DNA of 64,000 nt from Nemertoderma westbladi (lineage: Eukaryota > Animalia > Xenacoelomorpha). Where the stretch lies: NCBI GenBank assembly GCA_032718475.1, contig JAUCBJ010005435.1, positions 1 to 64,000 of the forward strand. The letters are read 5' to 3'. The notes beneath the pieces were generated by a model that was not told where the DNA came from, searched no databases, and worked only from the letters and a program-made list of their open reading frames with translations. Below are positions 1 through 64,000 of the stretch, in pieces (the first letter of the stretch is position 1; every line of letters starts with the position of its first letter). The translations under genes were made by a program, and so were the position numbers.

Positions 1-377
1 ACTGTACATTTTGTAATTATTAGTGTTTGCAAGGCATAGGGGCCTACACCTAAAAGGAATTCAATATTTAATATTGGTTTATGTGGTTAAGCAACTCTAA
101 GTTACGTAATAAATATTCGAGAACACTAAATTACTTTAACATTGAGTAAAGTAATACCAGCAGAATGAGTAGAATAATTGGAATCGCAGTTACTATGGAA
201 ACAATATACCGTAGTAAAATGCTGCAGTTCAAGTTACGTAATAAATATTCGGGAATATTAAATTATTTAACGTTGCGTGTATAACTGTGATTTTTCTTGC
301 TCTAACATTGAGTAAAGGCAGAGTTCAAAAGTACAATAATTTGAGTCGCAGTAACTATGGAAGCAATGTAGTAATAA

Positions 378-582
378 CTATTTATATACTTGTGTGTAAA
401 GTAGCACGTATTAGTAGCAGTGTGATGATCCGAGTGGCTTTGTTACACGAACGGACGTTAGTGAGTGAGTGAGTGAAAATAAAGCCACGAGGATCAGAAC
501 ACTGTAAAGTACTTTGCAACAAGTATGTATGTAGTTTTATTCCAAAATTTTAACATTACGAAATGATTGCACATATACATTA
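378..582 (+). repeat. Dispersed hairpin repeat, second copy at about 57210-57398
   Basis: Near-identical 200-bp imperfect palindrome ATACTTGTGTGTAAAGTA..TACTTTGCAACAAGTAT. Confidence 0.85.
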
Positions 583-790
583 CACCATGTCCCAGAATAT
601 AGTGTCGTAATTCAGTGACACGCCCCACCCCCCCCCCCCCCCCCCCCCTAATTTTTCTACAAATCTTAATGAGATTGCATGAAATTTGAAACAGAGATAG
701 TTTCACTATTTCACTTTGCTTTCAAACTTTAGCTACAAGCGTTTAAAAAAGTGTCTCCAGCGATATTACACCAGTTACACCGCAGTTATT
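583..790 (+). mobile_element. Left end of a relative of the 20072-21742 foldback family
   Basis: TA|CACCATGTCCCAGAATATAGTGTCG..AAAAAAGTGTCTCC..CAGTTACACCGCAGTTATTC matches 20072-20303. Confidence 0.75.
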
Positions 791-1309
791 CTTCTCTACC
801 CTTTATTAACCTCGCTGGTAAAAATAAAATACGTAGAGAGTAATGAAAAAAGTTATACTTTTTTTCTTCCCATGTAATAATAACTACTGTATATATGTCA
901 TTGTTAGTCATAGTAAAGGAGCAGGATACAGTGGTAGCCAGAAGGAACCCAAACAATAAACGATTTGAAAAAAATAAAGTGATTTGGCCGTTTTGTAGGA
1001 CTGGTTTGGAGGAACAAAAATAAACATGAAAAAAATTATTATAATTTTCCCTAAATATTTCTTTTTTTGATTTACCGGTACCTGAAATTTCCATTTTGTT
1101 TTCAGGTGAATATTGTGGTACAGCATGTAATTTAAACCCTCAAGATGCTGTAGCTAGTAAATTCCGGCTGCCTGGCTGCATGGCCTTCAGTTTAGGAAGC
1201 CTTGAACTACTGTAGGCCTAACTATAACGAGCTATAATAAAATTTCCTTAAAAATAACATATTTTGCCTATTGGGATTTATTTCCCTAGTAGGGAATTCA
1301 ATCAAACAG

Positions 1310-1918
1310 TTAAACACGTTAGCGGTGCCTTCGCGCAGCATGAGAGCCTATATTAGAAAGTAATGTATCTAATAGATATACGAAAACCTTCTTTCCCAAA
1401 ATATATATGAGTGATGGCGATGCTACAAGTTTGTGATCAACTAGTTGTAAAAACAGAGGTCCATTTCAGCTTTCCTTACACGCTTTAACTGTGATTTGTT
1501 AACCTACTAACTAGGGCTATTTAAGTGAATTATGACATTTTTAGTTTTACAATACTCTTCTTCTTCATTAAGCCTCGTTACGTTCGTCCTGTTTTGTATA
1601 AAAATAATTTTTCTAAACGGAGACTAACGAACTTTATAAGAATGCCTCGAAACTGTCTCGAAACGGAGAGTAACTGCTGATTTATGGCAGATGGACTGTA
1701 AACTCGTTGCGTTCGTTCGTTTTTACCAAACTTCCGATTCTTTCTAAACTTTTGACGGACTACATACGTACCAAGTTTCGTTTAATTTCATCAAGGAATG
1801 ACTGAGTTATTAGCGTTCAAAAATTTACAACGACGACGACAGACAACGACGACGACAGACAACTTGTTAATGGCACCCATATGCTAAGGCTTCGCTCACT
1901 TCGTGGCTCACCCCATAA
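1310..1918 (+). mobile_element. Helitron/Helentron-like non-autonomous element
   Basis: 5' motif ACACGTT..GCCTTCGCGCAGCATGA (also at 2237 and inverted at 60503-60530), GACGACAGAC microsatellite, 3' terminal motif; similar short copy at about 27813-28080. Confidence 0.5.
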
Positions 1919-2387
1919 TTTGTTTATTATTTTTAATCCATAGGTCTACCTCTGTACCTGCTACTGCATATTACCAATAATTGGGGTGTGGTTTCAGCCT
2001 ATTACCTAAATAGGTATCAGCCTATTTTAACATATTAACTTAATTTCGCGAATATTTAATTTCGATATTCACCATTTAAGGTACCTTTTAAAGGAAAGTA
2101 GCAGGTTATAACAGCAGGCTTTTCTAACCAAAACAAAATAAGCTAAATATAGTTTTAATGTAGGCCTACATTTCTGCATTTCCGTATTTTCATAATCAGC
2201 TATGCAGATGCACTATGCAGCTAGGCATACAGTAATACACGTTCGTGGGGCCTTCGCGCAGCATGAAGTGAGCAAAGCCTTTAGCCAATACTGTAATAAC
2301 CCGTCTGCCCGATACAGGTTGTTAGTTCTTATGGTAAGACGGTCAGACGGTATCGATTCTCAGTCTGCTGCGGGCTGCGGCAGTTAT

Positions 2388-2505
2388 GGTGCGTTAGGTC
2401 CTGGCGATTTAGGTCCTGGTAACGTTAGGTCCGTGGTATTAGGTCCTGGTAGCATTAGATCCGTGGCGTTAGGTCCTGGTAGCGTTAGGGCCGTGCCATT
2501 AGGTC
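2388..2505 (+). repeat. Short tandem repeat with TTAGGTCC core (15-16 bp units)
   Basis: CGTTAGGTCCTGGTAG-like units, about 8 copies. Confidence 0.8.
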
Positions 2506-3105
2506 AGAATGTGCCTATAATAATGTAATGTCTGATAATATTGCAGCCTGGCAAATCACAAACCAAATCACAAAAAGTAATCCCAAAACCAAATCACACC
2601 AAACCAAATCAGTAAATCACACAGAACAGCCGAAAGGTCCAACGAATCTGTACAAAAAAAATACAAAATAGTACAGTAGTAGGCCTACAATATACAGTAC
2701 ACTGTAGCTCTGTCAGTCTGTGGTGCCTCATGCATCATGCTGTCATTGGCAGATTGGTCATGCACGGCTGAGTGCATTTTATTGCACTATGTAATGTAGT
2801 CGATAAATAATACAGAAATATGTGGGTTTTGGACTTTCGGAGGCCCGGGCCCGGCCCGAGCCCGAGGCATGTAGTACTGTACTGTGACTGTCAGACTGTG
2901 GACTGTCTGACTGTAGTGCAGTACAGCAGTAGTGGGAGTAGCAGTACAGCAATAGCCAGTAGGCCTAGGTCTACTAGCATTCCAATTTTGTACTACCGGT
3001 ACCCGTATGTTCTGTTCATTAAGTTTAGACTTCAGATAACCGCATAGCATAGGCTGATAGGTGATAGGCTAATAATAACTCATGTAAAATGTAAAATTAT
3101 TGAGA

Positions 3106-3222
3106 ATGCTGAATTTTTTGAGAGGTTTTAAGGAGTCCCTCTCGAATTCTAGAGAGGGAGACCCTAGTGATTACAGTGAAGACGATTCAACAGCTTACAG
3201 AAATGACCAGAATCCCAAAGTG
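3106..3222 (+). CDS. Candidate alternative first coding exon A (MLNFLRGFKESLSNSREGDPSDYSEDDSTAYRNDQNPKV)
   Basis: ATG at 3106, 39 open codons, GTG|GTAAGT donor at 3223, phase 0 matching the acceptor at 22133. Confidence 0.55.
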
Positions 3223-3319
3223 GTAAGTTCCAAAGCTTAGCGTTACAGTTTGCAGGTTTGTACAGACAGTGCAGTAGCAGTCATTTTCCTGCAATATAAT
3301 TTTATGTACAGGTACACTG

Positions 3320-4971
3320 GGGTATAACTTTTGCGTAGAGGTATAGCCTACATAGAGGCTACATGTAGGTATGTGTAGCCTACATGTAGATGCACGTGTA
3401 GGGTGAATGTAGGTAGGTGTAGGTAGGTCTTTAAAAACAACAATGATGAATGAATAGGCCTACACGGGGTACCCGGACCCGAACTTCCTCGATGAGATGC
3501 GAATGCGGCGAACGGGGGTGGTACCCGGAACAACCACGAAGAGATGCGCATATGGCGGGCGGTGGTACCCGAAACAACCAGGAGGAGATGCGAATACGTC
3601 GAATGGGGGTCCCCTGAATACCCACGAGACGGAGCCTATCAATTCTACAGTACTGACAAAGGAAAAAACGACTGAACGATATACCGATACATACTGTAGA
3701 TCTTATGATCCTGCGGGTTCAGGCATGGAGGCTAATGACTTTGTATGGGCCGAACGGCCCGAACCTGATGTTTCCAGTCAAGGAGGAATCGACTAACGGT
3801 TAGGGTTAGAGCTCGTCGTCGGTGTCCATGAGGGTCTGAGGATGAGTGGGTAATTCAACAAAACGCTAACAATGATACCGGACTGACTGATTGAACCAGA
3901 GTGGCGATGGTAGTCGCTGATGTATATATATTATATATATCATGTATTGATTGTTAGTAGATATTTTTTTATAGTATTTGTTTATTAAATTGTCTTCAAT
4001 GTCTATATTGATAATATTGTGTGCTGTGCTGATTTTACTTATTTTTCATTTTATAAATCTTGCTGTGGCCGTTTTAATCTACTAAACTGCCGTATCAATT
4101 TCATGATATTTTAATGGATATGCAATTTAACTTCTTCTTTCTATTAACTTTCAATGCAATCAAATATAACTGTAAAGCTATTGACTTTCGTGTTATTGTT
4201 TTGCTGTTACTTCGAGATGGGATTTGAATCCCATCGGATTACTGATTAATTCCCATCATCGAGATGGGAATACTTTATAATGAAACAGTGTGGTGGTCCG
4301 CGGGATAGTGGGAAGGGATGGGACTGTTGCTGGTTGGTGGAATGTGACTGCCTGAAAAATTAAAACAAACAAAACTTCCAGACTTCTATATTTTTACTTT
4401 CAAAACAAAACGTCCAAAACATTTCAATGCTGAAGTACTGTTCAAGTCCCATGGATGTATGGTTGATAAACAGATAAAGAGGGGCAGAGGGGGGTCAGGG
4501 TTTCTGGTAGACTATAGTCCCCGCGATGATGGCTGTTCTTGTTTAGGTTACTCTTACTTAATAAACATATAAATCAGAACGAGTTAATCTAATGGAACGA
4601 TGCCTTTCGTGGCGTTAGCATACTCAAATTTATTAGGGCATAATATTTATGACGAGTAAGGGACTTTAGTATAATCAGAACGCGATGTTTGATATTTATA
4701 CAGTACTGCAGTATGCAGTAAAACCTGTTGTCTGACAGCAGACAGGTCTGCAGGTTGATGTACCGTATTGTACCGTGGAGATCAGAGATTATTGCCATAC
4801 ATCCTGATTGACGACCGTGTATCACGTTACTGCAAGTTGACACATAAATTACATTAATATCTATGGGACTACACCTACCTACATTCACCCTACACGTGCA
4901 TCTACATGTAGGCTACACATACCTACATGAAGCCTCTATGTAGGCTATACCTCTACGCAAAAGATGTACCC
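3320..4971. mobile_element. Non-autonomous Mutator-like (MULE) DNA transposon
   Basis: About 100-bp TIRs (GGGTATAACTTTTGCGTAGAGG.. / ..CCTCTACGCAAAAGATGTACCC) and a perfect 9-bp TSD GGTACACTG at 3311-3319 and 4972-4980. Confidence 0.88.
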
Positions 4972-5033
4972 GGTACACTGCAGTGCAGCACTGGCAAACT
5001 GCTGGTGGTACAGGCAGACTGGCACAATCAAAT

Positions 5034-7061
5034 GGGGTGTGGGTTGATTCGCCCCAAGTCTATTCGCCCCAAGCAGCCAAGTCTATTCGCCCCACATTTT
5101 AGGCAGTTAGGGGCATATCTGCATAGGACTTGGGGCGAATCAACTTTTACTGTGAACCAGTTCGCCCCTTCCTAATCCATTCGCCCCAGACAGCCAGATG
5201 ATTTTATTTAATGTTTCGCTGTATTCTTCCAGGTGCAATGATATTAGAAAGCGCAGAAATTCCAGATTATGATCAAAGGTTGTACAGTTGTAGGCCTAAT
5301 CAATCTGTTTCATAGTTAAGATCATGCAAGGCTAATCTAAGTGTAAAAAAGGTGTCTACAGCCACATTAAAAACAATTCAATTAAAATATTTTAGAATGG
5401 TAAATATTGTAGGTAATTATTTTCACTGTACTCGAACTCGAGATATTTTATTTACCGAGCATTGCGACATGCGAGGTTAATAAGGAATCTGGAGAGCATA
5501 GAACATAATTTTATTTTTAAAGTAAACATTATTTTCACAACCTTATTAATAGGCCCCTATAGGCCCTATTAGTTTTATTGACTGATTGAATCAATGGCAA
5601 GTTCCTTTCATAATGTTTTTAAAAACTAGGCAGAAATGTTCTAAAACATGTTTGTTTTTATAAAATAAGATGCTAGAATATATTATATTATATATTATTT
5701 TTATAATATTATATATAAGTTATAGGCCTAGTTCATATCCGTACCGTTGGTATTTTCGTATTGCAAAAATAAGACTATAAGTATGAAATACCCTATGTTA
5801 TTGAGATATTGTTTATTGTTTTGGTTAGAAAAGCCCACCACTGTAACCTGCTCCTTTCCGGTAATTAAGTAATGGAGATTAGTTTATTGTTTTGGTTAGA
5901 ACTTAGAAAACACCACCACTGTAACACCACCGGTACGCATATGAACGATAACCTATATATAATATATTATTAAAACGTTCTAGAACTACATGTCTAAAAA
6001 AATATCACGTGCTATCGAGGGTCAAAATATTGTTTGTAACAAGATTTCTACTGGAATGTATTGTGATAGGTCGACCAGGTCAAAAAAATATTACGTGCAA
6101 TCGAGGGTCAAAGCAAGGCCTGCAAAAACTTCAGGTTTTTCCATCAAAAATTAGGTTAAAGGTTTTTGTTAGGTTTTCGCAGGTTTTTGAATGTTTTTGC
6201 TAGGTTTTTGTAGTATTTATGTCTGTCTGTATTTAGTATTTGTATATTGATTGATTAGATTGACCTGAGCTTGATTGCTTCATCAGTTCATTCGTTATGC
6301 TGTTATGGCAGTATGGTCAGATGGTTAGATAAATTATATGGGGCCGCAATTATTGCTCAAGATTATACTTTATACGCACCAGTATAAGCCTACAATATAT
6401 TACAAAATAGATTGATTATGGTTTTAAAAAGGGATATTAGTCAGTCCAGCAATGAGGTTTTATTGTCGGCTTAGTTAGCCTACAGCCAGAACACTCACAC
6501 AGTAGGCTATAGCATTAGGCAATAACATGTATGCCTCTCTGTTTCTGTAGTCTGTCTGTTTTACGCGTGGAACCAAATTATTTTTGATCATTGGGCCTCC
6601 GCTTTGCAGGACATTGTTTTCGCCGTGAAGACCAGCCGGTTCACAATCTTGTGCTTTGGCAGCTCCATGGAGACAATAAGCATGGTGGACTGGACAGCCC
6701 ATGACTTTCGTGCGACGCCTCTTAAAAGGCACTGGCCTTGAAGACTGGAAGATGCGGATAGTCTCGCGAAAGGAATGGGGGGTAGGGATAGGGAGTTGTG
6801 GCGGTGCAACTTTGTTGACAAGCCGGCACAGCATTATTAATGCATGCTGCATTGGGCTTGCCAATTGTGGTGGTGATAAAATGTTTTTTATTAAGCCGGC
6901 ATAGCATCCCAATGTGCAGTTTCAATGCAACAGGCCGATTATAGATAATGGACTACGAAGGTATGGCAAATCGGTCAACTGTCCAAGTCGATTCGTCCAA
7001 AGTCCATATGCCCCTAAAATGTGGGCAAATCTAGGGAGGCAAGTCTAGGGAGGGGCGAATC
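5034..7061. mobile_element. Older Mutator-like element with TTCGCCCC-rich degenerate inverted ends
   Basis: GATTCGCCCC..CCCACATTTTAGG at the left mirrors CCTAAAATGTGGG..GGGGCGAATC at the right; CAATCAAAT at 5025-5033 and 7062-7070 is a candidate 9-bp TSD. Confidence 0.55.
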
Positions 7062-7670
7062 CAATCAAATAATAATAATTAATGTATATTTGCGGGCTAC
7101 CGTCACTACCCACTGCTGCACTTCGGTACCGCGTACCGGCATTGCCTGTGGGCCCTACCTGTCACCGGTACACATCAATTCACATTTTTCAACCATGGTG
7201 CAGTAATATTGTTTAGACAGTGACGTCCTCATTTTAAAATCTCGTTCGAACCTCGTTTATAAATTGTTTATTTTTACTCCTTTTTATGGTAGGAGAGAGG
7301 CAGAGAGGTGCAGCGACCCCCTATTTTATCCGGTGCCGAATTTAATGTAGATTTCAAATCTGTAACCATTTTTCTCATCTTTTCTCGAACTTGAGTTATT
7401 GGATAAAACGTAAGGGTTTGTCTATTTTTTGGCATGCCTTCGAGCAGCACGATTTTTTCACTTGAATAAGGTCATTTTCACCAAAAAGTATCCCAAGGTA
7501 AAGTTACAAATATAATTGCAAAATGGTTTATTTTATTTGTTATATTTTTGCTATGATTAAAAATTTCGTTGAATCTCATTCATTTTGATCAAGTTAGTAG
7601 GAGGGGGGGGGGGGGGGGGGGTCTAGTTCGCCGAATTTAAGACATTATGTTCAATAGACGATGTGTGTGT

Positions 7671-8482
7671 TAGGGTTCGACCGGAGCTATTTTTTTTGCC
7701 GGAGCCGGGTACCGGACCGGAGCAACCTAAAAGTGCCGGAGCCGGGGCCGGAGCCGGACCGGAGCAACATTGTTTGTTATTTAACCTTGACACTTGAATT
7801 TGCCGGGGGGGGGGGGGGGGGGGGGGGGCTCTTTACTGCTTTACATAATCAATTAACGGATATCTATCTGTCTATCTAGTACGGTAGTAATAGCATAGAT
7901 CTACAGACTGACAGACCTATACCTGTATAGGCCTACTGAGTACTGATATAATATAATCTATATTCTATATACGGTCATTCGGGTACTGCGACTGCCTGAC
8001 AGCTGGACAGCCTGGCCGATGTACTAGCTAACTGGCAGACTGGATTGGAATGGAACTAATTCTGTTACTGCAGTACTGGTAACAATTAAAGTTAGGTCTT
8101 GTAGTCTTGGGCAGTTGGGTAAGTGGAAGACTGTCAGTCGTCAGACTCATACAGTCATACTGTCATAGGCCTACAGCTGAGCTGTACAGCCTGACAGCGA
8201 AAGACAGTCAGACAACAGGACAATGCAACAGCAATAGGCAGATAGGCCTACAGCCTACCACCTACGGCCATACCGTAGGCCTAATACATTCGGCAGTACA
8301 GTCTGTGGTCTGCCAGTCAGCCAGTAGACATTGATAAGTTCGCAGACGGACGTCCGGTGTCTGGCTGTATGTTTGCCTTGCCTATCCATGTAGCTATGCA
8401 TCGTGCAGCACAAATACTTTTTGCCGGAGCTCCTGCACCTAATTTGACCGGAGCCGGACCGGAGCCGGACATGCCAAGTCCG

Positions 8483-8514
<32 letters not shown>

Positions 8515-8529
8515 TCCGGTCGAACCCTA
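7671..8529. mobile_element. Non-autonomous hAT-like element (MITE)
   Basis: 17-bp perfect TIR TAGGGTTCGACCGGAGC, 8-bp TSD GTGTGTGT on both sides, subterminal CCGGAG repeats. Confidence 0.9.
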
Positions 8530-9269
8530 GTGTGTGTGGTGCGTGTAAGCCAGGTAGTATAATAATTATGCTACTTCCACTAATATCATGATGTTTTTTA
8601 TATTGCTATCTAAATGCATATATCTTCCACTTGCTATGACAGTATGATGTACTATATGAAACATACCAATACGCTTGCGACTTCGCTGTTGAACCTTCAA
8701 CACATATGGTACCAAATAACTTACCCTTATTAATAACCCGTCATAATATAATCTGGTGGTCAATTTGGGCGGGGTGGAGGGGCGTTGGGCTGTTATAAAT
8801 GCCGTATATTTTGGGAGAAATGGGGGATCTTTATTAATAATAACTTAGTTAGCTATACGATGGATTGCGTACGGGAGACGTGTAGGGGCATTAGCCGGCA
8901 AGATCCAGCTGTGGGATCAATGAATATTTGATCTTTGCTACAGAAGCAGCCGATCAGTCTCTACGCACCCCAGTGTCGGCTTATGGATTATTGGGGTGCA
9001 GATTGCAAATGCAGACTACCTCACACTCAACTGAATGAGTCATCGGCACTTGTTTAGGACGTTGTGGTTGCCAACAAATGTTTGTTTTATGGAGTGTAAA
9101 TGCTGTGACATCCCGGTACATTAGTTTCCTATAAATCGTCACAATCTTAAACTACTAACTGAGTTCGAGTTGAGTGGCACCGCAGATTGATGCTTACTAC
9201 TACTAATAGGTCGAGCGAGTTCGGATAGGGGAAATTAGATCATTCAAGGCTTCCCGATTCCCATGGTTG

Positions 9270-9470
9270 TCTGATTTCCAGATGGTATCCTTTTTGGATG
9301 GAGCTACCTGATTTCTTAACTTCCATGTCTCTTCTGCTGCTATCTATCAATGACCCAAGGTACTGGAAGTTGTCCATTGAAGTCATATATTCGGATTTTG
9401 TAGCATTTATATGCAATCCGTCGTGTAACTAGCTGCGTGATACCTGCTGCTTCTACTTGTGATCCGAAGA
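9270..9470 (-). mobile_element. Decayed RTE-like LINE reverse transcriptase fragment
   Basis: Minus-strand translation GLHINATKSEYM..DNFQYLGSLIDSSRRDMEV. Confidence 0.7.
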
Positions 9471-10737
9471 AATGAAATGCGCAGGTTACAGTAGTCTAAG
9501 ACAATAAACCAAAGTCAAAACAACACGTACCGGTATCAGTTTTATTTTGGGGATTAATCAATTGTTATTTGCTTCGATTTCACTTGCTGGAGGTGGAATG
9601 AATTTTGATTGCGTAGAAACTCCCCCCCCCCCCCCCCCATCATATGGTTAGGTAATGTAGGCCGTAGAAAGACAGGGTGAAATGAAAACTCAGTTAAATT
9701 TTGATCGTGCTTTGCGAAGTCAGTGAAGTCTACTATACATACACAACACACAAATCTCGTCTCCCAAAATTTGACTTTGCAATTGCTGAGAGATTTACTT
9801 TTAACTATTTATACCGGTACCATACTGTCAGATGGACATGGACAAGGGCCATTTGTCCCTTACTAAAATGTTTTCTAAGGCTCTTCCCCTTCTGACACCG
9901 TGGCTTGCCCTCAATATAAGTTACTGATATGGATGCACCTAAGTCAGTTCCAATAACAAAAATATATACAAGATTATTTATAGTTAGTAATAGTTTTATA
10001 TGCCGCGTTATTTCGCTCCAATATACCTTAATTGTTATGATAGGAAAACAAAAAGGAAACGCCCATAAGGATCAATAACTTGTTTACGCCGAAACATTCT
10101 GTGCTCTGCCGGAACTGACTTCTCAAATAACTGTTTTTGAATATATTAATAATATATTACTTATGGGCTGCACGTCGTTGCGAACGTAAAGACAATTTAT
10201 AGTCTTAGATAATTTATTACATGTTACTATGGAAACTGGCATTTATATTCCCCTATTGGATATACAGGTTAATGCGCAGAGCATAGCATGCAGGCAGAGT
10301 GGGGCCCACTGAGGGCTGAAACAAACTTTCCATTTCCAACTTGACAAAGTTGCCTGTTATTGGTTGTTACAGATCCCTTGAATCTGGGGGAATACTTGTA
10401 TTATTGAGACGCCTGGTTTCTACTTGATCTTCTTGTTATTGGTCAGTTCGGATCGCGTTATCCCTTTGTCTACAGCGGAATATTTATCTTCTGGGGTGCA
10501 TTGTGTTTAGTGTCTGATCTCCAGTGTTGTTAGCTAACATACTACTTAACTTTATTGACTACCGGTATATAGGATATTTACCGTCTTGTTTGCATCCAAA
10601 TGTTGTTTAATGGTTTAGAAATCGTACAAAATGTTTTGTTACAAAATGGACTGCATATCCGATTACATACTGTTACCCTATACAACCCCTAAATATGTTT
10701 TATATTAGTATTTAGTATTGTGTTTTGTGATTGAGTC

Positions 10738-11030
10738 AGTGGAATGGAATGGAATGGGGCCCCAATACCGGCCGCACTCAATTCTATTTAGTCCTTACAA
10801 GTAGTAAGGCCTCCCACTGCCTAATTAACAGAATGATAGCCTCGGCTTGTTTGCCACAGTTCGCAGACCTGTACCTCGTAACTGATTCACCCCATTACTT
10901 ATTATTATTACTCGGTCACACCCCACTGGGTACTGTTTATAGGTTGATAATGGGGCCGGTCTCATGTGAATTCTGGTTACTAATTGTTGGAGGGAACCCA
11001 TACCTAGAGAGTAGGTGACCGACTGGACGG
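10738..11030 (-). mobile_element. Probable SINE
   Basis: (CCATT)n tail on the minus strand and weak A/B-box-like head GTCCAGTCGGT..GGGTTC. Confidence 0.4.
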
Positions 11031-11744
11031 TGGTGTTATGATATATAATTGGGACACCGGAAGCAATTATTTGCCAAATTTGATATGTTTTTATTTTTAC
11101 TTTATATCTCATATATATGTGAATGAATGAGATTTGCTGATGGGATGATCATTGTACATCCTGTTTCATGGTAATATTATCTTGAGTTGGTGGCGGCCAA
11201 TACTGTCAGTTGTGGGGAGAGCCAGGAAGGTTAGCTTTTGCGTAGCGGTATAATTAAAGGTCCGTTTGATCCTGACGTCGTCGTTGTAAAGTGTTGAACG
11301 CCAATAGTGCCCATATGACGAATTCCATGTATAATTATATTCACTTTTCGGTCGCAATTTAATTGGAATTTTATATATAAAGAATTTGTATTTTTGGCTC
11401 ATGTGAAGTTTCCTAGCTTTCCATTTCCTCATAGACAATCATTAGCAAACATTAGAGATTCTGCGTACTTTCCCGTCCTGCCCAGGAAACTTCACATTGG
11501 GGGGGGGGGGGGGGGGGGGGGGGTCATTTTTTTACGAGTTCATTTTGCTAAGTAACGATATTTGTTGTCTGCGAGAATGTTGCTTAGGGGATTTTGGGTG
11601 GGAGGAAGAAAGGAAGGATGGGGAAAGATGGAAGGAAGAAAATGAAATGGAATGGAATAATATATAAATATTACTATTAATAATATTTTTAATAATACAT
11701 TAATAGTATTTGTAATATTTAGGGTTAGTTAAGGTGTGGCAAGA

Positions 11745-12470
11745 GTTAGTTTTTGGTTAGAAAACCCCGCCACTGAAACCTGTTCCGTTCTAGGATTTTA
11801 AAATTTCTGTATCGCCACTGTTTCTTCAGTATTTTATGTGTTGTTTTTGTTGTTTATTTTCTGTATCAGCCATGTAACTAGTTTTATAGAGTATCGCTTA
11901 TTGTTTTTTTGGTTGAAAATACCGCTACTGTAACCTGTTCCTTTCCCATGATTGGAATACACTTTGTATCGCATATTACTCATACATTACTTAGTATCGT
12001 TTATTAACTAATTTTATTGAGTATGGTTTATTGTTTTGGTTAGAATACTCCACCACAGTAAACTTATCCTTTCCCATTATTGGTGTATTTTATGTATTTA
12101 TTGTTTTGGTTAGAATACACTGGCACTGTAACATGTTCCTTCCCCATTATTGGAGTATTATCTTTATTCACCACGACCATATAACTAGTTTTATTGAGTA
12201 TCGTTTTTTGTTTTGGTAGAAAATCCATAACCTGCTTCTTTGGTATATGCATAAGGTATTGGTTATATCATTTGTGTACTTTTTTATCGCCTCTGCAACT
12301 CATTTTCTTCATTATCATTTGCTGTTTTGGTTAGAAAACACCACCAATGTAACCTGTTCCTTTCCCATGATTGGAATACACTTTGTATCGCATAATTGTC
12401 ATCCGTTACTTAGTATCGTTTATTGTTCTGGTTAGAAACCACCGCCACTGAAACCTGTTCCTTTCCCATT
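11745..12470 (+). repeat. Degenerate tandem of a dispersed module TTTTGGTTAGAAAACACCACCACTGTAACCTGTTCCTTTCCC
   Basis: About 7 copies here; related copies near 5815-5925 (+), 2090-2140 (-) and 17960-18005 (-). Confidence 0.75.
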
Positions 12471-13729
12471 ACTGTATAGTATATTATATTATTACATTGC
12501 TTCTTTCCTTCCACCCAATCCAACCTTCATTCTTTGTCACTGAGGGTGGCGGGAAATGCCCTGAATAACACACATGGGCCGTATTTTTTTTCTCCTTATT
12601 AAGAGTTTTATTGCGCTTATTTTCTTCCATCTTATAACCTGTACAGATACTAAATAGTTTATTGTTTATGGTTAGATTCAACCCTTATGTGTCCTGGGAT
12701 ATTGGTCAAAACCTGGTATTCTTCACATGGGGGAACGGTGGTAAACTGCAAAGTGAAATCTAACAGCAGAAAGTCCAGTATACAATACAGGGCCCTAATA
12801 AGTCTGACAATCATCACGTGTAGTCCACCAAATGTTTAGAAATTCTACACACAAACAGACTTCTATGGTTCCTCTGTTGGCCGCTAAAGGGGTTTACCAG
12901 GTTCACTAATTATACTGCTACGCAAACGCTCATCATTTACCAAGAATTTCACTTGTTCTGTTAGGAATCAAATAGATTCTTCGCCGCATTCGGTTATGGG
13001 AAGGATAGAAAGAAAGACAAGTAGTAATAATAGGCTCAGGAACAGAACCCATCCAAACACTGAGCGCGTATTGGAAATGGGAAACCATTTTTATGAGATG
13101 AGAAATCTGAGTTTTCGTTAATATAAATAGTTTTCTTTATCCTTGAGTTCAACCTCTAACAGAAACGGTGTGTCTTGCATGATCCCATTAACACACCCAT
13201 TGTACTGCCTGGTACTTCGTTAGAAGAATTACCCTTTGATACTTAACACCTCGTCAATAATCCATATTCGCGACATGGGTGGTACACTATTTTTACTTTA
13301 CAGGAGGACACTAAACTACCAAACCACTATTTAAATACACATCGTTGAATTCGCTTTGTATGAAACTAATCCGGATATTTCGGGGAATACTGTCTGTCTG
13401 TGAATCTGTTTTGTGCGCGTGGGTGTAGTGTTACACCCTGTAGAAAATAGCATACCGGACCGGTACAGTAGTGTATAGGGTACATAGCATTTTAAAGTTA
13501 ATTTTTATGTTAATTATCAATTGGGGGAAATTGATATGTTACACAGTGGTAGGTTATTGTAACCAATACGATTTTTGTACTTGGCGGCGTAGTTTTTACA
13601 CCCGGTGAGTGCTTTACACTGGTTGCGGAATGGTAGACAGGAGTGGGTATGAATGGTGGACACTGGGTGAGGTCTATTGGTCTACTGGTCCGGTGTGGGA
13701 GACAATGAGTGTGGAGTAACGAGTGTTAT

Positions 13730-15260
13730 GTAGTGGTGGTAGACAGTGGGTGCAGAGTGTTCTGTATTGGTGTTTAGACAATGGGTGCGGAGTGTTAGGT
13801 ACTGGTGGTAGACAGTGGTTGCGGTAGACAGTAGGTGTGGAGTGTTAGGAAGTGGTGGTAGACAGTGGGTGCGGAGTGTTATCTAGTGATGATAGACAGT
13901 GGGTGTGGTAGTGGTGGCAGACAGTGGGTGCGGAGTGTTAGGAAGTGGTGGTAGACAGTGGGTGCGGAGTGTTATCGAGTGATGATAGACAGTGGGTGTG
14001 GTAGTGGTGGCAGACAGTGGGTGCGGAGTGTTAGGAAGTGGTGGTATAGACAAGTGGGTGCGTAGTGTTATCTAGTGATGATAGACAGTGGGTGTGGTAG
14101 ACAGTGGGTGCGGAGTGTTAGGAAGTAGTGGTAGACAGTGGGTGCGTAGTGTTATCTAGTGATGATAGACAGTGGGTGTGGTAGACAGTGGGTGCGTAGT
14201 GTTATCTAGTGATGATAGACAGTGGGTGTGGTAGACAGTGGGTGCGGATTGTTAGGAAGTTGTGGTAGACAGTGGGTGCGGAGTGTTATCTAGTGATGAT
14301 AGACAGTGGGTGTGGTAGACAGTGGGTGCGGAGTGTTAGGAAGTGGTGGAAGACAGTGGGTGCGGAGTGTTAGGTAGTGGTGGTAGACAGTGGGTGCGTA
14401 GTGTTATCTAGTGATGATAGACAGTGGGTGTGGTAGACAGTGGGTGCGGAGTGTTAGGAAGTGGTGGTAGAGAGTGGGTGCTTAGTGTTATCTAGTGATG
14501 ATAGACAGTGGGTGCGGAGTGTTAGGAAGTGGTGGTAGACATTGGGTGCGGAGTGTAATCTAGTGATTATAGAGAGTGGGTGTGGTAGACAGTGGGTGCG
14601 GAGTGTTAGGAAGTGGTGGTAGACAGTGGGTGCGGAGTGTTAGGTAGTGGTGGTAGACAGTGGGTGCGTAGTGTTATCTAGTGATGATAGACAGTGGGTG
14701 TGGTAGACAGTGGGTGCGGAGTGTTAGGAAGTGGTGGTAGAGAGTGGGTGCTTAGTGTTATCTAGTGATGATAGACAGTGGGTGCGGAGTGTTAGGAAGT
14801 GGTGGTAGACAGTGGGTGCGGAGTGTTAGGTAGTGGTGGTAGACAGTGGGTGCGTAGTGTTATCTAGTGATGATAGACAGTGGGTGTGGTAGACAGTGGG
14901 TGCGGAGTGTTAGGAAGTGGTGGTAGAGAGTGGGTGCTTAGTGTTATCTAGTGATGATAGACAGTGGGTGCGGAGTGTTAGGAAGTGGTGGAAGACAGTG
15001 GGTGCGGAGTGTTAGGTAGTGGTGGAAGACAGTGGGTGCGGAGTGTTAGGTAGTGGTGGCCACTGGTGGTTGACAGCGGGTGCGGTGTGCTAGACAGTGG
15101 GTGAGGAGTGGTAGACAGTGCTTGCTGATTGGTGGACACTGGGTGCGTTATATTGGACAGTGCGCCTAGCCCTGTGTGGTAGATAGTGATTGAGGGGTGG
15201 TAAACCGTGGTTGTGGAGTGGTTGCGGAGTGATGGACACTGGGTGCGATATATTGGACAG
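13730..15260 (+). repeat. G-rich minisatellite with 34-bp and 16-bp units around an AGACAGTGGGTG core
   Basis: GTAGACAGTGGGTGCGGAGTGTTAGGAAGTGGTG alternating with ..GTTATCTAGTGATGATAGACAGTGGGTGTG; degenerate edges. Confidence 0.93.
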
Positions 15261-17576
15261 TGGGCCTATTTCTAAAGGGACATATTTCTAAAGTAGTTTA
15301 AAAAATTTCCAAATTGTAATTTTTATTTATAAATTTCACTAATATATTTAGAAAAAAAGCGCTGCTACACTGAAATACTAATTTTGTATTTGAGATAGGT
15401 TTGACAAAGTTTAACCTTTGACAAAATCGTTTCAACATCATTGAAGCGTTTGACACGGTGGTTTACATCTGCCCAAGTACCGAAGACTGTTCGGCCACTG
15501 TTGACCGAAGTGGTAGACTAGACACAGACAGAGGGCCCGGTGGTGGCAGACAGTGGGTGCGGAATGGTAGACAGTGGGCCCGGTGGTGGCAGACAGTGGG
15601 CGCCGGGGCGCGGAGAGGAGACCGTAAATGCGTGCCGACTCTACTACTATTAGGGAGTCATTTACATTAGATACATACAGTACAGTGTATACAACTCATT
15701 GTGTTTCATAGCAATCACATCAACCACAATTCAAAACACCGAAAATATGGTTAAAACGTAAAATTGTATAGTGCATTGATTAATTGTCGGTATTGCTGCT
15801 GCTACATGGGATAAACACACGGCCGCTAACTATTACAACTACTGGTGGTCCCAGACTCAGTGGTGCTAGACGGCCAAGCCTATAAGCTAACTCATTGCAG
15901 CATCTGGTATTTCTCATATCATGTATATTAAAATTAAGTGTTGCAAGCAAATCGATTGGGCCCCTGTTGGATATGTTGGCTTTGTAGTATGTGAAGTTGG
16001 GAAATGTCGTTAGTGGCAGGTGATATGCCTCAATGGAGGTCGCCTATCTAATTATATGAAGTATTAGTCATCATCTTTGCATATTGATACCCCTCCTGGT
16101 TACCAATCACTATACAGGGGAAGGGGGTTTCGTTTCAAAGCCTAACAGATGGGGACAGGTTGTTTGTTATTTTGCAATAAATATAAATATAATTTATTAT
16201 TTTATGGCGATTTAACAATAAATTAAGTTGGTTTATTGCCGTTTCGGAGACAAACCTAATCAGATTTGTACAACGGCAACAAATAGGGTAATTTGGGCAT
16301 TAATACTAAAGCTCCAGCTAGGGTATAGGTAGATAAGGATGGCCAGCTTTGCAGCCTGTGTGTGTTGGTTATATATTATGGATGGGTAACTGGCACGCCT
16401 TAGTCTGACTAGTGTACTTCTATCAGGCACAATAGACACACATACATCCTGTCAGTAATAGTTGGCCAGTAATAAAGGGAAGTATATGTGTAGGAGGAAT
16501 TAATAAAGAGGTGCTGTGTGGCAGGCCTATATTTCCTTCAACTGGTATTCGCATATATCTGTAGTTGTAGTCATTTATTTTATTTTTTATTGCAATAATT
16601 TGCCAACTTACTCAGGCTATGGTATTTACTATTAATAGCTCTTCGCCTGTGTTTAAAGTTCAGAAGTTTGCTGGTAGGTTTTAATTATTTGATCGAACTG
16701 AACAGTCGTTATTCAAATACTTTAGTTCGTTTGAGATTAAATATTTACCAACATAGCCAACGGTTGGTCTTTGTAAAAGATTTATAGTTAACTTAATTAA
16801 ATTTGGTGTACTGTTTAGACTATGTTCACCATGACAGCAATATAGTCCGTCACATCTAATCAGCTGTTTTTTAGAGATTTTTTTGTACGGTATATCATTA
16901 AAATCTAAATACATTTTTTCTGCCAATACTGTTATATTAGAAAAACTGTAATAGCTTATTTAATAGCTGAATGAATAGGGCCTACTATATATTTTATTTC
17001 TAACTTTAACAGATTCACGTTATGCATCATAGGTGGGGTGGTGCTATCCTTCCACATTCTATATATATATATATAGAATGCTGGAATATATATGTATAAT
17101 ATTTAACATTGCCGCCAACTCAAACAAACAAACACTTACAATATGGCAATTTTGTAGTGAGTAGATAACTCTTTACCGTTACTTCAAGTTGACCCAAGTT
17201 ATCTTTCCTGCCACGTTCTTATGTTATGTTTACGTTTCTTAGTGAACTTTGATCTGTTATTCCATGTATTTAGTGTATGAAACATTGCCTCCTATCTCTA
17301 TACCATTACTTCTTATTGGTATTAATTGGAATAAGGGGTACTTGTGTTGGATAAGATACCGTAGACAGTTCCCATAACGATTAACGTACTATCAGTGCTA
17401 TTGAATGAGATTAGCACTACTAACTCGACTAACTAACTATATATATATGGGAGTATTAATTTGCGAATTTTGAGCGTATGAGCGTAGTGTAGCTGTCGAG
17501 TGTAGAAGAGGTAGATAGTTTCAAACAATTTCCAAATATTTTTTTGACTATTTACTATAATATTATAATATGTGTG

Positions 17577-17633
17577 ATGGCGGCTACTCGATTATTCGAC
17601 GATGTGTATTCTTCCGAAGATTGCGATGACATG
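17577..17633 (+). CDS. Candidate alternative first coding exon B (MAATRLFDDVYSSEDCDDM)
   Basis: ATG in GTGATGG context, 19 codons, ATG|GTAAGT donor at 17634, phase 0. Confidence 0.55.
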
Positions 17634-18105
17634 GTAAGTCGTCATTGGAATCATTGGGTTGACTATTAATATCCGTCAAAGGTCAAACAGTGAAATTTAT
17701 CATTTTTTTCGGAAATTTTATAATTTGAGAAATATAATTGTTTATTAACGATACTTGGTGAGAAACTTTTTACACTATTCTCGAAGCATTTTATGTACCG
17801 AGCCCAAGCGAGGTTAATAAATGGTCGGGAGAATATTGAAATAATATGTTCTATGTAGGCGGCCTACTGACGTACTTATATTTCATCCAGAGACTGGGGG
17901 AAACTGGACGCAAATTCCATCGTGGCGAATTAATCTATCAATTTTATTACCAATTTTAAGGAAAGGATTAGGTTACAGTGGCATGTTATTCTAACCAAAA
18001 CAAACGAAAGTTAATATAACTGGTTCCAGTTTCATTTTTGACATAGTAATCAGCTGAATATTTGCGTCGAAGGTTTTATTAATGATTTTGATATAGACTT
18101 TTATT

Positions 18106-18798
18106 ATACTGTGTGTCGTGTGCCATCTACTGTGTGTCGTGTGCCATCTACTTTGTATCGTGTGCCATCTACTATGTGTCGTGTACCACCTACTGTGTGT
18201 CGTGTGCCATCTACTGTGTGTCGTGTGCCATCTACTGTGTGTCGTGTGCCATCTACTGTGTTTCGTGTGCCATATACTGTGTGTCGTGTGCCATCTACTG
18301 TGTGTCGTATGCCATCTACTGTGTGTCGTGTGCCATCCACTGTGTCGTGCGTGAGGCATCTAGTGTGTGTCGTGAAGCAACTACTGTGTATCGTGTGTCA
18401 TCGTGTGCCATCTACTGTGTGTCGTGTGTCATCTTTGGTGTCTCGTGTGCCATCTAATGTGTGTCGTGCACCATCTACTGTGTGTCGTGTGCCATCTACT
18501 GTGTGTCGTGTGCCATCTAAGTACTGTGTGTCGTGTGCCATCTACTGTGTGTCGTGTGCCATATACTGTGTGTCATGTGCCATATACTGTGTGTCGTGTG
18601 CCACATTAGGTGTATCGTGTGCCATATACTGTGTGTCGTGTGCCATATACTGTGTGTCGTGTGCCATATAATGTGTATCGTGTGCCATATGCTGTGTGTC
18701 GTGTGCCATATACTGTGTGTCGTGTGTCATATACTGTTGTCGTGTGCCATCTACTGTGTGTGGTGTGCCACATTAGGTGTGCCGTGTGCCAAATACTG
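18106..18798 (+). repeat. 21-bp minisatellite TACTGTGTGTCGTGTGCCATC
   Basis: Direct reading, about 30 copies. Confidence 0.94.
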
Positions 18799-20071
18799 TA
18801 AAGTTGTTCGGTATATTATCTATATCTATAATGAATAGGTGGCTATGAAGTATGAACCTCATGACAGCAATTAATACCCAACGCTTGGAATTTTTTTCCC
18901 TATCCGTACTGGTACTTTTAATTTCATTTATAAATTTCCACCCACAATGAACTATATGGAAGGATTGGCGTATAATTTCGGTAATCCCACCTATCATTTG
19001 GATTTTATTTTTTATCATAATCTTCTCCTCTGAGGTTCCATTGTTTATGATGGAACATTGTGGAATTCAGGTGGTTCTGACCAATTACTCTAATGGAAGT
19101 AGCGAGATTTGAATTACGCTTAACCTCACGGCCTAACCGCCTGGGTTTCCTTTTCTCGTAAACCAACTTTCCTGTAAGTCTTATCCGTAATGGCCTGCTC
19201 AATTTGCACCACGCTGATTGAGTGATTGCTTCCTGCTAGCGTTATTTATATTTTGGAGGCCCTCAGCTGTCCTTCTCCACTCATCCAAAATCAGTGTCTT
19301 ATTATTACAGCGATACCAATACTAATTTAGTTGTTTCATATTATTTATATTAATTCATTACCGGTACGGTTTTAATTTTTGTTCTGTAATATTATTGTTT
19401 TGATACCGGTATTAAATTATGTGTATGTATAATGAATTATATTATATTTACAACTATTTGTGTTTGTTATATTTTACTGTTCGCAATTTATGTTGCTGCA
19501 CTAACTGTATATTATTGTACCGGTACTATCTATAAATAGATATATTTATTTTCTGTATCTGAACAAAAGTGACCCTTCTGTAGCCTACTTTTTTTGAAAA
19601 CCTCCTAGACATTCACATAACTTCGTACAATTTTAATAAATCATACTCATACAACTATCAGAGTAATTTATGGCATATAATAAAATGAATCCTGTACATT
19701 ACATACAATATTAATTACCTGTAATAAATCCGGGCATCGCTAGACAGATATATTTATTGCCAATTATTAACATTTCAAATAAGCTTTCCATTTTTCTGAA
19801 TTTATGCAGAATGCATGTACTTGTACTATATATATATATATATATACTATTACACAATACAATTGAATACATGCATACCATACATTCACAACATGTACTT
19901 GTAGTCAAGATAAAGAATACCGTACCTATACTATATTTATCCTGATATTCTATAAAAAAAAACTCATTCCTTGATGTAGAGTTTTTTCTCTTACATTAAT
20001 CTAAAATTGTATTTCTAATTTTTATAATTTATGCTATTACTATTAATTATGATTCAATTTATTCTATTCTA

Positions 20072-21742
20072 CCCCATGTCCTGAAATATAGTGTCGTTAT
20101 ATATATATAATATATACCAGCCACCTCCCCCCCAATTTTTCTACAAAACGTAATGAGATTGTATGCAATTTGAAACAAAGTTAGTTTCATCTCCCTCCTA
20201 CTTCGTGGGTGAGCCAGAACTTTTACTTTTGCCTTCATTCTTTAGCTACAATCGTTTAAAAAAGTGTCTCCGTCGATATTGTACCAGTTACATCGCAGTT
20301 ATTCATCCAACTTTTAGTGATTTATTGGTACTATTGGAAAGCTGATCGGGCAAGGATTCCAATTCTGTAAAAATATTTGAATTTGGTTAGGAAATAGCTG
20401 AGATATTGGCATTCGAATTTTGCATGTATTTGCTTTCGCTGCAGGCCATTTATTCAATTGAATAAATACACAACGTTCTAGATAAACTATAAGAAGGTTT
20501 GAGATGTCAGTTATATTTGATGAAAAGTTCTGGGTTGGAGCAAGTTAAATATTATTTATTAATCAATTTCAAATATAAATATATTTCGGGAGCTCAGCGA
20601 GCTATCATTATCAATAAAGTACTAATTCTAAAATAAATTGCAGAATTGACTACCGTTACGCAGGGACTGGGATCGAATCGAAATCGAATCGAACGAATTT
20701 CACTGGGTCGAAATCGAATCGAAAGCTTTTTTCCATAAATCGAATCGAATCGAAAAATGACGAAATCTAATCGAAAATGTGCTGAATCGAATCGAAAAAT
20801 ATATGGGAAATCGAAGACGAAAAATTGCTTTCGATTCGATTCGATGCCAGTCCCTGCGGCGTTACGTATGACTTGAAATCTGTTGAAAATTGAACAAAAA
20901 CAGAATAAATTTCTTGTAACAAAAAACATATGCTACTATATACGCTACACATACATCTTACATATACTTATCTTACTACTATCATATACTTATATATCTT
21001 ACATATAGTAGCATATATATTTTTTGTTACAAAAAATTTGTTCTGTTTTTTGTTCAATTTTCAACAGATTTCAAGTCAACGTTACAGTTACGGTAGTCAA
21101 TTCTACAATTTATATTAGAATTAGTACTTTATCTGTTTATTGATAATGATAACGCTGAGCTACTGAAATATATTTATATTTGAAATTGAATAATAATATT
21201 TAACTTGCTCCAACCCAGAATTTTTCATCGAATGTTCTAGAACATTTTGATTATGTATTAATATTCATGTACTCGTATTATCATGTAGGAATTGCATTGT
21301 TGCCAAGCTACTTATGAGATAAACAAAATGTTCTAGAACATTGTAAATTAAATTTAAATGGAATAAATGGCTTGCAGCGGAAGCAAATACATGCAAAGTT
21401 GGAATGCCCATATTGCAGCTATTTCCCAACCCAAATTAAAATATTTTTACATATTTGGAATCCTTGCACGGTCAGCTTTCCGCTGGTACCAACAAATCAC
21501 TAAATGTTTGAAGAATAACTGCGGTGTAAATGGTGCAATATCGTCGGAGACACCTTTTTTAAACGCTTGTAGCTAAAGAATGAAGGCAAAAATAAAAGTT
21601 CTGGCTCACCCACTAGCACTAAGGAGGAGGGAGATGAAACTAACTCTGTTTCAAATTTTATGCAATCGCATTACAATTTGCAGAAAAATGTAGGGGGGGG
21701 GGGGGGTACCTGAATAACGACAATATATTCCAGGACATGGTG
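20072..21742. mobile_element. TA-flanked foldback (long inverted arm) non-autonomous DNA transposon, Tc1/mariner-like TSD
   Basis: Ends CCCCATGTCCTG.. / ..CAGGACATGGTG flanked by TA; arms mirror each other over about 700 bp around a centre near 20965; related left end at 583-790. Confidence 0.85.
20661..20856. mobile_element. Small hAT-like MITE nested in the left arm of the foldback element
   Basis: TIR CAGGGACTGG/CCAGTCCCTG, internal (ATCGA)n, absent from the mirror arm; imperfect CGTTACG duplication. Confidence 0.8.
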
Positions 21743-21831
21743 TATTCTGTTTCATGAATTAATTGCCATTGCAATATGGTTATTTTATTGTATTGTTCTT
21801 ACTCATTAATTAAATTACTATTTTTGTCGAA

Positions 21832-21873
21832 ATGGAGTTCCTTCCTGTTCTTGTTGAGGAAGTAGATGCAGAA
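21832..21873 (+). CDS. Candidate alternative first coding exon C (MEFLPVLVEEVDAE)
   Basis: ATG in GAAATGG context, 14 codons, GAA|GTAAGT donor at 21874, phase 0. Confidence 0.45.
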
Positions 21874-22132
21874 GTAAGTAGAAGGAAGTAGAAGTTAATT
21901 TGTTGCTTTGAAAATAAAATGCTGTTTGTGCACCAGAGTACCAGCGCCTGATAGAATACATAATTAATTATGCAGCATTTTTTTTGCAGATCGCCCTAAT
22001 TTAAACCATACACCCCAACCCTAAGTAATAATCTATTAAATTTCGCAACCAGGGCCCTGCCCTTCGGATCAAACACAACCGGTCTACTTCCAGTAACTAA
22101 CCACTAAATCTCTTTCCAATTTCCATTTGCAG

Positions 22133-22339
22133 ACCAACCACGAACGACTGGATCTCAACGTCCAAGAAGTTTTGGCCTCCCTGTATCCGCCATTCCGGGA
22201 AACCGCCCCCATTCTGATTGGCCAGGCTTGTATGATAGTAGACCACCAGTTCGCCGGCGACGAGTTTGCTTTCCTTACGGACTTCCTATTGGTTGCTAAG
22301 CCCATTCTGCAATGCGTCAGGGAGGAGGCCAAAGTTTGT
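22133..22339 (+). CDS. PLEKHG4: RhoGEF exon, Solo/ARHGEF40-type N-terminal domain (TNHERLDL..LASLYPPF..REEAKVC)
   Basis: TTGCAG acceptor, GTAAGT donor at 22340; resembles the ARHGEF40 N-terminus. Confidence 0.9.
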
Positions 22340-25300
22340 GTAAGTATTCCTTATCATAGTTATAAGGCCTATATTATGCCTTACCATGGCCTACCTACCT
22401 ATACCTATAACACCACCGCATAGGTTTGTATGTTATATAAACGCCTAAAGTCCATGAGATACACCCTCAGCCTTAGATTCGGCTGGTGGCTTATTCAGGG
22501 ATTCACCTTGAATTTAGTTTCGACGTTTGTTTTTCCCGCCAAAAAAGGCACAGCTTAATGAACATTAAATAGGTTACAATGACTTTCAGTCAAACCAAAA
22601 CAAGTAAGTTATTAAAAGTTTTGTGATTATGGCCTGAGATGGACCAACAAACTGGTTGGTAAAGCAATTTATTTGACTCGGTCAAATAATAAATTGCGGG
22701 GATCTCAAATCTTGTGACGAACTGAGATGTGGCATTGGGATAGGGAGCAACGGCGGGGTCGATAAAATACCATTCGACGTGATTTATTACAGCGATGTAG
22801 GTTAATGTCGTTACATCTTTGTTATTCTCGTATTTTAGTTGGTATGGAAGTCTGACAACGTCGCTATTCTACCGGAGGGATGGCCCTTGGTCTACAACAA
22901 TCTCATACTCGTCCATCTTCTCGAAGTTGAACCCCACCATCTGCGTCCCGGTGATTTCTACTTCGTCGTTAAATGCCTCGCCCCCCGCACCGTAAAACTA
23001 TTCCTGAAATTCGTCCGAGATGGTTAGTAAGATAAACAAAATATTTATTATTTGTTCCCCCACTATGGAATAATATGCACAAAATGTATGTATCTATGCC
23101 ATCGTCACATCGGCTCTGAAATACTTTAAAATATAAAACAATACTTTTATTTTTTTAATCTCTGAATTCAATGCGACTGTGTCGCGCAACTGACTGCGAA
23201 TGTTACCGAAACTTCAGCCAAGTTTTATTCGTTATATTTTTTTCCTTTTACTTTTAGAATTCGAAAGTTTTTATCCCAATTCCCCATATCAAGTATAATA
23301 AGCCATTCAATTGATAATGTCTATCGTGGAGTGACTCGAACATGTTTTTTTCTAACAAATAATATACCGGTAACCAAATTTAACCATATGGAACAAGTAG
23401 TCAAGTGAATCTAGCAAAAAAATGAGAAGTATTTCGCAATCAATCCGAACCACGCATTTTGGATTCTATATTACCTTATTAATGACCAAAAAAAAGTCTA
23501 TAAAATTTTATTTTACGGATCATATGTTTATTCATGAAAATTCTGCTTAAATTTGCATAACACAAGCCAAACAAAAGGAACAGTAGGGAAAAGTAAGTAG
23601 CAAATTGGTGATGTTCCAGAATATTTTAATTAATTTCACAATAAGGTGTGATTCAATGGGAAATTAGTAATATTTACACTGGCGTGTTACACATTAATTG
23701 CTATATCTCGGTAACTAAAAGTCGCATCAAGTTTTTAAATATATCAACAACTTCACGATATATTAAGGTAACTGTTGTAAAAAAATTATACAATTCCACT
23801 GCAAGGAAATTTCATAATTTCCATTAATGTTAGTGAAGATTTTTCACATACTTAAATTGTGATTGCTCTATTGATTTTAGGTGTAATTAATTTATTTTTT
23901 TTTAGTTTGAAAACCGCAATTAGTTTATCATATAACAAATACATTTTTTGGGGATAAGGGTTTTTGAGTTCGATAAATCCGATGGGCGAGGTTACATCCA
24001 CCCGTTTAGTAGAGAAGTTGTGTAAATAAGATCCTTATATTGTACCAGCAAAAATATTATTAAAAATGGTTAAATTATTAGACAAATTTCCGTTGCTCTG
24101 GAAACTAAATTGGTAACCATATAGAAGTGCATACTTCTGTCAATCGATAGTCATTAGAGTAAAGTTTGTCTGTACGAAATTTGGAGAAAATCCCACCAAT
24201 AGACCCCTTGTTGCTATGTAAAATCCATGTTGCTAAGGAAAGAAACAGCAAATTGAAGGAGATCCGCATAATATATTTTTATAGACTTTTTTGGGGGTAT
24301 TAACAAGGTAATGTAGAATAACAAAAAATTTGGTTTGGGTGAATTGCGAATTTGTTATGGGTTGACCCCCTTTTTCGGCTAGATTGACTCGCCTAAAGTA
24401 CAACTATTTTTCTACCTGATCCATGTATTATTTTACTTGATACAGGTCGTCTTCATCACAAAATAATCTCCGAGGATTATTTCGACATGTTATTTACTCA
24501 CGAATGGCTCGTCGGTCTTCCAGAAAATACCGAAGCCAACCCTCTAAAGCACTGCGTGCTGTGTGGACCCCAAGGAGTCGTTAGGTAAGTTAGTTACACC
24601 AAGGTTCCACCTTGGAGTTAGTAGTGGTCGCATTGAATTCACATCTCCCGTAGGTCGTGGGTTCGATCCTCACATGGGCCAGGGCAGTTTTCGTTTCGGC
24701 ACGAATGCTTTAAAGGGACCAGCCAGGGCGCATCGCTGCCTTGCATCCTTAAGTAGTAGCTAAATGAGTAATGGAGTTTCCTCTGGGGAGTAAAGTTCTG
24801 GGGGGACCCTGGAAATAAGTCGTCAGACTTTGTGCGTAATCCCTGGCCTATCGGCCGAAGAAAATTTACTTTTACTTTACTTTACTTTAGTTTAATGTCT
24901 TTATCCCAATCTGTTAGTAACATGTTGCTTGTTGTTGATTACCCCGCCGTAAAAGATAACTGTTTTTTTTACCCCCTTAAATTTATTTTTATCAGGTTAA
25001 CATGGGAAGAAGTTACCCACCCTAAATGCCAGTCGTCCGATACAATATTGATGCATTCTCTTCGCCGCTCAAAGAAATTCCAATCCAAAGCTTCCCGCGC
25101 CAGTATGTCCAGCACGGGCTCAGTTAGCTCGGAGGCAGAACTTACAGACAGGTAGGTTAGGTTGTTCGGTTATTAATTGTTGGTCAGCCGGTCTGTAAGT
25201 GTCCGTCAAGGTTGGTCGGTTATTGTTGGTCAGCCGGTAGTGTCGGTCACTTAACTTACAGACAGGTAGGTTAGGTTGGTCGGTTATTGTTGGTCAGCCG

Positions 25301-25940
25301 GTTTGTAGTGTCGGTCACTTAACTAACCGACAGGTAGGTTAGGTTGGTCGGTTATTGTTGGTCAGCCGGTTTGTAGTGTCGGTCACTTAACTAACAGACA
25401 GGTAGGTTAGGTTGGTCGGTTATTGTTGGTCAGCCGGTTTGTAGTGTCGGTCACTTAACTTACAGACAGGTAGGTTAGGTTGGTCGGTTATTGTTGGTCA
25501 GCCGGTAGTGTCGGTCACTTAACTTACAGACAGGTAGGTTAGGTTGGTTATTGTTGGTCAGCCTGTTTGTAGCGTCGGTCACTGAATTTACTTTGGAGTA
25601 GCGCCAACTTAATGTTGCCTGTGCTGTGCGGCTTATTTATTATGAACTATTGTGTCTGTCCGAGTCCGTCTAATATTTGTTGCAGTCTCATGTACAGGCA
25701 TTATACGGTAAGGTATATATAGATCCTGTTCCTGTACTATAATACTCTAAGTGACATCCTCCAATATTTTTTCCACTTCTGAACAAAAAGCCCTAGACCA
25801 TGTATTAATTACAGTCGTATTATCACCTTAACCACAATTCATTGATTTGAGTTTGTTTGTAGTTTGCAGCTTTACGTGTAAGTCTGGTTTGATTTTGTTT
25901 GCCTTTCTTCGTCTACTCACTCTCTTTTTCTGTCTGTCTG

Positions 25941-26005
<65 letters not shown>

Positions 26006-29000
26006 GCCTGTCTGTCTGTCTGTGTCTGTCTGTCCTCTATTAGTATTAACTAAGTATTTTCTTTCCAACAGTCCGAGTCCGAAACCGTCGCCAAAGATTT
26101 CAGATAAATTCCGTAAACACCGGAGTCCCTCGATCGACTTCAACGGATTGAACCGGTCGATATTCGGTAGAAAATCATCTTCGAAACTCCAACAGCCTAT
26201 CAAAGAGGAATCCTTCCGCGATCGCAGTAAAACACATCCAGACTCTAATAAATCTAACAGTCTAACTGTGGGCCTATCCGCAAATTGTTTAAATAATTAC
26301 AGTAAGGAAACCCCGCCCCCCTCACATGCGGAATCGGTTCCCCCATCTAGTGCCCCCTACCTCCCCCCCACATCCCCCCTCCTCCGTCGCCACCCCAAGC
26401 TGAACGCCGTCGGCCGTCGGTCAGCTCGCGATCGTCCCGCTTCCATCGCCGACGCCTCCAGTCTGGGCCTCGCAGCCGGCGGTTCCCTCCCAACCTCCGG
26501 AGTCTCCACGCCCAGTCTCCCGGGGTTACCGAAGTCCCAGACCTACACGTCCGGCGTCGGGGAGGTCAGCTCCACTTCCGTCGGTTACGGTGACGTCATC
26601 GTTGCCAGGCGACTACACGAGGCGCTGGAACACAGCGCGCAGACGGTGCGCGGCGGATGGATCGAGACTGACCTGGACGCTGCCATGGCAACGGTTTCCT
26701 CGACGACCGGAGACGACGCAGAGCCTCCCTCGCCTACAGCCGACTTAGCTCAACGCCTTGCCGAAACTGAAAGTTTATTAGGCAACGCCGGAACTCCTCA
26801 TTCCTCTCTTCATTCAGAAAGTTAGTTGAAATTTATTCACTTATATTATCTGGTTGTTCTCTTACAGGGGCGGCCAAGTCAATGACTATATAATTGTGTC
26901 ATCTATGTAACATCATAAAGTTGTAAGTTCATACGTAGAACGTAAATACACTTAACAATATATTTTGGTAGTTATTCGATCGAAAATAATGTCGCTAAAA
27001 ATCTATCGAAATTTTTTTCATTTGCGATGAGTTTCGATTAATTTTTTAACTATAGAATTTTAAACTTTTTTTAACAAAAAGCTTAACATACAGTTTTTTA
27101 TTAATTTTAATTATTCTGTAATTTTGAATGTTAAAATTTTAGAACAAAACTAAAAGTACATAAACACACAGTATTCTAATACTCATAATGCATTTGTACT
27201 CTATCAATCCATTCATTATTTAATCTAAATATAACAAACCGTTCTCAACCAAATTGTAAATTGTAAAGTGCGACTTTACACAAATAATTTTTTTGAAATA
27301 TTAAGCATATTATTATTTTTAGAGTACCAGTTAAATGACTGGGAGGAAATCTTGGGATAGGTGTAACGCCCACGGCCCACCCCTACCCTCGGGTAGCAGC
27401 TATCGAAAGAGGAGCCTTCGGGTCGCCTTCGGGTCGCCTCCGGCTTCGACCGACTGTTTGCTTGCTTGATTCTTTATAAAATAAAATTTTTATAATAGTA
27501 ACCAATAAATAATTGATAATTTTTTTATATATTACATTGGTAATAATCGAAAATCATCGGTAATCAATCGAAAATTTCAGTAAATCGATCGAAATATTTG
27601 GTAAATTTCGATGGACAACGCTAACTATAAATCACCAAGAATTTAGTATTATGAGGATGGAGTGGATGGAGTTAATTTATTTTTATTTCAATTAAATTTG
27701 TGATAAATAATTAAAAGTCAAATATTCAGACATCAAATTTCAAATTTGGCTACTTTTGACTGGAATGACTCTATTGTGCAATCCAGGGTTACCTAAATTT
27801 GTCTACGTAATACCCACACGTTAGTGGAGCCTCCCCACAGGGCGAAGTTAGCAATCGTAGCACATAAGGTGCGAATAAGGCCCTACTCGAGCAGCTGGGT
27901 GCACCCAAGCAAATTATATTGACACAGTTTAATTTAATCAAAGATCGAGAGTTAATCTGATAAAATAAGCCTGCCACCTTTCGCCGACTGACAGACAGAC
28001 CGACCGACCGACATTCATCGGTTAATAGCGATACCCGTATATGCTATAAATCTCTCTTTTTCGGGGTTCGTCCTTGAACTTGTAACTAAAGGAAGCATTA
28101 CTGTGCGGTGCGGGAGATGGGCTATCAATCCGTTATATCAGTGCACATAGTTATTGGCGTGTAGTTAACTTCTTTAAAGTAACCGGCCATTGTTTGTTTA
28201 CATGTATGTATACCCATCATATTTACCTAAAACGCTTTTATAATTAATTTAGATTAATACTTTTTTTTGCGATAATTTGGCGGCTACTTTTGTCACTTTT
28301 GACGAGAATCAACCACGTAATAATTTATATTTTTGATATGCATATTCAATTCAAACTTTTTTTTTCAATAATTATCTTTATAATTAATTATTGGCCATTT
28401 ATAGTTATCAGAAGAAAGATATATATCTTGTATGATTCACTAATAATAAACTACCTCAGCAATAAACCTGTTTTTTTATTCTCTCTCTTGTAGGACCCTC
28501 TCCATATACGAATTCCTTCATTGCCAGCCAACTATGCATCTCCATACCCCGCCAATGTATAGAAGTTAACTTCGAATTGTTACATTCCGGTTCTTGTATC
28601 ATTCCAGGTATGTAACATTCAGTTAATCCTATGTGATTCTCTTTACTCTAATAACAGTATTTATCATTTTAAATGATTGTTATTCCAAAGTTTGTACTTT
28701 AACGTGGTTTTCGTTCTGTTGTACATTATTACTAGAGTATACGTGGCTATATCTCACAATTCAGTTACATTTAATTAATAGCGAATAAAGGAAATGCTTT
28801 GGATATATTGGGATATTATTGGGATATCAATATTATTTATGGGGAGGGGATACTTCATTAAATATTTTGGACGCGATATTAGGCGAGTTCTTATCAATGT
28901 AACTATATCAACTAAACTCTGAACGTCGTTTTTAAATGAACATATCCAATTGGTTAAATGCTTTTTTGGTTAATTATGATGGTGACAGGAAATGGAAGGT

Positions 29001-32000
29001 TTGTGTTTAACATAGAGTAATTATTACTTCATTGTCTGTCCAGGAACGCGAGATTTAAATCAGAGACCGGTTATTGAATTGAACACAGCCAACCCAATTT
29101 GGTCTGGAACAGAACTCAGCAGTCTGGATGTCGGAAAGCTGCTTCTTTACTACTCCAATATACCGAGGTGAGTTTTATAAACTCAACCCAGTTAGACTTA
29201 AGCGGTGCTATACTATGACTGTGGATAATATAGACTACGTCCTACGTCATTAACATTTGATGCCTTCTCATATAACTCTCCATTTATTTAGCACACAACT
29301 AACATAAACTCTATCATAATGCAACTCCCATTTATTTATCACACGGCAACCATAAACTTTCTCATATGTAACTCCCATTTATTTCTCACACAGTTCCCAT
29401 AAACTTTCTCATATGTAACTCCCATTAATTTCTCACACAGTTCCCATAAACTTTCTCATATGTAACTCCCATTCATTTATCACACGGCATCCATAAACTT
29501 TCTCATATGTAACTCCCATTCATTTCTCACACAGTTCCCATAAACTTTCTCATATGTAACTCCCATTAATTTCTCACAAGGCATCCATAAACTTTCTCAT
29601 ATGTAACTCCCATTCATTTCTCACACAGTTCCCACAAACTTTGTCATATGTAACTCCCATTCATTTCTCACACAGTTCCCATAAACTTTCTCATATGTAA
29701 CTCCCATTCATTTCTCACAAGGCATCCATAAACTTTCTCATATGTAACTCCCATTCATTTCTCACACAGTTCCCATAACCTTTCTCATATGTAACTCCCA
29801 TTAATTTCTCAAAAGGCATCCATAAACTTTCTCATATGTAACTCCCATTCATTTCTCACACAGTTCCCATAAACTTTCTCATATGTAACTCCCATTAATT
29901 TCTCACACAGTTCCCATAAACTTTTTCATATGTAACTCCCATTCATTTATCACACGGCACCCATAAACTTTCTCATATGTAACTCCCATTCATTTCTCAC
30001 ACAGTTCCCATAAACTTTCTCATATGTAACTCCCATTCATTTCTCACACAGTTCCCATAAACTTTCTCGTATGTAACTCCCATTCATTTATCACACGGCA
30101 CCCATAAACTTTCTCACATGTAACTCCCATTCATTTATCACACGGCATCCATAAACTTTTTCATATGTAACTCCCATTCCTTTATCACACGGCACCGATA
30201 AACTTTCTCATATGTAACTCCCATTTATTTATCACACGGCATCCATAAACTTTTTCATATGTAACTCCCATTCATTTATCACACGGCATCCATAAACTTT
30301 TTCATATGTAACTCCCATTCCTTTATCACACGGCACCCATAAACTTTCTCATATGTAACTCCCATTTATTTATCACACGGCATCCATAAACTTTTTCATA
30401 TGTAACTCCCATTCATTTATCACACGGCATCCATAAACTTTTTCATATGTAACTCCCATTCCTTTATCACACGGCACCGATAAACTTTCTCATATGTAAC
30501 TCACATAGCACCCGACCCATTAATTTTCTCATATGTATCTCACATTTATTTCTCACACAACTGTCTTATAAACTTTCTCTTTTATTTCTCACACAATTAT
30601 CTTATAAACTCTCTCATTTATTTCTCACATAGCATCCATAAACTTTCTCATATGTAACTCACATTTATTTCTCACACAACTCTCATATAAACTTCCTCAT
30701 TTATTTCTCACACAAATCTCTTATAAACTCTCTCATTTATTTCTCACATAGCATCCATAAGCTTTCTCATATGTAACTCACATTTATTTCTCACACGGCA
30801 CCCATAAACCTTCTCATATGTAACTCACATTTATTTCTCACACATCTCTCTTATAAACTTCCTCATTTATTTCTCACACAAATCTCTTATAAACTATCTC
30901 ATTTATTTCTCACACATCTCTCTCATAAACATCCTCACCTCATTTATTTCTCACACAAATCTCTTATAAACTCTCTCATTTATTTCTCACATCTCTCTTA
31001 TAAACTTCCTCATTTATTTCTCACACAAATCTCTTATAAACTTTCTCATTTATTTCTCACACAGTTCCCAGGATTTAACTCGCGGTATGACAGTACTCGT
31101 TGACGCTCGCTGGGCTCTGTTATCTGCGGCTGATATTCTAAGTAAATCGATTGTCTACTTCGAAACAATGAGACCGGGGTGTATTCGTAGACTTCATATC
31201 GTCTGTCAAAATTCGACTCAGGTAAGACCTGAACAACATTATCTATATTAATTTTATCATAATTTGAAAAATATTACCAAGACACGTCACAGAATTTATA
31301 TTTTTGTAATATTATCGATTTCCCGGTTCCCACATATCACTAATAGCCACCACACCACACCAATCGTTCGCCTATTCTTTAATTTCTTGTTTATAATTCT
31401 CAGTTATATTGATCTGTTTGCAGGTATTCATAGAGAAGAAATGTGCTGTAACTCGTATTGGAACGCTAACGTTAACGTTTAGCAACTCAATGCAGTCTTT
31501 ATTGGATATTTCCGATCGCCATCAATTAACCACCTACTCCGGGGGTCGATATACGTACCTGCACGAGGATTGGATCCGTTTCAGAATGAAGGTGAGTTCG
31601 AACACGGGGATTGGATCCGGTTCAGAATGAAGGTGAGTTCGAACACGGGGATTGGATCCTGTTCAGAATGAAGGTGAGTTCGAACACGGGGATTGGATCC
31701 GGTTCAGAATGAAGGTGAGTTCGAACACGGGGATTGGATCCGTTTCAGAATGAAGGTGAGTTCGAACACGGGGATTGGATCCGTTTCAGAATGAAGGTGA
31801 GTTCGAACACGGGGATTGGATCCGTTTCAGAATGAAGGTGAGTTCGAACACGGGGATTGGATCCGTTTCAGAATGAAGGTGAGTTCGAACACGGGGATTG
31901 GATCCGTTTCAGAATGAAGGTGAGTTCGAACACGGGGATTGGATCCGTTTCAGAATGAAGGTGAGTTCGAACACGGGGATTGGATCCGGTTCAGAATGAA

Positions 32001-35000
32001 GGTGAGTTCGAACGCGGGGATTGGATCCGTTTCAGAATGAAGGTGAGTTCGAACACGGGGATTGGATCCGGTTCAGAATGAAGGTGAGTTCGAACACGGG
32101 GATTGGATCCGGTTCAGAATGAAGGTGAGTTCGAACACGGGGATTGGATCCGGTTCAGAATGAAGGTGAGTTCGAACACGGGGATTGGATCCGTTTCAGA
32201 ATGAAGGTGAGTTCGAACACGGGGATTGGATCCGTTTCAGAATGAAGGTGAGTTCGAACACGGGGATTGGATCCGGTTCAGAATGAAGGTGAGTTCGAAC
32301 GCGGGGATTGGATCCGTTTCAGAATGAAGGTGAGTTCGAACACGGGGATTGGATTCGGTTCAGAATGAAGGTGAGTTCGAACACGAGGATTGGATCCGGT
32401 TCAGAATGAAGGTGAGTTCGAACACGGGGATTGGATCCGGTTCAGAATGAAGGTGAGTTCGAACACGGGGATTGGATTCGGTTCAGAATGAAGGTGAGTT
32501 CGAACACGAGGATTGGATCCGGTTCAGAATGAAGGTGAGTTCGAACACGGGGATTGGATCCGGTTCAGAATGAAGGTGAGTTCGAACACGAGGATTGGAT
32601 CCGGTTCAGAATGAAGGTGAGTTCGAACACGGGGATTGGATCCGGTTCAGAATGAAGGTGAGTTCGAACACGGGGATTGGATCCGTTTCAGAATGAAGGT
32701 GAGTTCGAACACGGGGATTGGATCCGGTTCAGAATGAAGGTGAGTTCGAACACGGGGATTGGATCCGGTTCAGAATGAAGGTGAGTTCGAACACGGGGAT
32801 TGGATCCGTTTCAGAATGAAGGTGAGTTCGAACACGGGGATTGGATCCGTTTCAGAATGAAGGTGAGTTCGAACACGAGGATTGGATCCGGTTCAGAATG
32901 AAGGTGAGTTCGAACACGGGGATTGGATCCGGTTCAGAATGAAGGTGAGTTCGAACACGGGGATTGGATCCGGTTCAGAATGAAGGTGAGTTCGAACACG
33001 GGGATTGGATCCGGTTCAGAATGAAGGTGAGTTCGAACACGGGGATTGGATCCGGTTCAGAATGAAGGTGAGTTCGAACACGGGGATTGGATCCGGTTCA
33101 GAATGAAGGTGAGTTCGAACACGGGGATTGGATCCGGTTCAGAATGAAGGTGAGTTCGAACACGGGGATTGGATCCGGTTCAGAATGAAGGTTGAGTTCG
33201 AACACGGGGATTGGATCCGGTTCAGAATGAAGGTGAGTTCGAACACGGGGATTGGATCCGGTTCAGAATGAAGGTGAGTTCGAACACGGGGATTGGATCC
33301 GGTTCAGAATGAAGGTGAGTTCGAACACGGGGATTGGATCCGGTTCAGAATGAAGGTGAGTTCGAACACGGGGATTGGATCCGGTTCAGAATGAAGGTGA
33401 GTTCGAACGCGGGGATATTTATGTTATACTTACTTAGTATTGATTGACACACAACCTAGCTAAGTCTCTCTATATCCCTCGTTGCGTTCTCTCTCTGTAG
33501 TTGGAACCATTATCGGAACTGTGTAAGGCGGCGGCTAGTTTCCTCCGTCGGATGCACACGGAACTCTCTACGGAATCCATCCCTTCCTTCGCTCGGGATA
33601 TATCATCCCTACACGCCCATCACGAGAGTCGCATTGCCAGTATCCACGAAGATGCGAGGGTAGATCGGTTGCTAAGCGACGGTCCCACTGCTCTCAAGTC
33701 ACTCAAGAACGAATCAATGTCGCTTGGTTAGTGTGGGTTTCTTGTGTCTGTCTAGTCTAACATTGTATCAATTGGTTAGTCAGTTTACTGTGTCTGTCTA
33801 TCATTGTATCAATTGGTTAGTGTAAGTTTACTGTGTCTGTCTAACATTGTATCAATTGGTATTGTGTCTGTCTAACATTGTATCAATTGTTTAGTGTTAG
33901 TTTATTGTGTCTGTCTAACATTGTACCAATTTGTTAGTGTCTGTTTATTGTGTCTGTCTAACATTGTATCAATTGGTTAGTGTCTGTTTATTGTGTCTGT
34001 CTAACATTGTACCAATTGGTTAGTGTCTGTTTATTGTGTCTGTCTAACATTGTATCAATTGGTAGTGTCGGATTATTGTGTCGTCTGACATTGTATCAAT
34101 TGGTTAGTGTCGGTTTATTGTGTCTGTCTATCATTGTATCAATTGGTTAGTGTCGGTTTATTGTGTTGTCTAACATTGTATCAATTGGTTAGTGTCGGTT
34201 TATTGTGTCTGTCTATCATTGTATCAATTGGTTAGTGTCGGTTTATTGTGTCTGTCTATCATCGTATCAATTGGTAGTGTCGGTTTATTGTGTCTGTCTA
34301 ACATTGTATCAATTGGTTAGTGTCGGTTTATTGTGTCTGTCTAACATTGTATCAATTGGTAGTGTCGGTTTATTGTGTCTGTCTAACATTGTATCAATTG
34401 GTTAGTGTCGGTTTATTGTGTCTGTCTAACATTGTATCAATTGGTAGTGTCGGTTTATTGTGTCTGTCTAACATTGTATCAATTGGTTAGTGTCGGTTTA
34501 TTGTATCTGTCTAACATTGTATCAATTGGTAGTGTCGGTTTATTGTGTCTGTCTAACATTGTATCAATTGGTTAGTATCGGTTTCTTGTGTCGTCTAACA
34601 TTGTATCAATTGGTTAGTGTCGGTTTATTGTGTTTGTCTAACATTGTATCAATTGGTTAGTGTCGGTTTATTGTGTCGTCTAACATTGTATCAATTGGTA
34701 GTGTCGGTTTATTGTGTCTGTCTATCATTGTATCAATTGGTAGTGTCGGTTTATTGTGTCGTCTAACATTGTATCAATTGGTAGTGTCGGTTTATTGTGT
34801 TTGTCTAACATTCTATCAATTGGTTAGTGTCGGTTTATTGTGTATGATTAACATTGTATCAATTGGTTAGTGTCGGTTTATTGTGTCTGTCTAACATTGT
34901 ATCAATTGGTTAGTTTCGATTTATTGTGTCTGTCTAACATTGTTTCAATTGGTTAGTGTCGGTTTATTGTGTCTGTCAAACATTCTATCAATTGGTTAGT

Positions 35001-38000
35001 GTCGGTTTATTGTGTCTGTCAAATATTCTATCAATTGGTAGTGTCGGTTTATTGTGTCTGTCTATCATTGTATCAATTGGTTAGTATCGGTTTATTGTTT
35101 CGTCTAACATTGTATCAATTGGATAGTGTCGGTTTATTGTGTCTGTCTATCATTGTATCAATTGGATAGTGTCGGTTTATTGTGTCGTCTAACATTGTAT
35201 CAATTGGTTAGTGTCGGTTTATTGTGTCTGTCTAACATTGTTTCAATTGGTTAGTTTCGGTTTATTGTGTCTGTCTAACATTGTATCAATTGGTTAGTGT
35301 CGGTTTATTGTGTCTGTCTAACATTGTATCAATTGGTTAGTTTCGATTTATTGTGTCTGTCTAACATTGTATCAATTGGTTAGTGTCGGTTTATTGTGTC
35401 TGTCTATCATTGTATCAATTGGTTAGTATCGGTTTATTGTGTCGTCTAACATTGTATCAATTGGATAGTGTCGGTTTATTGTGTCTGTCTATCATTGTAT
35501 CAATTGGATAGTGTCGGTTTATTGTGTCGTCTAACATTGTATCAATTGGATAGTGTCGGTTTATTGTGTCTGTCTATCATTGTATCAATTGGATAGTGTC
35601 GGTTTATTGTGTCGTCTAACATTGTATCAATTGGTTAGTGTCGGTTTATTGTGTCTGTCTAACATTGTTTCAATTGGTTAGTTTCGGTTTATTGTGTCTG
35701 TCTAACATTGTATCAATTGGTTAGTGTCGGTTTATTGTGTCTGTCTAACATTGTATCAATTGGTTAGTTTCGATTTATTGTGTCTGTCTAACATTGTATC
35801 AATTGGTTAGTGTCGGTTTATTGTGTCTGTCTATCATTGTATCAATTGGTTAGTATCGGTTTATTGTGTCGTCTAACATTGTATCAATTGGATAGTGTCG
35901 GTTTATTGTGTCTGTCTATCATTGTATCAATTGGATAGTGTCGGTTTATTGTGTCGTCTAACATTGTATCAATTGGTTAGTGTCGGTTTATTGTGTTTGT
36001 CTAACATTCTATCAATTGGTTAGTGTCGGTTTATTGTGTCTGTCTATCATTGTATCAATTGGTTAGTGTCGGTTTATTGTGTCTGTCTAACATTGTATCA
36101 ATTGGTTAGTTTCGATTTATTGTGTCTGTCTAACATTGTTTCAATTGGTTAGTGTCGGTTTATTGTGTCTGTCTAACATTGTATCAATTGGTTAGTTTCG
36201 ATTTATTGTGTCTGTCTAACATTGTTTCAATTGGTTAGTGTCGGTTTATTGTGTCTGTCAAACATTCTATCAATTGGTTAGTGTCGGTTTATTGTGTCTG
36301 TCAAATATTCTATCTATTGGTAGTGTCGGTTTATTGTGTCTGTCTATCATTGTATCAATTGGTTAGTGTCGGTTTATTGTGTATGTCAAACATTCTATCA
36401 ATTGGTTAGTGTCGGTTTATTGTGTCTGTCAAATATTCTATCAATTGGTAGTGTCGGTTTATTGTGTCTGTCTATCATTGTATCAATTGGTTAGTATCGG
36501 TTTATTGTGTCGTCTAACATTGTATCAATTGGATAGTGTCGGTTTATTGTGTCTGTCTATCATTGTATCAATTGGTTAGTATCGGTTTATTGTGTCGTCT
36601 AACATTGTATCAATTGGATAGTGTCGGTTTATTGTGTCTGTCTATCATTGTATCAATTGGATAGTGTCGGTTTATTGTGTCGTCTAACATTGTATCAATT
36701 GGTTAGTGTCGGTTTATTGTGTCTGTCTAACATTGTTTCAATTGGTTAGTTTCGGTTTATTGTGTCTGTCTAACATTGTATCAATTGGTTAGTTTCGATT
36801 TATTGTGTCTGTCTAACATTGTTTCAATTGGTTAGTGTCGGTTTATTGTGTCTGTCAAACATTCTATCAATTGGTTAGTGTCGGTTTATTGTGTCTGTCA
36901 AATATTCTATCAATTGGTAGTGTCGGTTTATTGTGTCTGTCTATCATTGTATCAATTGGTTAGTGTCGGTTTATTGTGTCTGTCTAACATTGTATCAATT
37001 GGTTAGTTTCGATTTATTGTGTCTGTCTAACATTGTTTCAATTGGTTAGTGTCGGTTTATTGTGTCTGTCAAACATTCTATCAATTGGTAGTGTCGGTTT
37101 ATTGTGTCTGTCTATCATTGTATCAATTGGATAGTGTCGGTTTATTGTGTCTGTCTATCATTGTATCAATTGGTTAGTATCGGTTTATTGTGTCGTCTAA
37201 CATTGTATCAATTGGATAGTGTCGGTTTATTGTGTCTGTCTATCATTGTATCAATTGGATAGTGTCGGTTTATTGTGTCGTCTAACATTGTATCAATTGG
37301 TTAGTGTCGGTTTATTGTGTCTGTCTAACATTGTATCAATTGGTTAGTGTCGGTTTATTGTGTCTGTCTAACATTGTATCAATTGGTAGTGTCGGTTTAT
37401 TGTGTCTGTCTAACATTGTATCAATTGGTTAGTGTCGGTTTATTGTATCTGTCTAACATTGTATCAATTGGTAGTGTCGGTTTATTGTGTCTGTCTAACA
37501 TTGTATCAATTGGTTAGTATCGGTTTCTTGTGTCGTCTAACATTGTATCAATTGGTTAGTGTCGGTTTATTGTGTTTGTCTAACATTCTATCAATTGGTT
37601 AGTGTCGGTTTATTGTGTCTGTCAAACATTGTATCAATTGGTTAGTGTCGGTTTATTGTGTCTGTCTAACATTGTATCAATTGGTTAGTTTCGATTTATT
37701 GTGTCTGTCTAACATTGTTTCAATTGGTTAGTGTCGGTTTATTGTGTCTGTCAAACATTCTATCAATTGGTTAGTGTCGGTTTATTGTGTCTGTCAAATA
37801 TTCTATCAATTGGTAGTGTCGGTTTATTGTGTCTGTCTATCATTGTATCAATTGGTTAGTATCGGTTTATTGTTTCGTCTAACATTGTATCAATTGGATA
37901 GTGTCGGTTTATTGTGTCTGTCTATCATTGTATCAATTGGATAGTGTCGGTTTATTGTGTCGTCTAACATTGTATCAATTGGTTAGTGTCGGTTTATTGT

Positions 38001-41000
38001 GTCTGTCTAACATTGTTTCAATTGGTTAGTTTCGGTTTATTGTGTCTGTCTAACATTGTATCAATTGGTAGTGTCGGTTTATTGTGTCTGTCTAACATTG
38101 TATCAATTGGTAGTGTCGGTTTATTGTGTCAGTCAAATATTCTATCAATTGGTTAGTGTCGGTTTATTGTGTCTGTCTAACATTGTATCAATTGGTTAGT
38201 TTCGATTTATTGTGTCTGTCTAACATTGTATCAATTGGTTAGTGTCGGTTTATTGTGTCTGTCTAACATTGTATCAATTGGTTAGTTTCGATTTATTGTG
38301 TCTGTCTAACATTGTATCAATTGGTTAGTGTCGGTTTATTGTGTCTGTCTATCATTGTATCAATTGGTTAGTATCGGTTTATTGTGTCGTCTAACATTGT
38401 ATCAATTGGATAGTGTCGGTTTATTGTGTCTGTCTATCATTGTATCAATTGGATAGTGTCGGTTTATTGTGTCGTCTAACATTGTATCAATTGGTTAGTG
38501 TCGGTTTATTGTGTCTGTCTAACATTGTATCAATTGGTAGTGTCGGTTTATTGTGTCTGTCTAACATTGTATCAATTGGTTAGTGTCGGTTTATTGTGTC
38601 TGTCTAACATTGTATCAATTGGTAGTGTCGGTTTATTGTGTCTGTCTAACATTGTATCAATTGGTTAGTGTCGGTTTATTATATCTGTCTAACATTGTAT
38701 CAATTGGTAGTGTCGGTTTATTGTGTCTGTCTAACATTGTATCAATTGGTTAGTATCGGTTTATTGTGTCGTCTAACATTGTATCAATTGGTTAGTATCG
38801 GTTTATTGTGTCTGTCTAACATTGTATCAATTGGTTAGTGTCGATTTATTGTGTCTGTCTAACATTGTTTCAATTGGTTAGTGTCGGTTTATTGTGTTTG
38901 TCTAACATTCTATCAATTGGTTAGTGTCGGTTTATTGTGTCTGTCTAACATTGTATCAATTGGTTAGTGTCGGTTTATTGTGTCTGTCTAACATTGTATC
39001 AATTGGTTAGTTTCGATTTATTGTGTCTGTCTAACATTGTTTCAATTGGTTAGTGTCGGTTTATTGTGTCTGTCAAGCATTCTATCAATTGGTTAGTGTC
39101 GGTTTATTGTGTCTGTCAAATATTCTATCTATTGGTAGTGTCGGTTTATTGTGTCTGTCTATCATTGTATCAATTGGTTAGTGTCGGTTTATTGTGTATG
39201 TCAAACATTCTATCAATTGGTTAGTGTCGGTTTATTGTGTCTGTCAAATATTCTATCAATTGGTAGTGTCGGTTTATTGTGTCTGTCTATCATTGTATCA
39301 ATTGGTTAGTATCGGTTTATTGTGTCGTCTAACATTGTATCAATTGGATAGTGTCGGTTTATTGTGTCTGTCAAATATTCTATCAATTGGTTAGTGTCGG
39401 TTTATTGTGTCTGTCAAATATTCTATCAATTGGTAGTGTCGGTTTATTGTGTCTGTCTATCATTGTATCAATTGGTTAGTATCGGTTTATTGTGTCGTCT
39501 AACATTGTATCAATTGGTAGTGTCGGTTTATTGTGTCTGTCTAACATTGTATCAATTGGTTAGTGTCGGTTTATTGTGTCTGTCTAACATTGTATCAATT
39601 GGTAGTGTCGGTTTATTGTGTCTGTCTAACATTGTATCAATTGGTTAGTGTCGGTTTATTATATCTGTCTAACATTGTATCAATTGGTAGTGTCGGTTTA
39701 TTGTGTCTGTCTAACATTGTATCAATTGGTTAGTATCGGTTTATTGTGTCGTCTAACATTGTATCAATTGGTTAGTATCGGTTTATTGTGTCTGTCTAAC
39801 ATTGTATCAATTGGTTAGTGTCGGTTTATTGTGTTTGTCTAACATTCTATCAATTGGTTAGTGTCGGTTTATTGTGTCTGTCTAACATTGTATCAATTGG
39901 TTAGTGTCGGTTTATTGTGTCTGTCTAACATTGTATCAATTGGTTAGTTTCGATTTATTGTGTCTGTCTAACATTGTTTCAATTGGTTAGTGTCGGTTTA
40001 TTGTGTCTGTCAAGCATTCTATCAATTGGTTAGTGTCGGTTTATTGTGTCTGTCAAATATTCTATCTATTGGTAGTGTCGGTTTATTGTGTCTGTCTATC
40101 ATTGTATCAATTGGTTAGTGTCGGTTTATTGTGTATGTCAAACATTCTATCAATTGGTTAGTGTCGGTTTATTGTGTCTGTCAAATATTCTATCAATTGG
40201 TAGTGTCGGTTTATTGTGTCTGTCTATCATTGTATCAATTGGTTAGTATCGGTTTATTGTGTCGTCTAACATTGTATCAATTGGATAGTGTCGGTTTATT
40301 GTGTCTGTCTATCATTGTATCAATTGGTTAGTATCGGTTTATTGTGTCGTCTAACATTGTATCAATTGGATAGTGTCGGTTTATTGTGTCTTTGTCTATC
40401 ATTGTATCAATTGGATAGTGTCGGTTTATTGTGTCGTCTAACATTGTATCAATTGGTTAGTGTCGGTTTATTGTGTCTGTCTAACATTGTTTCAATTGGT
40501 TAGTTTCGGTTTATTGTGTCTGTCTAACATTGTATCAATTGGTTAGTTTCGATTTATTGTGTCTGTCTAACATTGTTTCAATTGGTTAGTGTCGGTTTAT
40601 TGTGTCTGTCAAACATTCTATCAATTGGTTAGTGTCGGTTTATTGTGTCTGTCAAATATTCTATCAATTGGTAGTGTCGGTTTATTGTGTCTGTCTATCA
40701 TTGTATCAATTGGTTAGTGTCGGTTTATTGTGTATGTCAAACATTCTATCAATTGGTTAGTGTCGGTTTATTGTGTCTGTCAAATATTCTATCAATTGGC
40801 AGTGTCGGTTTATTGTGTCTGTCTATCATTGTATCAATTGGTTAGTATCGGTTTATTGTGTCGTCTAACATTGTATCAATTGGATAGTGTCGGTTTATTG
40901 TGTCTGTCTATCATTGTATCAATTGGATAGTGTCGGTTTATTGTGTCTGTCTATCATTGTATCAATTGGTTAGTATCGGTTTATTGTGTCTGTCTATCAT

Positions 41001-44000
41001 TGTATCAATTGGATAGTGTCGGTTTATTGTGTCTGTCTATCATTGTATCAATTGGATAGTGTCGGTTTATTGTGTCTGTCTATCATTGTATCAATTGGTT
41101 AGTATCGGTTTATTGTGTCGTCTAACATTGTATCAATTGGATAGTGTCGGTTTATTGTGTCTGTCTATCATTGTATCAATTGGATAGTGTCGGTTTATTG
41201 TGTCGTCTAACATTGTATCAATTGGTTAGTGTCGGTTTATTGTGTCGTCTAACATTGTATCAATTGGATAGTGTCGGTTTATTGTGTCTGTCTATTATTG
41301 TATCAATTGGATAGTGTCGGTTTATTGTGTCGTCTAACATTGTATCAATTGGTTAGTGCCGGTTTATTGTGTCTGTCTAACATTGTTTCAATTGGTTAGT
41401 TTCGGTTTATTGTGTCTGTCTAACATTGTATCAATTGGTAGTGTCGGTTTATTGTGTATGCCTAACATTGTATCAATTGGTTAGTGTCGGTTTATTGTGT
41501 CTGTCTAACATTGTATCAATTGGTTAGTTTCGATTTATTGTGTCTGTCTAACATTGTATCAATTGGATAGTGTCGGTTTATTGTGTCTGTCTATCATTGT
41601 ATCAATTGGATAGTGTCGGTTTATTGTGTCGTCTAACATTGTATCAATTGGTTAGTGTCGGTTTATTGTGTCTGTCTAACATTGTTTCAATTGGTTAGTT
41701 TCGGTTTATTGTGTCTGTCTAACATTGTATCAATTGGTAGTGTCGGTTTATTGTGTATGCCTAACATTGTATCAATTGGTTAGTGTCGGTTTATTGTGTC
41801 TGTCTAACATTGTATCAATTGGTTAGTTTCGATTTATTGTGTCTGTCTAACATTGTTTCAATTGGTTAGTGTCGGTTTATTGTGTCTGTCAAACATTCTA
41901 TCAATTGGTTAGTGTCGGTTTATTGTGTCTGTCAAATATTCTATCAATTGGTAGTGTCGGTTTATTGTGTCTGTCTATCATTGTATCAATTGGTTAGTGT
42001 CGGTTTATTGTGTCTGTCTAACATTGTATCAATTGGTTAGTTTCGATTTATTGTGTCTGTCTAACATTGTTTCAATTGGTTAGTGTCGGTTTATTGTGTC
42101 TGTCAAACATTCTATCAATTGGTTAGTGTCGGTTTATTGTGTCTGTCAAATATTCTATCAATTGGTAGTGTCGGTTTATTGTGTCTGTCTATCATTGTAT
42201 CAATTGGTTAGTGTCGGTTTATTGTGTCTGTCTAACATTGTATCAATTGGTTAGTTTCGATTTATTGTGTCTGTCTAACATTGTTTCAATTGGTTAGTGT
42301 CGGTTTATTGTGTCTGTCAAACATTCTATCAATTGGTAGTGTCGGTTTATTGTGTCTGTCTATCATTGTATCAATTGGATAGTGTCGGTTTATTGTGTCT
42401 GTCTATCATTGTATCAATTGGTTAGTATCGGTTTATTGTGTCGTCTAACATTGTATCAATTGGATAGTGTCGGTTTATTGTGTCTGTCTATCATTGTATC
42501 AATTGGATAGTGTCGGTTTATTGTGTCGTCTAACATTGTATCAATTGGTTAGTGTCGGTTTATTGTGTCTGTCTAACATTGTTTCAATTGGTTAGTTTCG
42601 GTTTATTGTGTCTGTCTAACATTGTATCAATTGGTAGTGTCGGTTTATTGTGTCTGTCTAACATTGTATCAATTGGTTAGTGTCGGTTTATTGTGTATGT
42701 CAAACATTCTATCAATTGGTTAGTGCAATTAATAGTTTGTTTAATTTGGTAATGTGAACAGCCTTTTTACTCAGAAATGCAAAAATTCACGAATTCTCAA
42801 TTGATTACAAATTTACGCGCCCATTGGGAAAACCAAAGTTCAAGTCAACAATCCTAAAATATTCATATTAATTTACATTACAAAGTAAATTACCAAGGTC
42901 TCAGGTAACTCTTTGAATTAATGTGTTGTGGTAGCGGTTCGCACATTGATTTTCCCCAACCGGTTCATTAGTAAAGCAAAGAACTACGTATTTATTACTC
43001 CGTCAACCCTATGTGGGGTGGGGGGTGCGTTTCATAAAAAAATGAAACTTGCAGTTCGCTTCAGCTTCAGCGTATAATTAAGTTAAATATTTTTACAATC
43101 AACCAATTACATTGTAAAAATGTCCATTTTAGGTCATTCTGTGGATTATAGTAATTCTATGGCTTCGATTGAAACAGTTTATATTGAAGTTGAACGAACT
43201 TTGCATCAACTCAAGACGTCAGCCGATAATCATTTACAAGCGTTGGAGGAATGTATGAGGATGCGACTGTTCGATGACGAATACAATAAGGTACGTTAGG
43301 TGGCGTTACAAGTTTAGTATTATTGTAATCTATGAGTCGTTTTTTACAGGTGTAACTGAGCCTATTATTGAGAAATAAATAAGGGGCATACACAGTAACA
43401 GTACACACACACACAGGTCTTATTAAGGTATCATTGGTATTGGTAATTTAATTTAATTTTATTTTTAGATAATTCATTGGTTAGCCAGGAAAGGTGAGAG
43501 TTTCCTCAACCGTCTGGACCTTGGTGACTCTTTGACTTCTATTAAAGCTTCCGAGAAAGAGTTTGAGAAATTCTATTTCACTGCCATTGTAAGTTTTAAT
43601 TAATTGTTTCGTGAATGTTGCGTTAATGGCATTTAGAATGGACTTTTATTGATTGTAATTTATTACGAACACCAGTACATTACATAAAATAATAGCTTAG
43701 ACCAGCGTCACGTAAACTAATATTTTATTTGATTAGAAATATTGCGAGAAAGCTGAGGAATTAATCGAGGAAGGGTCGAGTTTGGCTTCGACTCCCACCG
43801 GCACAGCAACGGGAGTTCGAGATAAATGTAAATCGCTCAAGTTAAAACTCGCTAGTTTCTACAGAGCTTTGGAACGCAGACGAGCAGAGATAGACCAAAT
43901 GCTGAAACTACACCATTACATTGATTCGGTGAGGACATATATTAGTTTCCAGTCGTTCAGCTAAGTGCGTATTGTTTTACTTTGTCTTTCTGTTTTGGGT

Positions 44001-47000
44001 TTTTCCTCACTAGCAGGGTAAGCCTAAAGTCATTAGTTTGAAATGTTGTGCACCTGCATTTATATATGTTGTGCACCTGCATAGATATGCATTTATAACT
44101 TCATGCATATCTACCGGAACTTCAGAAACGGTCATGTAAATTAACTACAAAATTTTCCAACTGGTTATTTTCTTCCGATAGGCATTTGATTGGGCTCTGT
44201 CGGGAATGAAATACCTCGCCAAAATGAATATGCAACAAGTTATTAACGAAGATGGTTGTAAACGGTTGCTAAGATACCTGGAACGCTACCAACGGAAGCA
44301 TCCACCAATAGCGAACGATACCTTCAAGAAAATGTCGGATTTAGCTCAATCGATGGGTAGGTCTAGTCTCAATGTTAACATCCATCACTCAATTGTCCAT
44401 ATAGATTCAATTAATTTATAAGTTAAACAGGATGAAGAGAAGTCTACGGACACCATCAGGAGACACGGGTTGGAAATATGAATTCCGAAGTTCTAAAATT
44501 CATCTTATTTAACTTCAACTTCTATTAATCCAGAGTCCTGTTTAATCTTAGAACATTTCAGGAAGTTTCAATGTTTCCTTGGAATCTTAATTTATTGGTT
44601 GCATGTTTAACAATTCTTTTAGGTACTCAAAGAATTTTGCAGCAGGTAGAGTTCGCCCAATCCCGTTGCCGAGAAACCGAACAGTTGCTAAGGAAACGGA
44701 CTATGTCTCTAACGAAAGCCGCCAATCAGTTCCACGTGGAGGACGAACCTAGCAGCGCGAACTCTTCGTTCCACACGCAGCCGACGGCCGCCCAACCCGG
44801 CGACGGAGACAACCTCTCGATGTGCACCCACGTCGACGAGCAGGTCGTACCGGAGTACTCGATGGACGAAGCCTCCGAGTCGGAGAGTCTCCCGTCGGAT
44901 CGGTTCGCCCGCCGTCCCTCGCAACCGAGCGGCCACCGACCCTCCCAACCGCCCCCCATGCCGGTCTACTACCACCGTCGGACGGACTCGGCCCAGACGG
45001 ACCCCACCCCGGGACGATTAAACCCGTCGCCCCCCGGAGACCCGTCGCCCAGACAACCCGACATCACGGACTCGGTTCCTTCTCGTCTCCGCGGCCGCTC
45101 TCACTCCATGCAGGACCTCGGGCCCGACCGCTCTGACGACGACGTCGCCTCCAACCTACTGGAAGCGCAGCAACAGGCCGAGTTGCTGCAGATCGGGATC
45201 GATCCAAAGATAAACAATCAGTTGCCTAAGCGACCGGCAGCCAAGAAGGTTGGTTACACTTGGTCTATTTGCGGTAGTCTGTGTTCTCTATGTGTAGCGG
45301 TTGACGTACTAGCCATGCCGCATGGCGGTGCGGGTTGGAGGTATTAACGTTCACTAATTACAATCGTTCTCTTCCGTGGAATTATTTTTCATTTTCTTAA
45401 AATATTAATTATTTCTGGTTTTAATGCATCCCTATACTTCACACAGACAGAGTACCATATCCTTTGTTTCTGGTGTACGGGATATGCTAATATAATATGT
45501 GGCGGCATGTGTGTACGAGATTAACATATTGCTATGGTAACAATCTCTAAGGGTGCCGCCACACAAAGAATCAATGCCGATTATCGTATAATTCGGTGTA
45601 TTATGGCGCCATGTCATCGTAACTGACTCGATTACTGGGTTGTTTTAGGTAAATATGAGTCCGGCCCATGAGGAGAGCTCTATAATGACCCCGGTGGTAT
45701 CGGCACAGTTGCGGAACATCATGTCGGAACTCATACAAACCGAACGGGACTACATCTCTTCTTTAGACTATGTTATAGAACATTACGTGCCTCACACAGA
45801 CCGCAGTGACCTACCCCAAGGATTACGGGGCAGACGAACTGTCGTCTTCTGTAACATCGAGAAAATACGGGACTTCCACAAACATTACTTCCTATCCAGT
45901 ATTCAGGGTAAGTTATCACATGTTCTTCTTATTAAAATGTACTAATTACTGTACAGGATAATTTATACTAATTTAATTTAAAAATTATAATACTATCAAG
46001 CAAGACCAAAAAAACGTAAATTGTTTGGATAAAAATATTCGCAGCAGTTCCCTTGACTGCATAAGTTTTAATAATTAAATTAAATTATAATTATAATTAA
46101 CCAAGTATCAGTAGTTGGCATGGTTTATTTGGTTATGGTTAACATTAATGGTTAACACATAAAAAATATGGATCTTTAATAGTAACCTATTATGTTCTAG
46201 AATATGAAGATAACCCTTTGAATATTGGGGTTGCCTTCATACGACACGAGAAGAGTTTCAACCTCTACACTCTGTACAACAAGAATAAACCGTGTTCAGA
46301 CAGTCTGCTGGCGGATCACAGCGATTACTTCCACATAAAACAGAATGAACTTGGCGATAAACTCAATCTCGCGAGCTACTTACTCAAACCGGTGCAACGG
46401 ATGACCAAGTACGCCTTACTAATACAGGACCTACTTAAACATGCGCCACCTGGCGACAATCCCTCGAATAATCTAAAGTCTGCCCTCGATATGGTGCGAT
46501 TCACACTTCGTCATGGCAACGACTTGCTCGCTCTGGAGAGTCTAATGCATTGCGATTTTAATATCAACGAACAGGGGCAGTTATTGATGCAGGATGAATT
46601 CTTAGTATGGCAGGTAGGTGGCGCACCAAGAGTATTAGTAAACCCGCAGCAAATCAAATACAAATCCTTGTAAACCTCGCAGCATAATCTCAATGTTATA
46701 ATATTAATATGTTTCATGGTTTTTCTTTCAGGGGCGTAAGAAGTTTATGAGACACGTGTTCTTGTTTCAAGAATTAGTTGTGTTTAGTAAACGAAAGAAA
46801 AGCCGTAGAGGGGCTGATGTATATCACTATAAATCTAGTTACAAGGTGAGTATGGGACCATGTAGGGTGACAAGGTTAGTATGGGACCATGTAGGGTGAC
46901 AAGGTTAGTATGGGACCATGTAGGATGACAAGGTGAGTATGGGACCATGTAGGGTGACAAGGTGAGTATGGGACCGTGTAGGGTGACAGGTGAGTATGGG

Positions 47001-50000
47001 ACCGTGTAGGGTGACAAGGTGAGTATGGGACCATGTAGGGTGACAAGGTGAGTATGGGACCATGTAGGGTGACAAGGTGAGTATGGGACCATGTAGGGTG
47101 ACAAGGTGAGTATGGGACCGTGTAGGGTGACAAGGTGAGTATGGGACCATGTAGGGTGACAAGGTGAGTATGGGACCATGTAGGGTGACAAGGTGAGTAT
47201 GGGACCGTGTAGGGTGACAAGGTGAGTATGGGACCGTGTATGGTGACAAGGTGAATATGGGACCGTGTAGGGTGACAAGGTGAGTATGGGACCATGTAGG
47301 GTGACAAGGTGAGTATGGGACCGTGTATGGTGACAAGGTGAATATGGGACCGTGTAGGGTGACAAGGTGAGTATGGGACCATGTAGGGTGACAAGGTGAG
47401 TATGGGACCGTGTAGGGTGACAAGGTGAGTATGGGACCGTGTAGGGTGACAAGGTGAGTATGGGACCGTCTAGGGTGACAAGGTGAGTATGGGACCATGT
47501 AGAGTGACAAGGTCCATGTAGGGTGACAAAGGTGAGTATGGGACCATGTAGGGTGACAAGGTGAGTATGGGACCATGTAGGGTGACAATGTGAGTATGGG
47601 ACCATGTAGGGTGACAAGGTGAGTATGGGACCGTGTAGGGCGACAAGGTGAGTATGGGACCGTCTAGGGTGACAAGGTGAGTATGGGACCATGTAGAGTG
47701 ACAAGGTCCATGTAGGGTGACAAAGGTGAGTATGGGACCATGTAGGGTGACAAGGTGAGTATGGGACCATGTAGGGTGACAAGGTGAGTATGGGACCATG
47801 TAGGGTGACAAAGGTGAGTATGGGACCATGTAGGGTGACAAGGTGAGTATGGGACCATGTAGGGTGACAAGGTGAGTATGGGACCATGTAGGGTGACAAA
47901 GGTGAGTATGGGACCATGTAGGGTGACAAGGTGAGTATGGGACCATGTAGGGTGACAAGGTGAGTATGGGACCATGTAGGGTGACAAGGTGAGTATGGGA
48001 CCGTGTAGGGTGACAAGGTGAGTATGGGACCATGTAGGGTGACAAGGTGAGTATGGGACCATGTAGGGTGACAAGGTGAGTATGGGACCATGTAGGGTGA
48101 CAAGGTGAGTATGGGACCATGTAGGGTGACAAAGGTGAGTATGGGACCATTTAGGGTGACAAGGTGAGTATGGGACCATGTAGGGTGACAAGGTGAGTAT
48201 GGGACCATGTAGGGTGACAAGGTGAGTATGGGACCGTGTAGGGTGACAAGGTGAGTATGGGACCGTGTAGGGTGACAAGGTGAGTATGGGACCGTGTAGG
48301 GTGACAAGGTGAGTATGGGACCGTGTAGGGTGACAAGGTGAGTATGGGACCATGTAGGGCGACAAGGTGAGTATGGGACCATGTAGGGCGACAAGGTGAT
48401 TATGGGACCATGTAGGGTGACAAGGTGAGTATGGGACCATGTAGGGTGACAAGGTGAGTATGGGACCATGTAGGGTGATAAGGTGAGTATGGGACCATGT
48501 AGGGTGACAAGGTAAGTATGGGACCATGTAGGGTGACAAGGTGAGTATGGGACCATGTAGGGTGACAATGTGAGTATGGGACCATGTAGGGTGACAAGGT
48601 GAGTATGGGACCATGTAGGGTGACAAGGTGAGTATGGGACCATGTAGGGTGACAAGGTGAGTATGGGACCATGTAGGGTGACAAGGTGAGTATGGGACCA
48701 TGTAGGGTGACAAGGTGAGTATGGGACCATGTAGGGTGACAAGGTGAGTATGGGACCATGTAGGGTGACAAGGTGAGTATGGGACCGTGTAGGGTGACAA
48801 GGTGAGTATGGGACCATGTAGGGTGACAAGGTGAGTATGGGACCATGTAGGGTGACAAGGTGAGTATGGGACCGTGTAGGGTGACAAGGTGAGTATGGGA
48901 CCGTGTATGGTGACAAGGTGAATATGGGACCGTGTAGGGTGACAAGGTGAGTATGGGACCATGTAGGGTGACAAGGTGAGTATGGGACCGTGTATGGTGA
49001 CAAGGTGAATATGGGACCGTGTAGGGTGACAAGGTGAGTATGGGACCGTGTAGGGTGACAAGGTGAGTATGGGACCATGTAGGGTGACAAGGTGAGTATG
49101 GGACCATGTAGGGTGATAAGGTGAGTATGGGACCGTGTAGGGTGACAAGGTGAGTATGGGACCATGTAGGGTGACAAGGTGAGTATGGGACCGTGTAGGG
49201 TGACAAGGTGAGTATGGGACCGTGTAGGGTGACAAGGTGAGTATGGGACCATGTAGGGTGACAAGGTGAGTATGGGACCGTGTAGGGTGACAAGGTGAGT
49301 ATGGGACCATGTAGGGTGACAAGGTGAGTGAGTATGGGACCGTGTAGGGTGACAAGGTGAGTATGGGACCATGTAGGGTGACAAGGTGAGTATGGGACCG
49401 TGTAGGGTGACAAGGTGAGTATGGGACCGTGTAGGGTGACAAGGTGAGTATGGGACCGTGTAGGGTGACAAGGTGAGTATGGGACCATGTAGGGTGACAA
49501 GGTGAGTATGGGACCGTGTAGGGTGACAAGGTGAGTATGGGACCGTGTAGGGTAACAAGGTGAGTATGGGACCATGTAGGGTGACAAGGTGAGTATGGGG
49601 CCGTGTAGGGTGACAAGGTGAGTATGGGACCATGTAGGGTGACAAGGTGAGTATGGGACCATGTAGGGTGACAAGGTGAGTATGGGACCGTGTATGGTGA
49701 CAAGGTGAGCATGGGACCGTGTAGGGTGACAAGGTGAGTATGGGACCGTGTAGGGCGACAAGGTGAGTATGGGACCATGTAGGGTGACAAGGTGAGTATG
49801 GGTCCGTGTAGGGTGACAAGGTGAGTATGGGACCGTGTAGGGTGACAAGGTGAGTGTGGGACCGTGTAGGGCGACAAGGTGAGTATGGGACCGTGTAGGG
49901 TGACAAGGTGAGTATGGGACCGTGTATGGTGACAAGGTGAGCATGGGAGCGTGTAGGGTGACAAGGTGAGTATGGGACCGTGTAGGGCGACAAGGTGAGT

Positions 50001-53000
50001 ATGGGACCATGTAGGGCGACAAGGTGAGTATGGGACCGTGTAGGGTGACTAGGTGAGTATGGGACCATGTAGGGTGACAAGGTGAGTATGGGACCATGTA
50101 GGGTGACAAGGTGAGTATGGGACCGTGTAGGGTGACAAGGTGAGTGTGGGACCGTGTAGGGCGACAAGGTGAGTATGGGACCGTGTAGGGTGACAATGTG
50201 AGTATGGGACCATGTAGGGCGACAAGGTGAGTATGGGACCGTGTAGGGTGACAAGGTGAGTATGGGACCGTGTAGGGTGACAAGGTGAGCATGGGACCGT
50301 GTAGGGCGACAAGGTGAGTATGGGACCGTGTATAGGGTGACAAGGTGAGTATGGGACCGTGTAGGGTGACAAGGTGAGTATGGGACCGTGTAGGGTGACA
50401 AGGTGAGTATGTGACCGTGTAGGGCGACAAGGTGAGTATGGGACCGTGTAGGGTGACAAGGTGAGTATGGGAGGACCATGTAGGGTGACAAAGGTGAGTA
50501 TGGGACCGTGTATGGTGACAAGGTGAGTATGGGACCGTGTAGGGTGACAAGGTGAGTATGGGACCATGTAGGGTGACAAGGTGAGTATGGGACCGTGTAT
50601 GGTGACAAGGTGAGTATGGGACCGTGTATAGGGTGACAAGGTGAGTATGGGACCATGTAGGGTGACAAGGTGAGTATGGGACCGTGTAGGGTGACAAGGT
50701 GAGTATGGGACCGTGTAGGGTGACAAGGTGAGTATGGGACCGTGTAGGGTGACAAGGTGAGTATGGGAGGACCATGTAGGGTGACAAAGGTGAGTATGGG
50801 ACCGTGTATGGTGACAAGGTGAGTATGGGACCATGTAGGGTGACAAGGTGAGTATGGGACCGTGTAGGGTGACAAGGTGAGTATGGGACCGTGTAGGGTG
50901 ACAAGGTGAGTATGGGACCGTGTAGGGTGACAAGGTGAGTATGGGAGGACCATGTAGGGTGACAAAGGTGAGTATGGGACCGTGTAGGGCGACAAAGTGA
51001 GTATGGGACCGTGTAGGGTGACAAGGTGAGTATGGGACCGTGTATGGTGACAAGGTGGGTATGGGACCGTGTATAGGGTGACAAGGTGAGTATGGGACCA
51101 TGTAGGGTGAAAAGGTGAGTATGGGACCGTGTAGGGTGACAAGGTGAGTATGGGACCGTGTAGGGTGACAAGGTGAGTATGGGAGGACCATGTAGGGTGA
51201 CAAAGGTGAGTATGGGACCGTGTATGGTGACAAGGTGAGTATGGGACCGTGTAGGGTGACAAGGTGAGTATGGGACCATGTAGGGTGACAAGGTGAGTAT
51301 GGGACCATGTAGGGTGACAAGGTGAGTATGGGACCGTGTATGGTGACAAGGTGGGTATGGGACCGTGTATAGGGTGACAAGGTGAGTATGGGACCATGTA
51401 GGGTGACAAGGTGAGTATGGGACCGTGTAGGGTGACAAGGTGAGTATGGGACCGTGTAGGGTGACAAGGTGAGTATGGGACCTTGTAGGGTGACAATGTG
51501 AGTATGGGAGGACCATGTAGGGTGACAAAGGTGAGTATGGGACCGTGTATGGTGACAAGGTGAGTATGGGACCATGTAGGGTGACAAGGTGAGTATGGGA
51601 CCGTGTAGGGTGACAAGGTGAGTATGGGACCATGTAGGGTGACAAGGTGAGTATGGGACCGTGTAGGGTGACAAGGTGAGTATGGGAGGACCATTTAGGG
51701 TGACAAAGGTGAGTATGGGACCGTGTATGGTGACAAGGTGAGTATGGGACCATGTAGGGTGACAAGGTGAGTATGGGACCGTGTATGGTGACAAGGTGGG
51801 TATGGGACCGTGTATAGGGTGACAAGGTGAGTATGGGACCATGTAGGGTGAAAAGGTGAGTATGGGACCGTGTAGGGTGACAAGGTGAGTATGGGACCAT
51901 GTAGGGTGACAAAGTGAGTATGGGACCGTGTAGGGTGACAAGGTGAGTATGGGACCATGTAGGGTGACAAGGTGAGTATGGGACCGTGTAGGGTGACAAG
52001 GTGAGTATGGGACCGTGTAGGGTGACAAGGTGAGTATGGGACCGTGTAGTGTGACAAGGTGAGTATGGGACCATGTAGGGTGACAAGGTGAGTATGGGAC
52101 CGTGTAGGGTGACAAGGTGAGTATGGGACCGTGTAGGGTGACAAGGTGAGTATGGGACCATGTAGGGTGACAAGGTGAGTATGGGACCGTGTAGGGTAAC
52201 AAGGTGAGTATGGGACCATGTAGGGTGACAGGTGAGTATGGGACCATGTAGGGTGACAAGGTGAGTATGGGACCGTGTATGGTGACAAGGTGAGCATGGG
52301 ACCGTGTAGGGTGACAAGGTGAGTATGGGACCGTGTAGGGCGACAAGGTGAGTATGGGACCATGTAGGGTGACAAGGTGAGTATGGGACCGTGTAGGGTG
52401 ACAAGGTGAGTATAGGACCGTGTAGGGTGACAAGGTGAGTATGGGACCGTGTAGGGCGACAAGGTGAGTATGGGACCGTGTACGGTGACAAGGTGAGTAT
52501 GGGACCATGTAGGGTGACAAGGTGAGTATGGGACCGTGTAGGGTGACAAGGTGGGTATGGGACCGTGTATGGTGACAAGGTGAGCATGGGACCGTGTAGG
52601 GTGACAAGGTGGGTATGGGACCGTGTATGGTGACAAGGTGAGCATGGGACCGTGTAGGGTGACAAGGTGAGTATGGGACCGTGTAGGGCGACAAGGTGAG
52701 TATGGGACCATGTAGGGTGACAAGGTGAGTATGGGACCGTGTAGGGTGACAAGGTGAGTATGGGACCGTGTAGGGTGACAAGGTGAGTATGGGACCGTGT
52801 AGGGTGACAAGGTGAGTATGGGACCGTGTAGGGCGACAAGGTGAGTATGGGACCATGTAGGGTGACAAGGTGAGTATGGGACCGTGTAGGGTGACAAGGT
52901 GAGTATGGGACCGTGTATGGTGACAGGTGAATATGGGACCGTGTAGGGTGACAAGGTGAGTATGGGACCATGTAGGGTGACAAGGTGAGTATGGGACCAT

Positions 53001-56000
53001 GTAGGGTGACAAGGTGAGTATGGGACCGTCAAGGTGAGTATGGGACCGTGTATGGTGCAATTAGTTTAAGTTAATAGATTATCGGTAAATGGCATTAATT
53101 AATTAATATATTACATGCGTATATACCAGTGCAATATTTGGTTATAATGGCCATACCGGGTATTTAATTGTATACCTCACTAATTTACCGCCTATACTAA
53201 GTTTATTTTCATATTATAATCCTTTAACTGAGGAATTCATCATACTAATTGTTTGTTTGTCGGTTTTTTTGGTTTGTACTGTAAGTAAATTCTTTCTTAT
53301 CATTTTGTAGATGTCCGAATTGGGTTTGACTCAGACCATCGGTGACTCTGGTTATAAGTTCGGGATTTGGTTCCGTCGATATACCTCGGCTGATAGTTTC
53401 ACTTTACAGGCCAAAAGTAGCGAAGTTAAGGAAATCTGGGTCGCCGAGTTAACCAACCTATTACTTCATCAGGTTAGCCGAGTTAGCCAACCTATTACTT
53501 CATCAGGTTAGCCGAGTTAGCCAACCTATTACTTCATCAGGTTAGCCGAGTTAGCCAACCTATTACTTCATCAGGTTAGCCGAGTTAACCAACCTATTAC
53601 TTCATCAGGTTAGCCGAGTTAGCCAACCTATTACTTCATCAGGTTAGCCGAGTTAGCCAACCTATTACTTCATCAGGTTAGCCGAGTTAGCCAACCTATT
53701 ACTTCATCAGGTTAGCCGAGTTAGCCAACCTATTACTTCATCAGGTTAACCGAGTTAACCAACCTATTACTCCATCAGGTTAGCCGAGTTAGCCAACCTA
53801 TTACTTCATCAGGTTAGCCGAGTTAACCAACCTATTACTTCATCAGGTTAGCCGAGTTAGCCAACCTATTACTTGATCAGGTTAGCCGAGTTAGCCAACC
53901 TATTACTTGATCAGGTTAGCCGAGTTAGCCAACCTATTACTTCATCAGGTTAGCCGAGTTAACCAACCTATTACTTCATCAGGTTAGCCGAGTTAACCAA
54001 CCTATTACTTCATCAGGTTAGCCGAGTTAGCCAACCTATTACTTCATCAGGTTAGCCGAGTTAGCCAACCTATTACTTGATCAGGTTAGCCGAGTTAACC
54101 AACCTATTACTTCATCAGGTTAGCCGATTTAGCCAACCTATTACTTCATCAGGTTATCCGAGTTAGCCAACCTATTACTTCATCAGGTTAGCCGAGTTAG
54201 CCAACCTATTACTTGATCAGGTTAGCCGAGTTAGCCAACCTATTACTTGATCAGGTTAGCCGAGTTAACCAACCTATTACTTGATCTGGTTAGCCGAGTT
54301 AACCAACCTATTACTTCATCAGGTTAGCCGAGTTAGCCAACCTATTACTTGATCAGGTTAGCAGAGTTAGCCAACCTATTACTTGATCAGGTTAGACGAG
54401 TTAACCAACCTATTACTTGATCAGGTTAGCCGAGTTAACCAACCTATTACTTCATCAGGTTAGCCGAGTTAGCCAACCTATTACTTGATCAGGTTAGCCG
54501 AGTTAGCCAACCTATTACTTGATCAGGTTAGCCGAGTTAACCAACCTATTACTTGATCAGGTTAGCCGAGTTAACCAACCTATTACTTCATCAGGTTAGC
54601 CGAGTTAACCAACCTATTACTTCATCAGGTTAGCCGAGTTAACCAACCTATTACTTCATCAGGTTAGCCGAGTTAACCAACCTATTACTTGATCAGATTA
54701 GCAGAGTTAACCAACCTATTACTTCATCAGGTTAGCCGAGTTAGCCAACCTATTACTTCATCAGATTAATTAATAACCTACAACTTAATCTTTATTCACT
54801 AATTACTAATTTTTTATTACATATCCATTTATATATCATTTACATTTACTCTTTTTATAGCGACTTATATGTTATTTATTCACTATATTTATAAATTGTT
54901 CAATTACGATTTATAATTTTTTTTATTAACTAACTATTTTAATTTTAATTACTCAGTAACGAACTATTAGATACTCAATAACGAACTATTAATTATTTAG
55001 TAAGGAGTATTTAGCAAGAAAATAAAAAATTAAGTATTAAAAATAGTATATTTTCTAGCACAAAATAAGCCATGCTTCTGTGTTCGGAAATGTTGGCGCC
55101 TATGAAGTGGCTATAGTATTTAGTATAGTGGGGTCTGTGGCTGGGGGGGGGGGGGGGGGTGGTGGTATCAAGTATAGTCTTAGTATAATTAATAGTAGTA
55201 TGCAGTTTTAATATTGTTGTTTAATTGTTATATATTATATTATATTATGAGTTATTAAGATTGTCTGAACGTTTGTTTTCAGGCGATGAGGAACCGGGAA
55301 CGCCAACTATCTGAGAATAATGCGATGGGAGTTGGAAGTAAACCATCGCTGACTCTAAAGAACAGTTCGTCCAGTATAACCAACAGAGCGCTGGCCTACC
55401 TGAAAACAGGCCGAGGTAAGTATAACCAACAGAGCCCTGGCCTACCTGAAAACAGGCCGAGGTAAGTATAACAAACAGAGCGCTGGCCTACCTGAAAACA
55501 GGCCGAGGTAAGTATAACCAACAGAGCGCTGGCCTACCTGAAAACAGGCCGAGGTAAGTATAACCAACAGAGCGCTGACCTACCTGAAAACAGGCCGAGG
55601 TAAGTATAACCAACAGAGCGCTGACCTACCTGAAAACAGGCCGAGGTAAGTATAACCAACAGAGCGCTGGCCTATACCTGAAAACAGGCCGAGGTAAGTA
55701 TAACCAACAGAGCGCTGGCCTTTCTGAAAACAGGCCGAGGTAAGTATAACCAACAGAGCGCTGGCCTACCTGAAAACAGGCCGAGGTAAGTATAACCAAC
55801 AGAGCGCTGGCCTATACCTGAAAACAGGCCGAGGTAAGTATAACCAACAGAGCGCTGGCCTTTCTGAAAACAGGCCGAGGTAAGTATAACCAACAGAGCG
55901 CTGGCCTACCTGAAAACAGGCCGAGGTAAGTATAACCAACAGAGCGCTGACCTACCTGAAAACAGGCCGAGGTAAGTATAACCAACAGAGCGCTGACCTA

Positions 56001-59000
56001 CCTGAAAACAGGCCGAGGTAAGTATAACCAACAGAGCGCTGGCCTTCCTGAAAACAGGCCGAGGTAAGTATAACCAACAGAGCGCTGGCCTATACCTGAA
56101 AACAGGCCGAGGTAAGTATAACCAACAGAGCGCTGGCCTTTCTGAAAACAGGCCGAGGTAAGTATAACCAACAGAGCGCTGGCCTTCCTGAAAACAGTCC
56201 GAGGTAACTATAACCAACAGAGCGCTGACCTACCTGAAAACAAGCCGAGGTAAGTATAACCAACAGAGCGCTGGCCTTTCTGAAAACAGGCCGAGGTAAG
56301 TATAACCAACAGAGCGCTGGCCTACCTGAAAACAAGCCGAGGTAAGTATAACCAACAGAGCGCTGACCTACCTGAAAACAGGCCGAGGTAACTATAACCA
56401 ACAGAGCGCTGACCTACCTGAAAACAAGCCGAGGTAAGTATAACCAACAGAGCGCTGACCTACCTGAAAACAGGCCGAGGTAACTATAACCAACAGAGCG
56501 CTGACCTACCTGAAAACAAGCCGAGGTAAGTATAACCAACAGAGCGCTGGCCTACCTGAAAACAGGCCGAGGTAAGTATAACCAACAGAGCGCTGGCCTA
56601 CCTGAAAACAAGCCGAGGTAAGTATAACCAACAGAGCGCTGGCCTTTCTGAAAACAGGCCGAGGTAAGTATAACCAACAGAGCGCTGGCCTTTCTGAAAA
56701 CAAGCCTAGGTAATATTGCTGTAATTTAGTAGTGAAGGGGGGGGGGGGGGGGGGGGCTGACTTACTTAGTGGACATTCTGTGCTTTGTGACTGGTGGTGT
56801 GGCAAATTTCGTGACACTTTGTGACTGGGTGGGAGGGTGTCTGAAATGTTTCACAATTTATAAGGTGGGTGTTGTTAGGTTGGCACTGTTAGCCATGCTG
56901 GGAGGTGGGTAAATGTTGACACATTGTGATGAAGGGGGGGGGGGGGGGGGACCTGTCTGAATCGGTCGATTCAGACAAGGTATTCTTTTAGTAACCCTTT
57001 CAACCAACAATGTTTTCATACATGTACATTTACTTCCAGGTGCCCGGGCACGTAATTCTATAGCGGTCTCGCCCGCCGACAACATGGGTGCATCGTGCAG
57101 TAAACGCCCACATTCAGTGATCTCTTACTCCAGTGGTAGTAGTTCAAATTCCTCAGTTATATCATCAAGTAAGTTTATTAATTTCTACTCGAGAATTTAT
57201 GAGTAATGACTATTTACATACTTGTGTGTAAAGTATTACAGTGTGATGATCCGAGTGTCTTTGTTACACGAACGAACGTTAGTGAGTGAGTGAAAATAAA
57301 GCTCCGAGGATCAGAACACTGTAAAGTACTTTGCAACAAGTATATATGTAGTTTTATTCCAAAATGTTAACATTACGAAATGATTGTATATATATTATAA
57401 GTGATAGAAACTGCACAAATTATATTAGTTGCTGTATAAATAAATGTAAAATGACATAAATTATGTTATAAATAAGTTAGCTTATATTTATGGTGGCGCG
57501 TGGAGCCATGTTATAATAATATAGCTAGGCCCTACTGGTTATTAATAGCTATACCCCGCCTACCGGTAGGTAATGCAGTAGGCCTATCTGGCTGTCAGGT
57601 AAATTTCCACCTATTGTTTACGTTTCCATTTCCACCTATTGTTTACCTGGTATCCAATGACGGCGTTAAGTAATGTCCCCTTAGTGGACATTACTTAACG
57701 CCGTCATGGGTTACCACGTAAACAATAACACCAAATACAATACTAAATGTACAGGCCAATACAATGCTGTAATGTCCTTTAAAGTTTTAAAGTGCTAAAT
57801 AACAACTCGCTGTTAATACTAACGGCGTTGAGTAATGTTACAATATTGGAATAAAGTAACATTATCGTATTTGCAATAAATTAATATTTTTAAATGTTAA
57901 ATATAAACATTCACATTCAATTCAAGAAAAACAACTTGGAATTTTTGTTGCCATTTTGTTCCTTTTTGGTAATTAATTATATCAATTTGGTAGTTAATAT
58001 TATATTAAATTGACAAACTCCTTGAATACATATAGTCAGGAACTTTCGTAAGAATAAATTCCCTATAACCAGTTGATATGTCGTACATTAATAATTATTT
58101 GTCCCACAAGTTATAACTTTGCATTCTTGGTTTCCTAGGTTACACGCCGTTCTACCACAGTGGTTGCTATGACCCCGCCGCCCACCAACGACCCCAGTTG
58201 TCACAGCAACGCAGTAGCGAGAGTTACGGAGACTCGAGTCCGGTTGACGCAGTCAGCCCCGAGCCGCCCGTCGTTGGTGCCGGGCTAACATCTGGTTCAC
58301 CTTCGGAGAGATTCGTTTCCCAAATATCCCAGTAAGTTGAAGTAAAATCCGTAAGTTCCTATTTGTTGCAGTTCACTATACCCTCGGTTAGACTTAAACA
58401 CCAGTCTATACCGACGTTCATGTCTGCAAATATCGTTATTAGCTGGTCCTGATTACCTTGGCTAATTATACAATTCCCAAGGGTAATTATGCCATGCTGA
58501 CATTGTAGTTACGAACTTAGTGGCCGGAACATACAGAAAGACTGTCTTATAATAAATAATTTAAAAAGTTTATATTTATAGGCAGATTTTGTTCGATCTT
58601 TATTCGAATTCTCATTAGTTTTTAACGTACCGCTTTATTAATTAATAGTCATCGCCTGTCAATTCATACACTATATATCGTGACCATAGAGCCAGAACAA
58701 CACATACCACACTACTTTTTGGTGAGTGTTGTTCTGGCTCTTTGATGGTCACGATGTGTTAGACCAAGAAGTTCAACTGCGGAGATATTAAAAATTATCC
58801 TTCTATACGGGATATTTTACTAATTAACACCTAACTTTTTTCTGTAAAGCGTTCTTTCTGTATATATATACAAAAAGTACTAACTTAATTTTTTTTTATA
58901 AGGAAACAGTTTACTTAGCTAGTATATATACATTATACACACTATTTTAGTATTATGTTGAGCCTCCAGGGGGCTGGGGGGAAGAACTGGGGCGAGATTC

Positions 59001-62000
59001 TTGCCACGTATATTAATAAAAGAGTTTATATCCGTATGCGCTTTCGCCCGTTTCGGGTGTCTTCAGCGGAATATATTAAACATTAAAAACCAAATTAAAT
59101 AAAATTCAAAGTAAATTTACAAATAAAACGAGGGACTGGATCGACGTCATTCCGCAATATTAAATATGTTTTAGTAATGGATCACAGTGTGTTAAATATT
59201 TATGTCAGAGCAGTCGGGCCGAAATTGTTAAACGTTTTACCTCAACTCTTACGCAATATGTCTGATTGTTCCCTCGACTCTACCAAAACCACTTTTATAC
59301 ATATTTTGGGCAGCATTCCGGACAGTAAACCTGCAGCCCAGGATATACCGGAATAAGTGCAACTCATCTCAACTCACTTATTAAACTTATTCCGTATTTG
59401 CGTTTGCGATACATTACCTTTTTATTTTCTTCATGATAAGTATATTACGAGGCAATACATAATAGTTAAATTAATATTACTTTACTCTCGTAATTGTAGG
59501 TAAATAATATTTCTAATGTTTTTGCAGTCTTGGGCTAAATTATATTTATACATATTTTGGTGCGTTCAACGAGATCTCCACGGTTTTTATATAATAGAGC
59601 AATTAATAAATTTATGCCCGAAAAACCTATAATACAATGCAGTTAGCTTTAGAATAACAAAACATAATAGAAGTCAGTCAGGTAATACTTCCCTTAAGTT
59701 AAGTTATGCAGTTTACATTAACCGTACTTAGTTAATCGTTAATCAATTTTATTAAAGTTAATCCTTCGGCCGCCAAACTGAATCCATCGCCGGTCGAGAC
59801 TTATTAACAAAAAATCTGCACATAGTGCCCACTAAAGCGGTGCAACATGGAACATAACCTTGTACATTTAATGTAGTTATAAAGTTCAAGTTTCAGCGAG
59901 TTTGTATGATTTTGATTATTCAAATAATCTGCAATATATCCATAGCTTAAAGCTAATAGTGAAATCCACATCTCGCTATTTGGTGTCGGAACTATGGTAA
60001 ATTAAAGTGTCTCGTTGTTTTCGATTAAAGGCTGTTAATTCATCGTATTCGATTCAACATCGGCAAACATGAACGTGAGAGCGGTTTTTCATTTATCGCA
60101 ATATTTACAATAAATAAATTACTATTTGAAACAGAGATGATTTAATGGAACCGTATTGTTAAATACGAGTCCGACACAATATATATATATTCGACCTTTC
60201 GCATTCAATGAGTTAATATTTAAATGTAAGGTGTGTGGCTCCATCAATATTACATCTGTGGGGCGAGCCACGAAGTGAGCTGTCGTCGTCTTAATTTTTT
60301 GATCAGTATTAACTATATCATTCCTTAATGAAATCAAACCAAACTAGGTACAGTACGTATGTAGAAAGAATCTGAAGTTTGGTCAAAATCAGACAGTCAG
60401 TCTGTCAGTCGGTACCAGACAAGTAGTTTCAGACTTTCGATAAAAACCGAAATAATTCTGTCAATCACTGATTAAATCATACAAAACTTGATACGTATGC
60501 AGTCTCGTGCTGCGCGAAGGCCCCACGAACGAGCCCTACCACGTCTATAATTGTGCATGCACCCTTGATAAAGTCACATTTTAAAAACCTGAGAAATGGT
60601 GTGAAAGTGATAATAAATGTTAAGAAAAATAAAATGCCTGTTCACCATCACCACCATGGATGATCTTCCACAGTGGCATATACCCTTCCACTCTGTTTCC
60701 CATTCCCAAGGTTGATATCTTATATATCGACCAGTCAAGGATGAAAACCTGGTTTGGGTTAGCCTGCAATATTTAAAGCACTGTAACTGTAACCAACAGT
60801 GTTGCCCCCTTCTATGGATCCAACCAGGGCCTCCTGATAGGAAGCCCAGGTGCAGCTTGAATATAAACAAATGTGGTGCATTTTTAGGCAAACTAGCAAA
60901 TTTGAGACAAGAATTCTATTTTGCAGGCTCATATTGCTTGACTAATATACAGAGAATTTATGCTACTAGTTTTTATGGCAGCCCGGTATGGGACTTGTTT
61001 TCACATGAATGCGCCAGGATATTTACTGCATGGAATTTACTGTATTCTTATTCTATTTAAGTATGGTTGTTTGTATATTTTCTACTGTACTTAATTCTAC
61101 TTTAAGTATTATACTGTTACTGTTACTTACTTACCGGTACAATTATTGTGCTCTCTATAGATTCTCATTACTTTATGCTGTTCCCAGCTTGCTGGTGTAC
61201 GAAAATAAACGAAATAAAATAAATTAAAATAATTATTATTGGTATTTTGGGTGAATGAGTGGTTTCATATTATTATAACTTTCGTTTGGCACAGCTTTTT
61301 ATAGACGGTAATGACGTCCAGGTGGGATCGAGGTGGTGCCCTCCAGGTTGGAAGTCTGACGCTCTAACCATTCAACTAGCGTTTCAGATAAAAGGTAGAC
61401 CTATGGAAATACTACCTGATAAAATTGTATATGTTCGCAATTTTTACCTCGTCATGGCCTCCCATCTGCCAACACCATCATCTGATGCGACTGTGCTCAA
61501 TCATGTCAGATGGTATTGTCAATGGGAGGCCATGATGGGTTGTGTACAAAACACAGACCCAAGACCCCAGACCCCCAGGTACAAAACACAGACCCCCCCC
61601 CCCCCCCATGTACAAAACACAGACCCCCCCAGGTACAAAACACAGACCCCCCCAGGTACAAAACACAGACCCCCCCAGGTACAAAACACAGACCCCCCCA
61701 GGTACAAAACACAGACCCCCCCCCCCCCCCCCCCTCTGTGGGGTCTGTGTTTTGTACCTGGGGGGGGGGGGTCTGTGTTTTGTACCGGGGGGGTCTGTGT
61801 TTTGTACCTGGGGGGTCTGTGTTTTGTACCTGGGGGGGTCTGTGTTTTGTACCTGGGGGGGTCTGTGTTTTGTACCTGGGGGGGTCTGTGTTTTGTACCT
61901 GGGGGTCTGGGGTCTTGGGTCTGTGTTTTGTACACAACCGGCCATGATGATGTAAAAAACATTCAGTCCGCGGCAAGCCGATTTTAGGGCATTCATCGTA

Positions 62001-63276
62001 ATTTAGGAAATATAGGGTATCTATAATATAATGGGTAATATAAGGATAGGCCCTAAAAACTGCGAACTACGCGTAGTTGCAAGAGAGTGGACCTTAGGCG
62101 GCCCCCCACGTCGGGAGTCCCGTACCGGTCCGGTACCTAGACCAGTACTACACGACCGTAGTTGGTTACGGTTACGGTTTTTTGTCTACTTACCTAGGCC
62201 TATTTTTGTATTTTTTCATTGTAACAAGTAACATGTAAATATAGGCAACTGTATGTAGTTGGTGTAGTTCCGTCTGTTTGATTTATATCCTGAAGATGGC
62301 CCTAGTGGCAGAAATTAAATTGATAATAAAGAACTTGTTGTTTTCTCATTTAATCACCAGGGCAGAAATAACTCCAAAAAGATGACCTATATTTCCTAAA
62401 TTATGATGATGTATAGCTATGGTAATTAATGACTTGAGAGCCAGACCAACTTCAATACACTCGGCTCATATTGCTGAAAAGTGCTACTTTTAACGCTTAA
62501 TGTAAATGTAGTTAATAACAATTTGGGTGTGTGAGGGTGGGTTGTGTACATGTTATTATTACGGGACAAATTGAACTAATTATGATTGGTTGTTTTATAC
62601 AAATTCTAAAATGATAAATTGGGACTGGGGATTCAAAAGCAAAAGGTCTATTATTTCAAAACTAAGTTTAATGTATACTTTCGATATTCTTCATTGTTAG
62701 TTTGTCTCCAGATGGCTTTGCTTACTTTTGCAGTTCACTATACCCTCGGTTAGACTTAAACACCAGTCTATACCGACGTTCATGTCTGCAAATATCGTTA
62801 TTAGCTGGTCCTGATTACCTTGGCTAATTATACAACAATTGCCGAGGGTAATTATACCATGCTGACATAATAGGATTATAAACTCTACAATTAGTGAATT
62901 ACATAGTTTAACAGCTTGGAATTAATAAATATATCTGTGTCTATAAAGAACAACTATAAAACACTTTGATTAAAATAAATGTTTACATATTATAATTGCG
63001 TACATTACGATGTATAAGACACATTGACATATTCTGAGGTAACTGCACTCGCCCATGTAAACTATCTCGCTTCGCTCGGTTTATAAATCGACTGGTACAA
63101 CAGTAATCATATAAAGTCCCACTTTACACGACGTGGTATGCATAAATATTAATTATTTTGTTTATTAAAGGTCGTCGTCTGTATTAAAAGGAATTCAAGA
63201 AGAGGAAGACCGCGCATCTTCACCAGTGCCCGATGACGTCATCAATATTCAAAATAATGTTTCCATGGAAACCTAG
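22133..63276 (+). CDS. PLEKHG4: Multi-exon RhoGEF of the PLEKHG4/PLEKHG4B/ARHGEF40 family (shared exons, 1667 codons plus a 14-39 aa first exon)
   Basis: 23 exons with GT-AG introns and matching phases sum to 5004 nt. Family motifs: LASLYPPF..TAP..IGQ, EGWPL, LRPGDFY, LFTHEWL, LLHSG..IIPGTRD, VLVDAR, HEDWIRFR, DH ELIQTERDY / YLLKPVQRMTKYALL / LRHGNDLLA, PH RHVFLFQELVVFSK / FGIWFRR, and AMGVGSKP. Exact paralog cannot be assigned. Confidence 0.92.
22839..23022 (+). CDS. PLEKHG4: RhoGEF exon (EGWPL..LRPGDFY)
   Basis: TTTTAG acceptor, G|GTTAGT donor, phases 0/1. Confidence 0.9.
24446..24584 (+). CDS. PLEKHG4: RhoGEF exon (DMLFTHEWL..HCVLCGPQGVVR)
   Basis: TACAG acceptor, AG|GTAAGT donor, phases 1/2. 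Confidence 0.88.
24610..24890 (+). mobile_element. tRNA-derived SINE
   Basis: B box GGGTTCGATCC at about 24659, upstream A-box-like sequence, (TTTAC)n tail. Confidence 0.7.
24996..25151 (+). CDS. PLEKHG4: RhoGEF exon (LTWEEVTHP..EAELTD)
   Basis: ATCAG acceptor, AG|GTAGGT donor, phases 2/2. Confidence 0.87.
25139..25582 (+). repeat. 68-bp tandem repeat spanning the splice donor at 25152 (6 donor copies)
   Basis: AACTTACAGACAG|GTAGGT-like junction at 25152, 25266, 25334, 25402, 25470, 25534. Confidence 0.93.
25930..26034 (+). repeat. (TCTG)n microsatellite
   Basis: Direct reading; ends about 40 nt upstream of the acceptor at 26072. Confidence 0.95.
26072..26820 (+). CDS. PLEKHG4: RhoGEF exon, Ser/Pro-rich linker
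   Basis: Long GC-rich ORF, CAACAG acceptor, A|GTTAGT donor, phases 2/1. Confidence 0.85.
27340..27455 (+). mobile_element. SINE/RTE-type 3' end fragment
   Basis: CCCCTACCCTCGGGTAGCAGCTATCGAAAGAGGAGCCTTCGGGTCGCC resembles a recurrent invertebrate SINE tail (from memory). Confidence 0.4.
28494..28607 (+). CDS. PLEKHG4: RhoGEF exon, start of Sec14-like region (EVNFELLHSGSCIIPG)
   Basis: Polypyrimidine tract plus TAG acceptor, CAG|GTATGT donor, phases 1/1. Confidence 0.87.
29044..29167 (+). CDS. PLEKHG4: RhoGEF exon (GTRDLNQRPVI..LLLYYSNIP)
   Basis: CAG acceptor, AG|GTGAGT donor, phases 1/2; Sec14-like G-T-R-D motif. Confidence 0.88.
29270..31070 (+). repeat. 47-bp tandem array (with shorter ~35-bp derivatives) ending at and copying the splice acceptor at 31065
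   Basis: Unit TATGTAACTCCCATTCATTTCTCACACAG|TTCCCATAAACTTTCTCA; the real junction is TTTCTCACACAG|TTCCCAG. Confidence 0.92.
31065..31221 (+). CDS. PLEKHG4: RhoGEF exon (RGMTVLVDAR..QNSTQ)
   Basis: CACAG acceptor (the nearby AG at 31071 gives a stop), CAG|GTAAGA donor, phases 2/0. Confidence 0.87.
31424..31591 (+). CDS. PLEKHG4: RhoGEF exon, end of Sec14-like region (QLTTYSGGRYTYLHEDWIRFRMK)
   Basis: TGCAG acceptor, AAG|GTGAGT donor, phases 0/0. Confidence 0.9.
31562..33416 (+). repeat. 41-bp tandem array, 45 copies, spanning the donor at 31592
   Basis: Unit is 30 nt exon CACGRGGATTGGATCCGKTTCAGAATGAAG plus 11 nt intron GTGAGTTCGAA. Confidence 0.97.
33501..33726 (+). CDS. PLEKHG4: RhoGEF exon (LEPLSELCK..NESMSL)
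   Basis: Polypyrimidine tract plus TAG acceptor, TTG|GTTAGT donor, phases 0/1. Confidence 0.87.
33724..42725 (+). repeat. 42-43-bp tandem array, about 210 copies, starting at the donor at 33727
   Basis: Unit TTG|GTTAGTGTCGGTTTATTGTGTCTGTCTAACATTGTATCAA; the first copy coincides with the real donor. Confidence 0.97.
43133..43290 (+). CDS. PLEKHG4: RhoGEF exon, spectrin-like helices (HSVDYSN..LEECMRMRLFDDEYNK)
   Basis: TTTAG acceptor, AAG|GTACGT donor, phases 1/0. Confidence 0.85.
43469..43588 (+). CDS. PLEKHG4: RhoGEF exon, spectrin-like (IIHWLARKGE..LGDSL..FEKFY)
   Basis: 120 nt, TTTAG acceptor and GTAAGT donor; spectrin W and GDSL motifs. Confidence 0.88.
43737..43928 (+). CDS. PLEKHG4: RhoGEF exon, spectrin-like (KYCEKAEELI..LHHYIDS)
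   Basis: 192 nt, ATTAG acceptor, GTGAGG donor. Confidence 0.85.
44182..44356 (+). CDS. PLEKHG4: RhoGEF exon (AFDWALSGMKYLA..HPPI)
   Basis: GATAG acceptor, G|GTAGGT donor, phases 0/1. Confidence 0.85.
44623..45248 (+). CDS. PLEKHG4: RhoGEF exon, end of helical region plus Pro/Ser-rich linker
   Basis: TTTTAG acceptor, AAG|GTTGGT donor, long GC-rich ORF, phases 1/0. Confidence 0.83.
45649..45907 (+). CDS. PLEKHG4: RhoGEF exon, DH domain N-half (IMSELIQTERDY..DLPQGLRG..NIEKIRDFH)
   Basis: Canonical Dbl-homology motifs; TTTTAG acceptor, G|GTAAGT donor. Confidence 0.95.
46201..46613 (+). CDS. PLEKHG4: RhoGEF exon, DH C-half and PH start (NKP.S..LL, YLLKPVQRMTKYALL, LRHGNDLLA, QGQLLMQDEF)
   Basis: Canonical DH motifs; TTCTAG acceptor, CAG|GTAGGT donor. 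Confidence 0.96.
46732..46845 (+). CDS. PLEKHG4: RhoGEF exon, PH domain (RHVFLFQELVVFSK..YHYKSSYK)
   Basis: TTTCAG acceptor, AAG|GTGAGT donor, 114 nt. Confidence 0.93.
46841..53057 (+). repeat. 29-bp tandem array, about 214 copies, spanning the donor at 46846
   Basis: Unit ACAAG|GTGAGTATGGGACCRTGTAGGGTG. Confidence 0.97.
53311..53472 (+). CDS. PLEKHG4: RhoGEF exon, PH domain C-half (SELGLTQTIGDSGYKFGIWFRR..WVAELTNLLLHQ)
   Basis: TTGTAG acceptor, CAG|GTTAGC donor, 162 nt; invariant PH Trp. Confidence 0.93.
53443..54764 (+). repeat. 34-bp tandem array, 39 copies, spanning the donor at 53473
   Basis: Unit is 30 nt exon GCCGAGTTARCCAACCTATTACTTCATCAG plus GTTA. Confidence 0.97.
55283..55415 (+). 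CDS. PLEKHG4: RhoGEF exon, post-PH (AMRNRERQ..AMGVGSKP..ITNRALAYLKTGR)
   Basis: TTTCAG acceptor, GAG|GTAAGT donor; resembles the PLEKHG4-family post-PH motif. Confidence 0.9.
55373..56712 (+). repeat. 46-bp tandem array, 29 copies, spanning the donor at 55416
   Basis: Unit is 43 nt exon AGTATAACCAACAGAGCGCTGGCCTACCTGAAAACAGGCCGAG plus GTA. Confidence 0.97.
57040..57168 (+). CDS. PLEKHG4: RhoGEF exon (ARARNSIAVS..KRPHSVIS)
   Basis: TTCCAG acceptor, A|GTAAGT donor, phases 1/1. Confidence 0.87.
57210..57856. mobile_element. Palindrome-rich non-autonomous element (possibly Crypton-like)
   Basis: 5' hairpin shared with 378-582, inverted pair TTATTCCAAAATGTTAACATTAC / GTAATGTTACAATATTGGAATAA, internal hairpin at 57638-57727; class assignment is tentative. 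Confidence 0.55.
58139..58331 (+). CDS. PLEKHG4: RhoGEF penultimate exon (terminal with TAA at 58333-58335 if the donor is not used)
   Basis: TTCCTAG acceptor, open GC-rich frame, CA|GTAAGT donor at 58332. Confidence 0.78.
58366..58503 (+). repeat. About 140-bp direct repeat, second copy at 62728-62867
   Basis: TTGCAGTTCACTATACCCTCGG..GGCTAATTATACAA identical in both copies for about 105 nt. Confidence 0.9.
58677..58755. repeat. Short hairpin (inverted repeat)
   Basis: ATCGTGACCAT.AGAGCCAGAACAACAC / GTGTTGTTCTGGCTCT..ATGGTCACGAT. Confidence 0.8.
59028..59074 (-). ncRNA. Minimal type I hammerhead ribozyme motif (Penelope-like element type)
   Basis: Minus strand UCCG-CUGAAGA-CA-CCCG-AAA-CGGG-C-GAAA-GCGC-AUA-CGGA. 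Confidence 0.65.
59200..59395 (+). mobile_element. Decayed LINE ORF2 C-terminal fragment (CR1/L2/Jockey-like)
   Basis: Translation AVGPKLLNVLPQLLRNMSDCSLDS..LGSIPD..GY..NSLI. Confidence 0.65.
61313..61383 (-). pseudogene. tRNA-like remnant or SINE head (TCC in the anticodon-like loop)
   Basis: Minus strand GCTAGTTGAATGGTTAGAGCGTCAGACTTCCAACCTGGAGGG..CTCGATCCC; T-arm degenerate. Confidence 0.5.
61538..61939. mobile_element. Fully palindromic Mutator-like/foldback MITE
   Basis: Ends GGTTGTGTACAAAACACAGACCC / GGGTCTGTGTTTTGTACACAACC, inverted ~25-bp tandem units, 10-bp TSD GGCCATGATG at 61528-61537 and 61940-61949. Confidence 0.9.
62286..62325 (+). ncRNA. Degenerate second Penelope-type hammerhead motif
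   Basis: AUC-CUGAAGA-UG-GCC-CUAGU-GGC-A-GAAA-UUAA-AUU-GAU; base of stem II is mismatched. Confidence 0.35.
63171..63276 (+). CDS. PLEKHG4: Probable terminal coding exon (SSSVLKGIQEEEDRASSPVPDDVINIQNNVSMET*)
   Basis: TTAAAG acceptor, phase 2 matches the 58332 donor, open to TAG at 63274-63276. Confidence 0.6.
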
Positions 63277-64000
63277 ATATATCAAACTCTCATTTATCAA
63301 CAAACTGAATTTCAATTACTCGATGTCGCCGCTCTGAATGGTGTCCGAATCACTCGGGTCGGTTTCAGTTCGACTTCTTGATATAGAACGTGATCATACA
63401 GTAAATATGAAAATCTGTTGGGGGCCGTGGATACTTCGTTGGTAATTAACTCAAGTCATATTGGCTTATAATTATTGTCATGCCATGGGTGGGGGCGTGG
63501 GTATTACGGTAAGTCTTATTCACTATGGTTGTTAATCTCTTGTTATTTTAAACACATCGCTGTAAAACTTACTGACATTTTGATAAGTAATTTATTTTCC
63601 TCAAAAATATTTAATAATAATAAATGAATTGTTGTAAAATATTAAAGAATATTTAGTTAATATCAGCAAAATAACAACAAATTTTTGGGTTTCTCTGTAG
63701 AATTTAAACTTCCCAATTTAATTGTAACTCTTCTTAATTTACAACTGTCTTCCACTAATAAAACTACAGTCCATTCTTAAAATACAATATTTTAAGTCAT
63801 TTTTTAAGTCAATAGATATTTATCAACAATTTTTACTAATAATTATAATTATAAGTTCACTTTGTTACCCGGTTAATAATTTCGATTTTATTACAAATTC
63901 TATCTATTTATTTACACTTCTACCTCTATTATCGTCTAGGTCTTATTGTCTGCCCCCTCCCTACCATTTTGTGCTATGTTGGTTTGTATGTTTCAGGTTG

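Follow-up and report, generated by a model that had tools for sequence, protein, structure and literature searches.

Tandem duplications that resemble minisatellites and copy a 5' or 3' exon-intron boundary have been described in amphioxus under the name mirages (PMC3087553), with examples in Adh3, the globins BflGb6 and BflGb9, troponin C, and PGBD5 (PMC3087553, PMC3902484). The accessible parts of PMC3087553 give units of 10 to 160 bp (10 to 72 bp in Adh3), many but not all copies with GT or AG kept, normal splicing, concerted evolution, and unstable lengths, and they term the generating mechanism unclear. Within the literature covered, to which subscription journals did not belong, these two papers, as far as accessible, were the only ones found to use "mirage" in this sense. 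Arrays at human splice junctions are treated in PMC1557585. In its accessible parts, the IVS7 minisatellite of F7 has a 37-bp unit of 4 exon and 33 intron nucleotides in 5 to 9 copies, and further junction VNTRs are given for CBS intron 13 (15 to 20), 6-16 (25 pseudo-sites), lamin B2 (100 bp), and PDGF (81 bp). The most upstream site is chosen in F7 by 5'-to-3' scanning, and in 6-16 and CBS splicing also goes to two pseudo-sites. Two models concern origins: the Haber-Louis model, in the accessible account of a review (PMC6947457), has minisatellites born between flanking repeats of 5 to 10 bp, and the Rogers model, in that of PMC3087553, has introns gained through tandem duplication of AG|GT. 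PMC10078293 deals with human repeats affecting splicing, and its accessible parts do not address how arrays originate.

The window analyzed here is a stretch of 64,000 nucleotides of Nemertoderma westbladi (assembly GCA_032718475.1, contig JAUCBJ010005435.1, positions 1 to 64,000). It contains a RhoGEF gene with tandem arrays at 6 of its 23 donors and 1 of its 23 acceptors (Table 1), which belong to the known, named, but little-studied repeat type of mirage minisatellites. A sequence-only reading had known of no described system with this pattern, but amphioxus mirages and human minisatellites share the anatomy, judging from the accessible parts of PMC3087553, PMC3902484, and PMC1557585. Counts of junction words in the adjacent introns confirmed the junction-seeded arrays that this reading had seen at six donors and one acceptor, with the same periods; at the remaining 39 splice sites of the gene, zero copies of such words recurred in adjacent intron. 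Its estimates of about 20 kb and 540 donor-like copies became 22,001 bp and 534 extra donor-position copies plus the six true donors when measured. The arrays thus make up 22 kb of the gene's 45.7 kb.

Table 1. Host gene and splice-junction arrays in the window (overhang, nucleotides past whole units)
Feature	Positions	Strand	Splice site	Unit (bp)	Exon nt per unit	Copies	Overhang (nt)	Remarks
Puratrophin-1/PLEKHG4-like RhoGEF gene	17577..63279	+						1686 aa in 24 exons, the first and last being the least certain
D5 donor array	25139..25591	+	25152	68	13	5 extra donors	~7, by eye	
A9 acceptor array	29265..31070	+	31065	47	6	~41		
D10 donor array	31562..33416	+	31592	41	30	44 extra donor positions	9	
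D11 donor array	33724..42725	+	33727	43	3, contiguous	208 extra	10	9.0 kb
D19 donor array	46841..53058	+	46846	29	5	211 extra donors	0	6.2 kb
D20 donor array	53443..54768	+	53473	34	30	38 extra	0	
D21 donor array	55373..56713	+	55416	46	43	28 extra donors	1	

In the gene model, all 23 introns are GT-AG and the reading frame is single and open; exon 24 and the partner of donor 23 are predicted only. The best whole-protein matches are from Saccoglossus, Glandiceps, and Branchiostoma (36 to 45% identity), and named matches are mostly puratrophin-1/PLEKHG4-like, with up to 63% identity over the DH exon. Pfam recognized RhoGEF (PF00621) and PH (PF22697) domains and gave no match on four of the seven exons scanned. 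A FastTree phylogeny placed the protein, whose identity to the 27 others compared never exceeds 40%, on a long branch among deuterostome sequences, a placement that is unsure. Rfam returned zero matches at gathering thresholds.

As in amphioxus, the units span the boundary, with an exon share of 3 to 43 nt, and the end copy is the real junction. The likeness is weakest in D11, where the array starts at the donor more than it straddles it because each unit has so few exon bases; the earlier statement that units span the junction needs this qualification. Unit lengths of 29 to 68 bp lie inside the amphioxus range, and a single acceptor is affected alongside the six donors. GT is in register in 494 of the 534 donor copies, the losses including 37 of the 208 in D11, and AG is kept in 12 or 13 of the roughly 41 acceptor copies. 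Identity to the array consensus is 96 to 99%, with shared variant blocks within arrays (7 to 47 distinct units each; recurrent blocks in D11 and D19) and divergent edge copies in D5, D11, and A9, a picture of concerted evolution. All extra donors of D5 read CAG|GTAGGT; its first unit is rearranged and 114 bp long, and D11 also has an odd first unit. The A9 unit shifts to a 36-bp derivative toward the exon. Its 10 exact decoy acceptors all precede the true acceptor by over 1 kb, and 301 nt before the true acceptor are free of AG, compared with 15 to 78 nt at the other 22 acceptors. AG is present in 10 of 17 distal copies versus 2 or 3 of about 24 proximal ones, a difference whose Fisher p of 0.001 is invalid because the copies are related.

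The locus differs from the amphioxus mirages in its host, which is not a lancelet, and in scale: arrays reach about 210 copies and 9 kb, with seven in this one gene, against 3 to 6 units in BflGb6 as accessible in the source. It shares with the human VNTRs a donor within the first unit and identical pseudo-donors downstream, and D11 and D19 resemble F7 in their few exon bases per unit. The human genes, in the accessible text, carry one array each with at most about 25 copies, and 6-16 and CBS make use of pseudo-sites, whereas none was seen used here at D20 or D21. AG|GT occurs in five of the six donor units, a likeness to the Rogers model in its accessible account. Intron creation by that route was rejected, the introns not being made of duplicated sequence: once arrays are collapsed, 95 to 535 bp remain including one unit (median, 329 bp, versus 405 bp in the other introns), as in array-free introns. 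Because a unique remainder of ordinary size is kept, it was existing introns that were lengthened, and no new intron is evident.

Our view of the RNA spans two of the seven sites and one run, X4, in contigs, which drop rare isoforms. The run is marked "DNA?" yet gives a spliced contig of 1,389 nt that joins exons 20, 21, and 22 with one unit each at D20 and D21 and no sign of later-donor use at either. Homologues align without gaps at A9, D10, D11, D19, and D20, and by this alignment normal splicing seems to be kept at the first four as well; D5 falls in an unconserved region. An in-frame stop lies 1 to 51 nt into the intron at every donor array, and at none of them is a later donor both in frame and before the first intronic stop. 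The repeats are likely harmless, because the RNA at the two sites checked contains one copy. That arrays always extend into the intron and leave the frame intact, as the sequence-only reading had it, holds but is not separate evidence, because the outermost site is the one taken as true. As a side observation, short-read contigs covered the D21 units, relative to the flank, much less deeply in X2 than in X1, depth not being copy number. Exon 21 was uncovered in the contigs of X1 to X3, an absence that proves nothing.

The arrays are probably seven independent mirage minisatellites, copies of the junctions that likely each go back to a single duplication and are likely tolerated because splicing still uses the real site. 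Comparison of 45 pairs among 10 units gave no significant likeness after correction (the closest, D5 and D11, had an uncorrected p of 0.02, not significant over 45 pairs), and elsewhere in the window the junction units had only chance matches of 11 to 20 nt. This bears out the earlier claim that the units are unrelated and not one mobile repeat family, and we also judge it right that they are local junction copies not derived from spliced mRNA. Introners or another mobile family were rejected, with no sequence common to different sites and none of the units copied anywhere else in the window. The first duplication would have arisen through replication slippage or unequal exchange, in three of six donor cases perhaps across a short repeat of 7 to 10 nt as in the Haber-Louis model; slippage, conversion, and unequal exchange may later have lengthened the arrays block by block. 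Among donors the 5'-most copy would win and among acceptors the 3'-most, and a slip to a later donor would cause a frameshift or an early stop. The overhangs of 7 to 10 nt at D5, D10, and D11, the last being the donor motif itself, are like that model, and those of 0 to 1 nt at D19, D20, and D21 are unlike it; its accessible account is silent on splice junctions. That all six overhangs are at most 10 nt has P 3e-4 under random truncation, and that three are at least 7 nt has P 6e-5 under chance overlap. Against birth by microhomology, three of the six donor arrays lack it, and an overhang may also be a truncated last copy.

Within this gene, arrays are indeed commoner at junctions than uniform seeding gives, as had been proposed. 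With arrays collapsed and seeds uniform, six nulls gave 0.8 to 2.1 expected junction arrays against the seven found (P 1.4e-6 to 1.7e-3), a 3- to 8-fold excess, and these statistics are post hoc, the pattern having been the reason for choosing the window. Of the gene's 9 strong arrays, 7 sit on junctions, as do all 7 of those in introns 2 to 22, with 0.8 to 1.2 expected; counting weak arrays and slack brings the excess to about 3-fold (P 1.7e-3). A 3-fold weighting of junctions leaves P at 0.014 to 0.044, and about 5-fold is required. It counts against our preferred explanation that uniform nulls fail to account for the excess in six of six cases (P ≤ 1.7e-3). The excess would most likely combine a modest seeding bias, short ancestral introns, loss of exonic arrays, and selection of the window, the bias perhaps coming from GC-rich exon edges and from donor-like words acting as short repeats in introns of 34% GC. 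All three strong non-junction arrays have 49 to 59% GC; D11 and A9, at the 34% of the intron background, do not fit a GC bias. Mutagenesis directed at junctions could instead seed 30- to 70-bp duplications several-fold above intron interiors, followed by expansion and tolerance, with polymerase pausing and R-loops in co-transcriptional splicing, nucleosome edges, or break repair as candidates. The concentration of strong arrays on junctions speaks for this reading, and so does a sense-strand G skew of 0.30 to 0.60 in four of the six donor arrays, since such skew favors R-loops. We nevertheless find it unlikely: D20 and D21 are unskewed, A9 is C-skewed, the highest G skew (0.74) belongs to an array at 13.7 to 15.1 kb at no known junction, the case is a single gene picked for its pattern with only about 3-fold excess on the wider count, and junction position and composition bias remain entangled. 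The 6:1 bias of donors over acceptors (p 0.125) and AG before the donor (5 of 6 array versus 7 of 17 non-array sites, p 0.15) were not significant. No genome-wide test of junction enrichment in an invertebrate was found in the literature covered, outside which subscription journals lie.

It is very unlikely that the arrays are retained because they serve as landing pads for U1, enhance splicing, or supply decay-bound isoforms by which expression is tuned. Such a reading could draw on the GT kept in 494 of 534 copies and on unit lengths that are a multiple of 3 in none of the seven arrays (P 0.059), and the scarcity of AG near the true A9 acceptor may show selection, although against decoys rather than for them. 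GT retention, however, matches the 96 to 99% identity of young copies, D11 has lost GT in 37 of its 208, the X4 contig is plainly spliced at D20 and D21, and the donor motif shows no greater conservation than the other unit positions (0.60 versus 0.49 variant alleles per site, p 0.41; GT alone, p 0.35). Because the copied motifs vary as much as the unit remainder, U1 binding is argued against, and the earlier idea of U1 binding or splicing control gains no support. Hardly any credence is due to an assembly artefact or to dispersed repeats that abut exons by chance, even though the independent-run check of the repeats covers two of seven arrays and array lengths are those of the assembled contig. 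The repeat junctions of D20 and D21 are present in sample S2 of another study, D21 with 38 nt on each side (record 24) and D20 in shorter records with less than 31 nt on one side; because both recur in this second sample, these two are not assembly artefacts. The structured variant blocks also oppose an artefact, and dispersed repeats are opposed by the want of window matches beyond chance level and by the up to 43 nt of the gene's own coding sequence in the units.

Overall, the sequence-only interpretation was sound on local origin, non-mobility, and junction excess in the gene, and gave way on the novelty of the pattern and on U1 function. What stands out is the size of the arrays, which reach about 210 copies, together with the 3- to 8-fold junction excess in one gene, for which P is post hoc. 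The gene is an unusually large and dense mirage example and offers natural tests of how the spliceosome chooses one donor among about 210 identical neighbors and one A9 acceptor over 10 exact upstream decoys. A genome with such density would make the questions of generating mechanism and enrichment directly testable, and if enrichment holds after composition matching, splicing would be linked to the birthplace of satellites. It is doubtful, and offered tentatively, that 30- to 70-bp tandem duplications in this animal lineage truly arise preferentially at splice junctions, 4- to 8-fold above intron interiors even when composition matched; if they do, transcription or splicing would direct where satellites are born, and mirage expansion would be a main driver of intron growth.

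The window holds a single large + strand gene, running from 17577 to 63279 as one open frame of 1686 aa, modeled as 24 candidate exons with edges refined to AG/GT boundaries. The search with its DH-domain exon retrieved 500 proteins at E <= 0.001 among 699 candidates, and the named matches, among the 120 matches listed, were mostly puratrophin-1/PLEKHG4-like with identity of at most 63%. Pfam placed RhoGEF on two and PH on one of seven exons scanned. The closest whole-protein matches were from hemichordates and amphioxus (36 to 45%), and FastTree analysis of 28 proteins put the window protein, with unsure placement, on a long branch inside a group of deuterostome sequences. Exon 24 is predicted only; intron 23 contains a 141-bp direct duplicate (58366-58503 and 62728-62868, 96% identical), a candidate alternative last exon, as is possible from the acceptor-like TTGCAG at which both copies start.

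For every one of the 46 splice sites (23 donors, 23 acceptors), a junction word was sought in the adjacent intron. Copies were found at 7 of the 46 sites and at none of the other 39, recovering the same seven junctions and periods that a sequence-only reading had named. The seven arrays sum to 22,001 bp, and the six donor arrays carry 534 extra donor-position copies, with GT in register in 494, close to the roughly 20 kb and 540 donor-like copies estimated earlier. By sequence comparison the units are unrelated to one another, as had been claimed: the strongest of 45 pairs reached only an uncorrected p of 0.02. The description of every unit as spanning its junction held for the other arrays and was weakest for D11, which begins at most 3 nt from the donor. 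The observation of junction-seeded arrays is confirmed, and its interpretation is partly supported.

Junction arrays (D, donor; A, acceptor) and other repeats in the window
Feature	Position	Period (bp)	Exon share (nt)	Extra donor-position copies	Remarks
D5	donor 25152	68	13	5	
A9	acceptor 31065; 29265-31070	47	6		
D10	donor 31592	41	30	44	
D11	donor 33727	43	3	208	
D19	donor 46846	29	5	211	
D20	donor 53473	34	30	38	
D21	donor 55416	46	43	28	
Complex array	13721-15147; degenerate copy 15525-15606	25/34/50/84			upstream of first coding exon
21-bp array	18107-18799	21			~33 copies; intron 1, ~470 bp from donor, no known junction
Nested inverted repeats	20070-21744				424 bp (83%) and 153 bp (85%), flanking central segment
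TCTG microsatellite	25929-26034				stops 38 bp ahead of exon 6 acceptor
Two 23-bp arrays	61543-61905	23			inverted to each other, forming large palindrome

The sequence-only reading had called for confirming the arrays in raw long reads and by PCR or Southern, and for mapping which copy RNA uses. We compared 54660-55560, the D20/D21 region, with contigs of four runs. In a second sample, from a separate study, the D21 donor runs back into exon-derived sequence (record 24, with 38 nt on each side, and record 16), and D20 repeat junctions occur in records 9 and 17, with short sides of 17 and 27 nt that fall below the 31-nt rule; record 10 joins the final D20 unit to the unique intron flank. In run X4, a 1389-nt contig includes a 139-nt piece that matches exon 21 with zero differences, has loose ends in exon 20, ahead of the first unit, and at the start of exon 22, and shows zero depth on later D21 copies. 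Since it joins exons 20, 21, and 22, the transcript contains one unit each of D20 and D21, and therefore uses the first donor; as contigs lose rare forms, later donors may still see minor use. X4 is labeled "DNA?", yet because of this spliced contig it is probably an RNA run. Twelve homologues align without gaps across A9, D10, D11, D19, and D20, unlike D5, which lies inside unconserved sequence. Every donor array has an in-frame stop 1 to 51 nt in, and no later donor in any of them is both in frame and ahead of that stop, so slips to later donors would likely be cleared by nonsense-mediated decay.

A clean tandem duplication should yield only complete units and a short overhang. The measured overhangs were 9 (D10), 10 (D11), 0 (D19), 0 (D20), and 1 nt (D21), and about 7 nt, judged by eye, for D5; A9 gave no clean fit. 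All six being at most 10 nt has P = 3e-4 under random truncation, and three of at least 7 nt has P = 6e-5 as chance overlap. Half of the donor arrays would thus fit birth between short flanking repeats, a route reviewed in PMC6947457, although a truncated last copy can mimic this pattern. At 31562-31570 the exon copy of D10 codes for the acidic position in a conserved HEDW-like motif, while intron copies mostly carry G there, which would give Gly; since the last copy's flank is likewise G, D10 may have been seeded by an intronic short repeat. Unit types recur in blocks in D11 and D19, matching growth that would proceed by unequal exchange or conversion. Collapsed to one unit, the array introns measure 95 to 535 bp, similar to the other introns; therefore, existing ordinary introns were lengthened.

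With every array collapsed and seeds placed uniformly, junctions held 7 of 9 strong arrays within the gene (0.84 expected, P = 1.4e-6), 7 of 15 with weak repeats included (1.15, P = 4.5e-5), 7 of 12 in the short-intron core (1.64, P = 2.9e-4; 2.14, P = 1.7e-3 with abutting counted), and 7 of 26 in the whole window (1.01, P = 3.9e-5), values that overstate the case because the window was picked for its pattern out of a very large scan. Short introns alone are therefore an insufficient explanation in this gene, and the excess speaks for a mutational bias directed at junctions, which we nevertheless regard as rather unlikely. A 5-fold seeding weight on junctions removes the excess, and a 3-fold weight leaves P = 0.014 to 0.044. 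GC content is 50% in exons and 34% in array-free intron. Among the junction arrays it is 47 to 53% in four, 42% in D20, and 34% in D11 and A9; in the three strong non-junction arrays it is 49 to 59%, so composition bias is a plausible but incomplete explanation. Retention for a function such as U1 binding or splicing control, also proposed earlier, is very improbable: in five arrays (D5 and A9 excluded, as were each first unit and any unit deviating by more than 6 nt in length) there was no sign of donor-motif maintenance, with 0.60 variant alleles per site in the copied motif versus 0.49 elsewhere (p = 0.41). A9 (29265-31064) has 10 exact decoy acceptors, all located >1 kb upstream of the true acceptor, and nearer copies mostly have GG, AA, or AT in place of AG, leaving 301 AG-free bases, compared with 15 to 78 at the 22 remaining acceptors. 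Either selection against nearby decoys or the spread of a single variant could account for this.

Among the other repeats, the 13721-15147 array has strong G skew (0.74) and, since donor-like words occur near 13606 and 13665 where it starts, may copy the boundary of an unannotated 5' untranslated exon. The 20070-21744 repeat resembles a dispersed element and has partial copies at 581-794; the palindrome may be formed by the ends of a small transposon.

The sequence-only reading knew of no described system with this pattern, but three papers describe such arrays. PMC3087553 reports "mirages," in which 5' or 3' exon-intron boundaries are tandemly duplicated in the manner of minisatellites, in amphioxus globins and Adh3 (Adh3 units of 10 to 72 bp). 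According to that paper, mirages leave splicing undisturbed, vary in length, and evolve in concert, and the mechanism that generates them is unclear. PMC3902484 adds troponin C and PGBD5, and PMC1557585 gives the human cases F7, CBS, 6-16, lamin B2, and PDGF, with the most upstream donor selected through scanning. All five mirage features examined, of six that also include length instability, are found here. The remaining point beyond the known repeat type is the junction excess, from one gene, and the N. westbladi junction arrays are an unusually large, dense example of the mirage type.
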